Positions 1 to 62,451 of a stretch of 62,451 nt of DNA are shown here, piece after piece (the first letter of the stretch is position 1; every line of letters starts with the position of its first letter). The translations under genes and the position numbers were made by a program. This DNA comes from an uncultured Candidatus Saccharibacteria bacterium (GTDB taxonomy: Bacteria > Patescibacteriota > Doudnabacteria > UBA920). The notes beneath the pieces are model-generated. The model saw only the letters and a program-made list of their open reading frames with translations, did no database searches and was not told the origin of the DNA. The DNA is taken from the NCBI GenBank assembly GCA_964532425.1, contig CAZHIA010000009.1, positions 1-62,451 of the forward strand. The letters are read 5' to 3'.

Positions 1-322
<322 letters not shown>

Positions 323-886
323 ATCCCGATGGAACCCGGAGGTTCATACGGGACAAGTTCGATCTGTTCCAGAAGAACAAATCATCCCCGCTGCTTACAC
401 CGTAAGCAACGAGACTGGCAGTAATTGTTTTTTGTAACCACAATTACCAAAGGTTTTGAGTATCATTGAACTCGTAAAGAAATTGACGTATTTTAACCTG
501 TCCCGAATCCGCCAGCTGGCGGACGGGACGGTGGTTTTGTACAATTCTTGCTACTATTCAACTGTCAAGGTGCGGGTCCGCTTAGTCGCGGATAGCTGGG
601 CGGCTACGCTGCTCAACTATCCAAGACCGAGTTTTCCACTTGAGCGATAAAAAACACACAAGATTGATGCCTTGTAGTGTTCCATTCTCCACCGATTGGC
701 GGACCTCTTATAATCACCCCGCTCTTTCATCAGAATTTGACCTTTTTTATAGGTATTCTGATTACTCTATTTCACCGTTTCTCTCATAAATATGAGAGAA
801 AGGGCGGGGTTACATAAGAGTAAAATTGGACTCGCTTTTTATGGCGTTTTTAATCTCCGAGGCTTAAAAGTACTAAATACTTAACT

Positions 887-915
887 ATATTAAACGATTC
901 TCAGAATGTTGTCAA
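887..915 (-). promoter_or_regulatory. candidate sigma70-type promoter facing the 16S gene
   Basis: Minus strand reads TTGACA (rc of 910-915), 17 nt, TAATAT (rc of 887-892). It lies about 560 nt upstream of the 16S 5' end. Sequence-only prediction. Confidence 0.35.
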
Positions 916-981
916 GGGAAATTGCAATATTTTCCCATAAATTTTTACAAATTTTAGATCTGGCTTAATTGCAATCAATTA

Positions 982-990
982 TGGTATAAT
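982..990 (+). promoter_or_regulatory. extended -10 promoter (TGgTATAAT)
   Basis: TG at 982-983 and TATAAT at 985-990. No good -35 at 17 nt spacing. Confidence 0.4.
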
Positions 991-997
991 ACCGCTA

Positions 998-1322
998 ACT
1001 TGCCATGAGGAGGAATACTTATAGAAAAGCGCAAAAATAGAGTACCAACCCTCAACGAACGGATGAAACCGTCTGAACGGTTCGCATAACCCACTCAATA
1101 AGGAAGCTGTATGAAGCACGCCGGAATTGGTGGTTAAACGAGTACCAAAAACGCGGCCGCAGTTTGGCCATTCGCACTATTTGAGGGTTCACAGGACCCT
1201 TCGTGAAAAGGAAACAGCACTCTTGATCAGAATCGCTCCACTTCAGTACCTCCAGCAAACCACAATCAACCCTCCATACTGTTTCCTGCCTGCAGAGGCG
1301 ATCCCAGCGATCGCCTCTTTTT
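998..1322 (+). ncRNA. candidate ~320-nt non-coding transcript (class unknown)
   Basis: Bounded by the extended -10 promoter and a canonical terminator at 1294-1322. Only tiny ATG ORFs (8-11 codons) or a non-ATG 65-aa frame are present. I found no RNase P, tmRNA, SRP or 6S signature motifs. Confidence 0.3.
1294..1322 (+). terminator. Rho-independent terminator
   Basis: agaggcgatc (1294-1303) pairs with gatcgcctct (1309-1318), loop ccagc, followed by a T run. Confidence 0.7.
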
Positions 1323-1330
1323 AATTTCTG

Positions 1331-1368
1331 GAAATAAAACAACCGAAGCACTTAGTTAAATGCTTCGG
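1331..1368 (-). terminator. Rho-independent terminator for the 1388-1948 gene
   Basis: ccgaagca (1343-1350) pairs with tgcttcgg (1361-1368). On the minus strand it is followed by ttgttttatttc. Confidence 0.6.
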
Positions 1369-1387
1369 CTATCAACTTGGTGAAACG

Positions 1388-1948
1388 TTACCACGAACGG
1401 CCAACGGCAAGCGTCCAGGCGTACTCTGTTCCCTTGCGCGCGTAAAAGACTTTACTGCAAACCTGGCATGTTCGTTTGCCGCTGCCGTAGACCGGGCTGT
1501 TAAGATTGTTGCAGAGCGGACAGCGGACCGAATACGTATCGGAAAAGACCGCTTCGGGCATCGTTTGCACCACAAGGCTCATCTCACGCTTGCACCCGCT
1601 GCATACTCTTCTGGCCTTATCGGACCGGTGTGCGTGCATACTGGCGCCGCAATCCCGGTACGGGCAGACAAAGCTGCCGTAATCAGAACCAGGCTCGACC
1701 ATGACCGCGACAGTTTCTACCCGGTACGATCCTGAGAAACCGCCGTTTGGAACAGTTCTCAAACCGGTAACATGGTGGTTGACCGGATGCATGATGCGGC
1801 GCAGGCTTTCGCACTGGTGTTTGCTCAGCTTGCCAAGTGAAGGTGCCTGGTTACAACGGTACTTTTGGCGCGAAAGTGGGGTAAAGGTAGGGCCACCACG
1901 GGCGAGGATAACCTCAATGAGGTGTGGGGATAGCGTTTCAGCAGCCAT
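1388..1948 (-). CDS. hypothetical protein with several CxxC zinc-ribbon pairs
   Basis: Start chosen at MAAETL, preceded by aaaggaggcaat (strong SD). Motifs CPYRDC, CSGC, CPLC and CQVC. No family recognised. Confidence 0.6.
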   Translation of the reverse strand: MAAETLSPHLIEVILARGGPTFTPLSRQKYRCNQAPSLGKLSKHQCESLRRIMHPVNHHVTGLRTVPNGGFSGSYRVETVAVMVEPGSDYGSFVCPYRDCGASMHAHRSDKARRVCSGCKREMSLVVQTMPEAVFSDTYSVRCPLCNNLNSPVYGSGKRTCQVCSKVFYARKGTEYAWTLAVGRSW

Positions 1949-2120
1949 ATTGCCTCCTTTGCTGATGCACTTCACCTTACCAAAACCCCGGATAGTTTGC
2001 AATAGCCCGCTTAAAATTCCAGAATTTTTCTGGGGCGTGCTACAATATGAGTGTTACATAATCTTTCGGAATCCGTATATTTATACGAAGTCCGTTTATT
2101 GATCTCTAACACAAACACTC

Positions 2121-2861
2121 ATGCCAGAAACCACCCACTCGTCCGCAGGCAAGGCCGCGGCTTTGATCTTGGGCTTGTGCCTCATTATCAGCTCAGCTGT
2201 TGGCGCGTATGCTTTCATCCAAGGTAAAAACCTGGAAAACAATCTGCAAGTTACCGGCTCTGCCCGCAAAAAAGTGCAAGCCGACACCGTACACTGGACC
2301 GGCAGTTTTTCTCGGTCAGTTGCCAGCACAGATTTAAAATCCGGCTACCAGCAAATGACAGCGGACAGCAAGGCAGTAACTGATTTCTTTACCGGCCGTG
2401 GGATCAATGCCGACCAAATCACTATTTCGCCGGTGGCCATGGAACAGCCGTACAAGTACGATCCGGGTGCCGGTAACGGCAGGAATGACTACACCCTGCG
2501 CCAGACCGTTGATGTCAAATCAACCGACGTGCAAAAAATCACCGATGTCGCCAAAAATATCCAGCCGCTCATAGATCAGGGCGTCATATTTTCCACCTAC
2601 GGCCTTGAATATTCCTACTCCCACCTCGCTGACATGCGCGTCGAGCTTCTGAACGACGCCATGAAGGACGCTTCGGTCCGCGCTAAAAATATTGCCGAAA
2701 GCGGTGGCAGACACATTGGCGACCTGCGCAGCGCCAGCATGGGCGTGGTCCAAGTACTGGCGGAAGGTAGCAATGATATTTCCGACTATGGCTCGTATGA
2801 CACTTCCGGCGTCAACAAGGAAGTTATGGTTACGGTCAAAGCTGCATTCTCGCTCCGTTAA
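2121..2861 (+). CDS. SIMPL (DUF541) domain protein, N-terminal membrane anchor
   Basis: 246-aa ORF with an N-terminal hydrophobic helix. The overall pattern (QVTGSA..V.AD.., YTLRQTVDV, MGVVQV) matches SIMPL / 26 kDa periplasmic immunogenic protein family members. Confidence 0.75.
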   Translation: MPETTHSSAGKAAALILGLCLIISSAVGAYAFIQGKNLENNLQVTGSARKKVQADTVHWTGSFSRSVASTDLKSGYQQMTADSKAVTDFFTGRGINADQITISPVAMEQPYKYDPGAGNGRNDYTLRQTVDVKSTDVQKITDVAKNIQPLIDQGVIFSTYGLEYSYSHLADMRVELLNDAMKDASVRAKNIAESGGRHIGDLRSASMGVVQVLAEGSNDISDYGSYDTSGVNKEVMVTVKAAFSLR

Positions 2862-2874
2862 TCCCTCACGTCGT

Positions 2875-2903
2875 AAAACCCCGGTTTCATTGCCGGGGTT
2901 TTT
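2875..2903 (+). terminator. Rho-independent terminator
   Basis: aaaaccccgg / ccggggtttt hairpin followed by a T run. Confidence 0.75.
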
Positions 2904-2976
2904 AAATTCATTTTGTGAGACCCAGACCGTCGATATATATGACAAAGGTCGTCGCTATAATCCGAATGGAGCCCAT

Positions 2977-3159
2977 ATGTGGCAACAATGGATTAACGGG
3001 ATCCTCGGGATCTGGACCATCATAGCCGCCTGGACCTATATGTCTGCCAGCACAGGACGCACTCTGCTGATTATCACCGGCATCATTGTGGCAGTCCTGG
3101 CTTTCTGGGGCGCTTCCAGGGACACCACCGCGCACCGCCATGGCCCCACCATGGCTTGA
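2977..3159 (+). CDS. small two-helix membrane protein (SPW-repeat-like)
   Basis: ATG at 2977. MWQQWINGILGIWTIIAAW..LLIITGIIVAVLAFWGA, two hydrophobic helices. A terminator follows. Confidence 0.5.
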   Translation: MWQQWINGILGIWTIIAAWTYMSASTGRTLLIITGIIVAVLAFWGASRDTTAHRHGPTMA

Positions 3160-3174
3160 TGGAAACCCGTACAC

Positions 3175-3197
3175 AAAACCCGCCAGCGGCGGGTTTT
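3175..3197 (+). terminator. Rho-independent terminator
   Basis: aaaacccgcc agc ggcgggtttt. Confidence 0.75.
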
Positions 3198-3238
3198 GTG
3201 GCGGAAGACTGGCGGCCTTGATCCTTAATGTTACTCCT

Positions 3239-3847
3239 ATGTCAAAACAGGAACTTTTTACCACGCTCGTCCATAATCAGATACTCGTCACGCCTGCGCT
3301 CCAGAAAGCATTTGCTAAAGTCGACCGGGGAGACTTTGTCCGTCCTGAGTACCAGGAGCTGGCGTATGAAGACCACCCGCTGCCCATCGGCTTCGGTCAG
3401 AGCATTTCCCAACCATCGACCGTGGCATTTATGCTGGAGTTACTTGCTCCAAAAAAAAGCAACGTCATTCTGGACCTGGGAGCCGGATCAGGCTGGACTT
3501 CCTGCTTGCTGGCAGAAGCGGTAGGGCCGCGAGGCCGGGTATATACGGTCGAGGTTATTCCCGAATTGCTCCAATATGCACAATCGAATATCAAACGGTA
3601 TGGCTACAATAACATCACCACGCTTATTTCCTCCGGCAGGCTGGGCTTGCCCCAGTATTCACCGTTTGAGCGGATTCTTGTCTCGGCCGAAGCCCAAGAC
3701 CTCCCGGCAACGCTCATCGACCAATTAGCACTCGGCGGCACGCTGGTCATGCCAATCCAGGGAGCGGTCGTAAAAATCGACAAAGTTGCCGATACCATGT
3801 TGGAAACCCGCACATTTCCCGGATTCGCATTCGTCCCCCTGCAATAA
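3239..3847 (+). CDS. pcm: protein-L-isoaspartate O-methyltransferase
   Basis: MSKQELF.. start. GQSISQPSTVAFMLELL and the SAM motif ILDLGAGSGW. Confidence 0.85.
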   Translation: MSKQELFTTLVHNQILVTPALQKAFAKVDRGDFVRPEYQELAYEDHPLPIGFGQSISQPSTVAFMLELLAPKKSNVILDLGAGSGWTSCLLAEAVGPRGRVYTVEVIPELLQYAQSNIKRYGYNNITTLISSGRLGLPQYSPFERILVSAEAQDLPATLIDQLALGGTLVMPIQGAVVKIDKVADTMLETRTFPGFAFVPLQ

Positions 3848-3852
3848 AATGA

Positions 3853-3876
3853 TCCCCGGCATAACCGGGGGTTTTA
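3853..3876 (+). terminator. Rho-independent terminator
   Basis: ccccgg cataa ccgggg followed by gtttt. Confidence 0.7.
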
Positions 3877-3893
3877 ATTATTCGCGCCGCCAG

Positions 3894-4988
3894 CTAGCTT
3901 CTCCGCTCTTCAAAACTAAAAGTGATGTTTGCTAAAATCACCAGCACTACTGCCCAGCCGAGCATCCACCACACATCTGCCTTTATTCCCGAGAACCCGG
4001 CATTCCTCGTCATAACTTCCCGCAAAGCGGACGAAAAGTAAGTGAGGGGCAAGTATTGGGCAATCCTCTGCAGCCACTGAGGCATGCTCGAAAGGGGGAA
4101 AAATGTGCCTCCGAGGAACAACATTGGGAAGACGACCAAATTGGCCAATGCCGGCACTGTTTCCACGGTGGAAGCCAGTCCGGAAATAGTAAACCCCAAT
4201 CCCAAGAACATAATGGCGCCGAGCAACACGACCAGCAGTACCAACCAGAACGAGCCTATCACATGAGCATGCAACATAAAAACGCCAACCGCGATCAGAA
4301 TAGATGCCTGTATCACGGAAATGATCAGCCGCGTAACAATGTTAGCCGTCACAAACTGGTATGGTTTAACCGGAGTCGCTAATACCCGCTTTAAGATTCC
4401 TTTCTCCTTATAGTCGGCAAACACAAACGCAACTGAAAAGACTGCCATTTGCATAACTGCCAGCGCCACCAATCCCGGCAAGAGGAAGTCTATATATTTT
4501 AAATTATTAACATTCACATCCCGCGTCGCAACCAACACCACATTTGCGGTTCCATGCAGCGCCAGAGAAAGCCGGTCAATAATCTGGTTAATAATTGAGA
4601 TGGCGGTCTGTGCCTGCTGCTCTTGTCCGGTATTAGTGAACGCGGTGATAGTCTGAGGCAACTGAGCGGGATCGGCAGGGATAGCAGCGGAAGGAATTGC
4701 GAGCACCAAAGAACGGTCACCCCGCTCCAGCGCCGCGGCCTCGTCATCACTGCTGCCGGAGGTTACCGAAAAGGCCGGCACCGCTTTGATTTGATCGATA
4801 AATTGCTGAGTCTGAGGGGACGGGTCGGGAGAAACCACGCCGACATTTATTTTGGAGACACGATCAAAACCAATAAAGCCGAAAATCAGCATAATAATGA
4901 GCGGCGTGAACAGCGTAAAAAACAGCGCCTGCCGGTTTCGCACAAACATCTTGATAGAAGCGATGGTGAGCTGGTATGTGGTCCACAT
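3894..4988 (-). CDS. ABC-2 type transporter permease
   Basis: Start moved to MWTTYQL (ATG 4988), because the upstream 14 codons are the word-repeat arm. Multi-TM C-terminal half typical of the ABC-2 family, paired with the ATPase upstream. Confidence 0.85.
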   Translation of the reverse strand: MWTTYQLTIASIKMFVRNRQALFFTLFTPLIIMLIFGFIGFDRVSKINVGVVSPDPSPQTQQFIDQIKAVPAFSVTSGSSDDEAAALERGDRSLVLAIPSAAIPADPAQLPQTITAFTNTGQEQQAQTAISIINQIIDRLSLALHGTANVVLVATRDVNVNNLKYIDFLLPGLVALAVMQMAVFSVAFVFADYKEKGILKRVLATPVKPYQFVTANIVTRLIISVIQASILIAVGVFMLHAHVIGSFWLVLLVVLLGAIMFLGLGFTISGLASTVETVPALANLVVFPMLFLGGTFFPLSSMPQWLQRIAQYLPLTYFSSALREVMTRNAGFSGIKADVWWMLGWAVVLVILANITFSFEERRS

Positions 4989-4993
4989 AGTAG

Positions 4994-5190
4994 AATTGAC
5001 ATAAATGACATAATTGAACAAAATTGACAAAATTGGAACACAAGAAATTCATTAAAATTTATAGAAACTGATTGAGATTAGTTGTGTCTCACAAATAGTT
5101 TCCATAAATTTCTACTAGTTCCTATTAATTCATGCAGTGGGTAGTAATAATTTTGTCAATTTTGTCAATTTTTTAAATTTTGTTCAATTA
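4994..5190. repeat. word-repeat inverted repeat, family ttgacaaaat (about 200-nt imperfect palindrome)
   Basis: Left arm aattgacataaatgacataattgaacaaaattgacaaaattgg (4994-5036). Right arm taataattttgtcaattttgtcaattttttaaattttgttcaatta (5146-5190). Fills the ATPase-stop to permease-start gap. Confidence 0.8.
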
Positions 5191-5192
5191 CC

Positions 5193-6110
5193 TTATTCTC
5201 TCAGTTCGTGCCCGGTCAGTTTCAAAAATACGTCCTCTAAACTCGGGCGTTTGAGTTGTAAATCGGTTAATTCGGCATTGTTCTTGGCCATTGCGTCAAC
5301 CAGGGCAGGCAAAGTTTGCTGTGGCTGTTTACTGGTCACCACATAACCGGTATTATGAGTTTCAACCGCTTCCGCACCCGGCAGCTGCCGCAGTTTATCC
5401 ACTGGCAGCCTGCGCGCGCTTTGAAACAAGATGCGGGAAGATACCCCACTGCCCCTGACCAGTCCTTCCGTGGTGTTCAACGCAATGATCCGGGCATTAT
5501 CCATTATGGCAATTCGGTCACAGAGAATTTCAGCTTCATCCATGTAGTGAGTCGTCAGTACCAGCGTTTTTCCTTCCCGGTGTATGGTGCGGATAAGCTC
5601 CCACAGGTTCCGGCGGGCTTGCGGGTCAAGTCCAGTAGTCGGCTCGTCCAAAAATATCACCTTCGGGTCATTTACCAGCGCAACCGCTATGGACAGTCGC
5701 TGCTTCTGCCCGCCGGAAAGCTCCTTGACCTTGCTGTGGGATTTGTCTTCCAGCTGCACCAGTTCGAGCAAGGACTGTGCGGACACACGCCGGCCATACA
5801 TGGCACCGAAGGTTTCCAGCAGTTCCAGTAGGTCAAGGCCATCAAAGAACGCTGAAGACTGCAACTGCACGCCGATGCGGCTTTTGACCGCGGCGGTCTC
5901 CTTGGCCACATCAAGCTGGTCCAGCAGGACATACCCTTCCGTAATGGATTTGAGACCCTCCATCATCTCTAAAGTAGTTGTTTTCCCGGCCCCATTCGGT
6001 CCCAAAATGCCAAAAATCTCTCCCTGGCGGACATCGAAAGAGATATGGTCAACCGCTACGAATTCTCCATATTCTTTTGTGAGGTTATAGGCCGTTATTA
6101 TTTCTTGCAT
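5193..6110 (-). CDS. ABC transporter ATP-binding protein (DrrA-like exporter ATPase)
   Basis: Walker A GPNGAGKTT, signature LSGGQKQRL, Walker B VIFLDEPTTGLD. Start taken at MQEII (6110); the ORF could extend to 6128. Confidence 0.9.
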   Translation of the reverse strand: MQEIITAYNLTKEYGEFVAVDHISFDVRQGEIFGILGPNGAGKTTTLEMMEGLKSITEGYVLLDQLDVAKETAAVKSRIGVQLQSSAFFDGLDLLELLETFGAMYGRRVSAQSLLELVQLEDKSHSKVKELSGGQKQRLSIAVALVNDPKVIFLDEPTTGLDPQARRNLWELIRTIHREGKTLVLTTHYMDEAEILCDRIAIMDNARIIALNTTEGLVRGSGVSSRILFQSARRLPVDKLRQLPGAEAVETHNTGYVVTSKQPQQTLPALVDAMAKNNAELTDLQLKRPSLEDVFLKLTGHELRE

Positions 6111-6117
6111 ATAAACA

Positions 6118-6144
6118 AAAATAGTCATTATTAATGACTATTTT
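6118..6144. promoter_or_regulatory. 27-nt perfect AT-rich palindrome (operator or weak terminator)
   Basis: aaatagtcatta t taatgactattt, lying between the exonuclease stop (6168) and the ABC ATPase start (6110). Confidence 0.4.
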
Positions 6145-6167
6145 GTATCCGCATTCTTTCCAATTGT

Positions 6168-6788
6168 TCATTGTTCGTCAGCGATGTATTCGAGCCCGGC
6201 CGGTTGTTTTATTTCCCTGAGCTGCTGTTTTGGAGCAATCTTTTTGATCGTTTGGCGAACGGTTTGCCCGAGCTGGTCGGCTGGAAACTGCCTTGCGGCC
6301 ATTTTTAGAAAATCCCACACCACAACCGCGTCATCCAGCGCCCGATGGCGCCGCTTACAGCGAAAATCAAAACGATCTATGATAGCGCTTAAGTTATGCC
6401 TTTTGTGTTCCGGATACAATACGCGCGACAGCCGTACCGTGCAGAGCGTTTCGCAGGAAAAGGCCAGCCCCGCCCGGCGGAATTCAGCTTTCAAAAATCC
6501 ATAGTCAAAACTGCTGTTATGGGCAACTAAAACCGCATCTTCAAAATAATTTAGGACACCTTCAGCCAGCTCGGTAAAACCAGGAGCAGACCTGACATGG
6601 CGCTCAGCAATCCCCGTAAACTCGGTAATGAACTCGGGTATAGGGAGACCGGGATTAACGAATGTCCGGTATTTCGCTGCAACCCGCCCTTTTTCTATAC
6701 GCAACAAGCCGATCTCAATGATCCGCCCGGTAGCCGGATTACCGCCGGTAGTCTCCACGTCAACAATAGTATAATTACGGGTAAACAT
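6168..6788 (-). CDS. DnaQ-like 3'-5' exonuclease (DNA Pol III epsilon family)
   Basis: Exo motifs IVDVETTG, LVAHNSSFDYGFL and HRALDDAVV. Start at MFTRNYT (6788); the ORF extends to 6812. Confidence 0.85.
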   Translation of the reverse strand: MFTRNYTIVDVETTGGNPATGRIIEIGLLRIEKGRVAAKYRTFVNPGLPIPEFITEFTGIAERHVRSAPGFTELAEGVLNYFEDAVLVAHNSSFDYGFLKAEFRRAGLAFSCETLCTVRLSRVLYPEHKRHNLSAIIDRFDFRCKRRHRALDDAVVVWDFLKMAARQFPADQLGQTVRQTIKKIAPKQQLREIKQPAGLEYIADEQ

Positions 6789-6816
6789 ACGAATAGTATA
6801 ACCAAACAACAATTAT

Positions 6817-6930
6817 TCTACAAAACTACCCTGCGGAAATATCCAAATCTACGGAAAACTACGGATTCTCTAAGTGAGGATCCGTAGTTTTCCGTAGATT
6901 TGTAGTTTTGCGTAGCTCCGTAGTTATCTG
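6817..6930. repeat. word-repeat inverted repeat, family ctacgga/ccgtag, with a perfect 22-bp stem
   Basis: aaatctacggaaaactacggat (6845-6866) is the exact reverse complement of atccgtagttttccgtagattt (6880-6901). 13-nt loop, with imperfect word extensions on both sides. Confidence 0.9.
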
Positions 6931-7463
6931 AAACCGCCGGGAGTAAGAGAATGGATACCGCCGGGCAGCTGCCCAATGACATTGTTCGACCCAAGACAGA
7001 ACGTAATCGTATAAGTGCTACCCCGGGCGTCGGCTTCGTAATAATATTGATTGTTCGTGGTATTGCACGTGGTACCTCCGGCATTGTTATCTGGAGGAGC
7101 GGGTGCGGTTGGCATCTTGGATATGTAGGTAGGAGTGATCGAACCGGTGCCGAGGGTGGTGATTGCCTGCATTTGTAAGGTCCCCATTACCGCACCGCCG
7201 GTCTGCGTATATCCGCTGCCCACTGAACCGGTACCGGTAGGATAGGCAGCGTAGTCGTTATAGAAGAGCTCCAATGCTTTTGCCACCTGGTTCATATCCG
7301 CAACACGGCGCGCATCTCGGGATTTCATGCGCGCTGAATTCAAGGCCACCAGTACAACGGACGCTAAAAGACCAATGATAGCAATAACCACCAGAAGTTC
7401 AATCAGGGTAAAGCCTCCCTGCCGGCATGAACCTTTCGACAATTGCCCGAATTTTGCAGGCAT
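6924..7463 (-). CDS. type IV pilin / pseudopilin (prepilin N-terminal methylation domain)
   Basis: [31 protein letters not shown] class III signal, then RDARRVADMNQV..LELFYND. Confidence 0.9.
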   Translation of the reverse strand: MPAKFGQLSKGSCRQGGFTLIELLVVIAIIGLLASVVLVALNSARMKSRDARRVADMNQVAKALELFYNDYAAYPTGTGSVGSGYTQTGGAVMGTLQMQAITTLGTGSITPTYISKMPTAPAPPDNNAGGTTCNTTNNQYYYEADARGSTYTITFCLGSNNVIGQLPGGIHSLTPGGFR

Positions 7464-7681
7464 ATAAGTGCCAATGATCAGTTTTTATTTTGTGAGTTGA
7501 TTTCTCAACAATGGATGCTCTTGCTTTATATAATACCACACTATATTTAAAAAGCCTAGTTATTTACCTTATACAGCCAGATTCTTCGTGCGCGAATATT
7601 TGATCAGGCTTACTAGCCCGATCGATAAAAAATGTGCGCATATATCAAAACAAAAGCCCCGCCTTAAGCGGGGCTGTGAAC

Positions 7682-8227
7682 TTATTGGATACCCTGGGGA
7701 GTCAACGTGTGAGAACCGGACTGCAAGCCGCCGGTCACACCACCGAGACAGAATGTGAGGGTGTATCTACTCCCGTTACTCATGGCTTCGTACCAGTAGT
7801 TGTTGGAACCCCTGGCAGCGGACGAGGCACAGGTGTTGTCAGCCGGCAGCGGAGCGGTCGGGATGATACCGATGTAAGTCGGGGTCAAATTGACCGAACC
7901 GTTCGGGCCGGATGCCGTCAAAGTCGTTCCACCAAACACACCTCCAGAAGCTGCGGAGTACGTGCTATTGGTCGGATACGCACTGGCATCGTTAAAGAAG
8001 AGTTCCAACGCGGACGCAAACTGTCTGACATCGGCCATTCTTTTGGCATCTCTAGACTTGGCTCGAGCCGAGTTTAAGGCCAATAAGACCACGGACGCTA
8101 AAAGACCGATGATAGCGATAACCACGAGCAATTCGATAAGAGTGAAACCCCGGGATCCGGGTGCAGACGCTGTTTTTGCAACCATCTGAACTCTCTGGCT
8201 GAAAGCAATGTTCTTCTCTTTATTCAT
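7682..8227 (-). CDS. type IV pilin / pseudopilin paralog
   Basis: [31 protein letters not shown]. The C-terminal half resembles the neighbour (TLTFCLGG vs TITFCLGS). Confidence 0.9.
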
Positions 8228-8381
8228 TATATATAATTTGTTTTTACTGTTTAAATTTCAAAAGACGAATCTCCCACCTTATTATTACTATAGCACTAGA
8301 TCCGTCCACATTCAAGAGATTTGTCCATAAATATGAAGGAATTAATCAAAAACCCGTACCCTGCAGGGTACGGGTTTTTGA

Positions 8382-8957
8382 TTATTGGATGATTTTGTCG
8401 ATCAATCCGTATTTTTTCGCCTCATCGGCTGTCATGAAGTAATCGCGATCGGAATCAGTTTCAATTTTCTTTACTGGTTGGCCGGTATGCTTCGACAGGA
8501 TCTGGTTGATCTGGTTTTTAATGCGCAGCATTTCCTTGGCCTGTATCTCCACGTCTTTCTGCTGGCCTTCGACGCCTCCCATAACCTGGTGTATGAGTAC
8601 GCGGGCATTCGGCAGTGAAAACCGCTTGCCTTTAGCCCCGCAGGCGAGCAACACCGCAGCCGCGGAGGCTGCTTGCCCGAGACAAATGGTCGCCACGTCG
8701 GCTTTCACGTGTTGCATCGTATCATACAGCGCCAGTGCGGCAGTGACGGACCCGCCCGGAGAATTAATGTAGATCTTAATGTCTTCCTTGCTATTTTCAG
8801 CATCAAGAAAGAGCATCTGTGCAATGATCGTATTGGCTACCGCATCATCAATGGGCTCGCCGAGGAAGATGATGCGCTCGCGGAGCAGCCGGCTGTATAT
8901 GTCATACGCCCGCTCACCCATCGGACTGCGCTCAATCACTATAGGTACTAATGGCAT
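8382..8957 (-). CDS. clpP: ATP-dependent Clp protease proteolytic subunit
   Basis: [43 protein letters not shown]. Start at 8957, since the upstream codons are repeat arm. Confidence 0.95.
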
Positions 8958-8963
8958 AAGCTT

Positions 8964-9057
8964 GAAATTCCAAATATCAAATATCAAATATCAAATTAAC
9001 ACAAATGGGCACGAGCGACTGGTTTCATTTGTAATTTGAAATTTGTAATTTGAAATT
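8964..9057. repeat. word-repeat inverted repeat, family aattccaaat (period-7 arms)
   Basis: gaaattc caaatat caaatat caaatat caaatt versus catttgta atttgaa atttgta atttgaa att. The inner pair is acaaatg / catttgt. Arms are imperfectly complementary. Confidence 0.7.
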
Positions 9058-9063
9058 AATGAT

Positions 9064-10218
9064 TTATTCTTCCTGCTTCGCTTCTTCGGCCCCTGCATCG
9101 ATTGACTCCTGCTCAACAGTCCCTTCCGGCGTTACTACCACTTCTTCGCGCTTGGCAGGATCTTCGCTGACCTCACCGGAAATTTTTTCACCATTGATAT
9201 CAATCTTCCAACCAGTAAGGCGGGCAGCGAGACGGACATTCTGGCCGGCTTTGCCAATAGCCAGGGACAACTGATCTTCTAGGACGCCAACCTTGGCTTC
9301 CTTGTTGTCCTCATCCAGCTGAACATTCAGGATCTTGGCCGGGGACAAAGAATTGGCAATGAATTTGACCGGGTCATCGCTCCACTCGATAATGTCGATC
9401 TTCTCTCCCCCTAATTCTGCCATGACGGTCTGAACGCGGCTGCCTTTCTGGCCGACACAGGAACCAATCGGATCCACACCTTCTTCCGTAGAAAAAACGG
9501 CGATCTTGCTGCGAGAACCAGCCTCGCGGGCTACAGCTTTAATCTCAACGCTCCCATTGTAGATCTCCGGAACTTCCAGTTCGAACAGTTTTCTCACCAT
9601 GTCAGGATGGCTGCGGGACAGCGTGATCTTCGGACCCTTAGTGGCAGGCTCGACGTGCAAAACCAGTACCTTCATGCGCTGGCCGAGCGTATACTTTTCG
9701 CCGCGGATCTGCTCGGATGGGAACAGCACGCCGGTAGCTTTGCCCAAATCAATAAGTATCGTGTCGCCTTCAATACGCTGGACGATACCGTTCATGAGCG
9801 TGCGTTCTTTAGCCTTGTATTCGGAGAATTGCACGTTGCGTTCGGCCTCGCGCAGCTTTTGGATAATGACCTGCTTGGCAGTCTGGGCAGCGATGCGCCC
9901 GAAGCTCGTACCGCTTTTCGGAGTAATGTCAGTCTTAATTTCATCGCCAATTTTAGCATTCTTCTTGAATTCTTGAGCCCCTTCGACATCCAGCTCCTTT
10001 TGAGGATCTTCCACGATTTCTACCACGGTCTTAACGTCAAAAACCTTGGTCGCCAAATTCTCAGGATCAAATTCCACGACGACATTCTGATTCTTTTCGC
10101 CGTAATCCTTACGAAAGGCGGCTGCCAAAGAAGCCTCGATCATGGCAATGATTTCATCGCGGCTAATACCTTTTTCTTCTGCAATCTGGTCTAACGCTTG
10201 CTCGAGTTGTTCGTTCAT
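9064..10218 (-). CDS. nusA: transcription termination/antitermination factor NusA
   Basis: NusA N-terminal domain, S1 and two KH regions (GIVQRIEGDTILIDLG, VGQKGSRVQTVM, AIGKAGQNVRLAARLTGW). Confidence 0.95.
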   Translation of the reverse strand: MNEQLEQALDQIAEEKGISRDEIIAMIEASLAAAFRKDYGEKNQNVVVEFDPENLATKVFDVKTVVEIVEDPQKELDVEGAQEFKKNAKIGDEIKTDITPKSGTSFGRIAAQTAKQVIIQKLREAERNVQFSEYKAKERTLMNGIVQRIEGDTILIDLGKATGVLFPSEQIRGEKYTLGQRMKVLVLHVEPATKGPKITLSRSHPDMVRKLFELEVPEIYNGSVEIKAVAREAGSRSKIAVFSTEEGVDPIGSCVGQKGSRVQTVMAELGGEKIDIIEWSDDPVKFIANSLSPAKILNVQLDEDNKEAKVGVLEDQLSLAIGKAGQNVRLAARLTGWKIDINGEKISGEVSEDPAKREEVVVTPEGTVEQESIDAGAEEAKQEE

Positions 10219-10222
10219 AATT

Positions 10223-10356
10223 CACAGATGCGCAGATATCACAGATTTCACAGATCTGTATGTCCGGCATCCTTTCTTGTGTCCATAGACCGTACACATA
10301 TATGGCGATACTTTGCATTCCAGTATCTGTGCCATTACTGTGATTCGTGATCAGTG
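10223..10356. repeat. word-repeat inverted repeat, family cacagat/atctgtg
   Basis: cacagatgcgcagatatcacagatttcacagatctgt (10223-10259) versus agtatctgtgccattactgtgattcgtgatcagtg (10322-10356). Starts 5 nt from the nusA ATG. Confidence 0.7.
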
Positions 10357-10395
10357 GACAATATTTAATTGTTATTCAATTGTCACAGTTGAAGC

Positions 10396-10497
10396 GATCC
10401 GAATTCACGAATGCCATCCCCGCCCGTACTGATCGGTACGTTCGGGGGGCGAATGTTCCGAATGGTCCCAATTCGGGGCATTCGGATACAATTCGTT
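10396..10497. repeat. word-repeat inverted repeat, family ccgaat/attcgg
   Basis: gatccgaattcacgaatgccatccccgcc .. ggggggcgaatgttccgaatggtcccaattcggggcattcggat, with a central cgtac..gtacg hairpin. Confidence 0.6.
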
Positions 10498-10561
10498 GTT
10501 TCGGGTCGGATTTTATCAAAAAAAGACGAGCCAAAGCCCATCTTGATGTGTTCTCGGGATC

Positions 10562-11035
10562 CTAGTCCCAGTCCTCAACTGCATTCGGTATAATTGTAAC
10601 AGATTTATCCAATTTGTCAAGCGAACCTTTCACCACATATTTCCGCTGTCCTTCCACCTTCACGGGTTCCAGTTGGCCCATATCGTTCAGAATAATCACT
10701 GCAACATCAATTTGAGGCTGAAGCATCCGGTACTCAGGTTCTTTGAGTAAAAAAATCTTAATGGCCTTAAGCAGTTTTGCTTGCTTATACCGGTCGACTG
10801 ATTCCGCGGCTGTACCATGGAAATCGGCTTCCGTTGACCTGGTTTTTACCTCGACAAAAATGACTCTCCCGCTCCCGGCAGCGATAAAGTCAACCTCCCC
10901 GAGCCGCTTGCCTTTGCGGTTAAAAAAATTCGCGGCTATAACACTATAGCCGCGATGTTTGTATTCGATTTGAGCAATCTCTTCGCCAATCTGGCCAAGG
11001 GTCTTTGGTTGCACTGGTTTGAACCAATTGAACAT
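10562..11035 (-). CDS. YraN family (UPF0102) endonuclease-like protein
   Basis: GEEIAQIEYKHRGYSVIAANF..GEVDFIA..VIFVEVKTR core, with a longer C-terminal tail than usual. Confidence 0.8.
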   Translation of the reverse strand: MFNWFKPVQPKTLGQIGEEIAQIEYKHRGYSVIAANFFNRKGKRLGEVDFIAAGSGRVIFVEVKTRSTEADFHGTAAESVDRYKQAKLLKAIKIFLLKEPEYRMLQPQIDVAVIILNDMGQLEPVKVEGQRKYVVKGSLDKLDKSVTIIPNAVEDWD

Positions 11036-11038
11036 ATT

Positions 11039-11140
11039 TCTACAAATCTACGGATGTATCCTAATCTACAAATACCTACAAATACCCATTGGTGTTATTT
11101 GTAGGTATTTGTAGATTTGTGCCATCTGTAGATTAGTAGT
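11039..11140. repeat. word-repeat inverted repeat, family ctacaaat, with a perfect 22-bp stem
   Basis: aatctacaaatacctacaaata (11063-11084) is the exact reverse complement of tatttgtaggtatttgtagatt (11096-11117). 11-nt loop. Starts 4 nt from the yraN ATG. Confidence 0.9.
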
Positions 11141-11141
11141 T

Positions 11142-11543
11142 TTATTTCGGCAGGTACTTCAGCTTCATCTGTTCCTTTTCCCACTCGGAGCGCTCCGCCC
11201 GATAGCGCTTGGCCAGGTCCACAAGAATGAAAACGAGCCAAACCAGGCCGATGAGCAGCAGGAACAAAGCCACGAAATGACTGCCGAAGAATTTGATGTA
11301 TTCGTAACGGGCGCCGTACCAGGCAATCTCAAGCAATCCTATAGTCAGAAACAAGTTGTAAAATCGGTTGCGAATCCTCTTGTCGGCCGGCGTAGGAGCC
11401 AGGCGTGATGCAATCTTCATGACAATGGCCAATGCCACCCCAATGATCCCCAAAGTCAGAAAAACCTTGTCCGAACGGGTAAGCATTACACGGTTGATGG
11501 TAAAAAGATAATCAAGATTGACCAGTTTCTTAAAATTGAACAT
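11142..11543 (-). CDS. hypothetical membrane protein (4 predicted helices)
   Basis: 133-aa ORF with hydrophobic segments and a basic C-terminal tail. No family recognised. Confidence 0.6.
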   Translation of the reverse strand: MFNFKKLVNLDYLFTINRVMLTRSDKVFLTLGIIGVALAIVMKIASRLAPTPADKRIRNRFYNLFLTIGLLEIAWYGARYEYIKFFGSHFVALFLLLIGLVWLVFILVDLAKRYRAERSEWEKEQMKLKYLPK

Positions 11544-11594
11544 AAATTAATTGAGCAAAATTAAATAAAATTGAACAAAATTGACAAAATTAAC
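11544..11594. repeat. tandem word repeat, family ttgacaaaat (single arm)
   Basis: aaattaattgagcaaaattaaataaaattgaacaaaattgacaaaattaac, starting at the nucleotide after the 11543 start codon. Confidence 0.7.
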
Positions 11595-11701
11595 TGCAAA
11601 AACAGTGTTTTGCCTATTAAATCACACGGGTATTATAAAAGAAAAACCCCCGGGTGTCGAGAGGCTTTTTGCAGCTAACTTTAGCAAATTTACAAATGAA
11701 T

Positions 11702-11780
11702 GCCAATATACAGATACCTACAAATCTCTCCTGGGCAAATCCGTAGTTATCTGTAAATTTGTCATTATCTGTATATTGGC
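11702..11780. repeat. inverted repeat with a perfect 15-bp stem and word-containing loop
   Basis: gccaatatacagata (11702-11716) pairs with tatctgtatattggc (11766-11780). The loop contains the words cctacaaat and ccgtag. Confidence 0.85.
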
Positions 11781-11816
11781 ATCATATTCCATTGAACAAA
11801 CACCAAATAGTCAACA

Positions 11817-12350
11817 TTATTTCCTGAACAACACGGCGTAATGGTAGCTATCCGCATTAATATCTTTCACCTTGGAGAACCCATGCTGCATAAGCATGAC
11901 TTCCAGGGCGGTTTGGTCGATGCGCTTCGCAATGGGGGGACCGAACGGGGTCAGCTGCTTCTTCCACTCCACGACCAGAATCCCGCTGTCATTGGTCAGT
12001 ATCTGGTAGGCATTCTTTAGGAGCTGGTCCCGATTTGAAATTTCATGCAAAATATTTCCCACAATCACCAGATCGACCGAACCGGCCGGCACCTGCTCAT
12101 CGGTGACCGGCTTGGCCAAATCCGCCTGCACTACCCGTACATTTTTGTATCCCATTTGCTTAGTGATCGAACTGGTGGCTTCCAGCTTTGCCGGGAGCAA
12201 ATCCAATGCATACACCAAGCCTTCGGGTCCAACCAGTTGGGCGGCCGGCAGGGCGTAAAACCCGCTCCCGCAGCCCAAATCCGCCGCGGTCATTCCGCGA
12301 CTTAATCCCGTTTCTGCTACGACGATTGCTGGATTGATGAATTTACTCAT
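11817..12350 (-). CDS. class I SAM-dependent methyltransferase
   Basis: AADLGCGSGFYALPAA motif I and VYALDLLP motif II. Confidence 0.8.
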   Translation of the reverse strand: MSKFINPAIVVAETGLSRGMTAADLGCGSGFYALPAAQLVGPEGLVYALDLLPAKLEATSSITKQMGYKNVRVVQADLAKPVTDEQVPAGSVDLVIVGNILHEISNRDQLLKNAYQILTNDSGILVVEWKKQLTPFGPPIAKRIDQTALEVMLMQHGFSKVKDINADSYHYAVLFRK

Positions 12351-12387
12351 TTTTGTTTCAAATACAACACTTAGATAATTTCCAATC

Positions 12388-12477
12388 TAGTTCTCTCGCG
12401 GATACGCGAACCTCGCGGAAACCAGATCACTTTAGCCAGCGGCATCCGCGAAATCCGCGTATCCGCGAGATAACTAT
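12388..12477. repeat. word-repeat inverted repeat, family atccgcg (copy 1)
   Basis: tagttctctcgcggatacgcgaacctcgcgg .. tccgcgaaatccgcgtatccgcgagataactat. Its termini are shared with the 13281-13372 copy. Confidence 0.85.
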
Positions 12478-12484
12478 TCAAAGC

Positions 12485-13279
12485 CTACACTTCCTGATAC
12501 AGCTTCTCAATCCTTACCGCCTTTGGTCCATCCGTTTCTACCAGCACCCCATTAATGCATGCCAACCCCTCTTCTTCCGGCTCCATTTTAAATTTCCCTT
12601 TTTCCAAAAATAGGTCCAATGAATTTTGTATCTGTACCCCGATAACGGAGTTTACCGGACCGGTCATGCCGACATCGGTAATGTACGCCGTGCCGCCGGG
12701 AAGGATCGTTGCGTCAGCCGTCGGTATGTGGGTATGAGTACCGACTATCGCTGTAACTCTGCTATCGAGGTAGCGTCCTAATGCGATCTTTTCGCTGGTT
12801 GCTTCCGCATGAAAGTCTACTAGTATTATATCACCTTTTTGGCTTTGCTCACGGAGGATATCATCCATGCAAAAAAATGGGTTCTTGACGTCGCCGTCGT
12901 ACAACCGGTCAAAAAAAACTTTGCCATTCATATTAATGACCAAATACGACTGCTCATTGATGGTAAACCGGTAATAGCCGTGTCCAGGCTGGTTTTCCGG
13001 GTAATTGGCCGGCCGGATCAGCTTGCCATACTTTTCGAAACATTCGGCTGACAAAGCGCCTTTGTCGAAGACATGGTTACCAGAGGTATAACAGTCAATA
13101 TCCAGATTATCGAATTCGGCTAGCGTATTGGGCGTCACCCCTTTACCGTGAGCCATATTTTCCACATTCACAATGATTGCATCCGGCTGAAACTGTTCTT
13201 TCCACACAGGCAAAACCTCCCGCAGCGCCCTGCGCCCCGGTTTTCCTACAATATCGCCGATGAATAGTATTTTTGCCAT
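12485..13279 (-). CDS. ymdB: YmdB-like metallophosphoesterase (TIGR00282 family)
   Basis: MAKILFIGDIVGKPGR, VNVENMAHGKG, DFHAEATSEK, GTHTHIPTAD. Lies downstream of rny, as in Bacillus. Confidence 0.9.
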   Translation of the reverse strand: MAKILFIGDIVGKPGRRALREVLPVWKEQFQPDAIIVNVENMAHGKGVTPNTLAEFDNLDIDCYTSGNHVFDKGALSAECFEKYGKLIRPANYPENQPGHGYYRFTINEQSYLVINMNGKVFFDRLYDGDVKNPFFCMDDILREQSQKGDIILVDFHAEATSEKIALGRYLDSRVTAIVGTHTHIPTADATILPGGTAYITDVGMTGPVNSVIGVQIQNSLDLFLEKGKFKMEPEEEGLACINGVLVETDGPKAVRIEKLYQEV

Positions 13280-13280
13280 A

Positions 13281-13372
13281 TAGTTCTCTCGCTGATACGC
13301 GGATGACGCGGACCTCGCTGTACGAGATTCTCCGCGCCATCCGTGAAGTCCGCGTATCCGCGAACTAACTAT
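13281..13372. repeat. word-repeat inverted repeat, family atccgcg (copy 2)
   Basis: tagttctctcgctgatacgcggatgacgcgg .. tccgcgccatccgtgaagtccgcgtatccgcgaactaactat. Overlaps the rny stop codon and starts 2 nt from the ymdB ATG. Confidence 0.85.
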
Positions 13373-14907
13373 CTTGCGTATTCAATTACTCTAGTCTCGC
13401 GTATAACATGCACCTTGATCTCGCCAGGGAACTTCAACTCATTCTCTAACCGGTTGGCTATTTCGCGAGCGATCTTCTGACACCCATAGTCATCCAGCTT
13501 CTCCGGCTTGACGAATACGCGAATCTCACGACCACCTTGGATGGCGTATGTCTTTTCCACACCTTCGAAACTATTAGCGATGTTCTCCAGGTCGGTCAGG
13601 CGCTTGATGTAATTCTCAAGCGTGTCTTTTCTGGCACCCGGCCTACTGCCGGAAATATTGTCACAGGCATCGACAATAATGGCTTCCACGCTCTCAGCCT
13701 CTTCCGTTTTGCCTGTCACATCCGTGTCATGGTGGTGGGAAGTAATAGCTTCAATGACGCGCTTGTCGAGGTTGAACTTTTCGGCAATCTTCCGTCCTAG
13801 CTCCACATGAGTGCCTTCCAAGTCCTGGTCCAAAGCTTTGCCAATATCATGCAGTAATGCACCCTGCTTGGCGATCTGCACGTCTGCCCCCAGTTCTTCA
13901 GCCATGAGCGCAGCGAGCTTGCCCATCTCCACGCTGTGGCGGAGAATATTCTGGCCATACGATGTCCTGAACATCAGGCGGCCAATAAGGTGGACAAGTT
14001 TGGGAGGAAATGAGGCAATTCCGAGCTCATATACTGCCTGTTCACCGGCAGCCTTGATCTGTTCATTAATTTCAGCCTTGCTTTTCTCGTAAGCCTCTTC
14101 AATGCGGGCCGGATGAATGCGTCCGTCGGCCAGCAATTTCTCCAAGGTAAGCTTGGCAATGTGGCGGCGAATGGAATTGAATCCCGAAATAACTACGGTA
14201 TCAGGGCTGTCATCAATAAGAATTTCCACGCCCATCATTTGCTCGAATGCTCGAATGTTGCGACCTTCCTTGCCGATGATGCGGCCTTTCATCTCTTCGC
14301 TCGGAATCTGGACCGTGGTGGTCGTGGTTTCTGCAGTCACTTCCGAAGCGACGCGCTCGATGGCCTGGGCTACGATTCGACGGGCTTCGCGCTCCGCCTC
14401 GTCATGGGCGCTGGCCACGAGCTTTCTGTGCAGCTGGACCATTTCATCTTTGACCTGGCGTTCGGCATTATTGAGCAGCACCTGAGCCGCTTCCTCGCGG
14501 GTCATTTGCGCGATCTTTTCCAGATTGGCAATTTGCTTGGCTTTGAGTTCGCGAATCTCTTCCTGGATCTGCTTAATCTCTTGCGCTTTGCGCTCCGTAT
14601 CTTCGCGCTGCCGGTCCAACTGGGTATTCTTCTGTTCAAGCTCTTTTTCTCGGCGGTCAATGCGCTCTTCGAACCTGACGATTTGCTGGCGGAAATCAGA
14701 TTCCTGCTTCTTGGCTTGGTCGATGATTTCCAAGCTGCGAGACTTGGCATCGAGCAAAAGTTCTTTTTCCTTTGCCTTGGCTTCTTCCAAGATTTTCTCG
14801 GCGCGCTCTTCGGCGCTGCCAACCTTCTTCGACATGATGGACTGCCTCAGATAGTAGCCAACAGCCGCTCCGAGGACAGCCCCCAAAATGATATAAACTG
14901 CAATCAT
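13369..14907 (-). CDS. rny: ribonuclease Y
   Basis: N-terminal TM helix, coiled coil, KH (GRIIGKEGRNIRAFE) and HD domain (LLHDIGKA). Start at MIAVYII (14907). Confidence 0.95.
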   Translation of the reverse strand: MIAVYIILGAVLGAAVGYYLRQSIMSKKVGSAEERAEKILEEAKAKEKELLLDAKSRSLEIIDQAKKQESDFRQQIVRFEERIDRREKELEQKNTQLDRQREDTERKAQEIKQIQEEIRELKAKQIANLEKIAQMTREEAAQVLLNNAERQVKDEMVQLHRKLVASAHDEAEREARRIVAQAIERVASEVTAETTTTTVQIPSEEMKGRIIGKEGRNIRAFEQMMGVEILIDDSPDTVVISGFNSIRRHIAKLTLEKLLADGRIHPARIEEAYEKSKAEINEQIKAAGEQAVYELGIASFPPKLVHLIGRLMFRTSYGQNILRHSVEMGKLAALMAEELGADVQIAKQGALLHDIGKALDQDLEGTHVELGRKIAEKFNLDKRVIEAITSHHHDTDVTGKTEEAESVEAIIVDACDNISGSRPGARKDTLENYIKRLTDLENIANSFEGVEKTYAIQGGREIRVFVKPEKLDDYGCQKIAREIANRLENELKFPGEIKVHVIRETRVIEYAR

Positions 14908-15200
14908 AAAAATCCTACATCCGCTCACGTAGGAAGACTTGGGATAATATGAAACACGGCTAATTTACTAAAATTAGCTCACTTTGGGACTTCCGATATG
15001 GTTGTTACTGACTTTGCGGTCGTTATAAGTAACAAAATTTCGTAAGATAAGGCCCGGAAAGTTCATATTATCCTCAGCGACTTCCAGCGAGTACAGATAT
15101 TAATCACAATATTTCAGTAAGCCCATTCTACCATCATTCATCCGCATTGTCAAAACCGCTTATCTTTGTTATTATTTTCTAAATAAACGTCTTAGATAAC

Positions 15201-15368
15201 ATAATCCGAATCTACGAATGTATCCCTGCCTACCGGCAGGCAGGCAAATGCCCCGAATGGGCTATTCCTCTCCTTTTCAAAGGAGAGGTTAGAGCCTGCC
15301 TCGGACTTGATCCGGGGTGAGGTTATTCGGGGAATTTGGATTGCGAGTATTCGGATCATTAGGATTAT
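15201..15368. repeat. composite inverted repeat with GC-rich inner hairpins
   Basis: Outer pair ataatccgaatctacgaatg .. tattcggatcattaggattat. Inner hairpins are cctgcc tacc ggcagg and cctctcct tttcaa aggagagg. Positions 15207-15249 match the left arm of the 44555 unit. Confidence 0.7.
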
Positions 15369-15372
15369 ATTT

Positions 15373-15954
15373 ATGAAATACACCCTTCCCCCTCTCCCCT
15401 ATGCATACGACGCTTTGGAGCCGTATATTGATGCCAAAACCATGGAGATCCATTATACCAAGCACCACCAGGCGTATACTGACAAGCTCAATGCCGTGCT
15501 CGACAAGCACCCGGAATTGGCAGAACGCCCTATCGACGAACTGCTCAAAAATATCGATCAGCTCAACTTGCCTGAGGCGGACCGCACCGCGCTCCGCAAC
15601 AACGGCGGCGGGTACGTAAACCATAATTTCTTTTGGAACATCATGGACCCGAGCCTGCAAAAAGACGTGAATCTGGAGACCGATATCATGGCGGAGTTCG
15701 GTACGCTTGATGACTTTAAGAAAAAATTTAGCGATGCAGCAGCGTCCCGGTTCGGTAGCGGCTGGGCCTGGCTCGTTCGCAACAACGAAGGCAAGCTCGA
15801 GGTCTACTCCACTGCCAACCAAGATTCCCCCCTCATGCAAGGACACACCCCATTGCTCACACTCGATGTCTGGGAACACGCCTATTATCTCAAATACCAA
15901 AACCGCCGCCCGGAATACATCGATGCCTGGTGGAACACGGTCAAGCTGATCTAG
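15373..15954 (+). CDS. Fe/Mn superoxide dismutase
   Basis: [28 protein letters not shown] and [19 protein letters not shown]. Confidence 0.95.
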
Positions 15955-16057
15955 CCGAACAAATCCATAAGTCTAAATTCATCATATAGATCCTATAGGT
16001 CTTATACGTCCCATGGGTCCTATAAATCCTCCGCATCCCAGAAGACGTATGCCAATA

Positions 16058-16085
16058 TTAAAACTCCCCATACGGGGAGTTTTTA
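16058..16085. terminator. bidirectional terminator between sod and rplS
   Basis: aaaactcccc atac ggggagtttt. The recA terminator (50871-50895) has the same stem with a different loop. Confidence 0.75.
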
Positions 16086-16096
16086 ATTCTTGCACA

Positions 16097-16453
16097 CTAC
16101 TTCTTAGCAGTCTTCTTGGCTTTGCGCATGCGCGGGGTATTGTCCTGGCGGGCGCGGACGTAATAAATCTTGGACTGGCGCACTTCCGGCTGCTTAACCA
16201 CTTCCAGCTTGACGATATTCGGGGAATGAATCGGAAAGATTCTTTCCACGCCAACACCGGAAGAAATCTTGCGGACAATAAAGGTACCATTAACGCCATT
16301 GCCGCCTTTTTTGGCGATGACCAATCCTTCAAAAATCTGGACGCGCTCCTTGCCGCCTTCTTTGATGCGGTTGTGGACCCGGACCGTAGCTCCGGTGCGG
16401 AACTCAGGCAAAGTCTTCACCTGAGATTGCGAAATATGCTTGACGATAGGCAT
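16097..16453 (-). CDS. rplS: 50S ribosomal protein L19
   Basis: MPIVKHI..LPEFRTGATVRVH..ERVQIFEGLVIAKKG..RKIS.GVGVERIFP.HSP. Start at 16453. Confidence 0.95.
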   Translation of the reverse strand: MPIVKHISQSQVKTLPEFRTGATVRVHNRIKEGGKERVQIFEGLVIAKKGGNGVNGTFIVRKISSGVGVERIFPIHSPNIVKLEVVKQPEVRQSKIYYVRARQDNTPRMRKAKKTAKK

Positions 16454-16460
16454 TATACTA

Positions 16461-16538
16461 CCTTTGACCTTTGACATGTGACATTTGACTTTCTGCACTA
16501 GCAGTCGGTCAAAGGTTAAATGTCAAATGTTAAATGTT
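16461..16538. repeat. word-repeat element, family tgacatttgac (copy A)
   Basis: cctttgacctttgacatgtgacatttgacttt, loop ctgcactagcagtcg, then gtcaaaggttaaatgtcaaatgttaaatgtt. The arms are near-identical to copy B at 51977-52056. Confidence 0.9.
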
Positions 16539-17594
16539 CTAAAGTTGATTAACTGCTTTACTTCCTAATTCATTTAAAATTTCCTTCAAATCTGCCGCCA
16601 AGTCCGATTCCGCCTCTATCCATGTACCATCAGGCAGGCGAACTTCGATCTTCTTGGCATGCAGGAACTGGCGAGTCAGGCCGGGCAATTGGCCTTTCTT
16701 TGTACCATATAGTGGATCTCCCACTAAGGGAAATCCGGCGGAAGAAAAATGAACGCGGATCTGGTGCGTTCTACCTGTGTGCAATTTTACCAGAACCAGG
16801 GTGTATTCGTCAAGACTGGTTTTTATGTCATCGCGAGGAGGCAAGGGCTTTATCTTGCCGATGTGGCGATCTTCCGCAGTATAGATTGCTTCGCCCTCAG
16901 ATGCATTCGGTCTCGCAATGACACCAGAAGTCAGATACTCCAACACTCGGTACTCCGTCAAAGACGGCTTAGCCTCAACCATATTTGTTGTGCTGTATTT
17001 GCGAAAATCCGTCTTACTCCGCCCGATCGGCTGGTCAAAGAACCCATGCGGGTGTTCCATCCTGCCGGCGACTAAGGCGATGTATTCTTTCTTAATCCTT
17101 CGCTGCCCAAAAGCATCCTTCAGATACTCATACATATCCTGCGTCGTAGCCACCAGCATGACGCCGCTCGTGTCCTTATCGAGCCGATGGACAATACCGG
17201 GACGACCTTCTTCCCCCACCACTTGAATATCTTTGAAATGATACAGCAGCGCGCTCGCCAGGCTTTCCCCTTTAAATCCTGCTCCCGGATGTACGGCCAG
17301 CCCTGCCGGCTTGTCGATGACAAGCAGTCCGTGATCGTGATATAGAACTTTAAGCGGTGTATTTGTGGCTGTTATTTCGGATTTTGAATTGCGGATTTCG
17401 GGTTGCCGATACTGTATCACATCATCTTTCCTAACCACATACTTACTCTCATTCTGCTCAACTCCGTTGACTGAAACCAGCCCAGCTTCAATATCCCGCT
17501 GGATCTGGCTGCGGGAAATCTCGGGCAAATCGGCCGCAATAGCCTTATCGAGCCGAGTTTTGAGATCTTTGACTTGAAACGAATGTGAGTCCAT
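16539..17594 (-). CDS. RluA-family pseudouridine synthase (RluD-like) carrying a 32-codon in-frame insert
   Basis: S4 domain, HRLDKDTSGVMLV catalytic motif and TGRTHQIRVH. Start at MDSHSF (17594), since the upstream ORF extension has no homology. Confidence 0.9.
   Translation of the reverse strand: MDSHSFQVKDLKTRLDKAIAADLPEISRSQIQRDIEAGLVSVNGVEQNESKYVVRKDDVIQYRQPEIRNSKSEITATNTPLKVLYHDHGLLVIDKPAGLAVHPGAGFKGESLASALLYHFKDIQVVGEEGRPGIVHRLDKDTSGVMLVATTQDMYEYLKDAFGQRRIKKEYIALVAGRMEHPHGFFDQPIGRSKTDFRKYSTTNMVEAKPSLTEYRVLEYLTSGVIARPNASEGEAIYTAEDRHIGKIKPLPPRDDIKTSLDEYTLVLVKLHTGRTHQIRVHFSSAGFPLVGDPLYGTKKGQLPGLTRQFLHAKKIEVRLPDGTWIEAESDLAADLKEILNELGSKAVNQL
16827..16922. repeat. 96-bp palindromic element inserted in frame in rluD
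   Basis: Terminal inverted repeats gtcatcgcgag (16827-16837) and ctcgcaatgac (16912-16922), 10/11 complementary. Inner hairpin ggcaag..cttgcc. Length is exactly 32 codons. Confidence 0.75.
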
Positions 17595-17597
17595 AAT
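17569..17597 (+). promoter_or_regulatory. sigma70-type promoter for the 17616 gene, overlapping the rluD start codon
   Basis: TTGACT (17569-17574), 17 nt, CATAAT (17592-17597). Confidence 0.5.
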
Positions 17598-17615
17598 GAT
17601 GGCATTAAGGGAGGA

Positions 17616-17906
17616 ATGATGAACCGCAAGGAAACGCTTGTCGCTATAAAAAAATTTAAGGATGGCAGCAGCGTCGAAGTCCTCAGACAGACGAGGGTAC
17701 CTGGCCCAAACGCCAGGGCAACTACCAGCACCGTCTATGTATTCAAACGCGCTCCCGGAACAGCAAACCCCAAGCCGCTGGCTGACCTGACGCCGCGCGA
17801 TCTGCGGAGGATCGCCAAGAAAGCCGAGGAGATCAGGCAATTCCTGAGCACAATCCATCCACAGAGTAAATCGCGTTCGTTTTCCGAGAACACCTATCGC
17901 CGCTAA
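17616..17906 (+). CDS. hypothetical small basic protein (orphan)
   Basis: aagggagg SD at 17607-14 followed by ATGATG. 96-aa ORF with its own promoter. No family recognised. Competes with the unsupported N-terminal extension of rluD on the other strand. Confidence 0.5.
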   Translation: MMNRKETLVAIKKFKDGSSVEVLRQTRVPGPNARATTSTVYVFKRAPGTANPKPLADLTPRDLRRIAKKAEEIRQFLSTIHPQSKSRSFSENTYRR

Positions 17907-17945
17907 CCGCTTACAGGCCCATATATGTAAACCGGGCTTGTTTTT

Positions 17946-18782
17946 TTAATTTTTGTCAATTAACAGGTCCGGGCGCCGCTTCTTGGTCCGCTTGAGCGCT
18001 TCGCTATGGCGGAATTCTTCCACTTTCTGATGATTGCCGGAGAGCAACACCGTAGGAACCTGTAAGATTTTTATTCTATTACTCGCTGTCCGAGCCGGTC
18101 GCGACCGGCCCCTACCGACCGCATTCTGGACTTTTGATAACTTTTTACTTGATAACTTGATAACTAATTTTTCCGGTTTTGTATACTGTGGATATTCCAA
18201 CATTGCTTCCGAGAATGATTCTTTATCTGTTGATTCGATTTTGCCTAATATCCCTGGACGCAATCTCATAACCGCTTCACTGATCACGAGCGCCGGCAAT
18301 TCCCCGCCCATCAGCACATAATCGCCGATAGACAACTCTTCATCTACAAAAGACCTGATCCGCTCGTCAAAACCTTCATACCTCCCGCATACAAAAACGA
18401 GATTGTCATATTGAGCGAGCCGCTGCGCATCACGCTGATTGAACCGCTTGCCTTGCGGTGTAAGCATAATTATGCGCCTCTGTGCTGTAGGGGCGGCCAT
18501 TGGCCGCCCTTTGCTGGGAGGCCGATGGCCTCCCCTACAGGCGGACCGGATCGCTTTATACATGACATCAGCACGCAGCACCATCCCCACTCCGCCGCCA
18601 TACGGCCGGTCGTCAACGATCTGCCGCTGTCCCAGGCCGAACTCACGTAAATTGATCGGCTGCATCTTGAGCAATTTGCCTTTAATGGCTTTTTGCAAAA
18701 TACCAAAACTTTCCGCGAAGCTCTCAATAAACTGCGGGAATAGCGTAATAATTTTTACGGAAAGGCTCTGTTGCTTCTTCAT
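17946..18782 (-). CDS. trmD: tRNA (guanine37-N1)-methyltransferase with two in-frame insertions
   Basis: VDDRPYGGGVGMVL, VCGRYEGFDERI, SIGDYVLMGGELPA and VLLSGNH, all collinear with E. coli TrmD except for two extra segments. Confidence 0.95.
   Translation of the reverse strand: MKKQQSLSVKIITLFPQFIESFAESFGILQKAIKGKLLKMQPINLREFGLGQRQIVDDRPYGGGVGMVLRADVMYKAIRSACRGGHRPPSKGRPMAAPTAQRRIIMLTPQGKRFNQRDAQRLAQYDNLVFVCGRYEGFDERIRSFVDEELSIGDYVLMGGELPALVISEAVMRLRPGILGKIESTDKESFSEAMLEYPQYTKPEKLVIKLSSKKLSKVQNAVGRGRSRPARTASNRIKILQVPTVLLSGNHQKVEEFRHSEALKRTKKRRPDLLIDKN
18065..18172. repeat. insertion 2 in trmD: GC palindrome plus ttgataac word repeats
   Basis: gccggtcgcgaccggc is a perfect 16-nt palindrome (18094-18109) followed by ccctac. 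Tandem ttgataac words lie at about 18135-18170. Encodes VIKLSSKKLSKVQNAVGRGRSRPARTASNRIKI, which is absent from E. coli TrmD. Confidence 0.7.
18485..18540. repeat. insertion 1 in trmD: 56-nt GC-rich double-hairpin palindrome
   Basis: Outer pair ctgtagggg .. cccctacag. Inner hairpins are ggcggcc att ggccgcc and gggaggcc gat ggcctccc. Translated in frame as CRGGHRPPSKGRPMAAPTAQ. Confidence 0.8.
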
Positions 18783-18932
18783 TTGGATTCATTATATCAT
18801 CTATGCGAAAAATAACCCCAAGCCGTCCCATGACAGGACAGGTTCGGGGTTATTATTTTTTAGATTCAGCGTAGTTCCGCATTCCGCCTCCGCCGACTGG
18901 CGATGGAGGATTCCGCGTCCTTCCGCGGTATC

Positions 18933-19268
18933 TTATAATTTGAAGTCGTCGATTGCGTCGCCGGTGTCTTCGGACACGGCTACGCTTTCGTGACGTGCCT
19001 CGTGGCGCGGGCCCTTGTGGGAACCTTCCGGCTCATAGATCTTCAGGTTGACGCGAGCTTTGCGCTTGGCGCCCACCACTCGGAGCAACGTCCGGATAGC
19101 CTTGGCTGTCTGGCCCATACGTCCGATGACTTGGCCCATGTCTTCCGGGTTCAAGTGGAGCGTAATGAGAACACCCATTTCATCGACAACGCGTTCGGTT
19201 TTTACATCCTGAGGATGATCAACCAAAGCTTTGACAATGTACTCCACAAACTCTTGGTCTTGTTCCAT
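18933..19268 (-). CDS. KH domain RNA-binding protein (YlqC/UPF0109-like)
   Basis: FVEYIVKALVDHPQDV and GQVIGRMGQTAKAIRTLL (GxxG KH loop). In the conserved position between rpsP and trmD. Confidence 0.85.
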   Translation of the reverse strand: MEQDQEFVEYIVKALVDHPQDVKTERVVDEMGVLITLHLNPEDMGQVIGRMGQTAKAIRTLLRVVGAKRKARVNLKIYEPEGSHKGPRHEARHESVAVSEDTGDAIDDFKL

Positions 19269-19337
19269 GGTATTCGTGCTACTGATATTCCGATAGCTTA
19301 ATTCGCTTCGACTACTGCAAAGCTGCTATCTGGCTCT

Positions 19338-19366
19338 AGTATAAGAGATTTTGGCAGTTATGTCAA
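19338..19366 (-). promoter_or_regulatory. sigma70-type promoter for the KH-trmD unit
   Basis: Minus strand reads TTGACA (rc of 19361-19366), 17 nt, TATACT (rc of 19338-19343). Confidence 0.55.
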
Positions 19367-19373
19367 TACTAAA

Positions 19374-19399
19374 AAATTTCCCTGCGGGCAGGGAAATTT
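19374..19399 (-). terminator. terminator after rpsP (A/T-flanked, potentially bidirectional)
   Basis: aaatttccctgc gg gcagggaaattt, a 12-bp stem flanked by A and T runs. Confidence 0.75.
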
Positions 19400-19403
19400 T
19401 TGT

Positions 19404-19757
19404 TTATGCAGCCGGTTGTTCTTCAGAGCTCGGAGCTGCTACTGCAGCTGGCGCTGCGGCTGGAGCCGCTTCCTGGGCAGGAGCTTCTTTCTTCGGTACA
19501 TTAAAGGCTTTGACCTTGCTTCCGGTGATCAACCCTTTGTCCACGAACAGATTGTGAACCGTCGGTGATGCTTGGACATGCTGAGCCAGCCAGTGCTTGA
19601 CCCGCTCTTCCTTGATCTGGAAGCTCTTCTTGCGCGGGTTGTAACTGCCCAAAACTTCCTGGAATTTTTTGGAAACATGGGAGGTCTTTTCCGCAAGCAC
19701 AATGCGGAAATCAGCCTGGTTTCTCTTGCCTGTGCGCTGTAAGCGAATAGTTAACAT
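19404..19757 (-). CDS. rpsP: 30S ribosomal protein S16 with an Ala/Pro-rich C-terminal tail
   Basis: MLTIRLQRTGKRNQADFRIVLAE..LGSYNP..VKHWL. Confidence 0.95.
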   Translation of the reverse strand: MLTIRLQRTGKRNQADFRIVLAEKTSHVSKKFQEVLGSYNPRKKSFQIKEERVKHWLAQHVQASPTVHNLFVDKGLITGSKVKAFNVPKKEAPAQEAAPAAAPAAVAAPSSEEQPAA

Positions 19758-20011
19758 AAAGTATCTCTACTAAAAACGAAAATGACGAAGTTGCTAAACC
19801 ATCGAATTCGCCTTTTCGAAATTTAGTTAATTTAGTAATTAGCAGAAAACCCATGATTAGCAATCATGGAATACCATCCAGTAAAAAGGCTTCTTAGCAG
19901 CAACTTAGAAAACCTTGGAATCGTCGAGGATGGTTCATCCGACTTCTCCGCCGCCTGGCGGATAGGCTGGATAAAAAGAGCGTGGCTATACTATAGCACG
20001 AATGCCCTGCA

Positions 20012-20041
20012 TTGACAAGAGGCCACAACAGCTGTTACAAT
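20012..20041 (+). promoter_or_regulatory. sigma70-type promoter
   Basis: TTGACA (20012-20017), 18 nt, TACAAT (20036-20041). The SD gaaggagga follows. Confidence 0.6.
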
Positions 20042-20072
20042 CGATTGATTTACTTTCAGAAGGAGGATACAC

Positions 20073-20477
20073 ATGCTCTTTCCAGGCTGGTTGAGAAAAA
20101 AACAGCCGGCAGCTCCGGTGCCCCCGCCTCCACCCCCAAAAACACGCGAGCAACTCGTAGCGGAAAAGCTCCGGATCACCGATGCCGGGCTGGCAAATTT
20201 TAAAAGCGGACCCGCCCGCCACAATACCATCATCATAAGGGACAAGGACGGGAAAGAATCACCTCACCCCGGCCAAGTCACCTACTGCAATAATCAGCTC
20301 CGCATCGGGATAACCAACACCGAAATCATGCTCTGGTGTGATGTGTGCGAAGACATCCTGTGCCGTCAGAAAAAAGTCACTCCCCTCAAGGAACCGGAAG
20401 TAGGCAACTCGGGGTTTCCGCAGATGTCCGACAATGATTTTTTGAAAATTCTCAAAATCAAACCGGAGCAGTTGTAG
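20073..20477 (+). CDS. hypothetical protein (orphan, poly-Pro N-terminus)
   Basis: Strong SD and promoter. 134 aa with PPPPPP and CxxC (CDVCEDILC). No family recognised. Confidence 0.6.
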   Translation: MLFPGWLRKKQPAAPVPPPPPPKTREQLVAEKLRITDAGLANFKSGPARHNTIIIRDKDGKESPHPGQVTYCNNQLRIGITNTEIMLWCDVCEDILCRQKKVTPLKEPEVGNSGFPQMSDNDFLKILKIKPEQL

Positions 20478-20513
20478 GCTGAAAGCCGGTCATTCAGAAA
20501 GAGAGGTTGCAGC

Positions 20514-20741
20514 ATGGACGGCGAAACCGAAACGATCTGGTCAGTGGTGAGAAAATTCTACCCTCACGCCGCCGATGACACGGTTCTCGGAGATCGCGCA
20601 GCAAGCATAGAAAGACTAATTGCCGAGCGCTTGAATAAGAGCGTCAAAGTCGACCCTGCAATGAGCGTCGCAGCGCTCATCAGGGCAACTCGCAATACTC
20701 TGAACATGTCACAGATGCTCTATCGCGGGAGATCCTCGTGA
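20514..20741 (+). CDS. hypothetical small protein (orphan)
   Basis: agagagg SD 8 nt upstream. 75 aa. A terminator follows. Confidence 0.5.
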   Translation: MDGETETIWSVVRKFYPHAADDTVLGDRAASIERLIAERLNKSVKVDPAMSVAALIRATRNTLNMSQMLYRGRSS

Positions 20742-20773
20742 TCCGCTATGGAGCGTTCGCTCCACAATACCAG

Positions 20774-20806
20774 AAACCCCGCCTGTCTAGGCCGGGGTTT
20801 TTCTTT
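20774..20806 (+). terminator. Rho-independent terminator
   Basis: aaccccgcc .. gccggggtt hairpin followed by tttcttttg. Confidence 0.65.
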
Positions 20807-20870
20807 TGTCTACACTACATCCAGCTGCTGAATAGACTATCGGCAATAAAATTAAGAGGACATCACACGG

Positions 20871-23800
20871 CTACTCAGTCGCGATAGAACTAATAGCCTC
20901 TGGCTCAGTAACTACCTCGGGCGTCGGTTCAACCACAGGAAGGGTGGAGGTTGCCTGTTCGTTTGGAACAGCGTCCACTGGCTGGACAGGTTCCGTCGTT
21001 TGAGAATCTACTACCGCAGGCTGCTCTTGTGTCACAACGACCAAATCGGCTTGAGCACCACCTTCTTGTCCGTTACCGGTTTGTCCAGATTGTGGTGGAA
21101 TAATCTGGGGCTGAATCAGAATTATATTCTGAGTCGAGCCATCGGAAACTGTCAGTTGCGCTTCAGGAGAAGCAAACGAATGCCAGTCAAAGACTACATC
21201 TGTCGTAGTTGCCTGAGGTAAAGATAAAGTAAACCCACTGGCATCTTTACTTTGGATAAATGCCAGAACAGCTGCCCCTTCCGGTGAAAAAGTTACCACG
21301 GGTTGGTATTTATATGCCTGCTTAAACGTGACCCTCACCGAAGTCTGCCCGGCTAAAATTTTCGCTTCCCCCACGCTGTCTCCTGAAAAATTAGAAGAAA
21401 CATATACCGACAAAGAGGATGCAGTGGCATTACCGATAATCGAGCCTTGAAGGTCGGCAATCTTCTGGTTTAAGGCTTGAATGCCAAGCAGCGCTACGCC
21501 GGAAGGATCAATGGTGGAGATGGATGTGGAGGCATGCTCCCCTCCCAGGCCGAATGCCGCATAGAAGTCCTGGGCAGTCGGACCGATGTGGGTAGTGGTA
21601 GCCGAGTCTGCCTTGTAGTTCCACTGGGAGATGGGAAGACTGGCAATCTTCTGCAATATTTCAGCCGGAGTGACGGTAGCAAAGTTCTCCTTCAAATTGA
21701 CATCTGAGGCATTGCTCCAGACTGAGCCGTCACTATAGGCTCCGCCGGAGAGGGTCAGGAGGTGGGAAGCATCTGTTGTGCCAATGCCGACATGTCCATC
21801 CCAGCGTAATCGCACACTTTCGCTCCCATTAGTATAAAAGCTTATAGTTCCGTCCGATGGTGAAAACATCCCGGTATCATAGCCGCCATCCTGGTAAAAA
21901 GAGTACCCTCCTCCGCTAGTCCCGGTTGATTCGGCTACCATAATCTTTCCGCCAATTTTAGCATCTCCCTGTACGTATAGATTATTCGCTCCGGGATCGC
22001 TCGGCGTGGTCGTACCTACAGACAAACTGCCATTAAACCAGCTATACACATATGTATTCGTTTCATCATAACCAGTTGTAAGGGTAAGGCCACGTAATGA
22101 GTCTTCCGGACGACGCGCAACATTACCATCCTTCGAAACAAAAAGGGCGAGATTTGAAGAAAAGCGCCAATTGTATTCTGCGCCAATCCAAGAACGGCTT
22201 TGGTTTATATTACTAGCATTTATATTGGAGAATTGGATCGCCGTATTAGCCGCGTAACGATCCTCTCCCACCTGAAGAAATGACCAGCCTCCGTTCTGCC
22301 CATAAAAAGAAGCAAACGGGGTACTACTTGGAGAGTTGGAATTACCGAACCCTGAAGTATAAAATACTGCGTTCGTTCCTCCTCCCACATTGAGAATAGA
22401 AGCCATTGAAGTGGTACCTATGCTTACAATATCTTGGGTATATGATTGGCCATTGAGCAACTCCTGCCAATTCCCTGCCAGGGAACCATTGACGAACAAC
22501 CGGTTCACGTACAGATCTCCAAAAGAATTGTTAGATGTTCCCAAAGATGAACCAGCAGCGTAAGTTGAGCCGTCTTCTGTAACGAGCCTTGCAAGTTTCA
22601 GCACTTTAGACCCCAGATCTCCATAAACTATGCGAGGATAACCGTCCAAGCCTAGTGCCATTGAGTTCAACCCTCCCCCGGTAAAGGAAATTGAAGCTAA
22701 AGATTTTTCGGAACAATTTGCGGTTTTACATTGAATGTAGAACACCCCTGCGCCCTTCGGCCAGTTCCAAGCACCGTAAGAAATCCTCGGGAGGTTATTA
22801 TTATCCATTATGACTGTGACCTGAGATGCATTTGCCACTGAAGCTAACGTAGTTGTGTTCGATAGACTACAAGCTGCATTAGTACACTGGATGAATTTAA
22901 TAGCCGAACTATCATCAGTGTACACAATCCTGCCATAGCCATCAGTCCCTAATACCATATCGATATAGTATCCCCTGGCAACCGTACCTACCAACTGGTC
23001 ACTCCGCACGGTACAAGAGGCATCCTGGCATACCACATAGTGAATCTGATTAGGAGTTGTATCTTGATTTATATAGACGAAGCGGGCAGTATTATCTGAA
23101 CCCACAGCAATCGCCGATTGTTCCAGCCAGCTAGTAGAAGAAGTGGCAACTGTTGTGGTAGCTACGGAAGTACAATCGGCGTTCAGGCATGCGGCAAATT
23201 TTAAATAATCCTGGCTGGGATCTGGGTGCTGGTATTGGGGGTAATCCTCGTACACAATTCTCCCCAAACCGTCTTTATCTACTGTCCCACTGACATTCCA
23301 AAAATACCCATGGGCTGGATGATCGACAAGAGTATCCGTCAAAGCATTGCAGTCCTGGTCCAAACAACGGACAAAATGGAGTTCGTTCGGAGTATTATAA
23401 TTTATATAAACTATTCTCGGCAGGCCGTCGGATGCGATCGATAAAGTTGGTGCATCTGACCCGTTCGAATTCGTACTAATGACTTTATCATTCTTCGTTT
23501 GGCAATCCAGGTCCAAACAGTGGACATAGTGCAGCTCATAGCTGCTCCAATCCATGTAAACGAAGCGGACGTACCCATCAGTACCTACAGCAACAAATTT
23601 TTGGTTATCATTGTAGATATACGAGCTGCCGGCCGCAGCAGCTATCTGGGTTATTACAGTCTGCCGCAAAGAGCCGGAAACCCCGGGAAGGATAGAACCA
23701 GCGGTGGCAGTAGAGACGGTCAGACTGGAAACAGTAGTGGTTGCCAAACTCGTCTGTCCGGCCGTTAAATTCCCCTGAATATTCACCGACTCTGAAAATC

Positions 23801-24323
23801 TCCCTGTCTTGGAGGTAAGGGTGTCTCCGGTGAGATTAGTGCCAGTAATATCAGTTGCTCCGAGCGAGGTGGTAATCTGGGAATTATTTAAGGCAGCAGG
23901 GTTAGACGGCAGGAGAATCGGTGAATACCCCGCCGGACCTTGCGGACCGGACGACCCGATGTCCCCTTTGTCGCCTTTCTCGCCCTTGAGTACCCCAGAT
24001 GCCAACAGAGTTTCAATTTTCTGATCTATAAGCTTGCTGAAAAATGCCGTATCCAGAGAAGGAACCGGTTTAACAGCAAGCGGAACGGTAGCAGCGGCTG
24101 GAGCTGCTGCTTTTCTGGCTGCTGAGGCCAGAACTTCGACAGCTTTTCCACCTGGTACCGGCATAGTCGGGCTAGATACCTTAGTGCGGGAGGCTGCGGC
24201 TGGAGTAGGAGCCACCAGACTGTCGATATAGCTGTTGGAGGCAAACGTAAAGCTGACCACTGCCGCCATACCAAAACAAGCAGCAAGGACCGCCAACAAA
24301 AGGCGATGCTTAAGCAGGTTCAT
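20871..24323 (-). CDS. large surface protein: collagen-like segment, 6-7 Cys-pair repeats, tail-fibre intramolecular chaperone (S74-like) domain, Pro/Thr/Glu tail
   Basis: N-terminal hydrophobic anchor. GEKGDKGDIGSSGPQGPAG at aa 114-132. Repeated ..DG.PRIVY..C.D.DC.. modules at aa ~236-580. SDVNLKENF..LPISQWNYK..HIGPTAQDFYAAF at aa 873-960. Confidence 0.85.
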   Translation of the reverse strand: MNLLKHRLLLAVLAACFGMAAVVSFTFASNSYIDSLVAPTPAAASRTKVSSPTMPVPGGKAVEVLASAARKAAAPAAATVPLAVKPVPSLDTAFFSKLIDQKIETLLASGVLKGEKGDKGDIGSSGPQGPAGYSPILLPSNPAALNNSQITTSLGATDITGTNLTGDTLTSKTGRFSESVNIQGNLTAGQTSLATTTVSSLTVSTATAGSILPGVSGSLRQTVITQIAAAAGSSYIYNDNQKFVAVGTDGYVRFVYMDWSSYELHYVHCLDLDCQTKNDKVISTNSNGSDAPTLSIASDGLPRIVYINYNTPNELHFVRCLDQDCNALTDTLVDHPAHGYFWNVSGTVDKDGLGRIVYEDYPQYQHPDPSQDYLKFAACLNADCTSVATTTVATSSTSWLEQSAIAVGSDNTARFVYINQDTTPNQIHYVVCQDASCTVRSDQLVGTVARGYYIDMVLGTDGYGRIVYTDDSSAIKFIQCTNAACSLSNTTTLASVANASQVTVIMDNNNLPRISYGAWNWPKGAGVFYIQCKTANCSEKSLASISFTGGGLNSMALGLDGYPRIVYGDLGSKVLKLARLVTEDGSTYAAGSSLGTSNNSFGDLYVNRLFVNGSLAGNWQELLNGQSYTQDIVSIGTTSMASILNVGGGTNAVFYTSGFGNSNSPSSTPFASFYGQNGGWSFLQVGEDRYAANTAIQFSNINASNINQSRSWIGAEYNWRFSSNLALFVSKDGNVARRPEDSLRGLTLTTGYDETNTYVYSWFNGSLSVGTTTPSDPGANNLYVQGDAKIGGKIMVAESTGTSGGGYSFYQDGGYDTGMFSPSDGTISFYTNGSESVRLRWDGHVGIGTTDASHLLTLSGGAYSDGSVWSNASDVNLKENFATVTPAEILQKIASLPISQWNYKADSATTTHIGPTAQDFYAAFGLGGEHASTSISTIDPSGVALLGIQALNQKIADLQGSIIGNATASSLSVYVSSNFSGDSVGEAKILAGQTSVRVTFKQAYKYQPVVTFSPEGAAVLAFIQSKDASGFTLSLPQATTTDVVFDWHSFASPEAQLTVSDGSTQNIILIQPQIIPPQSGQTGNGQEGGAQADLVVVTQEQPAVVDSQTTEPVQPVDAVPNEQATSTLPVVEPTPEVVTEPEAISSIATE

Positions 24324-24384
24324 ACAATTGGTTTAATTTGTATTTTTGAAAGTTTTGTTTCGAGTAACTGCAATTTCTGCTTTA

Positions 24385-24413
24385 ATTATAGCAAATATAA
24401 ATAAATATGTCAA
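24385..24413 (-). promoter_or_regulatory. consensus sigma70 promoter for the 1150-aa gene
   Basis: Minus strand reads TTGACA (rc of 24408-24413), exactly 17 nt, TATAAT (rc of 24385-24390). Confidence 0.7.
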
Positions 24414-24434
24414 AAATAAGGTACTTTTTGACAT
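24407..24434. promoter_or_regulatory. 10-bp perfect inverted repeat overlapping the -35 (candidate operator)
   Basis: atgtcaaaaa (24407-24416), 8-nt spacer, tttttgacat (24425-24434). Confidence 0.4.
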
Positions 24435-24497
24435 TTTACATATTGAAGTTAACGCCTGAACGGAAACTCTTATCTAATCCAATAACAAGGAATAGAT

Positions 24498-25142
24498 CTA
24501 ATTTATTGGTGTTTGATACGCATTCTCAATCCTTGCATTTCGGAAATGGCGCCAGATCCACCATACAATACCGATCACAATAAGGCCGACAATGAGGTAG
24601 TCAAACTTGTGGAAATACCCGCGCAGGCTTTCCCAGTTCTCGCCAAGCTTAAAGCCAATGTATGCGAGCACATAGGTCCAAATGACGGAACCAATAAAAG
24701 AATAGGCCAGGAATGATTTGAGCGGCACCCGCGCGATGCCGGCAGGCAGGGAAATAAATGTCCGAACCACGGGAAGCAACCGACCGACGAATGTGGACCA
24801 ATCCCCGTGCTTGGCAAAAAATTGATCGGCCACATCCAGGTCATGGCGGGAAATGAGAATGTATTTCCCATACTTTTCCACAAGCGGGCGCCCTCCCCAG
24901 CGGCCGATTTCATATGTCAGCCAGCTCCCGAGCATGCTTCCTACGCCTCCGGCCAAAGCCACGCCCCACAAGGTAAACCGGCCAGAATAAGCCAAAAAGC
25001 CAGCAAATGGGGCGATTACTTCGCTCGGCAAAGGGATACACGCGCTTTCGATCGCCATAAGTACTGCGACACCGCTATATCCGAGTGTGGAAATGGTGTG
25101 GATAACAAAGGCAGTAATGGTGGATAGCAAGTTGGTAAGCAT
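24498..25142 (-). CDS. DedA family membrane protein
   Basis: GYSGVAVLMAIESACIPLPSEVI..FAG and GR..PVVRTFISLPAG. Start at MLTNLL (25142). Confidence 0.9.
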   Translation of the reverse strand: MLTNLLSTITAFVIHTISTLGYSGVAVLMAIESACIPLPSEVIAPFAGFLAYSGRFTLWGVALAGGVGSMLGSWLTYEIGRWGGRPLVEKYGKYILISRHDLDVADQFFAKHGDWSTFVGRLLPVVRTFISLPAGIARVPLKSFLAYSFIGSVIWTYVLAYIGFKLGENWESLRGYFHKFDYLIVGLIVIGIVWWIWRHFRNARIENAYQTPIN

Positions 25143-25192
25143 GGGAAAAAATATTAATAAATCCGCAAACCGGGAATACACCTTATTTTATC

Positions 25193-25287
25193 ATACAAAC
25201 ATTGAGCATATAAACTTCATCGTCCGATGAAACATAAAAGCATCACCTGTGTGATGCTTGAATGCTTATATGCTTACACGTTTGTAT
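25193..25287. repeat. nested inverted repeat (words catataa / ttatatg)
   Basis: atacaaac..gtttgtat outer pair. Inner pairs are ttcatcg tccg cgatgaa-like and aagcatcac ctg tgtgatgctt. Confidence 0.65.
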
Positions 25288-25365
25288 AAATTCGCTTTCA
25301 AGGATAGTACTGTGTGCAATCTGTGTTCATCCCCGCTTGCCTGCGGTAGGTGGGTGTCTATGATC

Positions 25366-28041
25366 TTATTTCGCGTATGCCTTGGCCTGTTCCAGCTTCA
25401 CTGAGAGCAGCTTGCTAATGCCGTCATCTCCCATGGTAACGCCATAAAGGATATTGGCTTGGGCCATGGTCTCGCGATTGTGGGTAATGGTAATGAATTG
25501 CGTCTGATGGGCCAGCGTGCCGAGTATCTGCCCGAACCGAATGGTATTGGCATCATCCAAGGCCGCATCAACCTCATCAAGCACCACGAACGGCGAAGGG
25601 AAACAGGTCAGCAGGCTGCACAGCAAGGCAATGGAAGTCAAACTGCGCTCACCGCCACTTAAGGCCTGGATGTTCTGCAACTTCTTGCCCGGCGGCGTCG
25701 CTTTAATGTCGACTCCAATAATATTCGAGGCTCCCTTCTCGTATTTCTGTACGATCTTCTCTTCGGGGCGGAGCTGGTCCTGCGGTTCGGTGTCGGCACT
25801 TTCAACCTGTCCGGGCTCGCCCTGTGCCTGTTCCTGCTCTTCTTCCTGCGCATCGTCCGATTTGACCAGGCTTAGGTAGGCGCGTCCGCCATTGAATAGC
25901 AGGCGGAAATAATGCTCGAACCGGTCATTGATGCGGTGGAAGGCTTCGTTGAATTTCACCCGGATGTGCTCATCCAATTCATCCATAATAGTCCGCAAAT
26001 CCTGCATGCTCTTTTTTAAATCATTCACCTGCGAACTCAAGTTGGTGTAGCGCACCTCAGTTTCCTGGTATTCCTTCATGGTCAGCTCATCGATACCTCC
26101 AATCATATCAAGCTGATTCTTGAGCCTGGTAATTTTTTCCAGCAGCGCATCCATAGAGAGCTCTTCCTGCGACGGCTGCCCCTCTGCTGGCATTTCTTTC
26201 GGTTCGGCAGGGACCTGCTGCATATGGGCAAGTGACTCTTCTCCCAGTATCCGCCGGATCTCCTCTGTTAAAACCTCCATCTGCGTATCGTATTTGGCTT
26301 TTTCCACGCTTACCGCGGAAATCTCATCCTTGAGCTTGGACAGCTCATCTTGGGCTTTGCGGAAATTGCTTTCAATATCGTGCAGTTGCAATTGTTTCTG
26401 GCGCTCTGCCTCGTTCTGCGAACGGAACGACTGTTCCAATTCGTTAATCTGGGTAGCTAGCGCTTGCGCCTCACCCTTAATACGCGTCTCTTCTTTCAAT
26501 AAGCTTTCCAAAAACTCTTCTGTGGACTGGCTTTCCGCATGCTTCAGCTCAAGTTCAAGCTGCAATTTCTGCTGCTTCAAATCCGATTCCTGCTTTTCCA
26601 AAAACTCGACGTAGATGCGGGACTTGGAGAGACTCAATTCCATGGCTGACACGGCCTGGTTTACCTGCTCTCGCTCCTTGAGGAGCTCCTGGAGTTGCTG
26701 TTGGAATTGAACCTGGGCTTGCGGACCCTGGACCGAGCTGCGCACAGCCGCCTTCAGGCGTTCGAAGCCGGCTTTCAGGTTGTCGGCAATAGTCCGAATG
26801 ACCGAGAGCGGCTGTTCCTGTTCCAATTGCGCATAAAATTCCTGCAGCTTGCCTTCCATATGCGACAGTTCGTGTTCCAGTGCATTAAAATCTACGCTGG
26901 CCGGCTGCTGCATGCTGCTGTAGAGTTTGTTTAACTGGTCATTCAGGACAGTCAGCTTCTCCGCGTGCAGTTTGGCACTCGCTTCGCTCTTTTCAATATC
27001 ACCGGTCGTCAGCACGATTTTTTCCATGGTCTCTTCCAGCTTGCCCACTATTTCGTGCAATTGGATCTGCAACGTTTTCGCATCGCCCGCAGAGGTCTTT
27101 TCGCTCTGCATCTTGCCGCGAACCAGGCTCAAGTCCTCGAGCAGCTTGTTTTTCTGTGACTGCAGCGCGGCCATCTTGCTCTGAATCTCCCGGTATTCGC
27201 TGGCATGCTCGGAATTCTGCTGTTCTATGGATTCGGCCTGCTGGCGCAGGGAGAACATTTTCTGCTCCATGCCAAAGCGCTGCATGCCGAGTTCTTTGAG
27301 CCGGGCAACATAGGTATCAATGGAAGTTTTAAGGCTCCAATAATTCCTGCCGAAAAAATCTTTCTGATAACCTTTCAGCTCCTGTTCGATCTCGGCACGG
27401 GCTTCCATACGCTTAGCCTGTCGCCGGAGGGATTTAAGCCGGGGTTCTATTTCCGCAATCAGATCTTCGGCGCGCATAAGGTTCTGGGCGGTCTGTTCTA
27501 GGCGGCGCAGGGTGCGGTCACGCTTGATGTAGTAATTCTTCACGCCACTGGCTTCGTCCAGCAGGTTTTTCACCTCGGAAGGACCAGCCAGAATCATTTG
27601 GTCTATGGTTCCCTGTCCGATAACGGTATAGCGGGAAGTTCCAATATTGCTGCGCAGCACCAGGTCGACAATGTCGAGCAGGCGGACCTTGTTACCATTA
27701 ATCAGGTACTCGCTTTCCCCACTGCGATCAATGCGGCGGCCAATGGAAACTTCGGCTGCATCCACCGGAATGCGGTGGTCTCTGTTATCGAACGTAGCGG
27801 ACACCTCGGCAAAACCCAATCGCGCTTTTTTTTCGCTTCCCGCAAAAATCACATCCTGACTGCTCTTGCCGCGGATCATTTTCGTGCTCTGCTCACCCAA
27901 AACCCAGCGTAGGGAATCGGCGACATTGCTTTTGCCGCTGCCGTTCGGGCCCACGATGGCAATAATGCCCTGGGAAAATTCCATGGACACCTTGTTCGCG
28001 AACGATTTGAAACCGTGGATCTCTAACCGTTTTAAGTACAT
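25366..28041 (-). CDS. smc: chromosome segregation protein SMC (short form)
   Basis: Walker A GPNGSGKSN, long coiled coils, signature LSGGERSLT and Walker B VLDEVDAALD. Confidence 0.95.
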   Translation of the reverse strand: MYLKRLEIHGFKSFANKVSMEFSQGIIAIVGPNGSGKSNVADSLRWVLGEQSTKMIRGKSSQDVIFAGSEKKARLGFAEVSATFDNRDHRIPVDAAEVSIGRRIDRSGESEYLINGNKVRLLDIVDLVLRSNIGTSRYTVIGQGTIDQMILAGPSEVKNLLDEASGVKNYYIKRDRTLRRLEQTAQNLMRAEDLIAEIEPRLKSLRRQAKRMEARAEIEQELKGYQKDFFGRNYWSLKTSIDTYVARLKELGMQRFGMEQKMFSLRQQAESIEQQNSEHASEYREIQSKMAALQSQKNKLLEDLSLVRGKMQSEKTSAGDAKTLQIQLHEIVGKLEETMEKIVLTTGDIEKSEASAKLHAEKLTVLNDQLNKLYSSMQQPASVDFNALEHELSHMEGKLQEFYAQLEQEQPLSVIRTIADNLKAGFERLKAAVRSSVQGPQAQVQFQQQLQELLKEREQVNQAVSAMELSLSKSRIYVEFLEKQESDLKQQKLQLELELKHAESQSTEEFLESLLKEETRIKGEAQALATQINELEQSFRSQNEAERQKQLQLHDIESNFRKAQDELSKLKDEISAVSVEKAKYDTQMEVLTEEIRRILGEESLAHMQQVPAEPKEMPAEGQPSQEELSMDALLEKITRLKNQLDMIGGIDELTMKEYQETEVRYTNLSSQVNDLKKSMQDLRTIMDELDEHIRVKFNEAFHRINDRFEHYFRLLFNGGRAYLSLVKSDDAQEEEQEQAQGEPGQVESADTEPQDQLRPEEKIVQKYEKGASNIIGVDIKATPPGKKLQNIQALSGGERSLTSIALLCSLLTCFPSPFVVLDEVDAALDDANTIRFGQILGTLAHQTQFITITHNRETMAQANILYGVTMGDDGISKLLSVKLEQAKAYAK

Positions 28042-28086
28042 ACTACAAATCTACGAATGAATGCGAATCTACAAATACCTACAAAT
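28042..28086. repeat. left arm of the ~45-nt inverted repeat enclosing a GxxExxY gene
   Basis: actacaaatctacgaatgaatgcgaatctacaaatacctacaaat. The reverse complement of 28481-28524 matches it at both ends. Starts 1 nt after the smc ATG. Confidence 0.8.
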
Positions 28087-28092
28087 TATATT

Positions 28093-28482
28093 TTATAGGT
28101 TTTGATCTGAATTCAAAACTCTTCGTATTTTTAATGTTTTATCTCTAAAATTTACTATTATTCCCAGCTTCAGTTTTGTCTCGTGCAAATATCTCTTTAT
28201 CTAGGAAAAATCACAATCCATCAAAAAAGCTTTATCTTTCAGCTCGAGTATAATTTTATCCTCAATCACAAAATCGGCGATGTTTTTGGAGCTTCCAATT
28301 ACCAACTCTCTTCTGTATTTAATTCCGCACCCCTTTAACCGATGTTCAATATAATCTCCATATTGCTTCTCTTTTGCAAATCTGCCCAAGCTATTATGCG
28401 CTTCAAAAAGAATTCCGGTAAGAATGTAGCTCAAATCACCATAGAGCAATTTTGATTGTCCACTAACCTTGCCGTCGGGCAT
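28093..28482 (-). pseudogene. GxxExxY / PD-(D/E)XK-like family gene, frameshifted
   Basis: The 93-aa ORF (LGRFAKEKQY, DFVIEDKIILELK) stops at 28201. The family C-terminus IKRYLHETKLKLGIIVNFRDKTLKIRRV continues in another frame down to the stop at 28093-28095. Confidence 0.7.
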
Positions 28483-28524
28483 TTGTAGGTATTAGTAGAT
28501 TTGTTTAATCCGTAGATTTGTAGT
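28481..28524. repeat. right arm of the inverted repeat enclosing the GxxExxY gene
   Basis: atttgtaggtattagtagatttgtttaatccgtagatttgtagt. Overlaps the GxxExxY start codon. Confidence 0.8.
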
Positions 28525-28551
28525 TTTGTCTCGTTTGTAGACTGAAAATGA

Positions 28552-29244
28552 TCAGAAGTTATTCTGCTTTAATGCATTCTCTGCTGCCGAGATTTCCGCT
28601 TCCTGCTTGGAAGGCCCTTGGCCACGACCAACCTCGGTGCTTCCGACATATGCCGCCACGACGAATATCTTGTTATGGTCAGGTCCGCTTTCGGTTACCA
28701 CGCCATAGGTCGGCGTGACACCTTTCTTTTCCTGCACGAGCTCTTGTAGCTTGGATTTTGGATCCAGATACTTTCCGCCGTTGATAATTGCCGGCAGTTC
28801 GACCAGCACTTCCCGTTCGATGAATTCCGCAGTCTTGTCATATCCCTGGTCCAAGTACATGGCACCAATGACCGCCTCTATACAGTTGGCCAAAATAACC
28901 TGGCGAGCGCGGCCAGTATCTTTCGCCTCGCCCTTGCTCATGAGCAAAAATTTCTCAAAGCCAAGCCGCTTGGCAATCTCTGAGAGCATTTTATAGTTGA
29001 CGAGGGCGCTGCGAAAATTTGTCAGTTCGCCTTCCGGGTGATTGTAGTGCTTATACAGGTATTCAGTGGCTACCAATTCCAGTACGGCATCCCCCAGAAA
29101 CTCAAGGCGCTCGTTATGAGGCAATTCAAAAGACCGGTTCTCATTCAAGTAGGACCGGTGGGTGAAAGCGGAAAGGTATAATGATTCGTCTTTAACCGGA
29201 ATACCAAGGATGGCTTCCAGCTCTTTAGTAGCAATAGTAGGCAC
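28552..29244 (-). CDS. rnc: ribonuclease III
   Basis: NERLEFLGDAVLELV signature and a C-terminal dsRBD (GPDHNKIF..GQGPSKQEAEISAA). Apparent GTG start. Confidence 0.95.
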   Translation of the reverse strand: MPTIATKELEAILGIPVKDESLYLSAFTHRSYLNENRSFELPHNERLEFLGDAVLELVATEYLYKHYNHPEGELTNFRSALVNYKMLSEIAKRLGFEKFLLMSKGEAKDTGRARQVILANCIEAVIGAMYLDQGYDKTAEFIEREVLVELPAIINGGKYLDPKSKLQELVQEKKGVTPTYGVVTESGPDHNKIFVVAAYVGSTEVGRGQGPSKQEAEISAAENALKQNNF

Positions 29245-29249
29245 TCGCG

Positions 29250-29368
29250 TTTAGAAATTCCAATCCTAATTTCTAACGATTTCTAAACAATTCCCAAATC
29301 CCAAAATTCAAAGCTTCAAATGTCTAGGATTTAGGGTTTAGTCCGCCGACTGGCGGATTAGGATTTTT
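29250..29368. repeat. word-repeat inverted repeat, family aattccaaat / ctaaat
   Basis: tttagaaattccaatcctaatttctaacgatttctaaacaattcccaaatcccaaaattc .. tctaggatttagggtttagtccgcc gac tggcggattaggattttt. Confidence 0.65.
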
Positions 29369-29534
29369 AATGATTATATTGAACTATTGAGCTATTCGCG
29401 CCCTGTACCAGTCGTCGTCTGACTCCTCCGGTGCAGGGCATATGCCACTCGCGCAACCACACATGCTGTTACTTTAACAGACATTACATTTCATTTGTGG
29501 CTGCGCCATATACCCGAGCGGAGCGAGTGGTATA

Positions 29535-29610
29535 TGGTGGGCGGTACAGGGATCGAACCTGTTACCTTCTCTACGTCAAAGAGACGCTCTACCAACTGAG
29601 CTAACCGCCC
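29535..29610 (-). tRNA. tRNA-Val (anticodon GAC), CCA encoded
   Basis: The reverse complement folds as a cloverleaf: GGGCGGT acceptor, GCTC/GAGC D stem, TCTCT-TTGACGT-AGAGA anticodon arm, ACAGG-TTCGATC-CCTGT T arm, then ACCGCCC-A-CCA. Confidence 0.9.
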
Positions 29611-29646
29611 ATATTTATTATGCTTCCAAATTGTGTATGTGCACCT

Positions 29647-30570
29647 TTACGAAACCGGCTGCACTACCGGCATGCGGACCTTTTCTTTTTCAACATCAAT
29701 CGGAGTGACGAGCTGCTTAAAGAACAGGACCAATGCGGTATTAAAGAACGTGTTCAACCCGGCCAAAAACACCCATAAAACCAGGCCTGTGATGACCCGG
29801 ACTATCACTATTATAGCTGAAATTTGAAAATTGCCAACCCCCACCCCGGCAAATGCGTTCACGAGCAATAAATTCACTACAGATATGAGGGAAAATGCCG
29901 CAATAAAACTCACCGCATAAATTCCGGAAAGGATGGAAAATACGCCGACGATCTGGATCCAGCGGGAGGCAAAGAAGTCCGTCCCTTGGTTGAGAGCTTT
30001 ACCGAGCGGTTGCCGGTATAAAATGATGAAATAGGTGGTAAAGATATTAATGCAGGAAATGGTAAAAGCCAGCGGCATAAACAGCAAAATGCTCAAGGTC
30101 CATATCAAACCCTGAACCGGCAAACCGTGGAACCACACCAGCGGCGGGATCAGCAAGCCGGCACCAGCCACCACCATAAGGCTTGAAGTTAATAAACTCA
30201 TTTTTACGACCGGGAGCATGCTGGTCAGACTCTGTCTAACCTGCCGCGGCACCAAGGGATGCAAATTCTGGACGACCGAGTCAACAGACAGCACCAACAT
30301 GACACGGCACCAGTTGGTAACGAACAGCCCCACAACGGAAACAGCCAGCAATCCAAGACTGAAAAGCGCCAGCCGGCCCGGATGATTGACCAAATAATCT
30401 ACAAAACCCCACAGCTGGAATCCGACATATGGGCCCCCAAAATCATATTGATCCGGCCTAAGATAACCTAAATTGAACCCGCCGATAACAAACAAACCGA
30501 ATACCCACAGCACTTTATAGCGCATGGTTATTCGGTAAGCTGACTTGATTATATCGGCGTAGGAAACCAT
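29647..30570 (-). CDS. hypothetical polytopic membrane protein
   Basis: 307-aa ORF with about 7 hydrophobic helices. No family recognised with confidence. Confidence 0.65.
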   Translation of the reverse strand: MVSYADIIKSAYRITMRYKVLWVFGLFVIGGFNLGYLRPDQYDFGGPYVGFQLWGFVDYLVNHPGRLALFSLGLLAVSVVGLFVTNWCRVMLVLSVDSVVQNLHPLVPRQVRQSLTSMLPVVKMSLLTSSLMVVAGAGLLIPPLVWFHGLPVQGLIWTLSILLFMPLAFTISCINIFTTYFIILYRQPLGKALNQGTDFFASRWIQIVGVFSILSGIYAVSFIAAFSLISVVNLLLVNAFAGVGVGNFQISAIIVIVRVITGLVLWVFLAGLNTFFNTALVLFFKQLVTPIDVEKEKVRMPVVQPVS

Positions 30571-30572
30571 TG

Positions 30573-30687
30573 AAAAATTCCTAATTCCTAATTTCTAAAT
30601 CCCAAACAAAATTCCCAATACCTCAATTCCCAAATTGATTAATGGATCTTTATTGGAAATTAGATATTGGGAATTGGAAATTATTTT
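30573..30687. repeat. word-repeat inverted repeat, family aattccaaat
   Basis: aaaaattcctaattcctaatttctaaatcccaaacaaaattcccaatacctcaattcccaaatt .. ttggaaattagatattgggaattggaaattatttttt. Spans exactly from the ftsH stop to the start of the 30570 gene. Confidence 0.75.
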
Positions 30688-32586
30688 TTATGCTGTCACC
30701 GGCTCGGCTGGCGGCATTTCGGTGGCTGGGATCTCACCTTGGAACTCAGGAGCCCGCTTCTTTTCTGCTGGAATAATGTCTTTGACAATCTCGTCGAATT
30801 GTTCCTGTTCAAGAGTCTCTTCCTTTACCAAGCGCGTGGCGATGATATCCAGATACGAGCGGTATTTATTCAAGGCTTCGGTCGCCCGATCAAAACCTTC
30901 GCGCATCAAGCGTGAGACTTCATCGTCGATCTTCTTAGCAACTTCTTCGCTATAGTTGCGCTGTTCGCTGATTTCGCGGCCCAGGAAGACCATTTCATGA
31001 TGATCTCCCAATGAGATCGGCCCTAATTCTTCGCTCATGCCGTAGTTAGTCACCAGGCGGCGGGCCATATTGGTCGCAACCTTCAAATCATTGGAAGCGC
31101 CGGTAGTCAATTCTTTAAAGACCAGTTTTTCCGCTGCATAACCGCCGAGGAGCGCGGCAATTTCATCGAGGAAGCTCTGGCGGGTGTGCAGGTGTTTGTC
31201 TTCAACCGGCAGCTTCATGGTATAACCGGCTGCACGGCCGCGGGAGATGACCGAGACTTTGTGCACCGGGTCGGAGTACGGCAACACCGTGCCGACCAGA
31301 GCATGGCCGCCTTCGTGGTAAGCAGTGACTTCCTTTTCCTTCGGCGTCAAAATATGGCTCTTGCGTTGGGGTCCCAGCATGACCTTTTCAATGGATTCGC
31401 GCAATTCTTCATTGCCAATTTCGCGCTTATTGTTGCGGGCGGTCAAGATGGCAGCCTCGTTGATGAGGTTTGCCAAATCAGCTCCGGAAAAGCCCGGGGT
31501 ACGTTCCGCGATCTTGCGCATGTTGACTTCTTTGGCCAATGGTTTGTTCTTGGCATGGACTTTCAAAATTTCTTCCCGGTCTTTAATATCGGGTAAGTCC
31601 AGCACGACCTGACGGTCAAAACGTCCCGGGCGAAGCAAGGCGGGATCAAGTACATCCGGGCGGTTAGTTGCAGCCATGACAATCACATTCGTATCGGTCT
31701 CGAAACCGTCCATCTCCACCAGAATCTGGTTCAAAGTCTGTTCTCGTTCATCATGCCCACCGCCTAGACCTGCTCCGCGCTGGCGGCCGACCGCATCAAT
31801 TTCATCAATGAATACAATGCACGGGGCATTGCGCTTGGCCTTTTTGAACAGGTCGCGGACGCGGGCCGCACCCACACCAACAAACATTTCGACGAATTCG
31901 GAACCCGAGATATGGAAGAACGGTACATTCGCTTCACCAGCTACGGCACGGGACAACAAAGTCTTACCTACGCCCGGACTGCCGAGCAGTAAAACGCCTT
32001 TGGGAATCTTAGCGCCAAGCTGCAGGAATTTTTGCGGATAACGGAGGAACTCGACAATCTCTTTCAGTTCTTCTTTGGCTTCTTTGGCGCCGGCCACGTC
32101 GGCAAAGCGCACGCGATTGCGGCGCTCATCGGATAATTTAACCGAGCTCTGACCAAAGGACAAAGCCCTGTTGTTCGTCCCCTGCACCTGGCGCATGAGG
32201 AAGTAGATGAAAAACGCGATCAGGACAAACGGAATAAGTATCGGCCAAATGGCGCTCAGTAACATAGAGGCAAGGCCGCCGGACTTATTCTCGATGCGGA
32301 GTGCGCGGATCTTGTCGGATGAGATACCGCTATCCTTCAGTACCTGCGTGATATTCTCATTATTCCCCAGCTGCGCCTGCTGCTTGGTGCTATCACCTTT
32401 AATATCAGCCACTACCGTATTTCCGGATATGGTCACGCTATTGACCTTGCCCTGGTCAACCAGGTTGACAATGTCCGAGATGGCCACGTCTTTGACCTTG
32501 GTGTTGTCAGAGAAGGCATAAAATAATCCGGTGATCAAAAGGAACCCGAGAAGTATATAGATGATGTTCTTTACGATTTTACCCAT
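30688..32586 (-). CDS. ftsH: ATP-dependent zinc metalloprotease FtsH
   Basis: Walker [11 protein letters not shown], Walker [13 protein letters not shown] region and zinc motif HEGGHAL. Confidence 0.97.
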
Positions 32587-32612
32587 AGCTATAGTTTAAT
32601 AACCATTTAACA

Positions 32613-32641
32613 ATTATATAGGAATAGTGACGCGGTTTCAA
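32613..32641 (-). promoter_or_regulatory. sigma70-type promoter for ftsH
   Basis: Minus strand reads TTGAAA (rc of 32636-32641), 17 nt, TATAAT (rc of 32613-32618). The leader is about 20 nt with no SD. Confidence 0.6.
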
Positions 32642-32867
32642 TCCCGTGCTTAGTTATCCGGCCACCGTCATGAACTCTTCTTAATTATTGACGAAACAAT
32701 GTGCCTTGACTAGCAATGAGAAGATGACTCATTGCGAGAAAAACGTTTTAAGGTGCTCATACTGAGCACTCCGACAGAGCACTTCTTTGCTGCCACTAAG
32801 CGGAAACACTCGTTTATATACGCACAAGGAAGAAGAATGCTTGTGCTGTACAATCCTTAGCGAAAAG

Positions 32868-32954
32868 TGGTGGGGACGGAGGGACTTGAACCCTCAATCT
32901 CTTGCGAGAACCAGCTCCTAAGGCTGGCGCGTATGCCAATTCCGCCACATCCCC
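32868..32954 (-). tRNA. tRNA-Leu (anticodon TAG), long variable arm, CCA encoded
   Basis: Reverse complement is GGGGATG..CCAGC-CTTAGGA-GCTGG..GAGGGTTCAAGTCCCTC..CCCCACCA. Confidence 0.9.
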
Positions 32955-33048
32955 AAATAGGTAACACCCTACGCTTCGTTTGCTAAATTTCCGCCTAAAC
33001 AGCCATATTTAATAAGAACCTTTCATTATTATACCAACTAAGCTATCT

Positions 33049-33077
33049 CTTGACAAGTAGGCCATTTTTTGCTATAA
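33049..33077 (+). promoter_or_regulatory. perfect consensus sigma70 promoter for the GC-rich operon
   Basis: TTGACA (33049-33054), 17 nt, TATAAT (33072-33077). Confidence 0.75.
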
Positions 33078-33085
33078 TATAGGGT

Positions 33086-33219
33086 ATTTTGGCTGGAAAA
33101 TTGCTTGAAAACCTAAGGATTCTGTAGTGCAGGGCCGTGGCCTGCCTATCATGGTCGTAGGGGCGGGTCGCGACCCGCCCCTACACATGAGCAAATCTTT
33201 AAGCAATTTTCTCGCCAAA
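33086..33219. repeat. nested inverted repeat in the 5' leader, containing a 28-nt perfect GC palindrome
   Basis: The outer arms ttttggctggaaaattgcttgaaaa (33086-33110) and tctttaagcaattttctcgccaaaa (33195-33219) are 21/25 complementary. Inner elements are gcagg..cctgc (33128-33144) and gtaggggcgggtcgcgacccgcccctac (33156-33183). Confidence 0.8.
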
Positions 33220-33301
33220 AGCTTACAAAAGCTTTGGCGGGCCAGACCTGATGAAGGCTGGATGGATAGCTCTTTTCAGCCCTAAAGGAGGGCAACAATT
33301 T

Positions 33302-34798
33302 ATGGCAAGCGATCAGAACACCCCGAGCGGTGAGGTTTTTGTTTTTCCAACCTTTCCGAAGGATCCCAAAACAGGTGAAAAACTTGGCAACCCCGCGAAC
33401 TTCAAGTTCAAGATTTTCTTGAGCGATGCCGAACTAAACGGCCGGCCATTGGCTGGAAAAGTTACGATCGGGGTGCGCAGCAGCGCATCACCTGACAAGA
33501 ACTCGTACGAACTGCTCCCCGTCGGGCTGCCAGCAGCCCCTGACCCCAATCAGCCGCACGTCATTGACGTGCCAAGCAGCGGGGTTTCAGAGGAAATCTG
33601 GCTTGATTTGAGCGACTGGTATGCTCTCGATCCCCCGTGCAACCAGCTTGTATTTGTGATGGACGGGAAGATCAAAAAGTTTGCCTGGTTTCCGGGAATC
33701 GATACACGGAATGAGCCGAAGTCACCGCGAACGCGGCAACAACAGACTCCGCCCGTTCAAACCTCGGCACCCGCTGCACCGGCACAACCGCCAGCGGCAA
33801 ATCCAGCTCCGCCAGTTAACCCGAATCCACAGGCTCCACCTCGTCCTGCCGGGGGACAACCTCCTCCGCAGATCAATCCGCCGCAACCGGCGCCGCCTCC
33901 GCAGCCCCCTCTCCCGCAGAACGCGGGAACAACCGGGCAGCAGACGCCCCGCCCGCGGCCAACCCAACCGGCTCAACCGGCACAGCCGGCAAGCGATGAT
34001 GACCAAAATCAGAATCGCCGCAACCCCGGCCAGCCCCAGCGCGACAACACGCAGGGCAACAACCGGCGCGGACAGCAACAATCGGATGACGGCGAAGATG
34101 ACGAGTTCGATGACGTCAAAATCGAGCTGACAGGTCTTACCGCCGTGGAAAAGAAAAAGGACGGTAAGCTTACCGGTTACGATGTGACTGCCACGGTCGC
34201 CACGACCCGCAAGTCCGGCAAGAAAGGCGGCAACCGCAGTATTGCGGCACAAGTGCCTTTCACCTTCTTTGTCGATGGCAAGGAAGAGCAGGGACTCAAA
34301 CTCCGCACTGACCGTACCGGCAGACAATCCCATACTTTTGAGGATGTCCCTCCGGGCGGACGCAGCAAGAGCGGCAAGTTCAAAGTCGAAGCGGTCATCA
34401 AAGGCCGCGCCACTGGCGATGATGACACCATCAACGTCCCGGCTCCGCCGGCGGAAGATAAGAAGAAGGACGAGAAGAAGCTTCCGGCGCTGCAGGTCGT
34501 TCAACCGAACTATCCCAACAGTCGCGGTGGGTTCCCGATCACGGTCAAGACCCACAAGGACAATAAGCCCGCTCAGAGCAAGTTTACGATTGCGGCCTCC
34601 GAAGAGATCGAGCTCAGAGAGGTCAGCAGCGGAACCGTACACAAAGGCTTCACCTTTGATCTGGAGACGAGCGACAGCGGCTGTGCTGCGTACATCTTGA
34701 GTTTTGATCCGGTGCAGGTGTCGATTACGTTTTTGACACCGGCCGGATTCACCACGGACGAACTGTTCTGCAAGCCGAACACCGGCAGGAGATTCTAA
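33302..34798 (+). CDS. hypothetical protein with a ~125-aa Pro/Gln-rich linker (gene 1 of the GC-rich operon)
   Basis: aaaggaggg SD 9 nt upstream of ATG 33302. N-terminal domain, PQ-rich aa ~138-262, acidic patch, then a beta-rich C-terminal half. No signal peptide and no family recognised. Confidence 0.7.
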   Translation: MASDQNTPSGEVFVFPTFPKDPKTGEKLGNPANFKFKIFLSDAELNGRPLAGKVTIGVRSSASPDKNSYELLPVGLPAAPDPNQPHVIDVPSSGVSEEIWLDLSDWYALDPPCNQLVFVMDGKIKKFAWFPGIDTRNEPKSPRTRQQQTPPVQTSAPAAPAQPPAANPAPPVNPNPQAPPRPAGGQPPPQINPPQPAPPPQPPLPQNAGTTGQQTPRPRPTQPAQPAQPASDDDQNQNRRNPGQPQRDNTQGNNRRGQQQSDDGEDDEFDDVKIELTGLTAVEKKKDGKLTGYDVTATVATTRKSGKKGGNRSIAAQVPFTFFVDGKEEQGLKLRTDRTGRQSHTFEDVPPGGRSKSGKFKVEAVIKGRATGDDDTINVPAPPAEDKKKDEKKLPALQVVQPNYPNSRGGFPITVKTHKDNKPAQSKFTIAASEEIELREVSSGTVHKGFTFDLETSDSGCAAYILSFDPVQVSITFLTPAGFTTDELFCKPNTGRRF

Positions 34799-34799
34799 A

Positions 34800-35588
34800 A
34801 TGGACAACCCTATTCCTGGGCTGACAGGCCCTGCCAATCCGGCTGCTCCTACAGCGGCGCCTGGATGGCTTCACAAAGCCTGGAAATTGGTCACTGGCGG
34901 CGCTGAGGTTGCCGAGTCTGTAGCCACAATCGGCTACTTCACCGGCATCTTCAAACGCGACCAGCACGGCAAACCCAAACTCAATGGCGACCTGGTTCGC
35001 GCGCAAGCGCCCCACTTTGCCAAAGACCGCCACGCGGAAGCGCAGTTCTCCATTTTAATGGAAGAACTGAGTCCCGGCGAACAGACAGCTCTTGACCAGT
35101 ACTTTCTTCCGAGCCTCAGTGAGGACCAGCAGGCTGACTTCAAACTCAGCACGCTGGAAATGACCTGGGGTGAGACGGACGAGCAGAAGCAAAAAGGACG
35201 AGAGGCGGCAATCAAGTTCTTGAAACGGATTGCAGCCATTTCGGACAACATGCTGCGCATCGAGGTGGCGGATGCCCGAGATTTCATCAAGGGAGACCCC
35301 ACCGAGTACGGTTGGTACATGGTTCGCCAATTCGCACGGCGGGCTGCGGCCTGGTTCCGCGATCCAGCCGGTTTTCCGGCGCGGTATGCGCAATTCACCA
35401 ACTGGATGGAAAACGAAGGAACGGCGCGGATCATTGAGTTCCGCAACCGTCTCGGCGTAACCGTTCAACCAGTGCCCGGTGCGGCAGTTCCGCTGCTGCC
35501 CGTGGCACCTCCGGGAAGATTTAGACGAGTAGCCAACGCTGTTGATAATCCGTTCTCACTGTCGCGCGCCGCGCGACGCTTCAAATAG
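34800..35588 (+). CDS. hypothetical protein (gene 2 of the GC-rich operon)
   Basis: The ATG lies 2 nt after the gene 1 stop, with aggaga SD. 262 aa, soluble. No family recognised. Confidence 0.65.
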   Translation: MDNPIPGLTGPANPAAPTAAPGWLHKAWKLVTGGAEVAESVATIGYFTGIFKRDQHGKPKLNGDLVRAQAPHFAKDRHAEAQFSILMEELSPGEQTALDQYFLPSLSEDQQADFKLSTLEMTWGETDEQKQKGREAAIKFLKRIAAISDNMLRIEVADARDFIKGDPTEYGWYMVRQFARRAAAWFRDPAGFPARYAQFTNWMENEGTARIIEFRNRLGVTVQPVPGAAVPLLPVAPPGRFRRVANAVDNPFSLSRAARRFK

Positions 35589-35605
35589 ATAGGAGATTAC
35601 AGATT

Positions 35606-37390
35606 ATGGGAGAATTTCTTTCTCAACTATTTGGTGCGCTCGACGACGTGCGCGCCCTTACCAAGGCGGCTGTGAGCCGCCTTCTCACGCTGTTCGTCAC
35701 GTTCATCATCGTGAATATCGTGATGGCACGATTCATGCAGCAATGGCTGAATCCCTGGCACTTGGTGCTTGCCGCGGTCATGGTATTCCTGATTTGGCGA
35801 GTCGTGTGGGTTGGCCTGAACCGCGTCACTGACGCGGCCCTCGTGGCTGCGTACCGAAACAACGAACCAGCAAAGGAAGCCATTGGCTATGTCAAACAGG
35901 CCATGGGCATCGTCCTGCTGGCAGGTTTCGGGTTCTGGGTTCTGCCCACCTACCGTTCGTTCACGCTGACGTTGGCTCTCCTGTTGCTTGTCTTCCTGCT
36001 CTTTCTGAGCAGCCCCGACAAGTGGAACTGGTTGACCATAAAGCGTGTCTCCGTAGTCGGCATCATGTTCGTGATCAGTGGGCTCATGTTATTCCCGCTG
36101 CTCAAGCACTACGGACCGCGCATTATGTACCACACTGGCAAAGCCGCTACCACGTCGTACTATATCACCTCCCGGGACACCGTTGAAAAATGGTGTTTCG
36201 ACTGTGTGATTAAGGACGGCAAGTTGGAGGGCGGCAAAAACTTCAGCCAACTCAAGGACGTGAAGGCCGGCGACTGGTACATTCCCGTTGATCAGGAAAG
36301 TCCTGCTCCCATCGACCTCAACGGCGTCAGTATGATGCCGCTCTTCAAAGCCTACGACAGCAAACTGCCGGTCAAGGGCTTTGACATGGATCCCAAACGG
36401 ATCGCTTTCGTTCCCGTCGGACACCTTCGGGAAGAGAGCGATTTAGCGGGAACAGGCTCAAGCGACAGCTGGTGGGAACGCAACAAACCCGCCGCAATCC
36501 GCTGGGCAGTTGTGTTCGGGCTCATCTTCCTCGGTTTCCTGATCATCCCGCCGGTATGGCGGTACTTGTCAGGACAGACCAGGGAAACCAGACCCGCGCA
36601 TGACGGTCTCGTAGGACCTGGCGTGCATCATGCAGGTCCCTACGGCGCTGATGCGCACGCACACGCCGCTCCGGCTCCTCATGCCGCAGCTCATGCAGCT
36701 GCTCATGAAGAGCACGGCGGACATGGTGCTGGATTGCCCCCAGCGGTCTGGATTACCCTGATCGTTGTACTCGGCATAGTCGCATTATTGTTCACCCAGA
36801 GATGGTGGAACAATATCGGCACCGGACCGGTCTACGCCAACAACGCACCGTCCGCAACAACTCCGGTCCAGCAGGTGAGTTCCCAAGGATCTGGCGAGCA
36901 ACGAGGTGCCGCGCTTCCGGTTCCGGGAGTAGGCGCCTCACAGCGCTGGAATCCTGAAACCCAGCAATGGGAAACGCCGGATTTCACCACCCTGTCCGAT
37001 TTTCGCGGACGATGGAAGGTCGTGGTTCCCGCTAACACCGAGGTGTTTACCGACATCCAGGTCAAGCGAGCGCAGACCATTACATTCATTTCCCGCAGTG
37101 GTCGGGTTAAAAATAATCCCAAAGAGGATTACACAAACCCGCCGCAGGGAACGTACCCGATCGACATCATCTCGCCGGCAAACCCGCCCTATACGCTTCC
37201 GGAAGCACATACCGGAGCGTTACTGTGCCGCTTCTCAGGCAACCAGCAATGGTTCGACGCTGGCGGCCGGGATGGGAATACTTACACGGTCGAGGTCGAA
37301 GAGGGCCAGATCGTGTTCGCGGCCAACACCCGCGTCGGCGAACGAAACTTCGCCACCGGCCAGTTCGAGGTAGTATTTGAAATTCAGTAG
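35606..37390 (+). CDS. polytopic membrane protein with a His/Ala-rich segment and a C-terminal PA-IL/LecA-like beta domain (gene 3)
   Basis: taggaga SD. About 5 N-terminal TM helices plus 2 more. HHAGPYGADAHAHAAPAPHAAAHAAAHEEHGGHG at aa 341-376. The C-terminus GALLCRFSG..WFDAGG..GQIVFAAN..GQFEVVFEI resembles the LecA fold pattern. Confidence 0.7.
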   Translation: MGEFLSQLFGALDDVRALTKAAVSRLLTLFVTFIIVNIVMARFMQQWLNPWHLVLAAVMVFLIWRVVWVGLNRVTDAALVAAYRNNEPAKEAIGYVKQAMGIVLLAGFGFWVLPTYRSFTLTLALLLLVFLLFLSSPDKWNWLTIKRVSVVGIMFVISGLMLFPLLKHYGPRIMYHTGKAATTSYYITSRDTVEKWCFDCVIKDGKLEGGKNFSQLKDVKAGDWYIPVDQESPAPIDLNGVSMMPLFKAYDSKLPVKGFDMDPKRIAFVPVGHLREESDLAGTGSSDSWWERNKPAAIRWAVVFGLIFLGFLIIPPVWRYLSGQTRETRPAHDGLVGPGVHHAGPYGADAHAHAAPAPHAAAHAAAHEEHGGHGAGLPPAVWITLIVVLGIVALLFTQRWWNNIGTGPVYANNAPSATTPVQQVSSQGSGEQRGAALPVPGVGASQRWNPETQQWETPDFTTLSDFRGRWKVVVPANTEVFTDIQVKRAQTITFISRSGRVKNNPKEDYTNPPQGTYPIDIISPANPPYTLPEAHTGALLCRFSGNQQWFDAGGRDGNTYTVEVEEGQIVFAANTRVGERNFATGQFEVVFEIQ

Positions 37391-37425
37391 GAGGATTTAT
37401 GGGTAGCGGCAACCGCCGCTTATCC

Positions 37426-37461
37426 GCCCCGTTCCGATGAACAATCGGAACGGGGCTTTTT
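37426..37461 (+). terminator. Rho-independent terminator of the GC-rich operon
   Basis: gccccgttccgat gaaca atcggaacggggc followed by ttttt. The 56545-56574 terminator has the same 12-nt arms. Confidence 0.8.
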
Positions 37462-37636
37462 AATACTCTTTAATCAAAACCGGCTTCATAGCCGGTTATT
37501 TTAATAGCGAATTATCCGCCGTAGTCCCGACTCAATGTCGGGACGAAGGAGGATATGTATTGATGAACCAAATGCAAAGGTCACCTTCGCGCTGCGCGAA
37601 GGTGACCTTTGCTGTGGAAAGAAGCACCCCCAAATC

Positions 37637-37672
37637 AAAACCGCCGGATTTTCAATTCCGGCGGTTATTTTT
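37637..37672. terminator. bidirectional terminator
   Basis: aaaaccgccgga ttttcaat tccggcggtt attttt, 6 nt from the stop of the first pilin-like gene. Confidence 0.75.
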
Positions 37673-37677
37673 CAAAT

Positions 37678-38463
37678 TTATCTATTCAGTGTCCCGGCGA
37701 CTACTGCCACGATCGTATAAGAAAGGATGACCACAACCAGTCCGATAACGGCGTTGACGAGCGTGTTCTTGCCTTTCTCTGCCTGCTCGCCATTACCAGC
37801 CGAGGTAATGTACCAGAAGCCGCCTAAAATAATGAACACAACAGCAATAGCTCCGGCAAACTGCAATAACATTTTGATAATCTTTTGGAGCAGCGTCGGC
37901 AAGGTATCGGCATTGTTCCAGCCAGTGTTGGTTTGGGGAATACAGATGCCATTCTTAAAATCATACCCCGCACCGCAATTTCCTGAACCACCACCCGAAC
38001 CAGAACCCCCAGTACCGCCCGTACCGCCAGTTCCACCAGAACCTCCGGTCCCACCGGTTCCACCAGCACCTCCAGCTCCAGTATCTCCTCCCGTTCCGCC
38101 GGTGCCAGTTCCACCCGTACCAGTCCCCGATCCGCCCCCTGGATTATTGGACATGCATTCGTTGGTAATAGGATTCATGGTATACCCAGAATTGCATTCG
38201 CACGCTCCGGTAGAATTATTACAGCTTTGATTGGAACCGCATGTCTTGCCCGCGCACGGGTTAGTCTGCGTGCCGCCTTGGTCGTATACGCAGGTGCCGC
38301 TGCCCGGATCACATGCCAATCCTCCGGCAGTGTCGCAATCGGAATTTTGGGAGCAGGATCCGCCAATACCTACCGTTCCCGCAAACGCTAAGGGGGACGC
38401 GACTGCCAGCAGACTGACTGCAACCATTCCAGCTATTAAAAATTTTGGGAATAGTTTATTCAT
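37678..38463 (-). CDS. TrbC/VirB2-like 'T4SS pilin' paralog 1 with a Cys-rich head and Gly/Thr/Ser linker
   Basis: Signal peptide, 12-Cys EGF-like region, (GGT/GGS)n linker. C-terminal module FWYITSAGNGEQAEKGKNTLVNAVIGLVVVIL lies between two hydrophobic helices. Confidence 0.8.
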   Translation of the reverse strand: MNKLFPKFLIAGMVAVSLLAVASPLAFAGTVGIGGSCSQNSDCDTAGGLACDPGSGTCVYDQGGTQTNPCAGKTCGSNQSCNNSTGACECNSGYTMNPITNECMSNNPGGGSGTGTGGTGTGGTGGDTGAGGAGGTGGTGGSGGTGGTGGTGGSGSGGGSGNCGAGYDFKNGICIPQTNTGWNNADTLPTLLQKIIKMLLQFAGAIAVVFIILGGFWYITSAGNGEQAEKGKNTLVNAVIGLVVVILSYTIVAVVAGTLNR

Positions 38464-38466
38464 ACC

Positions 38467-38853
38467 TCAAATTTGCCCGTTACCGACTAAATTGCTGACC
38501 ACCGTAACCAGCACATAGGACAAGGCGATAACCACAATACCAATTAGGGCATTGACCACGGTGTTCTTGCCTTTTTCCGCGGACTCGGCACTGCCGGCTG
38601 AGGTGATATACATGTAACCGCCATAGACCAGGAAAATAATGGCAATCGCTCCGGTAAACATGAGCATGAGCCGTATCACGTTCGTGATCAATTCCATAAC
38701 CGATTGGGAATTCCCCAACCGTCCGGAGTTACCAAAAATGCTCCTGAGTCCGCTTCCGCTCAAACCTTCGCTGACCGCATCGGCAAACGCCACCAGCGGT
38801 ACCGAAACAGCCGCACCGGCAGCAACAAGGCCTTTGATGAATTTGTTTTTCAT
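38467..38853 (-). CDS. TrbC/VirB2-like 'T4SS pilin' paralog 2 (minimal form)
   Basis: Signal peptide plus YMYITSAGSAESAEKGKNTVVNALIGIVVIAL module. 128 aa. Confidence 0.85.
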   Translation of the reverse strand: MKNKFIKGLVAAGAAVSVPLVAFADAVSEGLSGSGLRSIFGNSGRLGNSQSVMELITNVIRLMLMFTGAIAIIFLVYGGYMYITSAGSAESAEKGKNTVVNALIGIVVIALSYVLVTVVSNLVGNGQI

Positions 38854-38992
38854 ATTATTTCATTATGTTTTTGAACTGGTCTTTTGGTGCAACTGGGATT
38901 CCACAAAAAGATCGGTCCAAAAATTAGGAAGTTCCTGCCCCGCTTCCAGCAGTATAAGCTGCCGGCGTGCGGGGCAGGAATCAAATTTATGG

Positions 38993-39403
38993 TTACGGGG
39001 TTGAAGTCCCAGTACCAGCATTGCTGACCAGGTTGGAAACCACGCTGACGATAACGTATGAAAGCACGATAATAACGATACCGATCAAAGCGTTAACTGC
39101 AGTGTTCTTGCCTTTTTCCGCGGACTCCGCGTTACCGGCAGAAGTGATGTACTGGAAACCGCCGATAATAAGGAACAAAACCGCGATACCGAAGGCGATA
39201 CCGAGCATCCAGCGAATCACGGTGGTGATAAGCCCGTTGACGCTCGTACCGGCGTTACAGTTCACGCCGCCCAACTGGTTGCAGTCCACACCGGAAGACA
39301 GCGCAAAAGCGCTCGCCACCGGCACTACCGTTATGGCAATAACGGCAATAATCTCTGCAATTTTGAGGAAATCGATTTTTCTTATTTGTTTCAAGCTGTT
39401 CAC
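38993..39403 (-). CDS. TrbC/VirB2-like 'T4SS pilin' paralog 3 (minimal form)
   Basis: FQYITSAGNAESAEKGKNTAVNALIGIVIIVL module. GTG start at 39403, or TTG at 39394 behind gagagggg. Confidence 0.8.
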   Translation of the reverse strand: MNSLKQIRKIDFLKIAEIIAVIAITVVPVASAFALSSGVDCNQLGGVNCNAGTSVNGLITTVIRWMLGIAFGIAVLFLIIGGFQYITSAGNAESAEKGKNTAVNALIGIVIIVLSYVIVSVVSNLVSNAGTGTSTP

Positions 39404-39490
39404 CCCCTCTCGGGTTTCAAAGATATGAATATCCTTGTTTGCTAATAATAGTATACTATAAAAACCGCAAAAGTTAAAACGAATTTCCCT

Positions 39491-40231
39491 CTAGTTATGT
39501 CCTACCGAATAACCGCAAACTTTAGCGACTACTTTTTGATCCGTGGCCCCGGGCACCCCATATTCCGCCAGATATGAATTCACGCCCGTCGTCTGGAACG
39601 GGGCATACCCGATAGGTGTATCATTCGGAGTTACTACCTCCAAGACCGGCGCGGGGTACCCCTTTGCCGTACAGTAATCTACTATGGCCTGTTGTTTGTC
39701 AGGAGTCGTACCAACATACACGCGCAATCTCCCGGTGCTCGTTAAGAACTGCGGGTTGTTGATGGCGTTGTTCATTTGGTCTTGCAGTGCCTGCATGCGC
39801 TGCTCATTAGTTGTTCCTCCCCCGCTACCGCCCGCGCCAGAGCCAGAGCCGCCCGATGAATTAGTAAGGGTGTTGGTCACCAGGCGGACAATGAGCGATG
39901 ACAGTAAAATCACCGTAAGCCCAATGACTGCATTGACCAGGGTATTCTTTCCTTTTTCCACACTCTCGCCGTTGCCGGCCGAGGTCAAATACCGGAAACC
40001 GCCCAAAATTATGAACAGCACCGCCACACCGCCAGCCAGCATGAGCAGCAAGTTAATGGCTTTAAGGAGAATGCCGTTGGCCGTGCAATATTCTGCCGGC
40101 ACCCAGTCAAACAAGCCACCAAAAGACGACACCCAGCTCGGACACCCGGAGCTTGCGGCCTGGACGAGAGATGGAACCGTGATGGCCGTCAGGGCAGCGA
40201 CCATGATAAATATTTTTGTTTTTTGCGACAT
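39491..40231 (-). CDS. TrbC/VirB2-like 'T4SS pilin' paralog 4 with a C-terminal extension domain
   Basis: FRYLTSAGNGESVEKGKNTLVNAVIGLTVILL module in the N-terminal half, then a Gly/Ser linker and a ~100-aa C-terminal domain. Confidence 0.8.
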   Translation of the reverse strand: MSQKTKIFIMVAALTAITVPSLVQAASSGCPSWVSSFGGLFDWVPAEYCTANGILLKAINLLLMLAGGVAVLFIILGGFRYLTSAGNGESVEKGKNTLVNAVIGLTVILLSSLIVRLVTNTLTNSSGGSGSGAGGSGGGTTNEQRMQALQDQMNNAINNPQFLTSTGRLRVYVGTTPDKQQAIVDYCTAKGYPAPVLEVVTPNDTPIGYAPFQTTGVNSYLAEYGVPGATDQKVVAKVCGYSVGHN

Positions 40232-40416
40232 ATATCTAAGCTCGTTTATATTGTTTTTGACTCAAGCTTACTTCAATACCTTTCCGTCTCGCTTCGCGAT
40301 CCACCTTCCCTACAAGGGAAGGATTAACTGCAGCCTTGCAGCCGGCTCCCCTCTCTTTGTCTAAAGAGAGGGGTACACCCAGGCACCATCGGATGGTGTC
40401 TGGGTAAAGGGTGAGT

Positions 40417-41637
40417 TTAGAAGAATGATGCCGGATTCGGAATATCAGCACCGAGCAGGTTTTGGATGATGGCAATGATGGCAAAGGAAAGCAGGGCGAT
40501 CACTAAACCCATGACAGCCCAAATAATGGTACTTTTAGCTTTTCCATACGCCTCAGAATTTCCCTGGGACAAAACCATCTGGAACCCGCCGACAATGATC
40601 ATGGCCACGGAGAGTGCCCCGAGTACGCCCATCATCATCTTTAGGATGCGCGTGAATACCTGAAACAGATTACCAGAAGCTGAACCGAGCGGATTGATAA
40701 AAGATACCGTGGGATTTCCAGGAGTACCCCCGGTATTCGGATTGCCCGGGGTTCCACCAGTGTTCGGATTGCCAGGAGTCCCTGTACCAGGATTTCCGGA
40801 TGTACCACCCAAATTATTATCCCCGGTCAATGTTGCCGTTGCTTCGGCAATCTTCATACTTGTCCCCGCTTGCCACAGACTAACCGTGATATTATTCGTA
40901 CCTGCTTTGAAACCTCCGGACGAAGTCACGGTGGTGTCCAGCCATTGATCGCTTTGCATTTCCGCGCGCGATTTGGTAAATGTACCAAGCGTCTGTCCGT
41001 TCGCTTCGAATTTCAGATAAAAACTTTGTACCCCGGCATACTGCGAGCTATTCAGATCGCCCTGGTCAATATGGAATAAGATCTGTAATGGGTCATTCGC
41101 TTTGAATGACGATTGGCTTTGCGGTTTAAAATAGACACTCACCTGCGCACCGCTGCCTCCAACCGCGCCGGTTACTGCTACATTCCACGCGCTGCTGCGA
41201 GTTTGTTCGCTTCCCTGCCATACGCTGCTATAGAATTCAAAGACATTCGGGGTCGGCAAATCGGAACGGTCGATCGTGCTAATATTGACCGAAAAAGTTA
41301 CAACTGCCATGCTTTGCCAGTTTCCGTTGGAATCCTGCTGTGACGAAAACTGCATGCTTTTACTCTCCAATTGTTTGATTCCGGAAGCCATTTTTGACTT
41401 ATATCCAATGCTTACGGAGGCACTGGATGAACAATCGCTCATGTTACCGGAACGGGTCACTCGCGACGTAAATGTTAGGGTCTGGCCAGTAGCAGCCGAA
41501 GTGGCATTGCCGCTGAAATTGTCATCATAATTGCATGCTGCCTGGGCGACAAATGGTACAGTTGCGGCAAAGACCAGGCCGAGCAGATATATGCTTGCTG
41601 TAAAAAGACTGAGCATGCGGACGAATAAACGTTGCAT
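40417..41637 (-). CDS. TrbC/VirB2-like 'T4SS pilin' paralog 5 with a large N-terminal beta-rich head
   Basis: Signal peptide, ~270-aa head, (GNPNTGGTP)n repeats, then FQMVLSQGNSEAYGKAKSTIIWAVMGLVIALL module. Confidence 0.8.
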   Translation of the reverse strand: MQRLFVRMLSLFTASIYLLGLVFAATVPFVAQAACNYDDNFSGNATSAATGQTLTFTSRVTRSGNMSDCSSSASVSIGYKSKMASGIKQLESKSMQFSSQQDSNGNWQSMAVVTFSVNISTIDRSDLPTPNVFEFYSSVWQGSEQTRSSAWNVAVTGAVGGSGAQVSVYFKPQSQSSFKANDPLQILFHIDQGDLNSSQYAGVQSFYLKFEANGQTLGTFTKSRAEMQSDQWLDTTVTSSGGFKAGTNNITVSLWQAGTSMKIAEATATLTGDNNLGGTSGNPGTGTPGNPNTGGTPGNPNTGGTPGNPTVSFINPLGSASGNLFQVFTRILKMMMGVLGALSVAMIIVGGFQMVLSQGNSEAYGKAKSTIIWAVMGLVIALLSFAIIAIIQNLLGADIPNPASFF

Positions 41638-41664
41638 AGTGGAATAGTTAATAATCGCTGTCAG

Positions 41665-42102
41665 TTAACACCCCGGTCCCGACGGGTTAACATAGCAGCG
41701 TGGATTGGTCAAATTTACATGGGCCTGGAACACATTATTAACCAGAGTATTCACGATAGCAAAAGCAAGCAAGACGATTATGAAACCGATAATGGCATTA
41801 GTCATGCCGGTTTTGGCCTTGCCATACGCTTCGCCATTTCCGGCAGAGAGGGTCATATTCACAGCACTCACTACCATCCAAAAGACCGCATAGACGCCGG
41901 ACATGGCCAGCAGAAATGATATCAGCTTAGCCGCCAGAGTAAACATATCCTCGACGGAGCACGGATGCTCGCCATCCCCGCCGCACGGAACCAAACCGGC
42001 AGCGGAAGCCGCAAGCGGGATAAATGCCAGCACCGTACAAACAATTGACGCTATGATCTTATTTTTTGATTTCAACATGGGCAATTTCTTTGCCTTAAGC
42101 AT
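41665..42102 (-). CDS. TrbC/VirB2-like 'T4SS pilin' paralog 6
   Basis: Start at MLKAKK (42102), alternative 42078. Signal peptide and NMTLSAGNGEAYGKAKTGMTNAIIGFIIVLL module. Confidence 0.75.
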   Translation of the reverse strand: MLKAKKLPMLKSKNKIIASIVCTVLAFIPLAASAAGLVPCGGDGEHPCSVEDMFTLAAKLISFLLAMSGVYAVFWMVVSAVNMTLSAGNGEAYGKAKTGMTNAIIGFIIVLLAFAIVNTLVNNVFQAHVNLTNPRCYVNPSGPGC

Positions 42103-42180
42103 ACCATAACTTCGAACAAACACCAAATGCAACATAATGATAGAAAATATAAAAATATAAAAATTAACACAACTAAAACC

Positions 42181-42209
42181 CACCAAAACACCCCGACTTG
42201 TCGGGGTGT
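42181..42209 (-). terminator. Rho-independent terminator after the solute-binding protein gene
   Basis: acaccccgac / gtcggggtgt stem. On the minus strand it is followed by tttggtg. Confidence 0.75.
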
Positions 42210-42246
42210 TTAATCTTTCTATCTTTTATTTTCTATTTTTCTATAG

Positions 42247-43563
42247 TTACTGCTGCAACTGCCGCAGCGTGGCTGCCTGTTGCTCAGCTTGTTGCAGTGC
42301 TTGGTCGGGCGGGATCGATTTCAGGATGACATTGTCAATCATTTGTCCCATAAGCTGGTCCATCCGCGCCTGGTCCGGCCGGTAAAAGGCTTTGGAGGTC
42401 AGGTTGGCATTGGCAAATACCCCAATGTCCGGATCGTTCGCCTGCATTTCTATCAAATCCCGGCGAGCTGAAGGATATTTGGTTTTGGCATAGAAGCTGT
42501 CCAGCTGGGGTTTTTGCGTAATGAAATTCAGGAAGTCCCAAGCCCACGGTGCGCTCTTGCTCTGTTTGGAAACCACCTCGCCCCAGTAGTTGGAAAAATT
42601 GACGGCTGGCTGGTCCAAATTTGGCTGAGGCACCGGAGCGACATCAAAATTCAAATTCGGGGATTTCTGCAAAATGGTCTGCCGGGTATAGGAATAGCTG
42701 TAAAGGAAGGCGGCCCGGCCGTTGGCAAAAGCATCTATGGAATAATCGCTCTTATAATTCCAGTTATAATTCGGGGTTAACGGATTGGCGAATGACGTGT
42801 AGAAGGATAGTGCGTCCGATCCCGGAGAAATACTCTTGCCGTCCTGCTGCAGGCTCTGGGCAAACTGCGGCGTGGTCCCGTCCGAAGAATATGGCACGGT
42901 CCCCTTCTGCAGCATCATCAAGTATAAAATATCCACCGCCCGGTTGATGTTCGTGTTGGTCCCGAGCGCGGCACCACTGACCGTAAAATAGCCGTATTTA
43001 TCCTGACGCTTCACTTTCTGCACATCCTGCACCAGCTCCAGCCAGGTTCGCGGCGGCGTACCAATACCGGCACTGCCGAGCAAATCCTTGTTATAGTACA
43101 GCGCCAGCGAGTCCACATACAAAGGGACTCCGTAAATTTTGCGGTCCCTGGTAAAATCCTGCACCGCCACATCCACGAATGCATTCTTGTAATAGTTGAA
43201 GGTCATGGCTTTGTCCGTGGCGGGCGCAACCTTATCGATATATTTCGGCAGCCAGGAATTGTTAATGGCAAAAATATCCGGGCCAGTTCCGGCAGCCAGG
43301 TTGTTGATCAAATCTGATTCGTACGTATCGATATTTTTTTTGGTATACACAATATGGACGTTGGGATGCACTTTGGTATATGCATCAATCAGCGGCTGAA
43401 TCGTGTCCGTTTCCTCGAACGGCATCCACATGGTCAACTGCACCTGCTGATTGGCATTATTATTGCTATTGCCGCAGCCGTACGTCCCTAACGCCAAAGA
43501 AACCACCGCCATCAGGGCAGGAAGTTTCTTTAAGATTTTTTTCATTTGGATTTTTATTTTCAT
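42247..43563 (-). CDS. ABC transporter substrate-binding lipoprotein (family 1, sugar-type)
   Basis: Lipobox LALGTYGC, length and pattern of extracellular solute-binding family 1. No permease or ATPase adjacent. Confidence 0.8.
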   Translation of the reverse strand: MKIKIQMKKILKKLPALMAVVSLALGTYGCGNSNNNANQQVQLTMWMPFEETDTIQPLIDAYTKVHPNVHIVYTKKNIDTYESDLINNLAAGTGPDIFAINNSWLPKYIDKVAPATDKAMTFNYYKNAFVDVAVQDFTRDRKIYGVPLYVDSLALYYNKDLLGSAGIGTPPRTWLELVQDVQKVKRQDKYGYFTVSGAALGTNTNINRAVDILYLMMLQKGTVPYSSDGTTPQFAQSLQQDGKSISPGSDALSFYTSFANPLTPNYNWNYKSDYSIDAFANGRAAFLYSYSYTRQTILQKSPNLNFDVAPVPQPNLDQPAVNFSNYWGEVVSKQSKSAPWAWDFLNFITQKPQLDSFYAKTKYPSARRDLIEMQANDPDIGVFANANLTSKAFYRPDQARMDQLMGQMIDNVILKSIPPDQALQQAEQQAATLRQLQQ

Positions 43564-43583
43564 AGTTGAATATTAGAATTTCA

Positions 43584-44483
43584 CTACAGTTTCAATGTCT
43601 TCAAATAATCCCCGAATTCTTTGCTCAGGTCCTCGTGACGCAAACCATACTCGACGACCGTCTTTAAGTATTCCAGCTTGTTTCCGCAATCACGGTATTT
43701 ACCGCCTTTGATCTCCTTGGTCAGGCACGCGCGCTTGCGCTCGAGCAGAATATTGATGGCGTCCACATAAACGAGTTCGCGCGGCGTATTATCCTGGTTA
43801 CTCATGCGGTGCATGGCCTCGGCAATCGCGTCGAACATTTCCGGATCATAGACCGCGCCGCCAATAATCGCGTAATCGGAATCGATCATGCCGACTCCGG
43901 GCTTTTCGACAATCTTCTCGATCTGCAGCAACCCATTCTCTATCTCCTGACCACTGGCATACCCATAGCGCTTGTAGTCCTCGGGACGGTTGGTGCGGAT
44001 GCTGGCCAAAATTGCGGAGGCTCCAGGGTTCTGTTCGTATGCTGCCACCAGTTGCTGGCAACGCGTCGGCTCCGCATCAATGAACTCATCGCCCCACAGC
44101 ACAATGAACGGCTCATTGCCTACTATGTCACGGGCGTTCCAGATCGGCGTCGCGTTCCCAAGGGGACCGCGCTGGCGCACGTAATAAAAATTGGCCATAT
44201 CGGCAATGCGGCGGATCTCTTCCAGCTCATCATACTTGCCGGACTCTTCCAGGCGCTTCTCGAGCTCGAACGGATAATCGAAATGATCCTCAATGCTACG
44301 CTTGCTCCAACCGGTGACAATGACAATATCTTCAATCCCGGCTGAGACCGCGTCTTCCACCACATACTGAATGATCGGCTTGTCTACAATCGGCAGCATC
44401 TCTTTGGGCTGCGCCTTGGTCGCCGGCAGGAACCTGGTACCGTAACCAGCCGCCGGAATAACAGCTTTTCGTACTTTTTTCAT
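43584..44483 (-). CDS. galU: UTP--glucose-1-phosphate uridylyltransferase
   Basis: KAVIPAAGYGTRFLPATKAQPKEMLPIVDKPIIQY. Confidence 0.93.
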   Translation of the reverse strand: MKKVRKAVIPAAGYGTRFLPATKAQPKEMLPIVDKPIIQYVVEDAVSAGIEDIVIVTGWSKRSIEDHFDYPFELEKRLEESGKYDELEEIRRIADMANFYYVRQRGPLGNATPIWNARDIVGNEPFIVLWGDEFIDAEPTRCQQLVAAYEQNPGASAILASIRTNRPEDYKRYGYASGQEIENGLLQIEKIVEKPGVGMIDSDYAIIGGAVYDPEMFDAIAEAMHRMSNQDNTPRELVYVDAINILLERKRACLTKEIKGGKYRDCGNKLEYLKTVVEYGLRHEDLSKEFGDYLKTLKL

Positions 44484-44554
44484 ACAAATATTATACCATT
44501 TTACATGTAATAATAAAATATCACTGTCGTATGGTATAAGACGGATAAACGTTA

Positions 44555-45063
44555 ATATATCGAATCTACGAATAAGACCTGCCTACCGGCAGGCAGGCGA
44601 ATCTACGAAGGGCTACGAATCCCTACTGCGCAATACGCGATGCGGCAAGGCAGACTTTGCCCAAAAGTTAATTAATAAACCAATTCTAAATCTAAAATTT
44701 TAATATACCTTTGCACTTGTGAAAAATCATCGCGATTTAAAAAAGGTTTCGCTTTACACTCAACCAAAATCTTATCATATAAAATAAAGTCGACACGGTT
44801 CCCTGTTCCACTCACAACCAACTCTCTCCGAATGGGGATATTTAACTCCTGAGCTCTTTTCTCAAATAAATCATTGAATTGTTTTTCCTTAGCAAAGTGA
44901 CCTAATCTATTTTGTACATAAAAACATATTCCAGCTATCTGGAAGCATTCATCAGCATACAAGACTTTAATTTTATCCACTTTATATCTTGTACTCATTC
45001 GTTTATTCGTAGTCCTTCGTAGATTCGTTCTGCGGACTGGCAGAATTCGTAGATTCGATATAT
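44555..45063. mobile_element. candidate mobile unit: GxxExxY gene bracketed by ~65-nt terminal inverted repeats
   Basis: atatatcgaatctacgaat (44555-44573) is the exact reverse complement of 45045-45063. The inner segment gaatctacgaagggctacgaat (44599-44620) matches the rc of 45005-45026 at 21/22. The mobility call is inference only. Confidence 0.4.
44672..44998 (-). pseudogene. GxxExxY / PD-(D/E)XK-like family gene, C-terminus probably frameshifted
   Basis: 108-aa ORF (LGHFAKEKQF, VDFILYDKILVECKAK, QVQRYIKIL). The expected GLLINF motif (RIGLLINFWAK..) is readable only in another frame, between 44613 and about 44690. Confidence 0.6.
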
Positions 45064-46565
45064 TAATCTGCCTTGGGCCGGTATTGAATCGCTTCGGCCA
45101 AATGTTTTGTAGTGATCACTTCAGACTGATCGAGATCCGCTATGGTCCGAGCGACTTTCAGGATGCGGTGCAAGCTGCGGCCGGAAAAATTATAACTCTT
45201 CATCGCCTGGCGCAGTACCATATCCTCCTGGGCACCGAGGACGCAAAATTTCTTGATTTCGACGATGTTCATTTCGCTGTTGGTCTTGCTGGACCCGAAG
45301 CGCCGATACTGGAGACTTCTCGCCTGCTGGACGCGCTGTTTGACCGCGGCCGAACTCTCTGCCGGCTGCTGTTGCATTTTTTCATACGGTAAACGCGGCA
45401 CTTCCACATGGAGATCGATGCGGTCGAGCAACGGACCCGAAACTTTTTTTTGATATTTAAAAATCTGGGACGGAGTGCAAACGCACCGCTTGGCATCATC
45501 GCCGAGGTATCCGCACGGGCACGGGTTTTGGGCGGCTACGAGCGTAAATTTTGCGGGAAACGAGCAGCTTCCAGCGGCTCGCGCGACAGTCACGACACCA
45601 TCCTCCAGCGGCTGGCGCAGCGACTCCAGAACGTTGCGTGGAAATTCCGGGAACTCGTCCAAAAACAAAATTCCGCGGTGAGAGAGCGTGATCTCGCCAG
45701 GCTTTGGATTGGCCCCGCCGCCGACCAGCGCCACGTTGGACGTGGTGTGATGCGGATGGCGCACCGGCCGACTCGTTACCAGGCCGCCACCCAGCTTGCC
45801 CGCAATACTATAGATCTTCGTCAGCTCCAGTGCTTCCTCAGCATTGAGATCAGGCAAAATACCTGCCATAGCCCGGGCCAACAGCGTCTTGCCGCTGCCT
45901 GGCGGACCGGAAAGTAACACGTTATGAGCACCGGCAGCGGCTATTTCCAAAGCGCGCTTGGCCAACTCCTGGCCGGCAATGTCTTTCATATCCATGGCCG
46001 GCTGCAAATTCTTCAAAATTTCTTCGGCTTTAAATGGAACCGCAGGTGCGAGCATCTCCAGCCCGGTCAAATGCATAAGCAATTGACCGAGTGAGCCAAC
46101 GGGATATACGATCACTCCGGACACCAAGGCCGCCTCCTGAATGTTGCCTTCGGGCACATACAGTTCGGCAATACCCAGCCGTTTGGCGAGCAATGCTACC
46201 GCAAGCACGCCCGGCACCGGGCGAAGCTTGCCATCAAGTGACAACTCACCTAAAAACAGTTTGCACTGGGGGTCAAACGAGGTCTGGCCGCTTGCCAATA
46301 AAATCGCCAGGGCTATAGGCAAGTCAAAGTGCGTTCCCAACTTGGGCACATCTGCCGGTGCCAGATTCACACTGACTCGGGTCGGCGGATAAGTGCAGTC
46401 CGAATTTTTAATAGCTGATTTGACCCGTTCCCGGCTCTCCTGCACGGCAGTATCAGGCAGACCCACTACGATCGTAGCAGGCAAGCCATTCGTTACATCA
46501 GCCTCTACTTCGATCAACTCTCCGTCAAGGCCGATAACTGCTGCTGAAAACACTTTGGATGTCAT
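45063..46565 (-). CDS. comM: YifB/ComM family Mg-chelatase-like AAA+ ATPase
   Basis: Lon-like N-terminal domain, Walker A GPPGSGKTLLA and GILFLDEFPEF. Start at MTSKVF (46565), since the upstream codons are word repeats. Confidence 0.93.
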   Translation of the reverse strand: MTSKVFSAAVIGLDGELIEVEADVTNGLPATIVVGLPDTAVQESRERVKSAIKNSDCTYPPTRVSVNLAPADVPKLGTHFDLPIALAILLASGQTSFDPQCKLFLGELSLDGKLRPVPGVLAVALLAKRLGIAELYVPEGNIQEAALVSGVIVYPVGSLGQLLMHLTGLEMLAPAVPFKAEEILKNLQPAMDMKDIAGQELAKRALEIAAAGAHNVLLSGPPGSGKTLLARAMAGILPDLNAEEALELTKIYSIAGKLGGGLVTSRPVRHPHHTTSNVALVGGGANPKPGEITLSHRGILFLDEFPEFPRNVLESLRQPLEDGVVTVARAAGSCSFPAKFTLVAAQNPCPCGYLGDDAKRCVCTPSQIFKYQKKVSGPLLDRIDLHVEVPRLPYEKMQQQPAESSAAVKQRVQQARSLQYRRFGSSKTNSEMNIVEIKKFCVLGAQEDMVLRQAMKSYNFSGRSLHRILKVARTIADLDQSEVITTKHLAEAIQYRPKAD

Positions 46566-46570
46566 AATGC

Positions 46571-46611
46571 AATTGACAAAAATGACAAAAATGACAAAAT
46601 TGAACAAAATT
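46571..46611. repeat. tandem word repeat, family ttgacaaaat (single arm, period 9)
   Basis: aattgacaa aaatgacaa aaatgacaa aattgaaca aaatt, starting 6 nt from the comM ATG. No complementary arm found nearby. Confidence 0.75.
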
Positions 46612-46679
46612 CATCTTAAACAAAAGTGGAATACAATCGTATAACTACCGCATTTTCATCATATTACTACTCTATCTCC

Positions 46680-47204
46680 TCATCTCGAAACCGGATCATC
46701 CACTCGGGATTGTGACAAATAATGGAAAAGTAAAAGTAATACACCGACCGATATATACACATCTGCCACATTAAAGATACCTGTTCCGATCGCAAGAAAA
46801 TCCCGGACTGAGCCCAGCCAAATACGCTCAAATACGTTGGAACACGCTCCTGCAATGATCAGCACCCAGGCTAACAGCGCCACGGTACCAAGTGTCCACG
46901 CATGCAGGACGATGTGACGGAGGATAAAAAAGATAACTGTTGCATACACCAAGTACATAATTACGAGTGGTACACGCAGGCTGAATGCAAAATAATAATT
47001 CAAAAACGGGGTAACATGGATGATCGGGAGAAAGTGGCCGATCCAAAACAATTTATCCGGCCTGGTAAAGATAATCTGCTTGCTATATTGGTCGAAAAAA
47101 ATGAATACAAACAGCAAAAGCAACCAAAAAACGAAAGAAACCCTTCGTCGAGTTCTTTCGTTTTTCAAATCAAAATTATGTCGAGAATCCAATTGGTTGT
47201 TCAT
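46680..47204 (-). CDS. lspA: lipoprotein signal peptidase II
   Basis: DQYSKQ, VRDFL and FNVADVYISVG motifs. Start at MNNQLD (47204). Confidence 0.85.
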   Translation of the reverse strand: MNNQLDSRHNFDLKNERTRRRVSFVFWLLLLFVFIFFDQYSKQIIFTRPDKLFWIGHFLPIIHVTPFLNYYFAFSLRVPLVIMYLVYATVIFFILRHIVLHAWTLGTVALLAWVLIIAGACSNVFERIWLGSVRDFLAIGTGIFNVADVYISVGVLLLLFHYLSQSRVDDPVSR

Positions 47205-47235
47205 ACCAACCGTCAGCCAAACAAATTTGTTAATT

Positions 47236-47553
47236 TTATAAGGCTTTATCTGCCCAGGGTAGCACGCGCAAGCGCTCTTCGGAAATAGACTGGCCGTCAT
47301 CATCCGTGCCATACGTGCCCTGCTCAATCTTTTCCAGTGCTTTGCCGATTTTTTCCAGATCCGCCTTGATTGCCGCAATGGCGTCCTGATTAACTTCGTC
47401 CACATTCACTTCGTCGGCATTCTCATCTTCATCGTCTCCCATTTCCGTATGTTCTGAAAGGCCTGATAAATCATCCTCTAATCGTTGTTTTTCTGCAAGC
47501 AATTTTGCTTTCATCTCCGCTATGAACTCGGTGCTTAAAGAAGGAGTGCTCAT
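47236..47553 (-). CDS. DksA/TraR-like protein lacking the zinc-finger cysteines
   Basis: Coiled-coil N-terminus and IEQGTYGTDDDGQSISEERLRVLPWA, which is collinear with the DksA C4 region but has no Cys. Confidence 0.65.
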   Translation of the reverse strand: MSTPSLSTEFIAEMKAKLLAEKQRLEDDLSGLSEHTEMGDDEDENADEVNVDEVNQDAIAAIKADLEKIGKALEKIEQGTYGTDDDGQSISEERLRVLPWADKAL

Positions 47554-47669
47554 AATTGAATATCCTTGATAAATTAGATTGGTCTCACAAGTGAGTCTAT
47601 TATACCGTGATGCAGTAAATAACACAAAAACCGCTTAAAGCGGGTAGTGTATGCTCCGAAAAAATTGAA

Positions 47670-47697
47670 CAAAAAAAATAGCGCCTCTACGGCGCCC
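47670..47697 (-). terminator. Rho-independent terminator (a second one lies at 47626-47643)
   Basis: Minus strand reads ggcgc cgtag aggcgc-type hairpin (gcgcc 47681-85 / ggcgc 47691-95) followed by tattttttttg. Further downstream is ccgc uuua agcgg plus a U run. Confidence 0.7.
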
Positions 47698-48227
47698 CTT
47701 GTTGATATGTAAGGCGGTAAGAGGCGCTGTAACCCAGAATTAAGCTCGGCGAATCATCGCCGATGCTGCAGGGCTTAAACTGTTTAAGCCCTAAACCATC
47801 GGCAATAATCCACACTATTGCAATTCCAGGCCTTCCCGAACATGCTGCTCGGGAGAGCGTCTGAATCCCAATCTGATGTCAAACTGCACTTTAAACTTCC
47901 CTTGTGGTGACGAAAAGCCACCTAAACAAACCTTGCTTTTTTTCTTTTTTGTTTTGTGTTTTTTGGATTTTTGAAGCAAACCTGCTGTCTGCTGGGGAGA
48001 AGACAGCCTACATTTTTGTTTTTGTTTTTGCATGCAGCCTGGATTGGACAGGCTATGACGAGAAGTTTAAAGGAAACATGGCCTCAAATAGCTTTCAGGA
48101 CATGGATCCTCAGTTCAGTTACCCTGTACCGGAGTCCGCTTTAGCGGATGACTGGTACGGGGTCGACATCAAATATTTGGTTTTTAAAGTGCTTTTGATT
48201 TCTTGAAGTTTTCCACAACTCAACTGT
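47670..48227 (-). ncRNA. candidate ~550-nt non-coding transcript (class unknown)
   Basis: Own TTGACA-17-TATACT promoter and terminator. Multiple nested stems (gccgatg..catcggc enclosing agggcttaaac..gtttaagccct; ggctgtct..agacagc) and long A-rich tracts. The only ORF is a 72-aa Lys-rich low-complexity frame. Confidence 0.35.
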
Positions 48228-48233
48228 ATATTC

Positions 48234-48262
48234 AGTATATCAGGTAAATTTCCTGTTGTCAA
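48234..48262 (-). promoter_or_regulatory. sigma70-type promoter downstream of the exonuclease-helicase-like gene
   Basis: Minus strand reads TTGACA (rc of 48257-48262), 17 nt, TATACT (rc of 48234-48239). Confidence 0.6.
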
Positions 48263-48382
48263 TTGCAGTTAGTGTGGCGAAATATTTACTGCTTACTTAA
48301 GCCAACATTTCAACATTTCTTTGCTCAAATTCAAAAAATATGGCGGATTTTCAGTTATGAACAATTTGTGGATAACCTGTGT

Positions 48383-50791
48383 TTAAGCCTCTCTGATATC
48401 CACATTTGGCAATAAACTCAAGTATTCCTTAAATGATCGCGCGTAGTCTTTGGCTAGCTTGGTGTCGCAAACGTAGAGATTTTGAAGCGCTTGTGTATTG
48501 AAAAACTGCAAGAGGAGGTGGAAATTATATACGGCTTTAGGCAAACTGAACTCTACAAATGGTTCCTGAAAACGGGCAGAAACCGCTTGCTGATACGGGT
48601 GGGTGTACTGTTCGAACGGCAAATGGCACAAAAAAAGCGTTTTTACCGGCAAGCGTTCCACTTGCTCTGTGCCGGTTGCCGCCTGGATCTGCTTCAAAAT
48701 GAACTTATCAGTGGCAAGTAGGAGGCTATTTTGATGAATGGCAAAATTATGAAAGAGTTTATTACCACCCCCGGAGCTATTTTGTACCAATAAAAAGGCG
48801 TTTTTCTGCAATTCCTGATAATGCTCATCATAAAAACCCTTTACCTGGAGCTGAGAGCCAAACAAAACAGCTGCTGGCAAGGAATTTTCGCCAAGCAGGC
48901 CTACCAGATCCTTTGGGTCAAGTATCCGGGGTCGAAGATGGCAAGAAATATTGGCCGCTCTGACAGGCTTACCATTCAGGTCCCCAAACAAATCACCTTG
49001 GACTGTAATAACTCCGGACGGTTTTGAAACCGGCACTTCGGTATACTGCGATAATCCAAGACGGGTTTTAAAATAACCAATCAGCTGCTGGCTGCCAAGG
49101 GAATCGGCAAATGCATGCTTTTTATATTGGCTGAGCGCCTCATGGACGAGCGGGGCTATGTCGATCGGATTGCTAAAAAAGACAGTACGAGTCTCTGCCA
49201 GTTCGACCCAGCGCACCGTATTGGAATCTGCGGTAAAAAACGACCCGATACGGCTCATGACTCTTGTCAGCTCTGCAGAACCTAAAGCCTCATTCGCTTT
49301 GGCCAGTTCCTGGCAGTAATGTTCGCTTGCTGCTTTAACCTTCTGAAAATTTACCGACTGTTCTGCATCGCCAGACACGGTATAGTACTCGAAACCATTG
49401 CCATTTTGCCGCAACAGCGCGTTGGCTAATCCAAAAAACAAATCAGTCGCAGCTAAAGCCGCTGTTACCGTCTCCCGATACTGTTCAGCACCAGTGCCGA
49501 ATTCCGGATTATAAAAAGACTTGAGAATATAGAGCACATAACTCCAGCTAATTTTAACCCCCATGCGGCTGGAAATGAATTGCTCGAATTCCGACAATCC
49601 GGCAAAGATCACGAACCTCGACTTATACATGCCTTGTTCGGATAAAGCGGCGAAGGTCTCAAAATCGCAGCAAAGCACTTTTGGCACCTTTTTTTCTGAT
49701 AAAGCTTTGCCCGTAACCCAAGTTTTGAACTGACCGCCGAAAAACGAAAGGTTTAAGTCCAAAACGCACTCGTGCTGCCAATTCGTGTAGCGCCACACCA
49801 GCAATTTTAATAAAAATTTTCCTTGTTCTGGGGTCAATTCAGCACTTTGCTCGAGTGCCTGGAGTTTTTCCTCATCAAGTACATATTCCGGCGTAAATAC
49901 GGCATCCGCTTCCCCTTGTTTCCAAAGTTGCATGACTTGGCTCACTTTAGGCACGACAACTAAGACTTTCTGGCGCTGGGACTGCACGCTGCGAACGAGA
50001 TCGTACAGGCACGGCTTGCCAACCGGAAATTTCAAGAGGATTTCCTTGGATAAAGCAATGGGAAATTCCGTAGCCGGTTCGCGCTCTCCCGCTTGCAGCT
50101 GCAGCGGCTGGGCCGGCAATTCCACACCCAACAGCTCACACCAAGGAAAATTGAAATCACAGGACAATTTCAATATTTTTTCCTGCAGAGCAGCAGGAAA
50201 ACTGCGGTACAAAGCCAGCATCCGCTGGAGCAGCTCAATAGCCGCCTTGCTATCAGCCAAAGCCCGGTGTGCATTTTTGTGGTCGACCTGGAGGATATGC
50301 ATGAGATTCTCCAAGTTGTAACTATGATGTACAGGCAGCATAAACTGCACCAAGTCGAGCGTGTCGACAACAGGTCCATGGAAGACAATTCCTGTATGTT
50401 CCAAGAACTTGATGTCAAAAATCACGTTATGTCCGACAATTACAGCCGAACCCAGCTTCTGCTGTAAAATCTCTTTGTAATCCCCAAAGCCGGGTGCTAC
50501 AGCTAACTCCTCCGCAGTGATTCCGGTCAGACCAAAGATTGCCGCAGGCACCTCTCCCTCAGGCTTGAAAACCTGGGTAAACTCCTCAAGTATCTCCAGG
50601 TGGTGGTCGCGAATGCAAAAAAGCACGAAACCCACTTCCAAAATTTCATTCTTTAAAGGATCGAAACCCGAGGTTTCCAGATCCAAGCTGCAGTAGATAC
50701 GCTCGGGCGTTTCCGAAACTCTGGTGATTTCTTCGGTTTTTTTCATATTCTCGCTCATGCTTATATGCTTGATGTTAGGCAGGTTTGTCAC
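48383..50791 (-). CDS. DnaQ-type exonuclease fused to a DinG-like region with degenerate ATPase motifs
   Basis: Exo motifs SLDLETSGF, VGHNVIFDIKFL and HRALADSKAA. The remaining ~550 aa are collinear with a DinG-type helicase, but I see no GxGKT/S Walker A and no DEAH box. Confidence 0.75.
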   Translation of the reverse strand: MTNLPNIKHISMSENMKKTEEITRVSETPERIYCSLDLETSGFDPLKNEILEVGFVLFCIRDHHLEILEEFTQVFKPEGEVPAAIFGLTGITAEELAVAPGFGDYKEILQQKLGSAVIVGHNVIFDIKFLEHTGIVFHGPVVDTLDLVQFMLPVHHSYNLENLMHILQVDHKNAHRALADSKAAIELLQRMLALYRSFPAALQEKILKLSCDFNFPWCELLGVELPAQPLQLQAGEREPATEFPIALSKEILLKFPVGKPCLYDLVRSVQSQRQKVLVVVPKVSQVMQLWKQGEADAVFTPEYVLDEEKLQALEQSAELTPEQGKFLLKLLVWRYTNWQHECVLDLNLSFFGGQFKTWVTGKALSEKKVPKVLCCDFETFAALSEQGMYKSRFVIFAGLSEFEQFISSRMGVKISWSYVLYILKSFYNPEFGTGAEQYRETVTAALAATDLFFGLANALLRQNGNGFEYYTVSGDAEQSVNFQKVKAASEHYCQELAKANEALGSAELTRVMSRIGSFFTADSNTVRWVELAETRTVFFSNPIDIAPLVHEALSQYKKHAFADSLGSQQLIGYFKTRLGLSQYTEVPVSKPSGVITVQGDLFGDLNGKPVRAANISCHLRPRILDPKDLVGLLGENSLPAAVLFGSQLQVKGFYDEHYQELQKNAFLLVQNSSGGGNKLFHNFAIHQNSLLLATDKFILKQIQAATGTEQVERLPVKTLFLCHLPFEQYTHPYQQAVSARFQEPFVEFSLPKAVYNFHLLLQFFNTQALQNLYVCDTKLAKDYARSFKEYLSLLPNVDIREA

Positions 50792-50870
50792 TTCATTCTA
50801 ACACAGGCCGTTGCAAGTGGAAACTTGGAGCCAAAACGTGCAGGAACGAAATATTCCAACAGTCAAACAA

Positions 50871-50895
50871 AAAACTCCCCCTGCGGGGAGTTTTT
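50871..50895 (-). terminator. Rho-independent terminator after recA
   Basis: aaaactcccc ctgc ggggagttttt, the same stem as the 16058-16085 terminator. Confidence 0.8.
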
Positions 50896-50898
50896 GCA

Positions 50899-51966
50899 TT
50901 ACTCTTCGTCGTCAGAAGGCTCAACTTTGTTCGGCAATGCTTCACCTGACTTGGCTTTTTCGCGTACGTTTTTGTCGATATCGCGGAAGACTTTGTCATT
51001 CTCTTTGAGGAACGTTTTTGTGTTCTCCCGGCCGACGCCAAGCTTAACATCCCCAAAAGAAAAAGTGTTGCCGTTTTTCGCAATCACGCCAAGGACCACT
51101 CCCGTATCCAGTAAGTCGCCAGTCTTGGAAATGCCCTCATTGTACATAATGTCGAACTCCGTGACCTTGAATGGCGGCGCCACTTTATTCTTGACGATCT
51201 TGACCTTGACCCGGTTGCCGATAATGTTCTCGCCGTTCTTGATCTGGGCGCTGCGCCTGACTTCGATGCGGACTGAGGAATAGAATTTCAAGGCATTACC
51301 GCCGGTCGTGGTCTCGGGATTGCCGAACATGACGCCAATCTTCATGCGGATCTGGTTAATAAACACGACCGTGGTCTGCGACTTGGAAATGATGCCGGTC
51401 AGCTTACGCAAGGCTTGGCTCATGAGTCGCGCCTGCAGACCCATATGACTCTCTCCCATTTCCCCTTCGATTTCGTTACGGGGCGTAAGAGCTGCTACCG
51501 AATCAACTACGATCAGATCCAATCCGTTGCTGCGCACCAGTGTTTCGCAGATATCCAGAGCCTGTTCGCCATTGTCCGGCTGGGAGATAAGCAAGTCTTC
51601 CAATTTAACCCCAATGCGCTTGGCATAGTCCGGATCGAGTGCATGCTCGGCATCGATGAATGCTGCCAGGCCTCCGCGCTTCTGCACCTCGGCGATCATA
51701 TGAAGGGTCAACGTGGTCTTTCCAGAGCTCTCCGGTCCATAGACTTCTATAATTCTCCCCTTAGGAATACCGCCGACACCAAGGGCAAGATCGAGGGAGA
51801 TGGACCCGGTCGGAATAGCTTCAATGTTCAGAGTTTGTGTGTCGGACAATTTCATAATACTTCCGTCCCCGAACTTGTCCTTAATCTGGTCGAGGGCGGA
51901 CTCAACCGCTTTCCACTTGCCGGTCACGGCTGGAGCGGCTGCTGTTTTTGCTTGTTGTTTGGCCAT
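50899..51966 (-). CDS. recA: recombinase RecA
   Basis: [12 protein letters not shown] Walker [11 protein letters not shown] and VVDSVAAL. Start at MAKQQA (51966). Confidence 0.97.
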
Positions 51967-51976
51967 TGTATTAAAA

Positions 51977-52056
51977 CCTTTGACCTTTGACATGTGACAA
52001 TTGACTTTATGGGCCGCAGGCCTCTGTCAAAGGTTAAATGTCAAATGTTAAATGTT
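51977..52056. repeat. word-repeat element, family tgacatttgac (copy B)
   Basis: cctttgacctttgacatgtgacaattgacttt, loop atgggccgcaggcctct, then gtcaaaggttaaatgtcaaatgttaaatgtt. The left arm is 31/32 and the right arm 31/31 identical to copy A. Confidence 0.9.
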
Positions 52057-52130
52057 GTATTATAAGTATACGAACGTTCACCTATACCAGTATACCACAT
52101 GCTCACAAGCACGCAAGCCCACCCTGGGGA

Positions 52131-53081
52131 TTACTGGCCGGCAGACACCCCGGCGCTCTGAGCCAAAAATGGCACATTATCTAGGCGTTCCCCGCTTCGA
52201 CCCAAGGGACCAAGCCGTTGACTACCCAACGTGGCAATAGTTGCTCCTGCGTTAGAAGTAGAAATGGAAATTTTAGTTTTCGCTTGCAATGTTTTAACAT
52301 CACCGGCGTGATACACGGCAACCTCCTCCCGTTGGTCATCTACGCTCATATGCAGCTCGACAGTATCCGTGAATTCCAGCTGAAGGGAAAAGACGCTGTC
52401 ACCGGCCACCATCCCAGCTTCACCGACGATCGAAACAGACTTGCCGGTCGCTTTGCCAAACTTGTTTCTCGCAACAAATTCCAATTGTTTCGGGCCGCTG
52501 CCTACGCCTACTTTTGTTTTAAACTCACCCCGGTCATCGACAAAAACATTCTCGCCGTTGATGGTCACGTTCATACCGGGCTCAGTTTTTCCGCTCACAC
52601 TCACCGATGAATCCTTGATAATTTGACGGTCCTTTGGTTCCAGAATTTCCAATGCCGGCGCCCTATTGATGGACAAGATCTGCCAAATGATATAGACCAA
52701 GGTTCCCGTCACGAATACAACACCGGCGGTCACCGAAAGAACCTTCGGGGTAATGACCACGCGAGAAAACCAGTTTTTATTCAAATGCTGCTGGGCTTTT
52801 TGCCTAGTCAGCTGCTGCTGGATCATGCGCTCGCGCTTGTACTGGCTAATCAACATTTCCACATCAATATGATACAAGGCACCAAGCTGCCGCAAAAACC
52901 CTAACACATACACGTCGGCCGGCAGACGCTCGAAATTACCCTCTTCCAAATCTGCTATAAACTGCTGTTTGACTCCGGATTTTTCGGCCACCTCAACCAA
53001 GCTCAAATCCAGCTGTCCACGCACCTCGGCCAAGTATTCCCCAAGAGTTTCCAGATTGATTTTTTTAGTTTCGAATATCAT
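52131..53081 (-). CDS. rodZ: RodZ-like protein (HTH, TM helix, C-terminal beta domain)
   Basis: HTH LSLVEVAEKSGVKQQFIADLEEGNFERLPADVYVLGFLRQ, followed by one TM helix. Start at MIFETKK (53081). Confidence 0.7.
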   Translation of the reverse strand: MIFETKKINLETLGEYLAEVRGQLDLSLVEVAEKSGVKQQFIADLEEGNFERLPADVYVLGFLRQLGALYHIDVEMLISQYKRERMIQQQLTRQKAQQHLNKNWFSRVVITPKVLSVTAGVVFVTGTLVYIIWQILSINRAPALEILEPKDRQIIKDSSVSVSGKTEPGMNVTINGENVFVDDRGEFKTKVGVGSGPKQLEFVARNKFGKATGKSVSIVGEAGMVAGDSVFSLQLEFTDTVELHMSVDDQREEVAVYHAGDVKTLQAKTKISISTSNAGATIATLGSQRLGPLGRSGERLDNVPFLAQSAGVSAGQ

Positions 53082-53086
53082 AATAG

Positions 53087-53341
53087 AAAATTCCAAATCT
53101 CAAATTACAAACCTGGGGACGACATGTGACCTGTAACCATTGACATTTGACCGTAGTGCAAGCCCCGTAGACTTGTTGTACGAGGCAGGCCAGTGGCCTG
53201 CCCCGTGTCAAATGTCACATGTCAATTGTCAAATGTCCCTTGTCTGTTTATTTGTGTTTTGTGATTTGGCCCCATCATTCGATGGGACCACCCCGTCGCA
53301 TGACGGGGTGGATTTTTATTGGAAATTGGGAATTGGATTTT
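53087..53341. repeat. two-level nested word-repeat inverted repeat (aattccaaat outside, tgacatttgac inside)
   Basis: Outer pair aaaattccaaatctcaaattacaaa .. ttggaaattgggaattggatttt. Inner pair 53121-53151 / 53207-53237. The core holds ggcaggcc agt ggcctgcc (53184-53202) and ccaccccgtc gcat gacggggtgg. Confidence 0.8.
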
Positions 53342-55616
53342 ACATTTCCTCTTCTACCGGCTCCTCTACTCCATACTCGGCCCGTTCTTCCGGAGGAATG
53401 GCCCCATAAACTTCGCGCGGCTTTGCACCGTCACCCGGTCCGATAATACCTTTCTCTTCCAGAATGTCCAGCAAACGGGCAGCTCGGGCATATCCCACGC
53501 GAAGCCGACGCTGGAGCAGCGAGGCCGAGGCCTTGCCCGCCCTGGTTACCACATCTTTAGCTTCTTCAAAGAGCGGATCGTCATCTCCCCCACCTTCTTC
53601 TTCCACGCCCGGCACTCCAAGGGATTTCTTAGGTTTTTCCAAAATCTCTTCATTATAGATAACCGCGCCGGTCTGCTGCTTGAAGAAATCAACCACCCGC
53701 TTGACTTCCTTCTCGCCGACATAGGCTCCCTGGATGCGCTTCGGCTGATTGAATTCAGTGGTCACGAACAACATATCGCCGCGTCCGAGCAACTTTTCCG
53801 CGCCCGAGGTATCAAGAATCGTCCGGCTGTCTACCTGGCTGCCCACCGCAAAGGCAATGCGGGACGTAATGTTGGCCTTGATAAGACCGGTAATAATGTC
53901 CACGCTCGGCCGTTGGGTGGCTACCACCAGGTGAATACCGACCGCGCGCGCCATTTGGGCCAGCCGCACGATTGCGCCTTCAACTTCCGCTTTTGCCACC
54001 TGCATCAGGTCGGCCAACTCATCGATAATGATGACAATATAGTGCATGCGCAGCTCGGTCGCTTCATTGTATTCGGTAATATTGCGCTTCCCCACTTCGG
54101 ACAGCAAGCGGTACCGGCGATCCATTTCCGAGACAGCCCATTTCAACGCATTGACCGCCTTGTCGTGATCGGTCACTACCGGTGTGAGCAGATGGGGAAT
54201 GCCATTATACAAGTTCAGCTCTACGCGCTTGGGGTCGACGATAATAAATTTTACATCCTGCGGAGTATTACGGTACAGCAGCGAAATGAGCAAAGTGTTA
54301 ATGCCAACGCTCTTTCCGGAACCAGTCGTACCGGCTACGAGCAGGTGAGGCATGCTCGCCAAGTCGGTGACAATCGGCTCACCCGCTACATCGCGGCCGA
54401 GTCCAAACGCCAGTTTGCTGCCGTGATTGACGAACTGCTTGGTCTGTAAAACTTCGCGCAACACGACCGTGGCTTTCGTCTTATTCGGAACTTCTATGCC
54501 CACTAAGGGCTTGCCGGGAATGGGCAATTCCATGCGGATCGAAGAAGCAGCCAAGGCCATAGCCATGTTATTTTGCAAAGCCGCGATCTCCGACAAACGA
54601 ACGCCAGGTGCAGGAGCCAGCGTATACTGGGTGACGGTCGGCCCGACGTTTACTTCGCCCATTTCGACCTCAATGCCGAAATCTGCCAAAGTCTTTTTAA
54701 TGAGCGCCACATTCACCTCTATATTACCGCTGTCCACCTGTGATTTATTATCCTCAAGAAGGTCAAACGAGGGCAGCTTCCAGTCTTTGCGCTCGATTTG
54801 AACCTGTTCGACCGGAGCCAGCGAAGGGCCCGGCATGTTGACTTTGGTCTCAAGGGGAGCCTTCGGCTTTTCCGGCACGACCGGCTTTGCTTCTTCCGCG
54901 GGTTCGGCTGCCAATTTTTTATTGGTATCCACAACCTTCTCGGGAGTAAATCCGGCACTGCCCATTGCATTGATTTTTATAGCCGGTTTGGCCAGGCCGA
55001 GGCTTATTTTTTCGCCTTTCGCTTCTACTTTTGATTCATCTTTTTTCGCCCAGAAGTATGTAAGCGGAATATTGAACGCCACTAAAATACCGATGCACAT
55101 AAGAGCAAACAATACGAGGCTCCCGGCCCAAAATCCGAACAATGAAAAACTTGGCTGCGCGAAAATTGCTCCCAAATAACCGCCGCCTTTACCGGCAGAG
55201 GCAGCCTGAAATGCCGTTTCCGTTGCACTGATAAAGAATAGATGGATGATACCAGCGATACTGCCGGTAAGCAGAACCGCTCCCAAGTATGTGCGGAAAT
55301 AAAACGCACTCTGGGCATCCTCTTCGCTCTGCAGGTCTTGTTTAAGCAATGAGATAGCAATGAGCAAGAAAATTATCGGCACCAGGTACGCCATGACCCC
55401 AAAGGCCATCAGCATAGCCGAAAGCATGATTGAACCAAAACTTCCCGCAATCCGGGCGAGGCTCAGTATCGAAAGCAATGCCAGAACGATAAATATAATA
55501 ACCACAATACCCCGCTTGGTCTCGCGGGAAAGGTTCAATTTTGGAGTTGCCAACTTAACTTGTCTGCGCGCCTCCCGGAGATCACCCTTGTCTTGATTCT
55601 TTTTGTTTCTTCCCAT
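53340..55616 (-). CDS. ftsK: DNA translocase FtsK/SpoIIIE
   Basis: N-terminal TM helices, Walker A GTTGSGKSV, Walker B IVIIIDELADL and a gamma (winged-helix) domain LLQRRLRVGYARAARLLD. Confidence 0.96.
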   Translation of the reverse strand: MGRNKKNQDKGDLREARRQVKLATPKLNLSRETKRGIVVIIFIVLALLSILSLARIAGSFGSIMLSAMLMAFGVMAYLVPIIFLLIAISLLKQDLQSEEDAQSAFYFRTYLGAVLLTGSIAGIIHLFFISATETAFQAASAGKGGGYLGAIFAQPSFSLFGFWAGSLVLFALMCIGILVAFNIPLTYFWAKKDESKVEAKGEKISLGLAKPAIKINAMGSAGFTPEKVVDTNKKLAAEPAEEAKPVVPEKPKAPLETKVNMPGPSLAPVEQVQIERKDWKLPSFDLLEDNKSQVDSGNIEVNVALIKKTLADFGIEVEMGEVNVGPTVTQYTLAPAPGVRLSEIAALQNNMAMALAASSIRMELPIPGKPLVGIEVPNKTKATVVLREVLQTKQFVNHGSKLAFGLGRDVAGEPIVTDLASMPHLLVAGTTGSGKSVGINTLLISLLYRNTPQDVKFIIVDPKRVELNLYNGIPHLLTPVVTDHDKAVNALKWAVSEMDRRYRLLSEVGKRNITEYNEATELRMHYIVIIIDELADLMQVAKAEVEGAIVRLAQMARAVGIHLVVATQRPSVDIITGLIKANITSRIAFAVGSQVDSRTILDTSGAEKLLGRGDMLFVTTEFNQPKRIQGAYVGEKEVKRVVDFFKQQTGAVIYNEEILEKPKKSLGVPGVEEEGGGDDDPLFEEAKDVVTRAGKASASLLQRRLRVGYARAARLLDILEEKGIIGPGDGAKPREVYGAIPPEERAEYGVEEPVEEEM

Positions 55617-55688
55617 GAATGTTAGCTAAAAGTACTTTATAAGCATTATGATTGTAGCATTTTTTAGTACAAACTAAAACCCTCCCGG

Positions 55689-55717
55689 TTGACAATACTG
55701 CTTTTTTTTGGTACTAT
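55689..55717 (+). promoter_or_regulatory. sigma70-type promoter with an extended -10
   Basis: TTGACA (55689-55694), 17 nt, TACTAT (55712-55717), preceded by TGg. Confidence 0.65.
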
Positions 55718-55936
55718 GCGGTGTCGTTCCCCGGAAAATTACCTTGAAAGGGATCTTGTTTTGGCTCCGGTCCCAACCACTTACCATGCCGGCGAGCGAC
55801 ACCTCCGGATAACAGTGACTATAGGACTTAAGTACTGCAGCGCGCGCTGCACAGGCTTGTCCCTCATCCATTGTCCGGCCTTGCGGCTACAACCGCCAAC
55901 CTGCAACTTCTCTCAACAAAAAAGGAGAAAGTCTGT

Positions 55937-56524
55937 ATGGAGCCTACACGGCTGTGCCTTATATGGAGGAATATATCTGCGCGAGTGCAGCACTGTCTGC
56001 AAGATCTTGCCGAGCGCAAATGCGCAGAGCGTTACTCATACACACCAGAAGAAGAACAGCTGTTGGCATCGCTTTGGGCGGAAAGGGAAAAAGAACTACA
56101 GGAGATCGATGAAACGGTCCGGACTTTTATGGCCGTTTACCCGTCCCTGAGACCTTCAAACTTTTCGATCCCGGAGACCTTGCCTTCGCAAGCGTTTTGG
56201 CTCGCTTACCACGCTCTCATGTTGCTTGCTGAACGCGCAAGCAATCATGCGTCTGGACAGCCAGAGCTTGTGTCGATTCGATTCACAGCTGAAGGATCAA
56301 TGCTCATTAACGGCACGTTCACCATTCCGGCCCAAACGGTGCGGGATGAAGTATTTCGGCTCGTTGGGCAGCAGATCCCGGAGGTCGATCAGGCAGTGTC
56401 CAGCCAGCTCGTCTGTTGGCTGAGCGCTGCGGGACAGAAGCACGCCCCGCTGTTCGATCCTCAGTTCAGCCAACGCGATCCCGCCGACCAGAGCGATTTT
56501 CTGGCAGCCTGGCGGGTCAGCTAA
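55937..56524 (+). CDS. hypothetical protein (orphan)
   Basis: aaggaga SD 8 nt upstream of ATG 55937. 195 aa. No family recognised. About 210-nt structured leader. Confidence 0.6.
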   Translation: MEPTRLCLIWRNISARVQHCLQDLAERKCAERYSYTPEEEQLLASLWAEREKELQEIDETVRTFMAVYPSLRPSNFSIPETLPSQAFWLAYHALMLLAERASNHASGQPELVSIRFTAEGSMLINGTFTIPAQTVRDEVFRLVGQQIPEVDQAVSSQLVCWLSAAGQKHAPLFDPQFSQRDPADQSDFLAAWRVS

Positions 56525-56544
56525 TCGCATACTCGCAACTAAAA

Positions 56545-56574
56545 CCCCGTTCCGATTTATCGGAACGGGGTTTT
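56545..56574 (+). terminator. Rho-independent terminator
   Basis: ccccgttccgat tt atcggaacgggg followed by tttt. Confidence 0.8.
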
Positions 56575-56649
56575 CAGTGTTTATTCAGCGTAGTAATCCG
56601 ACTTCGTATGAAGTCATGTCGGACACAGTCAGCGGCTGGTCTGCGGTTT

Positions 56650-57252
56650 TTAGAGGCCTTTTACCTTAACCTTCTTGGTCTTGGCTTTGGCAGCTTTCGG
56701 AATGATGACGGTCAGAATACCGTCTTTGAGGTCAGCTTCGATTTCTTCACTGTCGATGTCGACCGGAATAATGACGCTACGGGAGAAATTACCCCAGTAA
56801 CATTCCTGGTAGAAGTAATCGTCCTGGGAAATATTTTCTTCCTTCTTACGGGCTCCCTTGATAGTCACCATGTCATTCGCAACGGTAATATCAATATCCT
56901 CAGGCCGCACACCGGCAATGGTCGATTTGATGATGACATTGTCCTTGGTCTGGTACATGTCAATGTTCAGCTGCCCTTCGAAGTCAGACATCCATTCATC
57001 ACCGCTGTCTTTTTGAGCCTGCGGGGCTGCCTTTTTGGCCACCACCGGCTCTTCCGGCTCTTCGGCAGCCTCTTCCTCAACCACTTCCACAACTTCCTGT
57101 TCTTCCACCATCTCGTCATCGGCAACCAGTTCTTCCGGTTCCATATCCTGCGGCGGCACCTGCTCGACCACTTCCTCTTCCTGCGGCTGGTCGTCGGTAA
57201 TGCTGCCTCCCATTATTTTCCCAAAAAAGGATGTACGTTCTCGCTTAGGCAT
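56650..57252 (-). CDS. Hsp20/alpha-crystallin small heat-shock protein with an acidic N-terminal extension
   Basis: LNIDMYQTKDNVIIKSTIAGVRPEDIDITV..F.RSV.IP..ID...I.A.LKDGILTVIIPK. Confidence 0.9.
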   Translation of the reverse strand: MPKRERTSFFGKIMGGSITDDQPQEEEVVEQVPPQDMEPEELVADDEMVEEQEVVEVVEEEAAEEPEEPVVAKKAAPQAQKDSGDEWMSDFEGQLNIDMYQTKDNVIIKSTIAGVRPEDIDITVANDMVTIKGARKKEENISQDDYFYQECYWGNFSRSVIIPVDIDSEEIEADLKDGILTVIIPKAAKAKTKKVKVKGL

Positions 57253-57418
57253 ATAGTAGAATATTTAAGTTTAAGTTTCAGTAGAGCAGATTATCCTGGT
57301 TTTATATTACGTCATCGCGCCAATCTCGTCAAACCCTGTAAAACAACAAAAAGGCCTATATTTATTATGGTTTTTAAGGCTAACAACGCCGTCAGCCCTC
57401 CTCAAAGACAGGACAATT

Positions 57419-58528
57419 TTACTTTTTAACCGTGGCGTTCATAACACTTTCAACCAACACTTTCCGGTCTCCGAGCACTTCAGCGATGTTTGTGTTCTCC
57501 TTGAGTTGCTCTCTGAACTTTCCCGTCATGAGCTCTTCCGCTGCTTCGGCTGCAATATTGATCGGCTCGGGCATAACCAAACCCTTCTCTACTAGATATG
57601 TATAATTCAGCTCTTCCTGGCCTGGGAGCATGTGCGAAACAAGGATTGGTAATTTAAAAGAGAGGGCTTCCGTGGTCGAAAGGCCTCCGGGCTTGGAGAT
57701 AAAGATGTCGGCAATCGAGTATAGTTCGCACATGGGAGAATAAAAACCTAAAACCACCGCACTCGTGCCTTCGAGAACACTGTTTAAATGCTGAAACGCG
57801 CCGGCATTTTTTCCGCAGACCACAATTACCCGGGTACTCGGCAAGGCAACCAGGTCGCGCAGCACCGATTCATCAAACCCAGTCCCCAAAGACCCGCTAC
57901 CGGCCAGTATCACCTTTTCATCTGGTTTGATCCCCAGTTTCTGCCTGACATGCTCCTTGTCGATAGGAGGACAATCGGCCAGCGTCATACCACAGACATG
58001 AACCCGGTCTGCGGGAATACCAAGCTTAACCATCTCTTCTTTCTGCTGCGGGATGTTAGCCAGATAAAAATCCGCATGCGGGTAGAGCCAGAACGGATGC
58101 AAGTGGAAATCAGAAAACGCGATGCCGAACGTGCCTCGATATAATTTTTTTACTTTTAAATACTCAACGAGCGCCGAAGCCGTGGTCTGCGTAGCTATGA
58201 CTGTGTCGGGCATGAAACCATCAATAACAGCTTTGAGGTTCTCATAGTTTTTAGAAGCCACTCTCACCCGCCACGGTGAAGTAACCCGGTTCACCCATTC
58301 GCTCTGGTACAAAAAACTCCACAAACCGGGAAGATGCGTATTGATAAATTTATGTAGCCCGGTTCCGAAGTCAACAAGCTTGCCTTCCTGAACCTTCAAT
58401 ACATCCTCCAGCTTGACCACGCACCCTGCCTGGCTAAGCACGGCCCCGATGTTCTCCGCCATACTTTTGTGGCCTAAGCCGACGGAAGTATAGAGGATCA
58501 AAATTCTTTTTGATTGTTCGTCATTCAT
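57419..58528 (-). CDS. MGDG-synthase / UgtP-like (GT28) glycosyltransferase
   Basis: RILILYTSVGLGHKSMAENI N-terminal motif and a GT-B C-terminal half (ISKPGGLSTTEAL). Start at MNDEQS (58528). Confidence 0.8.
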   Translation of the reverse strand: MNDEQSKRILILYTSVGLGHKSMAENIGAVLSQAGCVVKLEDVLKVQEGKLVDFGTGLHKFINTHLPGLWSFLYQSEWVNRVTSPWRVRVASKNYENLKAVIDGFMPDTVIATQTTASALVEYLKVKKLYRGTFGIAFSDFHLHPFWLYPHADFYLANIPQQKEEMVKLGIPADRVHVCGMTLADCPPIDKEHVRQKLGIKPDEKVILAGSGSLGTGFDESVLRDLVALPSTRVIVVCGKNAGAFQHLNSVLEGTSAVVLGFYSPMCELYSIADIFISKPGGLSTTEALSFKLPILVSHMLPGQEELNYTYLVEKGLVMPEPINIAAEAAEELMTGKFREQLKENTNIAEVLGDRKVLVESVMNATVKK

Positions 58529-58616
58529 AGTATTTGAGAATACTTCTGTATTGTAGTGGAACAAGCCCCAAAAAACAACCATAATGGAGCGCAGATTGAC
58601 CCAATACTACTTTGCT

Positions 58617-58658
58617 TTAAAAATACGCCAGGAACTTCCAAGAAGTTCCTGGCGTATT
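58617..58658 (-). terminator. terminator after aspA (17-bp stem)
   Basis: aatacgccaggaacttc caa gaagttcctggcgtatt. On the minus strand it is followed by ttttaaag. Confidence 0.7.
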
Positions 58659-58680
58659 CACTCGTCTGTTGCACTTGAAA

Positions 58681-59997
58681 TCATATATGCTTGATAAACG
58701 ATTTTACCAGTTTGTCAAAGTCCCTCTGGCTGATAAATTTTTTTTCTACAGCGAGAGTTCGTATTGAGACTCCATTTTGGACCGACTCGCGCACCAATTC
58801 CTTGACGCGGTCATAGCCAAGTTTCGGGACCAGCAACGTGGCATAGGCAGTGGAAGCTTCCAACAGTTGTCTGCATCGCCGTTCGTCAGCCATGATCCCC
58901 TGCAAGCACGCAGAATCAAACTGTCGCACCACCTCGGCCGAGAGCATCAAAGATTCTATAATGATCGGGACGGTTACCGGCATCATGACATTTAACTCAA
59001 GCTGGGAAGCCGCGACCGCGTGCTCCACAATAGCCGTGTTTCCCGATATGAAATAATATAACTGGTTGACCGCTTCAGGCAAGACCGGGTTAACCTTTCC
59101 GGGCATAATTGATGAGCCGTTCTGCAGCGCAGGCAAGCGAATCTCCCCCAAGCCGGCAGCAGGCCCGCTCGACAATAAGCGCAGATCACCGGCAAGCCGT
59201 GAGAGATCAAGCGCCAGGCAGGATAGTGCCTGCATAAGACGGCACAAGTCAGTATGACTACTGGTCGCGGTCATCAAATTCTTTGCCGGCCTGACCGGCA
59301 ATCCGGTAACCTTCTTCAGTTCGCGATACAAAGCCGTAATATAGCCGCGGGGTGCATTGATAGAGTTGCCGATAGCATTGCCGCCCATGTTAAGATCCAA
59401 CAGCAGTACGGATGTCCTTCTGAGCCAAGAAATATTCCGAGCTAATGCCTCCGCATGCGCTCCAAATTCTGCCCCCAGCGTAGTTGGAACCGCATCCTGC
59501 AGATGAGTCCTGCCAACCTTAACTGCCCGATGAAGCTTTTTCGCCAGTTGTCGCAAACTCTTCTCCGCTGCCTCACTCGCATCCAACACATTTTGACTCA
59601 GACGAAGTGCTGTGATGCGCAAAGCCGATGGGATAATGTCGTTAGTAGACTGCAGGCAATTCACGTCATCGTTGGGATGGACCGTCCGACCGAGCAGTTC
59701 GCTGGCACGGGACGCCACCACCTCGTTGACATTCATATTAATAGACGTCCCCGCCCCTCCCTGGAACGCTGGCAGCGGAAACTGGTCTACAGGCAGATCT
59801 TCTAACAAAAACCGACAGGCCTGCTCAATGCTCCTCTGTTTGGCTTTTTCCAAAGACCCAGTCATCCCACAAGCCCTGACAGCCGCAAGCTTAATTTCTA
59901 CGACAGCCCGCAAGAATTCCTCCGGCACGCGCGTACCACTAAAGGGAAAATTTCTAATTGCCTTTTCCGTCTCATTTCCAAAATATTTTTTTTGCAT
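58681..59997 (-). CDS. aspA: aspartate ammonia-lyase (fumarase/aspartase family)
   Basis: QGGAGTSINMNVNEV, STNDIIPSA and the GSSIMPGKVNPV signature. QGGAGTS favours aspartase over fumarase C. Start at MQKKYFG (59997). Confidence 0.8.
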   Translation of the reverse strand: MQKKYFGNETEKAIRNFPFSGTRVPEEFLRAVVEIKLAAVRACGMTGSLEKAKQRSIEQACRFLLEDLPVDQFPLPAFQGGAGTSINMNVNEVVASRASELLGRTVHPNDDVNCLQSTNDIIPSALRITALRLSQNVLDASEAAEKSLRQLAKKLHRAVKVGRTHLQDAVPTTLGAEFGAHAEALARNISWLRRTSVLLLDLNMGGNAIGNSINAPRGYITALYRELKKVTGLPVRPAKNLMTATSSHTDLCRLMQALSCLALDLSRLAGDLRLLSSGPAAGLGEIRLPALQNGSSIMPGKVNPVLPEAVNQLYYFISGNTAIVEHAVAASQLELNVMMPVTVPIIIESLMLSAEVVRQFDSACLQGIMADERRCRQLLEASTAYATLLVPKLGYDRVKELVRESVQNGVSIRTLAVEKKFISQRDFDKLVKSFIKHI

Positions 59998-60035
59998 AAA
60001 ATGAAAGACTTGCGCCAAAAAGCGCAAGTCTAAAG

Positions 60036-61172
60036 TTATTGTATGGCAGCTGCCACTTTCGCGGCAACCGATTTATCGAGCGGGTTGGGTAAAATGCAAT
60101 CCACAGACAACTCTGTAACATGAGCGGCTAGGGATTCCGCAGCTTTCACCAGCATGGCATCCGTGATCCGACTCACCTGGTGGTCGAGCGCACCGCGGAA
60201 AATACCGGGGAAGGCCAGTACGTTATTGATCTGATTTGGAAAGTCGCTGCGCCCGGTAGCGGTTATAAAAGCGCCGGCAGCCCTGGCTTCATCCGGCATT
60301 ATCTCCGGAATAGGATTGGCAAGGGCAAACACCACGGGCTTGTCTGCCATGCTCTTCACCATATCCTGGGTCACTGCATTCTTAACGCTTACCCCAATAA
60401 AGACATCGGCACCCTTCAAGGCGTCTTGCAGACTCCCGGTACGGCGCTCCGGATTGGTACGGGCTGCCAGACCTTGTTTGACCGGATTTAGGTCATCCCT
60501 GCCGCCAGCAACAATACCTTTACTGTCACAGACGATAATATTCGGGATGCCGTAGCCGAGCAGCAAGTCAGTTACAGCAATACCGGCCGCTCCAGCTCCG
60601 TTGATGACCACCCTCGCCTGTTCCTTGGGAATACCTTTCAGCTTGAGTGCGTTAATCAGGGCAGCAAGCACGACCGTGGCCGTGCCGTGCTGGTCGTCGT
60701 GCATGACCGGAATATCCAGCTCCTGCTTCAGACGGTCCTCGATCTCGAAACAGCGGGGCGCGGAAATATCTTCCAGGTTAATGCCGCCAAAGCTCGGTGC
60801 GATGGCCTTGACCGCAGCAATGATCGCTTCCGTATCCTGGGTGGAAAGGCAGATCGGTACTGCATCGACATTGGCAAATTCTTTGAACAGTACCGCCTTT
60901 CCCTCCATGACCGGCATTGCGGCATCCGCCCCAAGATTGCCAAGTCCTAAAACCGCACTCCCATCGGTCACCACTGCCACCGTATTTCCCTTCCAAGTCA
61001 GCTCGCGCGAGAGAGATTTGTCTTTCGCGATCTCTTCGCATACGCGACCCACGCCGGGAGTGTAGGCTAGAGACAAATCTTCCCGGCTGTTCACCGGCAC
61101 TTTACTCACAACCGCCAGCTTGCCGTGGAATTTTTTATGCAGCTCCACTGACTGCTCGTAGACGTCGGCCAT
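60036..61172 (-). CDS. NAD(P)-dependent malic enzyme (short form)
   Basis: HGKLAVVSKVP..SLAYTPGV, AVVTDGSAVLGLGN, FGGINLEDI and INGAGAAG. Confidence 0.93.
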   Translation of the reverse strand: MADVYEQSVELHKKFHGKLAVVSKVPVNSREDLSLAYTPGVGRVCEEIAKDKSLSRELTWKGNTVAVVTDGSAVLGLGNLGADAAMPVMEGKAVLFKEFANVDAVPICLSTQDTEAIIAAVKAIAPSFGGINLEDISAPRCFEIEDRLKQELDIPVMHDDQHGTATVVLAALINALKLKGIPKEQARVVINGAGAAGIAVTDLLLGYGIPNIIVCDSKGIVAGGRDDLNPVKQGLAARTNPERRTGSLQDALKGADVFIGVSVKNAVTQDMVKSMADKPVVFALANPIPEIMPDEARAAGAFITATGRSDFPNQINNVLAFPGIFRGALDHQVSRITDAMLVKAAESLAAHVTELSVDCILPNPLDKSVAAKVAAAIQ

Positions 61173-61316
61173 AAGGTTAGTTAAAAGTTTAAAGTGTAAA
61201 GTTGAAAATATAAATAGCGAATTAAAATATTTACCGAGAGAACGTTTGACATTTAACCATTCACCTTTGTCCGAGAGTTAAAAAGTCAAATGTTAAATGT
61301 TAAAGGTTAAATGTTG
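61173..61316. repeat. word-repeat inverted repeat, family tgacatttgac / aacttta
   Basis: aaggttagttaaaagtttaaagtgtaaagttgaaaat .. tttgacatttaaccattcaccttt .. agtcaaatgttaaatgttaaaggttaaatg. Begins at the nucleotide after the malic enzyme ATG. Confidence 0.6.
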
Positions 61317-61320
61317 GGTA

Positions 61321-61704
61321 CTATGCTTTGTGAAGCATTAGGATCCGCTTTTCAAATCCTCCGTTCTTGCCCCGCTTCTCTTCCTGGACTTTGTCGACAT
61401 CTTCACTGCTCCACCTTTTCAGTTTGAGTAGCGTATCGATAAGCTCGGTGACGTCAGCAATCTCTTCGATCATATTCCCCGCTTCCAGCGAGTGCGCGAG
61501 CTCTGTCGCTTCTTCAACTATTTTTTTCAAAATGAATTTTTCAAATTCCTGGTCGCTTTCTAATATCCGCGTCGGTACGTCAGTGCCGTTCTTCTGTTTT
61601 ATGATTACCGGAATGTTGTCACGAACAAGCTTCGGGTACTTTTGCTCGATTGGCAAATCAGTGGATGTGAAGTCCATATATTTTTTATAAATTGTGTTGT
61701 TCAA
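61321..61704 (-). CDS. MazG-like nucleoside triphosphate pyrophosphohydrolase
   Basis: YPKLVRDNIP and EEATELAHS..EEIADVTELI. The start may be 61677 rather than 61704. Confidence 0.75.
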   Translation of the reverse strand: MNNTIYKKYMDFTSTDLPIEQKYPKLVRDNIPVIIKQKNGTDVPTRILESDQEFEKFILKKIVEEATELAHSLEAGNMIEEIADVTELIDTLLKLKRWSSEDVDKVQEEKRGKNGGFEKRILMLHKA

Positions 61705-62302
61705 TTTTTAGCACATGGGTTTCATCTGCTGCGGAGTCAGGAGATAACGCGAGGAGCTCTGAGTTGCCGAAGTGGAACATAGTGAGGACTTCTTTCCAAC
61801 TCAAGTCATAGTACGCTGCGTAAATCATCTTGCCAATGTCACCATGTGTGACTAGCAGCACGCGCCCGTCCGGGTGCTGGCGCTGCAAAAAATCGAACAG
61901 GAGTTTTGCACGCTGAATGAGCGCAGGAAAAGTTTCGGCTCCGGACGGGGACAAAAAATAAGTCACGGTCTCTGTCTGCAAAATTTCCGGAGCGCACATT
62001 TTTGTAATGTCGCTTTGCAGCTGCCCAGTCATGATTCCGAAGTCCCTCTCGATCAACAAATCAATCGGCTCCGGCGCAGGTATCTCAAGTGTGTCAGTGA
62101 TTATTTTGGCAGTGGTGCGCGCGCGCTGAAGAGGAGAGCAGTACACACGATCGAAACTCAATCCAAGTTTTTTTATGCCGGCCGCAACCTCGCGTGCTTG
62201 TGCCATTCCGATTTCCGAAAGCGGCTGGTCGCGCCGTCCATTGAGAATACCATGAGCGTTATCGAGATCCTGACCGTGGCGAACTAGATAGATAGTGAGC
62301 AT
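61685..62302 (-). CDS. histidine phosphatase (phosphoglycerate mutase) family protein
   Basis: IYLVRHGQ catalytic RHG motif and LLVTHGD. Start at MLTIYL (62302). Confidence 0.85.
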   Translation of the reverse strand: MLTIYLVRHGQDLDNAHGILNGRRDQPLSEIGMAQAREVAAGIKKLGLSFDRVYCSPLQRARTTAKIITDTLEIPAPEPIDLLIERDFGIMTGQLQSDITKMCAPEILQTETVTYFLSPSGAETFPALIQRAKLLFDFLQRQHPDGRVLLVTHGDIGKMIYAAYYDLSWKEVLTMFHFGNSELLALSPDSAADETHVLKIEQHNL

Positions 62303-62451
62303 GGGGGGATATAATGAGACCGCCCGAAGCTTCTGGCGCAGGGCGGCTGGTCTGAAAGAGTTGAGTTCTGAAATTAGTACTATCAATTTATGATCACGGT
62401 CATACCATATACCATTTGCCAACCTGATGGTTCGCAAATAATACATGGCGG

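Follow-up and report, generated by a model that had tools for sequence, protein, structure and literature searches.

The elements reported here resemble REPINs and MITEs, whose relationship to their autonomous partners is the one proposed below between short intergenic hairpins and longer, ORF-bearing forms. No paper describing such hairpins was found in a literature search and no family was matched in an Rfam search, in line with the original prediction, in which no described element class was recognized. Nor did the literature search find an activity described for any GxxExxY protein.

The DNA stretch analyzed here (62,451 nt, referred to as the window) derives from a Doudnabacteria-like CPR bacterium with a tiny genome. 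Of the 47 intergenic gaps in the window, about 17 contain long inverted repeats, rich in A/T, with arms composed of tandem 7- to 10-nt words. An inverted-repeat finder run over the window recovered the pairs that had been claimed: 6831-6870/6876-6915 (40 nt, 85%), 11063-11084/11096-11117 (22 nt, 100%), 8973-8998/9032-9057, 16460-16496/16501-16537, 12388-12419/12445-12476, 51966-52005/52026-52065, 53121-53151/53214-53244, and 61241-61268/61281-61308. Two perfect 22-bp stems had been reported, and both are present, the one at 11063 being found by the finder and the one at 6845 being read from the sequence. The hairpins are far above chance expectation, dispersed, and lineage-wide. In 948 gaps from the window and 74 relatives, a stem finder accepting only Watson-Crick pairs detected 364 stems with scores of ≥13, versus 11 in dinucleotide shuffles, and 157 versus 0 with scores of ≥16. 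The typical stem length is 25 to 40 bp, and hairpins were found in most of approximately 60 related genomes with RNase Y identities of ≥73%. The predicted tandem-word structure was borne out by periodicity z scores of >3 relative to shuffled arms in nine window stems (periods of 7 to 10 nt), and 37% of stems with a GC content of <0.3 in the whole stem set also exceed this value. Of 12 window hairpins folded as RNA, 7 have z scores at or below -3.5 (full range, -11.2 to -0.9); the scores of 51962-52070 (-1.5) and 29245-29330 (-0.9) are weak. The features of the window are as follows (z, folding z score).

4994-5189, minus strand: word hairpin of ttgacaaaa words (period 9) with 41-nt arms and a 114-nt loop enclosing an inner inverted repeat (5043-5123), 3 nt past the ABC ATPase stop and 5 nt short of the permease ATG (4988)
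6817-6923, minus strand: word hairpin of ctacggaaaa/ctacaaat words with a perfect 22-bp core (6845-6866/6880-6901); z -11.1
8966-9057, minus strand: word hairpin of caaatat/atttgaa words (period 7), 6 nt past the nusA stop and 8 nt short of the clpP ATG (8957); z -3.6
11040-11139, minus strand: word hairpin of ctacaaat words with a perfect 22-bp core (11063-11084/11096-11117), 2 nt past the upstream stop and 4 nt short of the yraN ATG; z -11.2
11577-11785, minus strand: pair of adjoining inverted repeats, 11696-11785 and 11577-11691, separating a methyltransferase gene from gene 11543; sites resembling a terminator and a promoter (11669-11632) lie between the two repeats; z -6.4
12388-12476, minus strand: word hairpin of atccgcg/cgcggat words with 32-nt arms (88% complementarity), beginning 8 nt past the ymdB stop; z -8.5
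13275-13377, minus strand: word hairpin of the atccgcg family, filling the rny-ymdB spacer, abutting the ymdB ATG (13279), and orthologous to the L008 hairpin; z -6.4
16460-16537, minus strand: word hairpin of tgacatt/tgacctt words (period 7), 1 nt past the pseudouridine synthase stop and about 6 to 8 nt short of the rplS ATG; z -3.0
25193-25287, minus strand: A/T-rich, weakly wordy inverted repeat with arms of 27 to 29 nt, upstream of a VTT-domain gene
28042-28551, minus strand: ORF-bearing element 1, directly upstream of smc, containing a truncated GxxExxY/PDDEXK_3 gene (28201-28482; C-terminal remnant, 28093-28200) bracketed by a 5' array (28483-28551) and a 3' array (28042-28130) of ctacaaat words, with an inverted repeat at 28066-28086/28481-28501
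29245-29330, minus strand: weak word array or hairpin of ggaatt/gggatt words, upstream of the gene at 28552-29244, which we take to be rnc as in the original prediction; z -0.9, not thermodynamically significant
30573-30686, minus strand: word hairpin of aattccNaat words, 1 nt past the ftsH stop and 2 nt short of the ATG at 30570; z -2.6
42142-42234, minus strand: A-rich/T-rich word arms (atagaaaa) around an ordinary GC-stem terminator, ending 6 nt short of the ATG of a T4SS-pilin gene; z -4.5
44540-45066, minus strand: ORF-bearing element 2, overlapping the comM stop codon at its 5' end and containing a truncated GxxExxY/PDDEXK_3 gene (44672-44998; remnant, 44613-44699) bracketed by terminal inverted repeats that are perfect over 22 nt (44552-44573/45045-45066, TTAATATATCGAATCTACGAAT) and by a second, inner pair (44598-44620/45005-45027)
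46565-46620, minus strand: half element of tandem ttgtcatttt words immediately ahead of the comM ATG, without a clear partner arm
51966-52065, minus strand: word hairpin of the tgacatt family, abutting the recA ATG (51966); z -1.5
53088-53267, minus strand: nested element in which tgacatt arms lie inside aattccaaat-type arms, with GC hairpins at the center, ending 6 nt short of the rodZ-like ATG
61241-61308, minus strand: word hairpin of taacatt/tgacttt words (period 7), 12 nt past the upstream stop and 68 nt from the malic enzyme ATG; z -3.0

Of the 733 co-directional gaps of the window and its 74 relatives, 73 hold wordy stems, as do 5 of 108 divergent gaps but none of the 107 convergent gaps (Fisher's P = 6e-5, co-directional versus convergent). 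Polarity is strongly biased, with 57 stems having an A-rich 5' arm and 14 having the opposite arrangement (P = 3e-7). The hairpins are flanked by promoter-like and terminator-like sites and thus lie inside operons. Their 5' end falls 0 to 9 nt past the upstream stop in 42 of 74 wordy stems, and an ATG follows 0 to 14 nt beyond the 3' arm in 45 of 74, versus 5 of 42 GC-rich stems. Fourteen window genes had been predicted to have an arm next to the start codon, and this holds for approximately 11 or 12 of them: eight stems end -1 to 8 nt ahead of an in-frame ATG and another three or four (ymdB, smc, comM, and rnc) touch the start once the outer words are included, but the malic enzyme gene and the 12350 gene are 68 and 37 nt away, respectively. 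The abutment is more simply explained by the tiny native operon spacers, since the median spacer after subtraction of the hairpin is 11 nt and 251 of 1,002 co-directional gene pairs are separated by <25 nt. The stop-codon side of the hairpins is as regular as the start-codon side; this regularity, the polarity, and the absence from convergent gaps had all been overlooked.

Two PD-(D/E)XK nuclease pseudogenes bracketed by the ctac family also went unnoticed in the original prediction. Their ORFs match PF13366 (28201-28482, 29.9 bits; 44672-44998, 35.6 bits; cutoff, 22) as well as TIGR04256, and both sit in loops of ctacNaat hairpins, between complementary word arrays. Such arms specifically flank GxxExxY genes. 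All five copies from the window and Doudnabacteria loci have them, and among metagenomic contigs, flanking complementarity of ≥14 was found for 63 of 72 GxxExxY genes versus 4 of 65 other genes on the same contigs, and of ≥20 for 49 of 72 versus 0 of 65. GxxExxY domains fused within large proteins lack arms. The nuclease gene is co-oriented with both neighbors in 55 of 62 cases. Three of the five copies in the clade, namely, both window copies and that of L052, are decaying, being truncated or split with recognizable remnants. The catalytic D...ExK residues are invariant in GxxExxY proteins, and an AlphaFold model (pLDDT, 91.6) shows the PD-(D/E)XK core in its alpha-beta-beta-beta-alpha-beta order, with weak similarity to Cas4, Hjc, EndA, and a PD-(D/E)XK homing endonuclease as its best PDB neighbors.

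Some short hairpins share words with these ORF-bearing elements. The motif ACNRAT occurs 129 times in 5' arms of ORF-bearing elements versus 4 times as the reverse complement, and 136 versus 6 times in 254 solo stems, 53 of which have at least two motifs in the right polarity, versus 8 for shuffled stems and 3 for the opposite polarity. In the window, the hairpins at 6831, 11040, and 11696 have 12 to 23 8-mers in common with arms of metagenomic GxxExxY genes in the same polarity (19 of 33 for 6817-6923 and 23 of 37 for 11040-11139). At the rny-ymdB site, a solo hairpin (L019) aligns to both arms of two ORF-bearing elements (L011 and L031) with one clean gap of approximately 375 nt; at this one site, an ORF-less hairpin is allelic to an ORF-bearing element. 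Within 3 kb, L163 contains a TACTAAT hairpin without an ORF as well as two copies that have one. However, only 53 of 254 A/T-rich stems (about one-fifth) and 12 of the 74 most periodic stems contain ACNRAT words. The window families tgacatt, ttgacaaaa, aattccNaat, and atccgcg have almost no 8-mers in common with sampled GxxExxY arms; no ORF-bearing copy of any of them was found in the sampled loci, and tgacatt words were absent from 162 other loci searched. The nuclease link is observed for one word family and may, by inference, extend to the others.

The predicted REP/MITE-like family of hairpins, dispersed among intercistronic gaps, is supported by these data, and we consider it somewhat probable that the hairpins are fast-evolving, palindromic, low-complexity selfish or near-neutral elements, REPIN/MITE-like, in small operon spacers. 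For at least one family, the best reading is a previously undescribed selfish element with a small nuclease gene, of which the hairpins are the form lacking that gene. The full-length unit would consist of an A-rich 5' arm of tandem words with an ACNRAT core (e.g., ctACGAAT, atACTAAT, and ctACAAAT), an approximately 125-aa GxxExxY nuclease gene, and a complementary 3' arm, all in the orientation of the host operon. In the short hairpins, the same two arms would be joined by a short loop, either as ORF-less derivatives or as empty sites. Hairpins may arise by ORF loss, or ORFs may invade preexisting hairpins. The nuclease may recognize the repeated words, and the unit may spread by homing, with empty hairpins being cut and the filled copy serving as the repair template, or by atypical transposition without target-site duplication; target-site duplications and conserved termini were looked for in the elements, and none were found. 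Words may be gained and lost by replication slippage, with arm complementarity being maintained by intraelement template switching. Persistence only in operons and in the sense polarity may be due to dependence of the ORF on host transcription. Once transcribed, the arms would pair and loop out the insert, bringing the upstream stop to within approximately 10 to 15 nt of the next start, which would allow SD-poor coupled translation to survive. The non-ACNRAT families (tgacatt, ttgacaaaa, aattccNaat, and atccgcg) may be analogous elements with ORF partners outside the sample.

It is possible, but unlikely, that the hairpins serve the host as intercistronic RNA elements (RNase III/RNase Y processing or stability sites, stop-start coupling devices, or substitutes for an SD helix), with the GxxExxY genes being secondary parasites homing into loops of one hairpin family. 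The hairpins are strictly intercistronic and sense oriented, their stems are long enough for RNase III, rny and the putative rnc are in the window, and most word families lack a known ORF partner. In addition, the modal distance of 7 nt from 3' arm to ATG equals the usual SD-to-start spacing, and the lineage is SD poor, although its 16S rRNA retains CCTCC; Parcubacteria without an anti-SD have a conserved helix, h26, with no role assigned (PMC9297842). The predicted lack of an SD at hairpin-adjacent genes holds for 12 of 17 checked starts, the remaining matches being arm words (AGGA and AAGG), but SD scarcity is a lineage-wide trait not specific to these genes, with an SD-like core at 17% of starts versus an 8% background. 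The hairpins are also dispensable and replaced even between 89%-identical genomes. Orthologous gaps of L039 and L040 carry hairpins that cannot be aligned, the rny-ymdB gap contains at least 10 different word families or no hairpin across relatives, and many relatives have no hairpin in the same gaps, where genes overlap or are <40 nt apart. Moreover, several hairpins are barely more stable than shuffled sequences (z scores of -0.9 to -3), and the short stop and start distances follow from the tiny native spacers. Stems contain 85 G-U versus 96 A-C mismatches, with no asymmetry pointing to sense-RNA selection, but GC-rich control stems are also flat (25 versus 24), so the test has little power to exclude selection at the RNA level. 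The role as translation initiation or RNA-processing signals suggested in the original prediction found no computed support.

Less plausible still is a mutational by-product with neither mobility nor function, in which slippage expands A/T-rich spacers and template switching perfects quasipalindromes. The unequal word numbers between arms (e.g., eight catgcttc copies in the 3' arm of L013), the perfect 22-bp cores, the flat G-U/A-C ratio, the lack of target-site duplications, and the lineage specificity of word families fit this explanation. However, unlinked sites have near-identical arms with different loops and flanks (16460-16537 and 51966-52065, with the 5' arm identical at 31 of 31 nt), the same words in the same polarity bracket one specific gene family on distant contigs, and slippage alone predicts neither the polarity bias nor the empty convergent gaps. 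Atypical intrinsic terminators or attenuators, with a U-rich 3' arm replacing the U tract, are very improbable. The 3' arms are 43% T, with a run of three or four T's in each word, and 42142-42234 encloses a canonical terminator, but as originally noted, most hairpins lack a U tract (T-rich tail behind only 9 of 74 wordy stems) and are not ordinary terminators: GC-rich stems, not wordy ones, are enriched in convergent gaps (19% of gaps), the downstream gene usually begins within 15 nt, leaving no room for a promoter, and the genome already has ordinary terminators with a GC stem and T tract. Least credible of all are DNA-level binding sites (operators, iterons, DNA uptake sequences, or attC-like recombination sites). 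Tandem words in inverted pairs, TTGACA in some of the words, and the pilin genes and comM of the window would fit such sites, but each genome has many unrelated word families that differ in close relatives, the flanked genes are syntenic housekeeping genes rather than cassettes, and no integrase or transposase was found among the window ORFs.

Some of the listed word positions need small corrections. The word ttgacaaaat is exact at 5024 and 11581 (+) and at 5150 and 5159 (-) but not at 4994 or 5146, with the shorter ttgacaaaa at 46573; aattccaaat is exact only at 8966 and 53089, the other claimed sites being variants. The spurious N-terminal ORF extensions through the arms were confirmed for clpP, recA, comM, and rplS.

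The 62.4-kb window has a G+C content of approximately 49% and carries almost every gene on the minus strand. Its housekeeping genes include those for an ABC transporter, a DEDD exonuclease, clpP, nusA, yraN, a methyltransferase, a TIGR00282 phosphoesterase (ymdB), RNase Y (rny), trmD, ftsH, comM, a rodZ-like protein, ftsK, and malic enzyme. The names rplS, smc, rnc, and recA are those of the original prediction, and the predicted N termini of these genes read as expected. Pfam and NCBIfam scans also revealed six T4SS-pilin genes and type IV pilin-like genes, and two tRNAs and the 5' end of a 16S rRNA gene are present.

1-322, minus strand, at the window edge: 16S rRNA gene, 5' 354 nt
6924-7463: type IV pilin-like gene, N_methyl motif found on scan
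7682-8227: type IV pilin-like gene, inferred from its terminal sequence (two such genes within 6924-8227)
37678-42186: run of six T4SS_pilin (PF18895) genes, at 37678-38463, 38467-38853, 38993-39403, 39491-40231, 40417-41637, and 41665-42186

With RNase Y as the query, 74 loci showing 60 to 84% identity were retrieved from species-representative genomes. All are CPR MAGs labeled Candidatus Doudnabacteria, Patescibacteria, or Saccharibacteria, which indicates that the window comes from a Doudnabacteria-like CPR bacterium. The synteny from rny to the 16S rRNA gene is common to the window and loci L007, L016, L022, and L036.

The hairpins predicted for the window were recovered with an inverted-repeat tool, including the perfect 22-bp stem at 11063-11084/11096-11117, and direct reading of the sequence confirmed a second perfect 22-bp stem at 6845-6866/6880-6901. 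Approximately 17 of the 47 window gaps hold a dispersed short palindromic repeat. Folding of each window gap revealed two kinds of structure, namely, long A/T-rich hairpins whose arms consist of tandem words (word hairpins, with wordy stems) and ordinary terminators.

7655-7675: ordinary terminator, GC stem and T tract (gap folding)
8346-8381: ordinary terminator, GC stem and T tract (gap folding)
19372-19401: ordinary terminator, GC stem and T tract (gap folding)

A stem finder counting Watson-Crick pairs only was applied to the 948 intergenic gaps of the window and the 74 loci, and it returned 364 stems scoring at least 13 versus 11 in dinucleotide-shuffled intergenic sequence, and 157 versus 0 at a score of at least 16. 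The arms are A/T rich (G+C content below 0.4 in 260 of the 364 stems), and their words differ between families. Among the most A/T-rich stems, 37% had arms more periodic than shuffled arms (z > 3), whereas no GC-rich stem did. The elements are 70 to 200 bp in size, with arms of 20 to 55 nt. A word scan led to small changes in some of the predicted word positions. The hairpins matched no Rfam covariance model at the gathering score and an E value of ≤0.1, a search in which only the 16S rRNA and the two tRNAs were matched. Tandem ttgtcatttt words at 46565-46620 abut the comM ATG upstream without a clear complementary arm and may be half of an element.

The hairpins follow placement rules that were unseen in the original prediction, concerning the type of gap, the abutment of both ends on genes, and polarity. 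Wordy stems occur in 73 of 733 co-directional gaps, 5 of 108 divergent gaps, and none of 107 convergent gaps (Fisher P = 6e-5), whereas GC-rich stems show the reversed pattern and occupy 19% of convergent gaps. The 5' end of the wordy stem lies 0 to 9 nt past the upstream stop codon in 42 of 74 cases (mode, 0), and an in-frame ATG lies 0 to 14 nt past the 3' arm in 45 of 74 (mode, 7) compared with 5 of 42 GC-rich stems. When stems are read in the direction of the host gene, the A-rich arm is the 5' one in 57 versus 14 (P = 3e-7). Since convincing sigma-70-like promoters and terminator-like sites occur at other positions, the hairpins are internal to operons, as in the order promoter (15153), rny, hairpin, ymdB, hairpin, and methyltransferase. 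Arms had been claimed to lie beside the start codon in 14 cases, about 11 to 12 of which held and the rest of which did not. After removal of the hairpin, a median spacer of 11 nt is left, and a quarter of co-directional pairs have gaps of <25 nt; since native spacers are so small, any insertion there would appear to sit on a start codon. The hairpin-adjacent genes had also been described as lacking a Shine-Dalgarno (SD) sequence. SD sequences are indeed scarce, but this is a trait of the whole lineage rather than of the hairpins, because SD-like cores are scarce at starts generally, preceding 17% of the ATG starts called in the window and loci versus a background of 8%. The ATG starts are A rich upstream, at positions -6 to -4, and have T at position -1 in 63% of cases. 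The 16S rRNA of the relatives retains CCTCC (GATCACCTCCTT), and part of the Parcubacteria has been reported to be without the anti-SD sequence (PMC9297842).

Synteny across the rny-ymdB gap extends to 72 loci, and approximately 25 relatives hold a word hairpin there, with at least 10 word families (e.g., tagtagcaag, ccaagaacc, attcgga, ttgaaaa, catgcttc, and atccgcg), of which the atccgcg hairpin is common to L008 and the window. In more distant relatives, rny and ymdB overlap or stand close without a hairpin, and hairpins are common where RNase Y identity is at least 73% and rare below this value. Loci L039 and L040 are 89% identical over 13.7 kb, and two of their orthologous gaps contain unalignable hairpins with different words. 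The arms of the window hairpins at 16460 and 51966 are near-identical (31 of 31 nt in the 5' arm) and their loops and flanks are unlike, which indicates that they are copies of a dispersed repeat. In the rny-ymdB gap of L013 (3334-3438), the 3' arm has grown to eight tandem catgcttc words, each with an ATG, and the 5' arm has about three words, an expansion that looks like ongoing slippage.

In an alignment of the ctac word family, arm-like word arrays were interrupted by two small paralogous ORFs, both of which belong to GxxExxY (PDDEXK_3), a gene family of predicted PD-(D/E)XK nucleases.

28201-28482: GxxExxY ORF, PF13366 PDDEXK_3 at 29.9 bits (cut-off, 22) and TIGR04256, in the ORF-bearing element at 28042-28551 upstream of smc
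44672-44998: GxxExxY ORF, PF13366 PDDEXK_3 at 35.6 bits (cut-off, 22) and TIGR04256, in the ORF-bearing element at 44540-45066

Complementary arrays bracket both ORFs, and the terminal inverted repeats of the second element are perfect over 22 nt, with the 5' repeat overlapping the comM stop codon. Three more GxxExxY copies were found in related loci by HMM search, all between word arms; those of L011 and L031 lie within the rny-ymdB gap, and that of L052 lies upstream of smc, as in the window. Full-length homologues have 125 to 127 amino acids. Each window ORF is followed, past its stop, by a C-terminal remnant, and the L052 copy is split (HMM), which indicates that three of the five copies are decaying. 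At rny-ymdB, the ORF-less hairpin of L019 can be aligned with the L011 and L031 elements along both arms, interrupted only by one gap of ~375 nt corresponding to the ORF, a presence/absence polymorphism with conserved flanks.

A metagenome scan with a four-protein alignment yielded 80 loci, in which 72 genes were testable. Complementarity of at least 14 between the upstream and downstream flanks was found for 63 of the 72 GxxExxY genes versus 4 of 65 other genes on the same contigs, and complementarity of at least 20 was found for 49 of 72 versus 0 of 65. Arms were absent in four cases with the domain inside a large protein. The genes were co-oriented with both neighbors in 55 of 62 cases. Their arms consist of tandem words that share an ACNRAT core, and the 5' arms contain 129 motifs in this polarity versus 4 in reverse complement. 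The same polarity holds in the solo (ORF-less) stems of Doudnabacteria (136 versus 6), with two or more ACNRAT copies in 53 of 254 solo stems versus 8 when shuffled and 3 in the opposite polarity. In the window, the hairpins at 6831-6915, 11040-11139, and 11696-11785 have 12 to 23 8-mers in common with GxxExxY arms, in the same polarity. L163, a more distant Parcubacteria contig, contains two GxxExxY genes, each between TACTAAT arms, and an ORF-less TACTAAT hairpin (7645-7660/7676-7691) in a neighboring gap. The tgacatt, ttgacaaaa, aattccNaat, and atccgcg families have essentially no 8-mers in common with GxxExxY arms, no tgacatt copies occurred among 162 other loci searched for ORF partners, and HMM searches of all short ORFs detected no further GxxExxY remnants in solo hairpins. 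Thus, ORF-bearing forms with the same arms, which are candidate autonomous partners, were found for the ACNRAT family and for none of the other families. The link to the predicted nuclease is shown for a single word class, ACNRAT, which makes up approximately one-fifth of the stems, and for the other word families it would hold by analogy, from shared architecture, position, polarity, and turnover.

Other small genes of selfish appearance, encoding a DUF559 (Vsr-like) endonuclease or a 23S_rRNA_IVP four-helix bundle, also occur in housekeeping operons with inverted-repeat flanks, those of the DUF559 genes being GC rich.

L155, 2060-2452 and 5635-6000: small genes of the DUF559/23S_rRNA_IVP families
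L010, 10073-10475: small gene of these families
L067, 15806-16221: small gene of these families

In L155, GxxExxY, 23S_rRNA_IVP, and DUF559 genes with inverted-repeat flanks are interspersed in housekeeping operons, a mix suggesting that CPR genomes harbor a broader guild of mini-elements of this kind.

In the GxxExxY protein, D70, E80, and K82 (D...ExK) and the GxxExxY motif vary little or not at all. An AlphaFold model built from a 47-sequence alignment reached a pLDDT of 91.6 and has a PD-(D/E)XK core; an earlier model with 26 close homologues was poor (pLDDT, 57). Fold matches in the PDB are at the superfamily level only (TM ≤ 0.52), the neighbors being Cas4 SSO0001, alkaline exonuclease, tRNA-splicing endonucleases, Hjc, and I-Bth0305I (3r3p). 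A PDB sequence search matched no solved structure, and PADLOC and PHROGs searches returned nothing informative. The family comprises at least 3,235 representative clusters (50% identity; E ≤ 1e-3), and the named matches are all from Patescibacteria/Parcubacteria MAGs or unclassified bacterium MAGs. GxxExxY has been described as "function unknown, multiple transfers" (PMC3424549), the one relevant statement that literature searches on the family (GxxExxY, PDDEXK_3, PF13366, and TIGR04256) brought up; those combining CPR with inverted repeats found nothing relevant. In the representative library (P0038-P0078 etc.), proteins of 270 to 900 amino acids contain many of the PDDEXK_3 matches; these proteins may be real fusions or read-through calls from stop-free arms.

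The elements resemble REPIN/RAYT systems, MITEs, and ORF-carrying rRNA intervening sequences (IVS), yet they lack hallmarks of each. In Enterobacteria and Pseudomonas, REP/BIME elements and REPINs occur together with RAYT transposases (PMC3116915, PMC3333891). Like these, the elements are many-copy short intergenic palindromes, often in operons, which form hairpins as doublets, make no target-site duplication, have one single- or low-copy protein-coding partner, and have lineage-specific family sequences. However, the REP unit is GC rich and 20 to 40 nt long, whereas the arms here are A/T-rich tandem words of 7 to 10 nt; the partner lies inside the palindrome and is a predicted PD-(D/E)XK (GxxExxY) nuclease, whereas RAYT is a Y1 HUH transposase; and the host is a CPR bacterium. 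Pfam and NCBIfam scans of window ORFs returned no Y1 (IS200/IS605-like) RAYT domain. MITEs are non-autonomous derivatives of insertion sequences, such as Correia, Nezha, and Chunjie. The elements share with them inverted-repeat ends, a size of 70 to 200 bp, an excess of ORF-less over ORF-bearing copies, and tolerance between operon genes, but differ in having internally repetitive arms, no conserved terminal bases, and an ORF that is not a known transposase. At the stem ends, no excess of 2- to 8-nt direct repeats over offset controls and no conserved termini were found. The original prediction of a REP/MITE-like family stands insofar as the elements work like REPIN/RAYT or MITE systems, with no REP unit, no RAYT in the window, and no target-site duplication. 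MITEs and REPs in general are the subject of PMC3184786.

IVS of 23S rRNA with a small ORF occur in Coxiella and Leptospira (PMC4990558). As in IVS, a small ORF of selfish type, often decaying, lies in the loop of a terminal-inverted-repeat stem within a host transcript, and in L155 rpiB and rpe are separated by a 23S_rRNA_IVP-family gene with inverted-repeat flanks, in an operon that also contains a GxxExxY element. Unlike IVS, the elements occupy mRNA spacers between protein-coding genes rather than rRNA helices and carry another ORF family; IVS are excised by RNase III. Free-standing homing endonuclease genes, among them those of PD-(D/E)XK type (e.g., I-Bth0305I), are likewise small nuclease genes present or absent at a homologous site, with the catalytic motif intact in full-length copies and a cycle of invasion, decay, and loss. 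In contrast to those genes, the target here would be a repetitive hairpin instead of a conserved gene, and the flanks are tandem-word inverted repeats. STRR heptamers of heterocystous cyanobacteria are tandem 7-nt intergenic words, with several families per genome. The elements resemble STRR in both respects but occur in another phylum, and STRR are not known to form stop-to-start hairpins of fixed polarity or to enclose a nuclease gene in a loop.

The observations are most simply interpreted as reflecting a family of selfish palindromic elements that reside in operons. The ORF-bearing form would depend on host transcription, which would explain why the genes are co-oriented, why the elements are confined to co-directional gaps, and why ORF-less copies have inherited a polarity. 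Loss and decay of the ORF would leave the hairpin, and the arms may be remodeled by slippage and template switching. The complementary arms probably loop the insert out of the mRNA, so that stop and start codons are kept near each other and the insertion is harmless. As a tentative extension, GxxExxY (PDDEXK_3) proteins could be the enzymes of a new mobile-element class, which would recognize the word hairpin or cruciform and move by homing or duplication-free transposition. Their cutting and its repair would make the arrays, and SD-poor CPR operons might have recruited the ORF-less hairpins as intercistronic RNA structures that organize polycistronic mRNA expression, serving either in the manner of an SD helix or as sites for RNase III.

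It seems unlikely that the RNA hairpins instead have a host function, in processing or translational coupling. RNA folding of 12 window hairpins gave z values from -11.2 to -0.9, most of them strongly non-random and a few marginal. Mismatches in stems on the sense strand comprised 85 G-U and 96 A-C, with no G-U excess, in a strand test that is weak because GC-rich control stems are equally flat. Intrinsic termination was rejected, since a T-rich tail follows only 9 of the 74 wordy stems, arm G+C content is mostly below 0.4, and convergent gaps contain none; the claim that these are not ordinary intrinsic terminators is thus borne out by gap-type distribution and the scarcity of T tracts. A terminator at the ends of transcription units is also contradicted by the ATG within 15 nt downstream in 45 of 74 cases. 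Leaderless promoters were rejected because, on reading of the sequences, positions -12 to -7 upstream of hairpin-adjacent ATGs are not -10-like and sigma-70 sites lie elsewhere. Integron attC sites or cassettes were rejected because the window has no integrase and the flanked genes are syntenic housekeeping genes, with rny-ymdB kept in 72 loci.

As selfish elements, they would explain the oddness of intergenic DNA across a clade of ultra-small CPR genomes and would indicate that SD-poor streamlined genomes tolerate selfish DNA specifically within operons. They corrupt gene calls, which mistake arms for N-terminal extensions and may join ORFs together. For the widespread, uncharacterized GxxExxY/PDDEXK_3 family they provide a first concrete, testable functional context, and the PD-(D/E)XK nuclease would be the third enzyme type known to accompany palindromic repeats in bacteria. 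Strains of uncultured CPR lineages could be distinguished by using the elements as markers, and, if the nuclease is word specific, the family could yield new sequence- or structure-specific nucleases.

Other palindromes in the window are of different kinds. Those at 37568-37617 and 37426-37456 are perfect or near-perfect and GC rich, lie in a convergent gap, are unlike the word hairpins, and look like ordinary bidirectional terminators. The trmD ORF contains a GC-rich palindrome with 25-nt arms (18485-18540), and its Pfam tRNA_m1G_MT match covers 242 residues for a 195-position profile; this palindrome may be an in-frame insertion into a coding gene.

Follow-up and report, generated by a model that had tools for sequence, protein, structure and literature searches.

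The rluD-like pseudouridine synthase gene in the window (the whole stretch of DNA that was analysed, 62,451 nucleotides) contains a palindromic insert that is probably a decayed REP dimer of the CGTC class, integrated in frame and tolerated in a surface loop of RluD. Ever since the Rickettsia palindromic elements (RPEs), palindromic repeats inserted in frame have counted as a textbook curiosity. The insert is a known kind of event in a new lineage, and its loop has received such inserts on many occasions. The gene and the parts of the insert have the following coordinates in the window:

16539-17594, minus strand: rluD-like 23S rRNA pseudouridine synthase gene, 351 amino acids from MDSHSF…
16826-16923, no strand assigned: whole palindromic element, 98 bp, putatively two REP-type units in inverted orientation, each with an outward TGTC tag (cmsearch, model R1)
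16827-16925, minus strand: 33 in-frame codons given to RluD (GVIARPNASEGEAIYTAEDRHIGKIKPLPPRDD; alignments with 119 orthologs and E. coli RluD)
16826-16837, plus strand: left arm of outer stem P1 (TGTCATCGCGAG), TGTC tag followed by an AT-initiated stem (repeat search, R1 alignment)
16912-16923, plus strand: right arm of outer stem P1 (CTCGCAATGACA; repeat search, R1 alignment)
16840-16859, plus strand: P2 hairpin GGCAAG-GGCTTTAT-CTTGCC with GA on both flanks like the family consensus, in the position of the covarying P2 of the family
16860-16872, plus strand: left arm of P3, degenerate (GATGTGGCGATCT against the consensus GACGAAGCAATCC; cmsearch alignment)
16884-16896, plus strand: right arm of P3 (AGATTGCTTCGCC), which includes GATTGCTTCGC, a stretch identical to the family consensus (R1 alignment)
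16894-16912, plus strand: 19-mer CCCTCAGATGCATTCGGTC, exact in copies of a sister family (TGTCATTCCGAG…TCGGGATGACA; sequence matches)

Pfam finds S4 and PseudoU_synth_2 (9.5e-32) in the host reading frame, which identifies it as an RluD-type pseudouridine synthase, and the catalytic motifs HRLDKDTSG and HTGRTHQIRVH are intact. The longer listed reading frame of 439 amino acids has a 5' extension that is absent in orthologs. Among solved structures the closest relative is E. coli RluD (1V9F/2IST), and an AF2 model of the protein matches the RluD structure 2IST with E = 3e-30. Among 7999 homologs, the top one is 67% identical and carries the name Candidatus Doudnabacteria / Patescibacteria.

The element is a nested palindrome with 12-nt inverted termini, complementary at 11 of 12 positions. 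The arms are 74 nt apart, and the sole mismatch forms a G-U pair on the mRNA strand. The pattern of termini plus spacing has one occurrence in the window, where shuffles give an expectation of 0.00. In the preliminary description the element was an in-frame palindrome of 96 bp. It is indeed palindromic and in frame, while its size is corrected to 98 bp (16826-16923). The 11-nt termini given there, gtcatcgcgag (16827-16837) and ctcgcaatgac (16912-16922), are present and extend to 12 nt. The inner hairpin (ggcaag at 16840-16845, cttgcc at 16854-16859) was also found, as were the cattgcgag and cgaagcaatc motifs, both on the minus strand. The sense-strand RNA of the element folds at -32.8 kcal/mol (z = -2.8), and the plus strand alone, folded as DNA, is unremarkable (z = -0.6). 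Generic short inverted repeats are frequent in the window (59 pairs), so the stronger evidence is the match to model R1 and the exact shared 19-mer.

Model R1 is a covariance model of a palindromic repeat family, (C/T)GTC-ATTGCGAG…GAAGCAAT-CCA…, built from copies in viral contigs. With filters off it matches the window at 16825-16924 on the plus strand (32.2 bits, E = 1.3e-5), a score that is partly circular because the seed pattern of the model (GTCATTGCGAG-N8-30-GAAGCAATC-N20-50-CTCGCRATGAC) took its motifs from the rluD element. The minus strand of the element scores 30.1 bits (E = 4.3e-5) under the same settings, and the element is the sole significant match in the window. Against 228.5 kb it was recovered at full length (model positions 1-84 of 84, E = 4.9e-5). 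It has the architecture of the model, P1 - GA - P2 hairpin - GA - P3 - loop - P3' - P1', and fits it beyond the search pattern in having GA on either side of P2, a degenerate partner arm and T-A as the outer pair. It has 13-16 nt more than the model between P3' and P1', its tails are CTA/CTT and not CCA, and one arm is of chimeric origin.

The seed pattern GTCATTGCGAG…GAAGCAATC was found in 92 viral-contig stretches, with two or three copies in several contigs. The family alignment conserves the nested structure, the architecture being present in 89 independent copies, and the stems covary: the outermost P1 pair is C-G 48 times and U-A 17 times, and double changes number 15 and 12 in P2 and 23 and 26 in P3. 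There is no bias of G-U over A-C of the kind that marks the RNA strand. Each unit is about 35-45 nt and consists of a 5-bp stem, an internal loop and a covarying hairpin of 2-7 bp. The tag is CGTC in 55/83 and TGTC in 24/83, with TGTC at both ends of the rluD element; the tail is CCA in 50 and CTC in 21 of 89 copies. Stems start with ATTGC…GCAAT in the family, and the two units of the rluD element have ATCGC…GCGAT and ATTGC…GCAAT. Every copy recovered is an inverted dimer whose tags point outward, in part a consequence of the search pattern.

Loci of Chloroflexota, Omnitrophota and Wirthbacteria harbour members of the R1 family, as do a Patescibacteria genome and many phage-like contigs, and related copies are intergenic in three Doudnabacteria loci (L007, L087 and L088). 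Long open frames contain 33 of 103 viral copies. These contigs have 63-72% GC and Pfam confirmed one real gene among the open-frame copies, a portal protein whose C-terminal tail holds the element, so in-frame insertion is not claimable as a general property of the family. Rfam has no family match for the rluD element or for the canonical copy at locus L047; the element is thus not a described RNA family. A literature search with the literal element sequence gave unrelated primers only, and one for in-frame palindromic elements in CPR gave nothing relevant.

The REPs with a CGTC tag are defined by the tag, an AT-initiated stem and a CCA tail, and they occur mostly as dimers; published members have a stem of 8-9 bp and a loop of 4-5 nt, and a TGTC or CCTC tag is allowed (PMC3733652). 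The superfamily, described by Di Nocera, De Gregorio & Rocco in 2013 (BMC Genomics 14:522), comprises CGTC-1 to CGTC-4 and includes the Rickettsia elements RPE-4 and RPE-6 and the Neisseria dRS3 (PMC3733652). These REPs lie mostly between genes, yet they recur in frame within genes, including several pseudouridine synthase genes, where they encode a peptide that starts with VIP… or VIA… and ends with …RRND or …RRDD, or VIA…HD (PMC3733652). The published families are mainly from Alphaproteobacteria, and the in-gene REPs catalogued in 2013 are mostly from Proteobacteria (PMC3733652).

In tag, stem start and dimer layout, the rluD element and the R1 family match this published definition of the CGTC-tagged class. 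They share the terminal tag, a stem that starts and closes with AT, inverted dimers, a variable spacer and the lack of a known dedicated transposase; the CCA tail is that of the R1 consensus. The VIA…RDD peptide of the RluD insert is the signature of in-frame CGTC dimers, which starts with VIA or VIP and ends with R-x-D/N-D. However, the R1 units are longer with an interrupted stem, outside the range of 8-9 bp for the stem and 4-5 nt for the loop. The rluD copy has decayed tails and a chimeric arm, and the R1 family is found in Patescibacteria, other phyla and phage-like contigs rather than mainly in Alphaproteobacteria. The R1 family is at most a new long-stem family of the CGTC class.

The insert lies at the tip of a beta-hairpin in the catalytic domain of RluD. 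The loop has 42 residues here and 2 in E. coli RluD, and the excess over insert-free Doudnabacteria orthologs is about 33 codons (GVIAR…PRDD, 16827-16925), so that the 32 extra codons first counted against E. coli were an approximation. AF2 gives residues 225-262 a pLDDT below 50, between the strands 213-220 and 265-271, and the 33 inserted residues are thus predicted to form a disordered surface loop. A profile scan of genome contigs with the RluD alignment, with four close loci among the matches listed, served as a negative control for the loop. Among 119 orthologs the loop has 0-6 residues in 52, and in 66 it holds unrelated, often hairpin-forming inserts of 13-53 residues. On these counts the loop is a lineage-specific hotspot for inserts. 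The inserts share few 11-mers with the rest of their own locus, and the one in the rluD gene of L087 consists of short tandem units arranged as a hairpin, (AATCGGAA)n/(TTCCGACT)n. Two of the six frames of the rluD element are open; the actual frame is stop-free and the insert is a multiple of three.

The 19-mer CCCTCAGATGCATTCGGTC connects the element to a sister family. It is identical in an intergenic copy of a Doudnabacteria MAG (L088, 15794-15896), where the interior is also similar (z = 5.6), and it is found in 21 metagenome contigs, of which about 19 have clear, intergenic sister-family copies; eight contigs with this family come from one metagenome. The rluD gene of another locus, L001, has a related element with the same termini at the same codon. 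Between the window and L001 the termini are identical at 14/14 and 15/17 nt, the first figure referring to GGTGTCATTGCGAG, the sense-strand equivalent of the left P1 arm, although gene-wide identity is 66% and a 14/14 match is reached in only 7 of 965 14-nt windows of the gene. The terminal DNA is thus as conserved as the catalytic motifs. The interior is not conserved (z ~0) and neither is the encoded peptide. The tree of 120 RluD sequences is star-like, and a comparison of four genes shows that L001 is not a closer relative of the window.

No further copies were found in the 62-kb window with exact or two-mismatch termini, with GTCATYNNGAG or with R1 with filters off, so the search for other copies of the termini proposed earlier led only to related copies at other loci. 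One copy in 62 kb, and a partly decayed one, gives no sign of element activity or of multi-copy status in this genome. The suggestion that a coding-tolerated element like an RPE operates here is therefore upheld for family membership, for the absence from about half of the orthologs, for the frame and for the predicted surface loop, while "operates" goes too far for one decayed copy. The two checks proposed with it agree: the ortholog alignment shows presence and absence (a loop of 0-6 residues in 52/119), and the insert maps to a predicted disordered surface loop in the E. coli RluD alignment and the AF2 model. The analogy to RPEs is closer than proposed, in that the R1 family has the tag and AT-initiated stem of CGTC REPs, and their CCA tail in 50/89 copies; this is the superfamily of RPE-4 and RPE-6 (PMC3733652).

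Several other groups of small palindromic repeats resemble the element in part. Rickettsia palindromic elements of the RPE-1 type were reportedly described by Ogata et al. in 2000 (Science 290:347). RPEs are about 100-150 bp and high-copy in Rickettsia, with 44 coding insertions in R. conorii and a conserved peptide (PMC10969869). Like RPE-1, the rluD element is a palindromic repeat in frame in a housekeeping gene, in a surface region and with presence or absence among orthologs, and in both cases a pseudouridine synthase gene is interrupted (truB for RPE-1). Unlike RPE-1, it has one copy in 62 kb and its peptide is not conserved, and it appears to have no sequence relationship to RPE-1. The rluD element accordingly appears to be outside the Rickettsia RPE sequence families, and the sole link would be the CGTC-class architecture reported for RPE-4 and RPE-6.

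The GTAG-tagged REPs and REPINs, which are mobilised by RAYTs, also form inverted hairpin doublets that can fold as one long or two hairpins, and they too lack target-site duplications. In a REPtron the cognate RAYT gene has such repeats on its flanks. They differ from the R1 family in the tag, (C/T)GTC in R1, and in that no RAYT gene is flanked by R1 copies. When four RAYT/TIRYT sequences from PMC3733652 were compared by tblastn with 2.4 Mb of DNA, the sole RAYT-like gene (L202, 2398-2742) was flanked by a different palindrome, AAAGGACAGTCCTT. An association of R1 with RAYT was rejected on the tag (TGTC, not GTAG) and on these flanks, and no transposase linked to the R1 family was found. The window itself has GTAG-tagged palindromes of this kind, in trmD and at 33157-33184. 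The DDE-derived bacterial MITEs are likewise small and non-coding, end in terminal inverted repeats and occasionally fuse in frame with host ORFs, but the rluD element has no target-site duplication, is a nested palindrome throughout and has no identified parent insertion sequence. Membership of the MITEs was rejected on the target-site duplication: 88 copies examined at three offsets show no excess of 2-5 bp direct repeats, and none is present at the rluD copy.

The insert is probably a partly decayed non-autonomous palindromic repeat of two hairpin units of about 40 nt in inverted orientation, each with a (C/T)GTC tag, an AT-initiated stem and a short tail, as in a REP dimer of the CGTC-tagged class. 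It would have entered the coding sequence of rluD at the beta-hairpin turn and would be translated within RluD. Arrival was presumably by a transposition-like insertion, possibly as a single-stranded DNA hairpin that leaves no duplication, by analogy with REP/RAYT and IS200/IS605. Two properties would explain why it persists: its length is divisible by three and it is read in one of its two stop-free frames, giving the peptide VIA…RDD, and the 33 added residues would form a flexible surface loop that leaves the fold undisturbed. The loop is probably a hotspot mainly owing to its tolerance of inserts, and resident palindromes may draw further ones.

It is extremely unlikely that the insert is an ordinary lineage-specific loop expansion with coincidental palindromy. 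Inverted-repeat pairs are indeed common in the window and the plus-strand fold is unremarkable, but the R1 match with E about 1e-5, a detailed architecture common to 89 independent copies, an exact 19-mer common to intergenic copies elsewhere and identical termini in L001 argue against coincidence. A hairpin formed in place by template switching or fold-back synthesis at replication, with no pre-existing element, would agree with the lack of a target-site duplication, and ortholog inserts of short tandem hairpin units such as that of L087 could arise locally. This origin is nevertheless very improbable for the rluD element: its motifs are conserved across phyla and phage contigs and are not derivable de novo from local rluD, and the flanking rluD sequence lacks a donor template for the arms. 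There is hardly any likelihood that the 99 nt are untranslated (spliced or bypassed), that the gene is inactivated or that the assembly is at fault. Strong mRNA structure could in principle promote bypass, and translation of the insert is itself deduced. Against this, the segment keeps the reading frame, with a length divisible by three and no stop codon, Rfam gives no intron or ribozyme match, in-frame inserts are present at the same site in 66/119 orthologs, and the independent assembly L001/L002 has a related element at this position, which speaks against an artefact.

It is also conceivable, though unlikely, that the palindrome is kept for a nucleic-acid function as an mRNA or DNA hairpin within the ORF, with the peptide as a by-product; this is compatible with an origin of REP type. 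Examples are a site that governs processing or stability of the trmD-rluD-rplS transcript and a protein-binding or structural DNA site. The terminal identity to L001 and the fold of the sense-strand RNA favour it. The neighbouring trmD gene points the same way, with an in-frame GTAG-tagged double hairpin that is the most conserved 54-nt stretch of that gene (48/54) and has a compensatory stem change (GAGGCC/GGCCTC against GAAGCC/GGCTTC) by which the peptide is altered. On the other hand, the comparison covers two or three lineages, the interior of the rluD element is unconserved between the window and L001, half of the orthologs have no insert, the R1 family lacks a bias of G-U over A-C, and a recent independent insertion or gene conversion would equally give high DNA identity. 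It counts against the preferred reading of a tolerated insert that a purely neutral relic does not explain the 14/14 terminal conservation in L001 at 66% gene-wide identity.

A wider proposal, which is unlikely, is that specific surface loops of core translation-related enzymes in Doudnabacteria are recurrent landing pads for REP-type palindromes which are under selection at the nucleic-acid level and not merely tolerated. The loops would be the RluD beta-hairpin, two TrmD loops and possibly the extensions of RpsP and a KH protein, and the palindromes would be functional cis-elements in ORFs or be installed by a site- or structure-specific mechanism. This proposal draws support from stems that are as conserved as catalytic motifs and from compensatory stem changes that alter the peptide.

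The preferred reading of a tolerated REP dimer extends in-frame palindromic repeats to a Patescibacteria (CPR) genome and links the rluD insert to a sequence family found across phyla and in phage-like contigs. For one enzyme, over half of the orthologs carry unrelated hairpin-forming inserts at the same beta-hairpin. For annotation, peptides like VIA…RDD, GRPMAAPT and SPLTPPPKGEGE in CPR proteins are translated repeats and not domains. If the stems are under selection at the nucleic-acid level, they would offer a tractable case in which essential ORFs of reduced genomes house structured elements of DNA or RNA.

The element at 16826-16923 is a solitary, partly decayed, in-frame palindromic repeat of the REP-dimer type, probably of the class tagged with CGTC or TGTC, and it is located in a loop of RluD predicted to be disordered, in a Doudnabacteria genome. 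The gene and the element include these features:

16539-17858, minus strand: ORF with S4 and PseudoU_synth_2 domains, containing the element
16840-16859: inner hairpin of the element, GGCAAG/CTTGCC

The rluD gene proper is 16539-17594 (351 amino acids), because the orthologs start at the methionine corresponding to 17594. The 88-codon 5' extension of the mechanically listed ORF (17595-17858) is common to none of the orthologs and is probably the trmD-rluD spacer of about 350 bp, open by happenstance. The nearest among 7999 homologs show just 60-67% identity, and the named close homologs are Candidatus Doudnabacteria or Patescibacteria. The order rpsP-KH-trmD-rluD-rplS-(sodA) is kept in relatives, and the catalytic motifs HRLD and HTGRTHQIRVH are intact.

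The preliminary description had reported a palindrome with 11-nt inverted termini. Its palindromic character is confirmed, with the inner hairpin present and termini that are longer than claimed, 12 nt (16826-16837 / 16912-16923), complementary at 11 of 12 positions and separated by 74 nt; the one mismatch between them becomes a G-U pair on the sense RNA strand. The sense RNA of 96 nt folds at -32.8 kcal/mol (z = -2.8), and the pattern of termini plus spacing occurs once in the window and in none of 100 shuffles. Only two of its six reading frames lack stop codons, in each case the VIA…R(N/D)D frame of one strand, and rluD reads through one of them. The insert length is a multiple of three, and this copy has a TGTC tag at both ends and encodes the peptide VIA…RDD.

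Comparison of the loop between …TEY.VLEYL and (V/L)D.YTL..VKLHTGRTHQIRVH in an alignment of 119 orthologs shows that the insert is absent in many, with 0-6 residues in 52 proteins and 13-53 residues in 66. The excess in the window RluD is about 33 residues, GVIARPNAS…PPRDD. On E. coli RluD (1V9F), query residues 221 and 264 correspond to chain residues 217 and 220, respectively, and 42 loop residues of the query face 2 in E. coli. The AlphaFold2 model (mean pLDDT 78.8) superposes on RluD structures (2IST at E = 3e-30), including the structure of RluD in complex with the pre-50S particle (7BL5); strands 213-220 and 265-271 are confident and residues 225-262 have a pLDDT below 50 without secondary structure. 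The insert, which had been expected in a surface loop, is thus placed at a hairpin turn and predicted to be disordered, and the site is a structurally permissive point. This turn is tight in RluDs outside the phylum (about 13 extra residues in only three or four of the 76 listed), so that large inserts there appear specific to this clade. Tolerance of the element would rest on the stop-free frame, the length divisible by three, the predicted disordered turn and the intact catalytic motifs.

The GTCATTGCGAG motif is also present in loci of other phyla fetched for unrelated reasons: an Anaerolineales locus holds a complete copy of 81 nt, and Omnitrophota and Wirthbacteria loci hold related ones. 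When viral contigs were scanned with the pattern GTCATTGCGAG-N8-30-GAAGCAATC-N20-50-CTCGCRATGAC, 92 stretches matched, several contigs having two or three copies and some copies being tandem. The consensus of an 83-sequence alignment is nC GTCATTGCGAG GA GC-gaa-GC GA CGAAGCAATCCAG (loop) CTGGATTGCTTCGCT TCG CTCGCAATGAC Gn. The structure given by RNAalifold has three helices: an outer helix of 12 bp with covariation at the outermost pair (C-G 48, U-A 17), a small hairpin on the left (15 and 12 double changes) and an inner helix (23 and 26 double changes).

The covariance model R1, built from this alignment, aligns from end to end with window positions 16825-16924, scoring 32.2 bits on the plus and 30.1 bits on the minus strand (E = 4.9e-5 in 228.5 kb searched; 1.3e-5 in the window alone, with filters off), a score that is partly circular because the seed motifs were taken from the window element itself. 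Features independent of the pattern are also recovered, namely the GA-hairpin-GA layout, the degenerate partner arm and the outer T-A pair. With filters off, the window has no second match below E = 0.19. The model also picks up related copies in Doudnabacteria-type loci. L007 matches at 8183-8246 (E = 2e-7) with a GTCATTCTGAG…CTCAGGATGAC variant whose outer stem is compensated; others lie between genes in L088 (15794-15896) and, CGTC-tagged, in the trmD-rluD spacer of L087 (9895-9985), and the rluD insert of L001 matches weakly. Copy lengths are spread evenly over the three residues modulo 3, as would be expected of elements that are mostly non-coding. Target-site duplication is undetectable in 88 copies, which argues against a DDE-type MITE.

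In some phage-like contigs (L148 3050-3442, L144 2988-3197 and L118 10744-10988) copies of the GTCATTGCGAG family stand in tandem at regular spacing. L148 has three, at intervals of 157 nt and with their flanks conserved, and L144 has two 98-nt copies side by side. A phage portal ORF (L145 5493-7292, minus strand; Pfam Phage_portal, residues 63-391) runs in frame through a family copy at residue 495 of 600 (peptide VIASRLLAKQSATQSEIASSLKNAPRNDI), possibly a second in-frame case, in the C-terminal tail.

A second, independent link is the 19-mer CCCTCAGATGCATTCGGTC, found unchanged both in the window element and in the copy that lies between genes in L088; the interiors of these two copies are far more similar than in shuffles with preserved termini (z = 5.6). 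The 19-mer was found in 21 metagenome contigs, in about 19 of which the copy clearly belongs to a sister family, TGTCATTCCGAG-CGAGTGCATCCGAG-CGAGGAATCCCTTAA…TTAAGGGATCCCTCCACT-CCCTCAGATGCATTCGGTC-GGTCGGGATGACA. These contigs have 40-48% GC, one metagenome accounts for eight copies, and none lies within a long open frame. Because of the shared 19-mer the window copy looks like a chimera or a decayed relative, with the GCGAG/GCAATC core and one sister-family arm.

Di Nocera et al. 2013 (PMC3733652) distinguish two superfamilies of REPs, one tagged with GTAG and the other with CGTC. CGTC REPs have terminal CGTC, or TGTC or CCTC, A-T at the first two stem positions, a short loop and CCA as the tail, occur mostly as dimers, have no dedicated transposase, and include Rickettsia RPE-6 and RPE-4 and Neisseria dRS3; intragenic copies encode for example VIPAKAGI, VIAGLDPAIH…ARVKPAHD and …RRND/…RRDD, and several pseudouridine synthase genes contain REPs (PMC3733652). 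The family described here resembles them in its tag (CGTC in 55/83 copies, TGTC in 24/83), its ATTGC…GCAAT stem, its outward-pointing tags and, in part, its tail (CCA in 50/89 copies). Unit length and the interrupted stem differ from the four published CGTC families, and it is therefore filed as working like the CGTC class and probably belonging to it, but not assigned to any published CGTC family or Rickettsia RPE sequence family. No RAYT linked to the family was found by tblastn with the RAYT sequences of the PMC3733652 supplement in 2.4 Mb of fetched DNA. The sole RAYT-like gene there, an HUH Y1 transposase (L202 2398-2742), is flanked by a different palindrome; it lies between AAAGGACAGTCCTT/AAGGACTGTCCTTT hairpins in a REPtron-like unit (2141-2806) whose palindrome is unrelated to the TGTC family located 3.6 kb away on the same contig.

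The RluD loop has been used repeatedly. By insert peptide, the 66 orthologs with an insert can be sorted into about 29 types, which reappear in separate parts of a tree whose resolution is poor. Six of them were also examined as insert DNA, and strong structure was seen in several:

L086: 141 nt, z = -8.8
L087: 99 nt, z = -4.7, (AATCGGAA)n facing (TTCCGACT)n
L001: z = -2.1
L089: z = -1.8
L003 and L088: tandem-repeat-like, not hairpins

L001 (GCA_023484515.1) has a 65-nt element at the same position and with the same termini (GGTGTCATTGCGAG…GCGCGATGACA), an interior unrelated to that of the window and a weak R1 match (15 bits). In L087 (7921-9065), rpsP (177 aa) and the KH protein (158 aa) exceed the lengths found in other genomes, and some 11-mers of 8458-8609 are present again in the (AATCGGAA)n hairpin insert of rluD (10700-10798), which suggests that the same simple-repeat hairpin has entered several neighbouring genes.

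Over rluD and trmD the window and L001 have 66% nucleotide identity, and third codon positions at identical amino acids agree in 46-52%. In its left terminus the rluD element agrees at 14/14 positions, a level reached by only 7 of 965 14-nt windows. A further feature is conserved in trmD:

18485-18540, minus strand: in-frame GTAG-tagged double hairpin in trmD, CTGTAGGGG…CCCCTACAG, peptide CRGGHRPPSKGRPMAAPT

Between the window and L001 it is identical at 48/54 nt, more than any other 54-nt stretch of trmD, and it is found at the same codon in three lineages (window, L001 1900-1951 and L009 5219-5270). The L009 hairpin has a compensatory stem change (GAGGCC/GGCCTC vs GAAGCC/GGCTTC) with an altered peptide. 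L001 is not detectably closer to the window than other genomes. Shared ancestry with constraint at the nucleic-acid level is a possible explanation of this excess conservation. Repeated site-specific acquisition and conversion from other copies are also possible. That the hairpins are functional, in addition to the main explanation of a tolerated repeat, seems rather improbable.

The window holds further palindromes. A second trmD insert (18088-18115, peptide …AVGRGRSRPARTASN…) contains GTCCGAGCCGGTCGCGACCGGCCCCTAC, a degenerate form of GTAGGGGCGGGTCGCGACCCGCCCCTAC, which is a perfect palindrome between genes (33157-33184) and is itself nested in a 134-nt inverted repeat (33087-33220); the L001, L086 and L089 orthologs likewise have inserts at this site. 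Long intergenic hairpins are numerous, at 6831-6915, 11063-11117, 11577-11782, 12388-12476, 13275-13377, 16474-16537, 53121-53237 and 61241-61314, one of them directly in the rplS-rluD gap. Their arms are short tandem units, e.g. CTACGGAAAA…, TCCGCGAAATCCGCG… and GACATTTGAC…, of several unrelated families.

The proposal that a palindromic element is tolerated within the coding sequence is supported by family membership, presence and absence among orthologs, the open frame and the predicted disordered loop. In-frame insertion of a palindromic repeat is an event of known kind; new here are the lineage in which it is seen, a family that spans phyla, and inserts recurring in a single loop.

What the first reader, a model, noticed from the sequence alone, without database searches (positions are those of the whole stretch)
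18065..18540. Two in-frame palindromic/word-repeat insertions inside essential trmD
Seen:
- Collinear comparison with E. coli TrmD (from memory) leaves two extra segments.
- Insert 1 (18485-18540) is a 56-nt GC-rich unit. It has an outer stem ctgtagggg/cccctacag and two inner hairpins, and is translated as CRGGHRPPSKGRPMAAPTAQ.
- Insert 2 (about 18065-18172) contains the perfect 16-nt palindrome gccggtcgcgaccggc followed by ccctac, plus tandem ttgataac words. It is translated as VIKLSSKKLSKVQNAVGRGRSRPARTASNRIKI.
- Both motifs resemble intergenic elements elsewhere in the window.

Inference: the intergenic repeat system also colonises coding sequence without breaking the frame. That implies either selection for frame-preserving insertions or a length-constrained insertion mechanism.
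Basis: partly seen in the sequence, partly recalled or inferred. Interest (0 to 1): 0.7.

Follow-up and report, generated by a model that had tools for sequence, protein, structure and literature searches.

The report
Palindromic repeats inserted in-frame in trmD
An essential tRNA-methylase gene of a tiny uncultured bacterium carries two short hairpin-forming DNA repeats of the widespread "REP" type inside its reading frame, a known kind of event (as in Rickettsia) not yet described in this bacterial group.

Summary
trmD (17946-18782, minus strand, 278 aa) has two extra segments compared with solved TrmD structures.

Insert 1 (18485-18540) is two inverted GTAG-headed GC hairpins 6 nt apart, a REPIN-like dimer. 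Insert 2 holds a decayed 28-nt GTAG...CTAC palindrome (18088-18115) next to an 8-nt tandem word array (18134-18165).

In 80 related Candidatus Doudnabacteria genomes, both sites are loops of very variable length. At least eight orthologues carry GTAG...CTAC palindromes there, with different stems. At site 1 they usually start at the same codon position.

Insert 1 is 89-95% identical at third codon positions between genomes, against 39-45% in the rest of the gene. So the conserved unit is the DNA palindrome, not the peptide.

Near-identical palindromes lie in intergenic DNA of the window (33157-33184) and in more than 120 metagenome contigs. Some sit in-frame in unrelated genes and in RayT (REP transposase) genes, including Patescibacteria ones.

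Best reading: REP elements of the GTAG class kept in two tolerant surface loops. Mobilisation by a RayT enzyme is inferred, and none is in the window. In-frame REPs are already documented, so this is a new member of a known kind.

The parts
17946..18782 (-). trmD coding sequence (278 aa), the host gene; intact reading frame
   Evidence: ORF listing. PF01746 match at E 1.3e-50. 27 solved TrmD structures matched, best E 1.4e-53.
18485..18540 (.). Insert 1: a REPIN-like dimer of two inverted GTAG-headed hairpins with a 6-nt spacer. It encodes CRGGHRPPSKGRPMAAPTAQ.
   Evidence: I13. DNA fold -22.9 kcal/mol, z = -6.6. Orthologous copies in L001 and L002.
18516..18538 (-). REP unit A of insert 1: GTAG + GGGAGGCC-ATC-GGCCTCCC
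   Evidence: One compensatory G:C to A:T pair compared with L001 and L002.
18487..18509 (+). REP unit B of insert 1: GTAG + GGGCGGCC-ATT-GGCCGCCC
18088..18115 (-). Insert 2 core: a decayed 28-nt palindrome, GTAGGGGCCGGTCGCGACCGGCTCGGAC. Three changes lie in the right arm. It encodes GRGRSRPART.
   Evidence: A better-preserved orthologous copy, GTAGGGGCCGGTCGCGACCGGCCCGTAC, is in the sister sequence P0002 (L201).
18134..18165 (-). Tandem 8-nt word array (TTGATAAC on +, GTTATCAA on -), 4.1 copies. It encodes part of VIKLSSKKLSK.
   Evidence: Related xxATCAAG words lie at the same place in orthologues. The P0010 peptide is identical and P0010 has no hairpin-coded segment.
33124..33145 (+). Intergenic GTAG-headed GGCC-core hairpin (CTGTAG-TGCAGGGCCGTGGCCTGC), same style as the insert-1 units
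   Evidence: read directly. Lies between a tRNA (32871-32954) and the ORF starting at 33251.
33157..33184 (.). Intergenic perfect 28-nt palindrome GTAGGGGCGGGTCGCGACCCGCCCCTAC, the intact form of the insert-2 element
   Evidence: (I24). The exact sequence recurs in many metagenome contigs.
53184..53202 (.). Intergenic GC hairpin GGCAGGCCAGTGGCCTGCC between inverted word arrays; a possible relative of the insert-1 hairpins (GGCC-A-N-TGGCC core)
   Evidence: Resemblance only; no adjacent GTAG.

Best explanation
The two extra segments are copies of a GTAG-headed repetitive palindrome family (REP type). They sit in two surface loops of TrmD that tolerate almost any length.

Insert 1 is a pair of inverted REP units, a REPIN-like dimer. 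Insert 2 is a single 28-nt GTAG...CTAC palindrome that has started to decay, next to a tandem 8-nt word array that most likely grew in place by slippage.

**Inferred.** The palindromes are nucleotide-level elements. They are presumably copied as single-stranded hairpins by a RayT-type HUH/Y1 transposase encoded elsewhere in the genome, or kept uniform by gene conversion with other copies.

**Why only in-frame copies are seen.** In an essential gene, selection removes every copy that shifts the frame, brings the TAG of GTAG into frame, or hits a structured part of the protein. Only in-frame copies in disordered loops remain.

**Shown:** the anatomy, the homology to intergenic and metagenomic copies, the turnover among orthologues, the excess nucleotide conservation, and the loop location.

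**Inferred only:** mobilisation by RayT and the selective filter.
For: **Anatomy**
- GTAG plus GC stem-loop units, in inverted pair at insert 1.

**Orthologues (80 Doudnabacteria-like trmD loci)**
- Both sites vary in length: 17-48 aa and 22-53 aa over the compared stretches.
- L001, L002, L003, L011, L022, P0002 and P0048 carry GTAG...CTAC palindromes with different stems at these loops. L008 carries a GTAG...CTAC hairpin with a GC-poorer, unrelated body.
- At site 1 the GTAG starts at the same codon position in six orthologues (window, P0002, L001, L002, L011, L022), which carry at least three distinct element types.

**Turnover**
- The sister sequence P0002 is 88% identical in the core.
- It shares the site-2 element but has a different site-1 element. 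That element matches its own site-2 copy, including the same G/G asymmetry.

**Nucleotide-level conservation**
- Third-codon identity in insert 1 is 18/19 against L001 and 17/19 against L002.
- The same measure is 45% and 39% in the core gene. My binomial estimate is about 1e-5 for each comparison.
- One compensatory pair changes two amino acids (G to S, P to L) but keeps the stem.

**The same family elsewhere**
- Intergenic copies: window 33157-33184, L006 2291 and L203 8849.
- Exact pattern in at least 120 metagenome contigs of GC 33-71%. 73 of 123 copies lie outside ORFs.
- Other copies are in-frame in an HsdS-like protein, a GT4 glycosyltransferase, an M24 peptidase, DprA and DUF1786.

**Link to RayT**
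- The palindrome lies in RayT-like genes (NF047646, E 8e-19; JGI name 'REP element-mobilizing transposase RayT').
- Patescibacteria genomes encode such genes with the same GGTCGCGACC core: L206 4257-4284 and L205 10310-10337.
- L205 also has extragenic copies at 10736 and 17892.

**Location in the protein**
- The AlphaFold model puts both inserts in low-confidence coil between conserved elements: helix 71-82 to strand 102-113, and strand 203-209 to strand 237-243.

**Precedent**
- Intragenic in-frame GTAG REPs, often dimers encoding 20-30 aa and sometimes two per gene, are documented (PMC3733652).
Against: - No RayT-like gene is in the window or in the trmD flanks of the 80 relatives. The rest of the genome could not be searched.
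- The family is low-copy in the window: one intergenic locus and two copies in trmD. Classical REPs are abundant.
- GTAG is base-paired with CTAC here, whereas it is described as unpaired in classical REPs (PMC3733652).
- In the trmD-centred sample most GTAGGGG units lie inside trmD, which is about 12% of the bases, rather than in flanking DNA. A purely random-insertion-plus-filter model does not obviously predict that.
- The covariation count rests on three sequences and is not significant (152 of 500 shuffles).
Confidence: 0.75

Rival explanations
1. The hairpins are a selected cis-acting element of trmD itself. One option is an mRNA structure that slows translation or sets differential expression within the rpsP-KH-trmD-(rplS) cluster. 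Another is a fixed 'safe harbour' or target site for the REP system. Under this reading their presence in trmD is not just tolerated.
For: - GTAGGGG-type units are concentrated in trmD in the sampled Doudnabacteria DNA. About 16 units lie in trmD, against three intergenic ones and one compound element in a neighbouring ORF.
- The same codon position is reused by different element bodies.
- Synonymous sites are strongly conserved inside insert 1.
Against: - Most of the 80 orthologues have no hairpin at either site, and some have AT-rich words instead.
- The bodies differ and decay (window site 2, P0048 site 1).
- None of the 123 metagenomic copies had a TrmD-like flanking peptide; they lie in many unrelated contexts.
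- The sample is centred on trmD and includes inherited copies, so the enrichment is overstated.
Confidence: 0.12
2. The palindromes arose in place, through template switching or quasi-palindrome correction and replication slippage in a low-complexity loop, without any mobile element.
For: - Both loops are full of short tandem words in many orthologues.
- The 8-nt array of insert 2 is best explained this way.
Against: - The same 28-nt sequences, down to the stem variants, occur in intergenic DNA and in unrelated genes of unrelated organisms. L011's GTAGGGGAGGGTCTAGACCCTCCCCTAC equals L159's copy in an M24 peptidase.
- All share GTAG/CTAC ends.
Confidence: 0.05
3. The inserts are protein-level adaptations: Arg/Gly/Pro-rich loops that help a tRNA-binding enzyme. 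The palindromy would be incidental.
For: - The peptides are basic.
- Site 2 lies in the C-terminal part of TrmD. From general knowledge, not tested here, this is the domain that contacts tRNA.
Against: - The same DNA is read in different frames in different hosts: RGGSRPAPT, VGAGRDPPL, VGTGRDLSL.
- Compensatory changes alter the peptide but keep the stem.
- Third codon positions are the best-conserved ones.
- The model shows no confident structure for the inserts.
Confidence: 0.05
4. Assembly artefact: a chimeric or misjoined contig placed repeat sequence inside trmD.
For: Repeats are a classic cause of misassembly, and the window's own reads could not be examined.
Against: - The insert-1 dimer is at the same position in independent assemblies from other samples (L001 CAYOXN010000062, L002 JAMDAY010000022).
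- The site-2 element is in P0002, which comes from two independent ENA assemblies.
- The frame is intact on both sides.
Confidence: 0.02

Closest known systems
GTAG-tagged REPs, including intragenic ones (Di Nocera, De Gregorio & Rocco 2013, PMC3733652; Nunvar et al. 2010, PMC2817692)
   Same: - A short GC-rich stem-loop with a GTAG tetranucleotide at its foot.
- Units often paired in inverted orientation.
- Some copies lie wholly inside ORFs, in-frame, as dimers encoding 20-30 aa, sometimes twice in one gene.
- Association with RayT-type Y1 transposases.
   Different: - Here GTAG is paired with a CTAC at the other end, so the unit is a full palindrome.
- Copy number in the window is low.
- The host is a Patescibacteria (CPR) lineage, for which I found no REP report.
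- No RayT gene was seen in the window.
REPINs (Bertels & Rainey 2011, PMC3116915)
   Same: Insert 1 is two inverted REP units separated by a short spacer. It can fold into one long hairpin.
   Different: - REPINs form populations of many near-identical extragenic copies.
- The 56-nt unit here is unique in the window and lies inside a gene.
Rickettsia palindromic elements, RPE (Ogata et al. 2000; as summarised in PMC3733652 and PMC10969869)
   Same: Palindromic repeats inserted in-frame in functional protein-coding genes, giving extra surface peptide segments. The same gene can be hit more than once.
   Different: - RPE-1 is longer (from my own knowledge, roughly 100-150 bp; the papers read here say only 'longer').
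- RPEs are specific to Rickettsia, unrelated in sequence, and not linked to a RayT.
IS200/IS605-family and RayT (TnpA-REP) HUH/Y1 transposases (PMC3479197, PMC6006769, PMC8266576)
   Same: The proposed mobilising enzyme class recognises a hairpin together with a 5' tetranucleotide guide (GTAG) on single-stranded DNA.
   Different: - No enzyme activity or insertion event is shown here.
- The RayT-like genes found carry the palindrome inside their own coding sequence. The papers I read do not describe that.

Membership tests
TrmD (tRNA m1G37 methyltransferase, PF01746), the host gene | Match to the family profile over the whole domain; conserved motifs intact | tested here: met
   PF01746 172 bits against a cut-off of 27.3, profile positions 2-195 of 195. 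95 invariant columns shared with 27 orthologues.
GTAG-type REP | Short (20-40 bp) GC-rich imperfect palindrome forming a stem-loop | tested here: met
   Units of 22-28 nt with 8-14 bp stems. Insert 1 folds at z = -6.6.
GTAG-type REP | GTAG (or GTGG) tetranucleotide at the foot of the hairpin | tested here: met
   GTAG directly precedes every unit. Difference: it pairs with CTAC at the far end, whereas the literature describes it as unpaired (PMC3733652).
GTAG-type REP | Many dispersed, mostly extragenic copies in the same genome | tested here: inconclusive
   The window (62 kb) has one intergenic locus (33124-33184) and the two trmD sites. Related genomes have intergenic copies (L006, L203). 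The rest of the genome is not available.
GTAG-type REP | A cognate RayT (REP-associated tyrosine transposase) gene in the genome, usually flanked by REPs | not testable with these tools
   None in the window or the 80 trmD loci (tblastn), but only about 6% of a roughly 1-Mb genome is in hand. RayT-like genes with the same core palindrome, plus extragenic copies, exist in other Patescibacteria.
REPIN | Two REPs in inverted orientation with a short spacer, able to form a long hairpin | tested here: met
   Insert 1: units at 18487-18509 (+) and 18516-18538 (-), 6-nt spacer, single long hairpin as minimum-energy fold.
REPIN | A population of near-identical copies in the genome | tested here: not met
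   The 56-nt unit occurs once in the window at up to 3 mismatches. A genome-wide count was not possible.
Rickettsia palindromic elements (RPE) | In-frame insertion of a palindromic repeat in a functional protein-coding gene | tested here: met
Rickettsia palindromic elements (RPE) | Sequence membership of one of the RPE families of Rickettsia | not tested
   No RPE sequences were compared. Host phylum and element length differ, so only an analogy is claimed.
MITE | Terminal inverted repeats plus target-site duplication; 70-300 bp | tested here: not met
   No direct repeat flanks either insert (sequence read directly). The units are 28-56 nt.

The most novel reading that the evidence does not exclude
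The GTAG...CTAC palindromes may be more than passengers tolerated in TrmD loops. Two readings remain open.

- **Targeting.** The REP system of these bacteria may repeatedly target, or be kept at, one defined codon position of trmD (GCN-Y|GTAG). That would be site-specific insertion or REP-on-REP replacement, making trmD a heritable safe harbour.
- **Self-embedding.** The cognate RayT genes carry the same palindrome in-frame just after their HUH motif, in whichever frame is open. This would physically link the transposase to its own substrate or allow self-regulation.

Either would be a new feature of REP-RayT biology.
Probability: 0.15. Interest if true: 0.7.

Novelty: new member of a known kind. 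Interest (0 to 1): 0.45.

Why it matters
- **Reach of REP elements.** It shows that REP-type palindromes, and probably a REP-RayT system, exist in the reduced genomes of Patescibacteria. Intergenic space there is scarce, so some copies survive inside essential genes.
- **A practical signature.** Peptides such as RGGSRPAPT, GRGRSRPART and VGTGRDLSL mark repeat-derived segments. The signature can be used to recognise lineage-specific 'insertions' in CPR proteins and to avoid over-interpreting them as functional domains.
- **A natural experiment.** The recurrent use of one codon position in trmD, and the palindrome inside RayT genes, allow tests of whether REP insertion is targeted and how these elements persist.

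Tried and rejected
- **Known RNA families.** An Rfam scan of 17800-19400 gave only a chance mir-661 hit (25 bits against a gathering score of 73, E 0.25). No known RNA family.
- **Copies of the 56-nt unit.** Searched in the window at up to 3 mismatches: none.
- **Copies of the TTGATAAC word pair.** None elsewhere in the window. The words are not a dispersed element here.
- **RayT in the data held.** tblastn of three RayT-like proteins against the window, L001-L080 and L201-L204 hit only the palindrome itself.
- **Covariation.** A test on the three orthologous insert-1 copies found one compensatory pair, not significant (152 of 500 shuffles). I rely on the third-position conservation instead.
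- **Literature by sequence string.** The search returned only unrelated eukaryotic papers.
- **Literature on REPs in Patescibacteria.** Nothing relevant.
- **Assembly artefact.** Rejected, because independent assemblies carry the same inserts.
- **Length-constrained insertion.** Considered but not supported. The GTAG-to-CTAC spans are 28, 52, 58 and 59 nt.

Full report
**1. The observation**

The minus-strand ORF 17946-18782 encodes a 278-aa TrmD. It matches PF01746 at 172 bits across the whole profile.

Alignment to solved TrmD structures leaves two gaps (S. aureus 3ky7 as example). One is a 15-residue gap within query residues about 81-96. The other is an unaligned block at residues 206-236.

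Read on the coding strand it is CTGTAG-GGGAGGCCATCGGCCTCCC-AGCAAA-GGGCGGCCAATGGCCGCCC-CTACAG. As single-stranded DNA it folds at -22.9 kcal/mol, z = -6.6, and none of 200 shuffles folds as well.

Insert 2 contains the perfect 16-nt palindrome at 18094-18109 followed by CCCTAC. It also holds an 8-nt tandem array, TTGATAAC, at 18134-18165 with 4.1 copies. By itself the insert-2 hairpin is not statistically unusual (z = -0.6).

Best protein hits place the organism in Candidatus Doudnabacteria (Patescibacteria/CPR).

**2. What the orthologues show**

I collected 80 trmD loci from related genomes and aligned the genes. Both sites are loops of very variable length.
- The stretch around site 1 is 17-24 aa in most genomes, 33 aa in the window, and up to 48 aa.
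- The stretch around site 2 is 22-35 aa in most genomes, and 50-53 aa in the window, L001 and L002.

The DNA of the longer versions falls into two classes.

*GC-rich palindromes with GTAG...CTAC ends*
- L003 site 1: ATAGGGGGCGGATAATATCCGCCCCTACA.
- L003 site 2: GTAGGGGCGGGTCTAGACCCGTCCCTAC.
- L011 site 1: GTAGGGGAGGGTCTAGACCCTCCCCTAC.
- L022 site 1: a mutated copy of the L011 element.
- L002 site 2: a 59-nt compound element.
- P0048: decayed and compound copies at both sites.
- L001 and L002 site 1: the same two-hairpin dimer as the window.
- L008 site 1: a GTAG...CTAC hairpin with a different, GC-poorer body.

*AT-rich tandem words.* An example is L059 (AAATTTC)n, which reads as KFQISNFKFQIK. 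The 32-nt word array in L010's trmD matches an intergenic array of the window (8965-8996) with two mismatches, where none is expected by chance.

At site 1 the GTAG begins at the second base of the same codon (GCN YGT AGG GG) in the window, P0002, L001, L002, L011 and L022. These six carry at least three distinct element types.

**3. Turnover and nucleotide-level conservation**

Outside the two loops, the window's TrmD is 88% identical to P0002, 81% to L002 and 77% to L001.

P0002 shares the site-2 element at the same position, in better condition: GTAGGGGCCGGTCGCGACCGGCCCGTAC. At site 1 it has no dimer. It has a second copy of its own site-2 palindrome with 30 extra nucleotides in the loop. 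Both copies share the same G/G asymmetry. That points to copying or conversion within that genome.

The dimer shared by the window, L001 and L002 is much better conserved than its host.

| Comparison | Nucleotide identity, insert 1 | Third-codon identity, insert 1 | Nucleotide identity, core | Third-codon identity, core |
|---|---|---|---|---|
| window vs L001 | 89% | 18/19 | 70% | 45% |
| window vs L002 | 88% | 17/19 | 71% | 39% |

My binomial estimate from these numbers is about 1e-5 for each comparison.

The one stem position that differs has changed on both sides, G:C to A:T. This turns Gly to Ser and Pro to Leu while keeping the pair. With three sequences the covariation count alone is not significant.

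So what is conserved is the DNA palindrome, not the peptide.

**4. The family outside trmD**

In the window there is one intergenic locus, 33122-33186, between a tRNA and the next gene. It reads CTGTAG-TGCAGGGCCGTGGCCTGC-...-GTAGGGGCGGGTCGCGACCCGCCCCTAC. It carries both hairpin styles seen in trmD. A similar GGCC-core hairpin sits between inverted word arrays at 53184-53202.

In 583 kb of Doudnabacteria sequence the clear GTAGGGG units are mostly inside trmD. The intergenic ones are at window 33157, L006 2291 and L203 8849. One compound element lies in a 302-aa ORF next to trmD (L203 11557-11657). This sample is centred on trmD and includes inherited copies, so the enrichment is suggestive only.

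Of 123 copies, 73 lie outside ORFs of 100 aa or more. Others are in-frame in real genes:
- a type I restriction specificity-subunit (HsdS-like) protein;
- a GT4 glycosyltransferase;
- an M24 peptidase;
- DprA;
- DUF1786.

In the in-frame copies I judged to lie in real genes, the open frame is usually xGT AGG GG (RGGSRPAPT) and sometimes GTA GGG (VGAGRDPPL). The third frame would read TAG, a stop.

**5. Link to a transposase**

About 20 of the metagenomic copies lie at one position of a 170-196-aa protein, directly after an HUH motif (MPNHFHGIL...GRGGSRPAPT...). This protein matches NCBIfam 'REP-associated tyrosine transposase' (E 8e-19, 68 bits, below the curated cut-off of 80). A low-GC homologue matches Pfam Y1_Tnp above its cut-off. 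There is a weak hit to E. coli TnpA-REP, 4er8. JGI names relatives 'REP element-mobilizing transposase RayT'.

A low-GC subfamily is annotated from many Patescibacteria MAGs. Most members carry VGTGRDLSL after the HUH motif. Others carry RDRSRPVPT, or two to four tandem copies.

The DNA confirms palindromes with the same GGTCGCGACC core:
- GTAGGGACAGGTCGCGACCTGTCCCTAC (L206 4257-4284);
- GTAGATGCGGGTCGCGACCCGCATCTAC (L205 10310-10337).

The L205 genome also has extragenic copies just downstream of the gene (10736-10763) and at 17892-17919. So a REP-RayT pairing exists in CPR bacteria.

No RayT-like gene is in the window or in the trmD flanks. The rest of the genome could not be searched.

**6. 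Where the inserts sit in the protein**

The AlphaFold model has mean pLDDT 70. It places insert 1 in coil between helix 71-82 and strand 102-113, with pLDDT below 50 at residues 85-87 and 93-96. It places insert 2 between strands 203-209 and 237-243, with pLDDT below 50 at 222-233.

By alignment with solved TrmDs, and from general knowledge of the fold, the SAM-binding knot loops correspond to LTPQGK, GRYEGFDE and SIGDYVLMGGELP. These motifs are intact and nearly invariant in the lineage. I did not measure distances in the model.

**7. Interpretation**

The best reading is that GTAG-type REP elements (a REPIN-like dimer and a decaying monomer) have lodged in two tolerant loops of an essential gene. 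Selection removes every copy that breaks the frame, brings TAG into frame, or hits folded parts.

The 8-nt word array is more likely slippage in place. Related xxATCAAG words occupy the same spot in orthologues, and P0010 has the identical peptide with no hairpin-coded segment.

Rivals considered:
- a selected cis-element of trmD (possible, about 0.12);
- origin of the hairpins in place (contradicted by identical copies elsewhere);
- protein-level adaptation (contradicted by frame switching and third-position conservation);
- assembly artefact (contradicted by independent assemblies).

**8. Comparison with what is known**

Di Nocera et al. 2013 describe GTAG-tagged REPs, their inverted dimers, their association with RayT genes, and REPs lying wholly inside ORFs. 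These are often dimers encoding 20-30 aa, sometimes two per gene (PMC3733652). Rickettsia RPEs are the classic in-frame case.

Differences here:
- the fully palindromic GTAG...CTAC form;
- the low copy number in the window;
- the CPR host, for which I found no REP report;
- repeated use of one codon position;
- the palindrome inside RayT genes, which I did not find described.

Verdict: a real feature and a new member of a known kind, of moderate interest.

Noticed in passing
L098 5262-5289 and 9206-9233; L206 4257-4284; L205 10310-10337; protein alignments A3 and A4: RayT-like (HUH/Y1) transposase genes carry a GTAG...CTAC palindrome in-frame directly after the HUH motif. It reads RGGSRPAPT in Chloroflexi-type genes. 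In Patescibacteria and other lineages it reads VGTGRDLSL or RDRSRPVPT, sometimes in two to four tandem copies. The peptide changes with the frame, so the DNA palindrome seems to be the conserved part. I did not find this described in the REP/RayT papers I read.
   Followed up: partly
window 4994-5189, 6826-6925, 8965-9065, 11043-11143, 11684-11782, 12388-12476, 13275-13377, 16460-16541, 30576-30688, 51966-52073, 53121-53237, 61241-61318: Nearly every longer intergenic region holds tandem and inverted arrays of a 7-10-nt 'word' (for example AATTGACAA, GTCAAATG, AATCTACGAAT, ATCCGCGAA), and most loci use their own word. Their function was not examined. Terminators, operators or another repeat system are all possible.
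   Followed up: no
L010 1919-1946 (trmD site 1) versus window 8965-8996: A 32-nt AT-rich word array inside the trmD loop of another species matches an intergenic array of the window with two mismatches, where none is expected by chance. So the AT-rich words also appear both in coding loops and in intergenic DNA.
   Followed up: partly
L203 11557-11657: In another Doudnabacteria genome, a roughly 100-nt compound GTAG...CTAC element lies inside the 302-aa ORF just downstream of trmD. An intergenic copy of the same subfamily as its trmD site-1 element lies upstream of rpsP (8849-8871).
   Followed up: partly
L201 (P0002) trmD, site 1 and site 2: The closest relative has a 30-nt nested insertion in the loop of its site-1 palindrome. 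Both of its trmD palindromes share the same G/G mismatch (GGGG paired with CCCG), which suggests copying within the genome.
   Followed up: partly
window 18219-18221 (codon of Glu188 in trmD): The residue aligned with the second Asp of the DDSF motif in S. aureus TrmD is Glu in all 28 aligned orthologues (ESF is invariant). From memory, this position corresponds to the catalytic base Asp169 of E. coli TrmD.
   Followed up: no
window 1-322 (-), 29538-29610 (-), 32871-32954 (-): The contig starts inside a 16S rRNA gene. Its 5' 354 model positions are matched at 281 bits. Two tRNA genes are also present.
   Followed up: yes
window 37678-40231: Four diverged 141-nt direct repeats (37709, 38507, 39048, 39888) and 9/27-nt periodic arrays (37985-38124) lie within a run of minus-strand ORFs. 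This may be a family of repeat-containing paralogous proteins.
   Followed up: no
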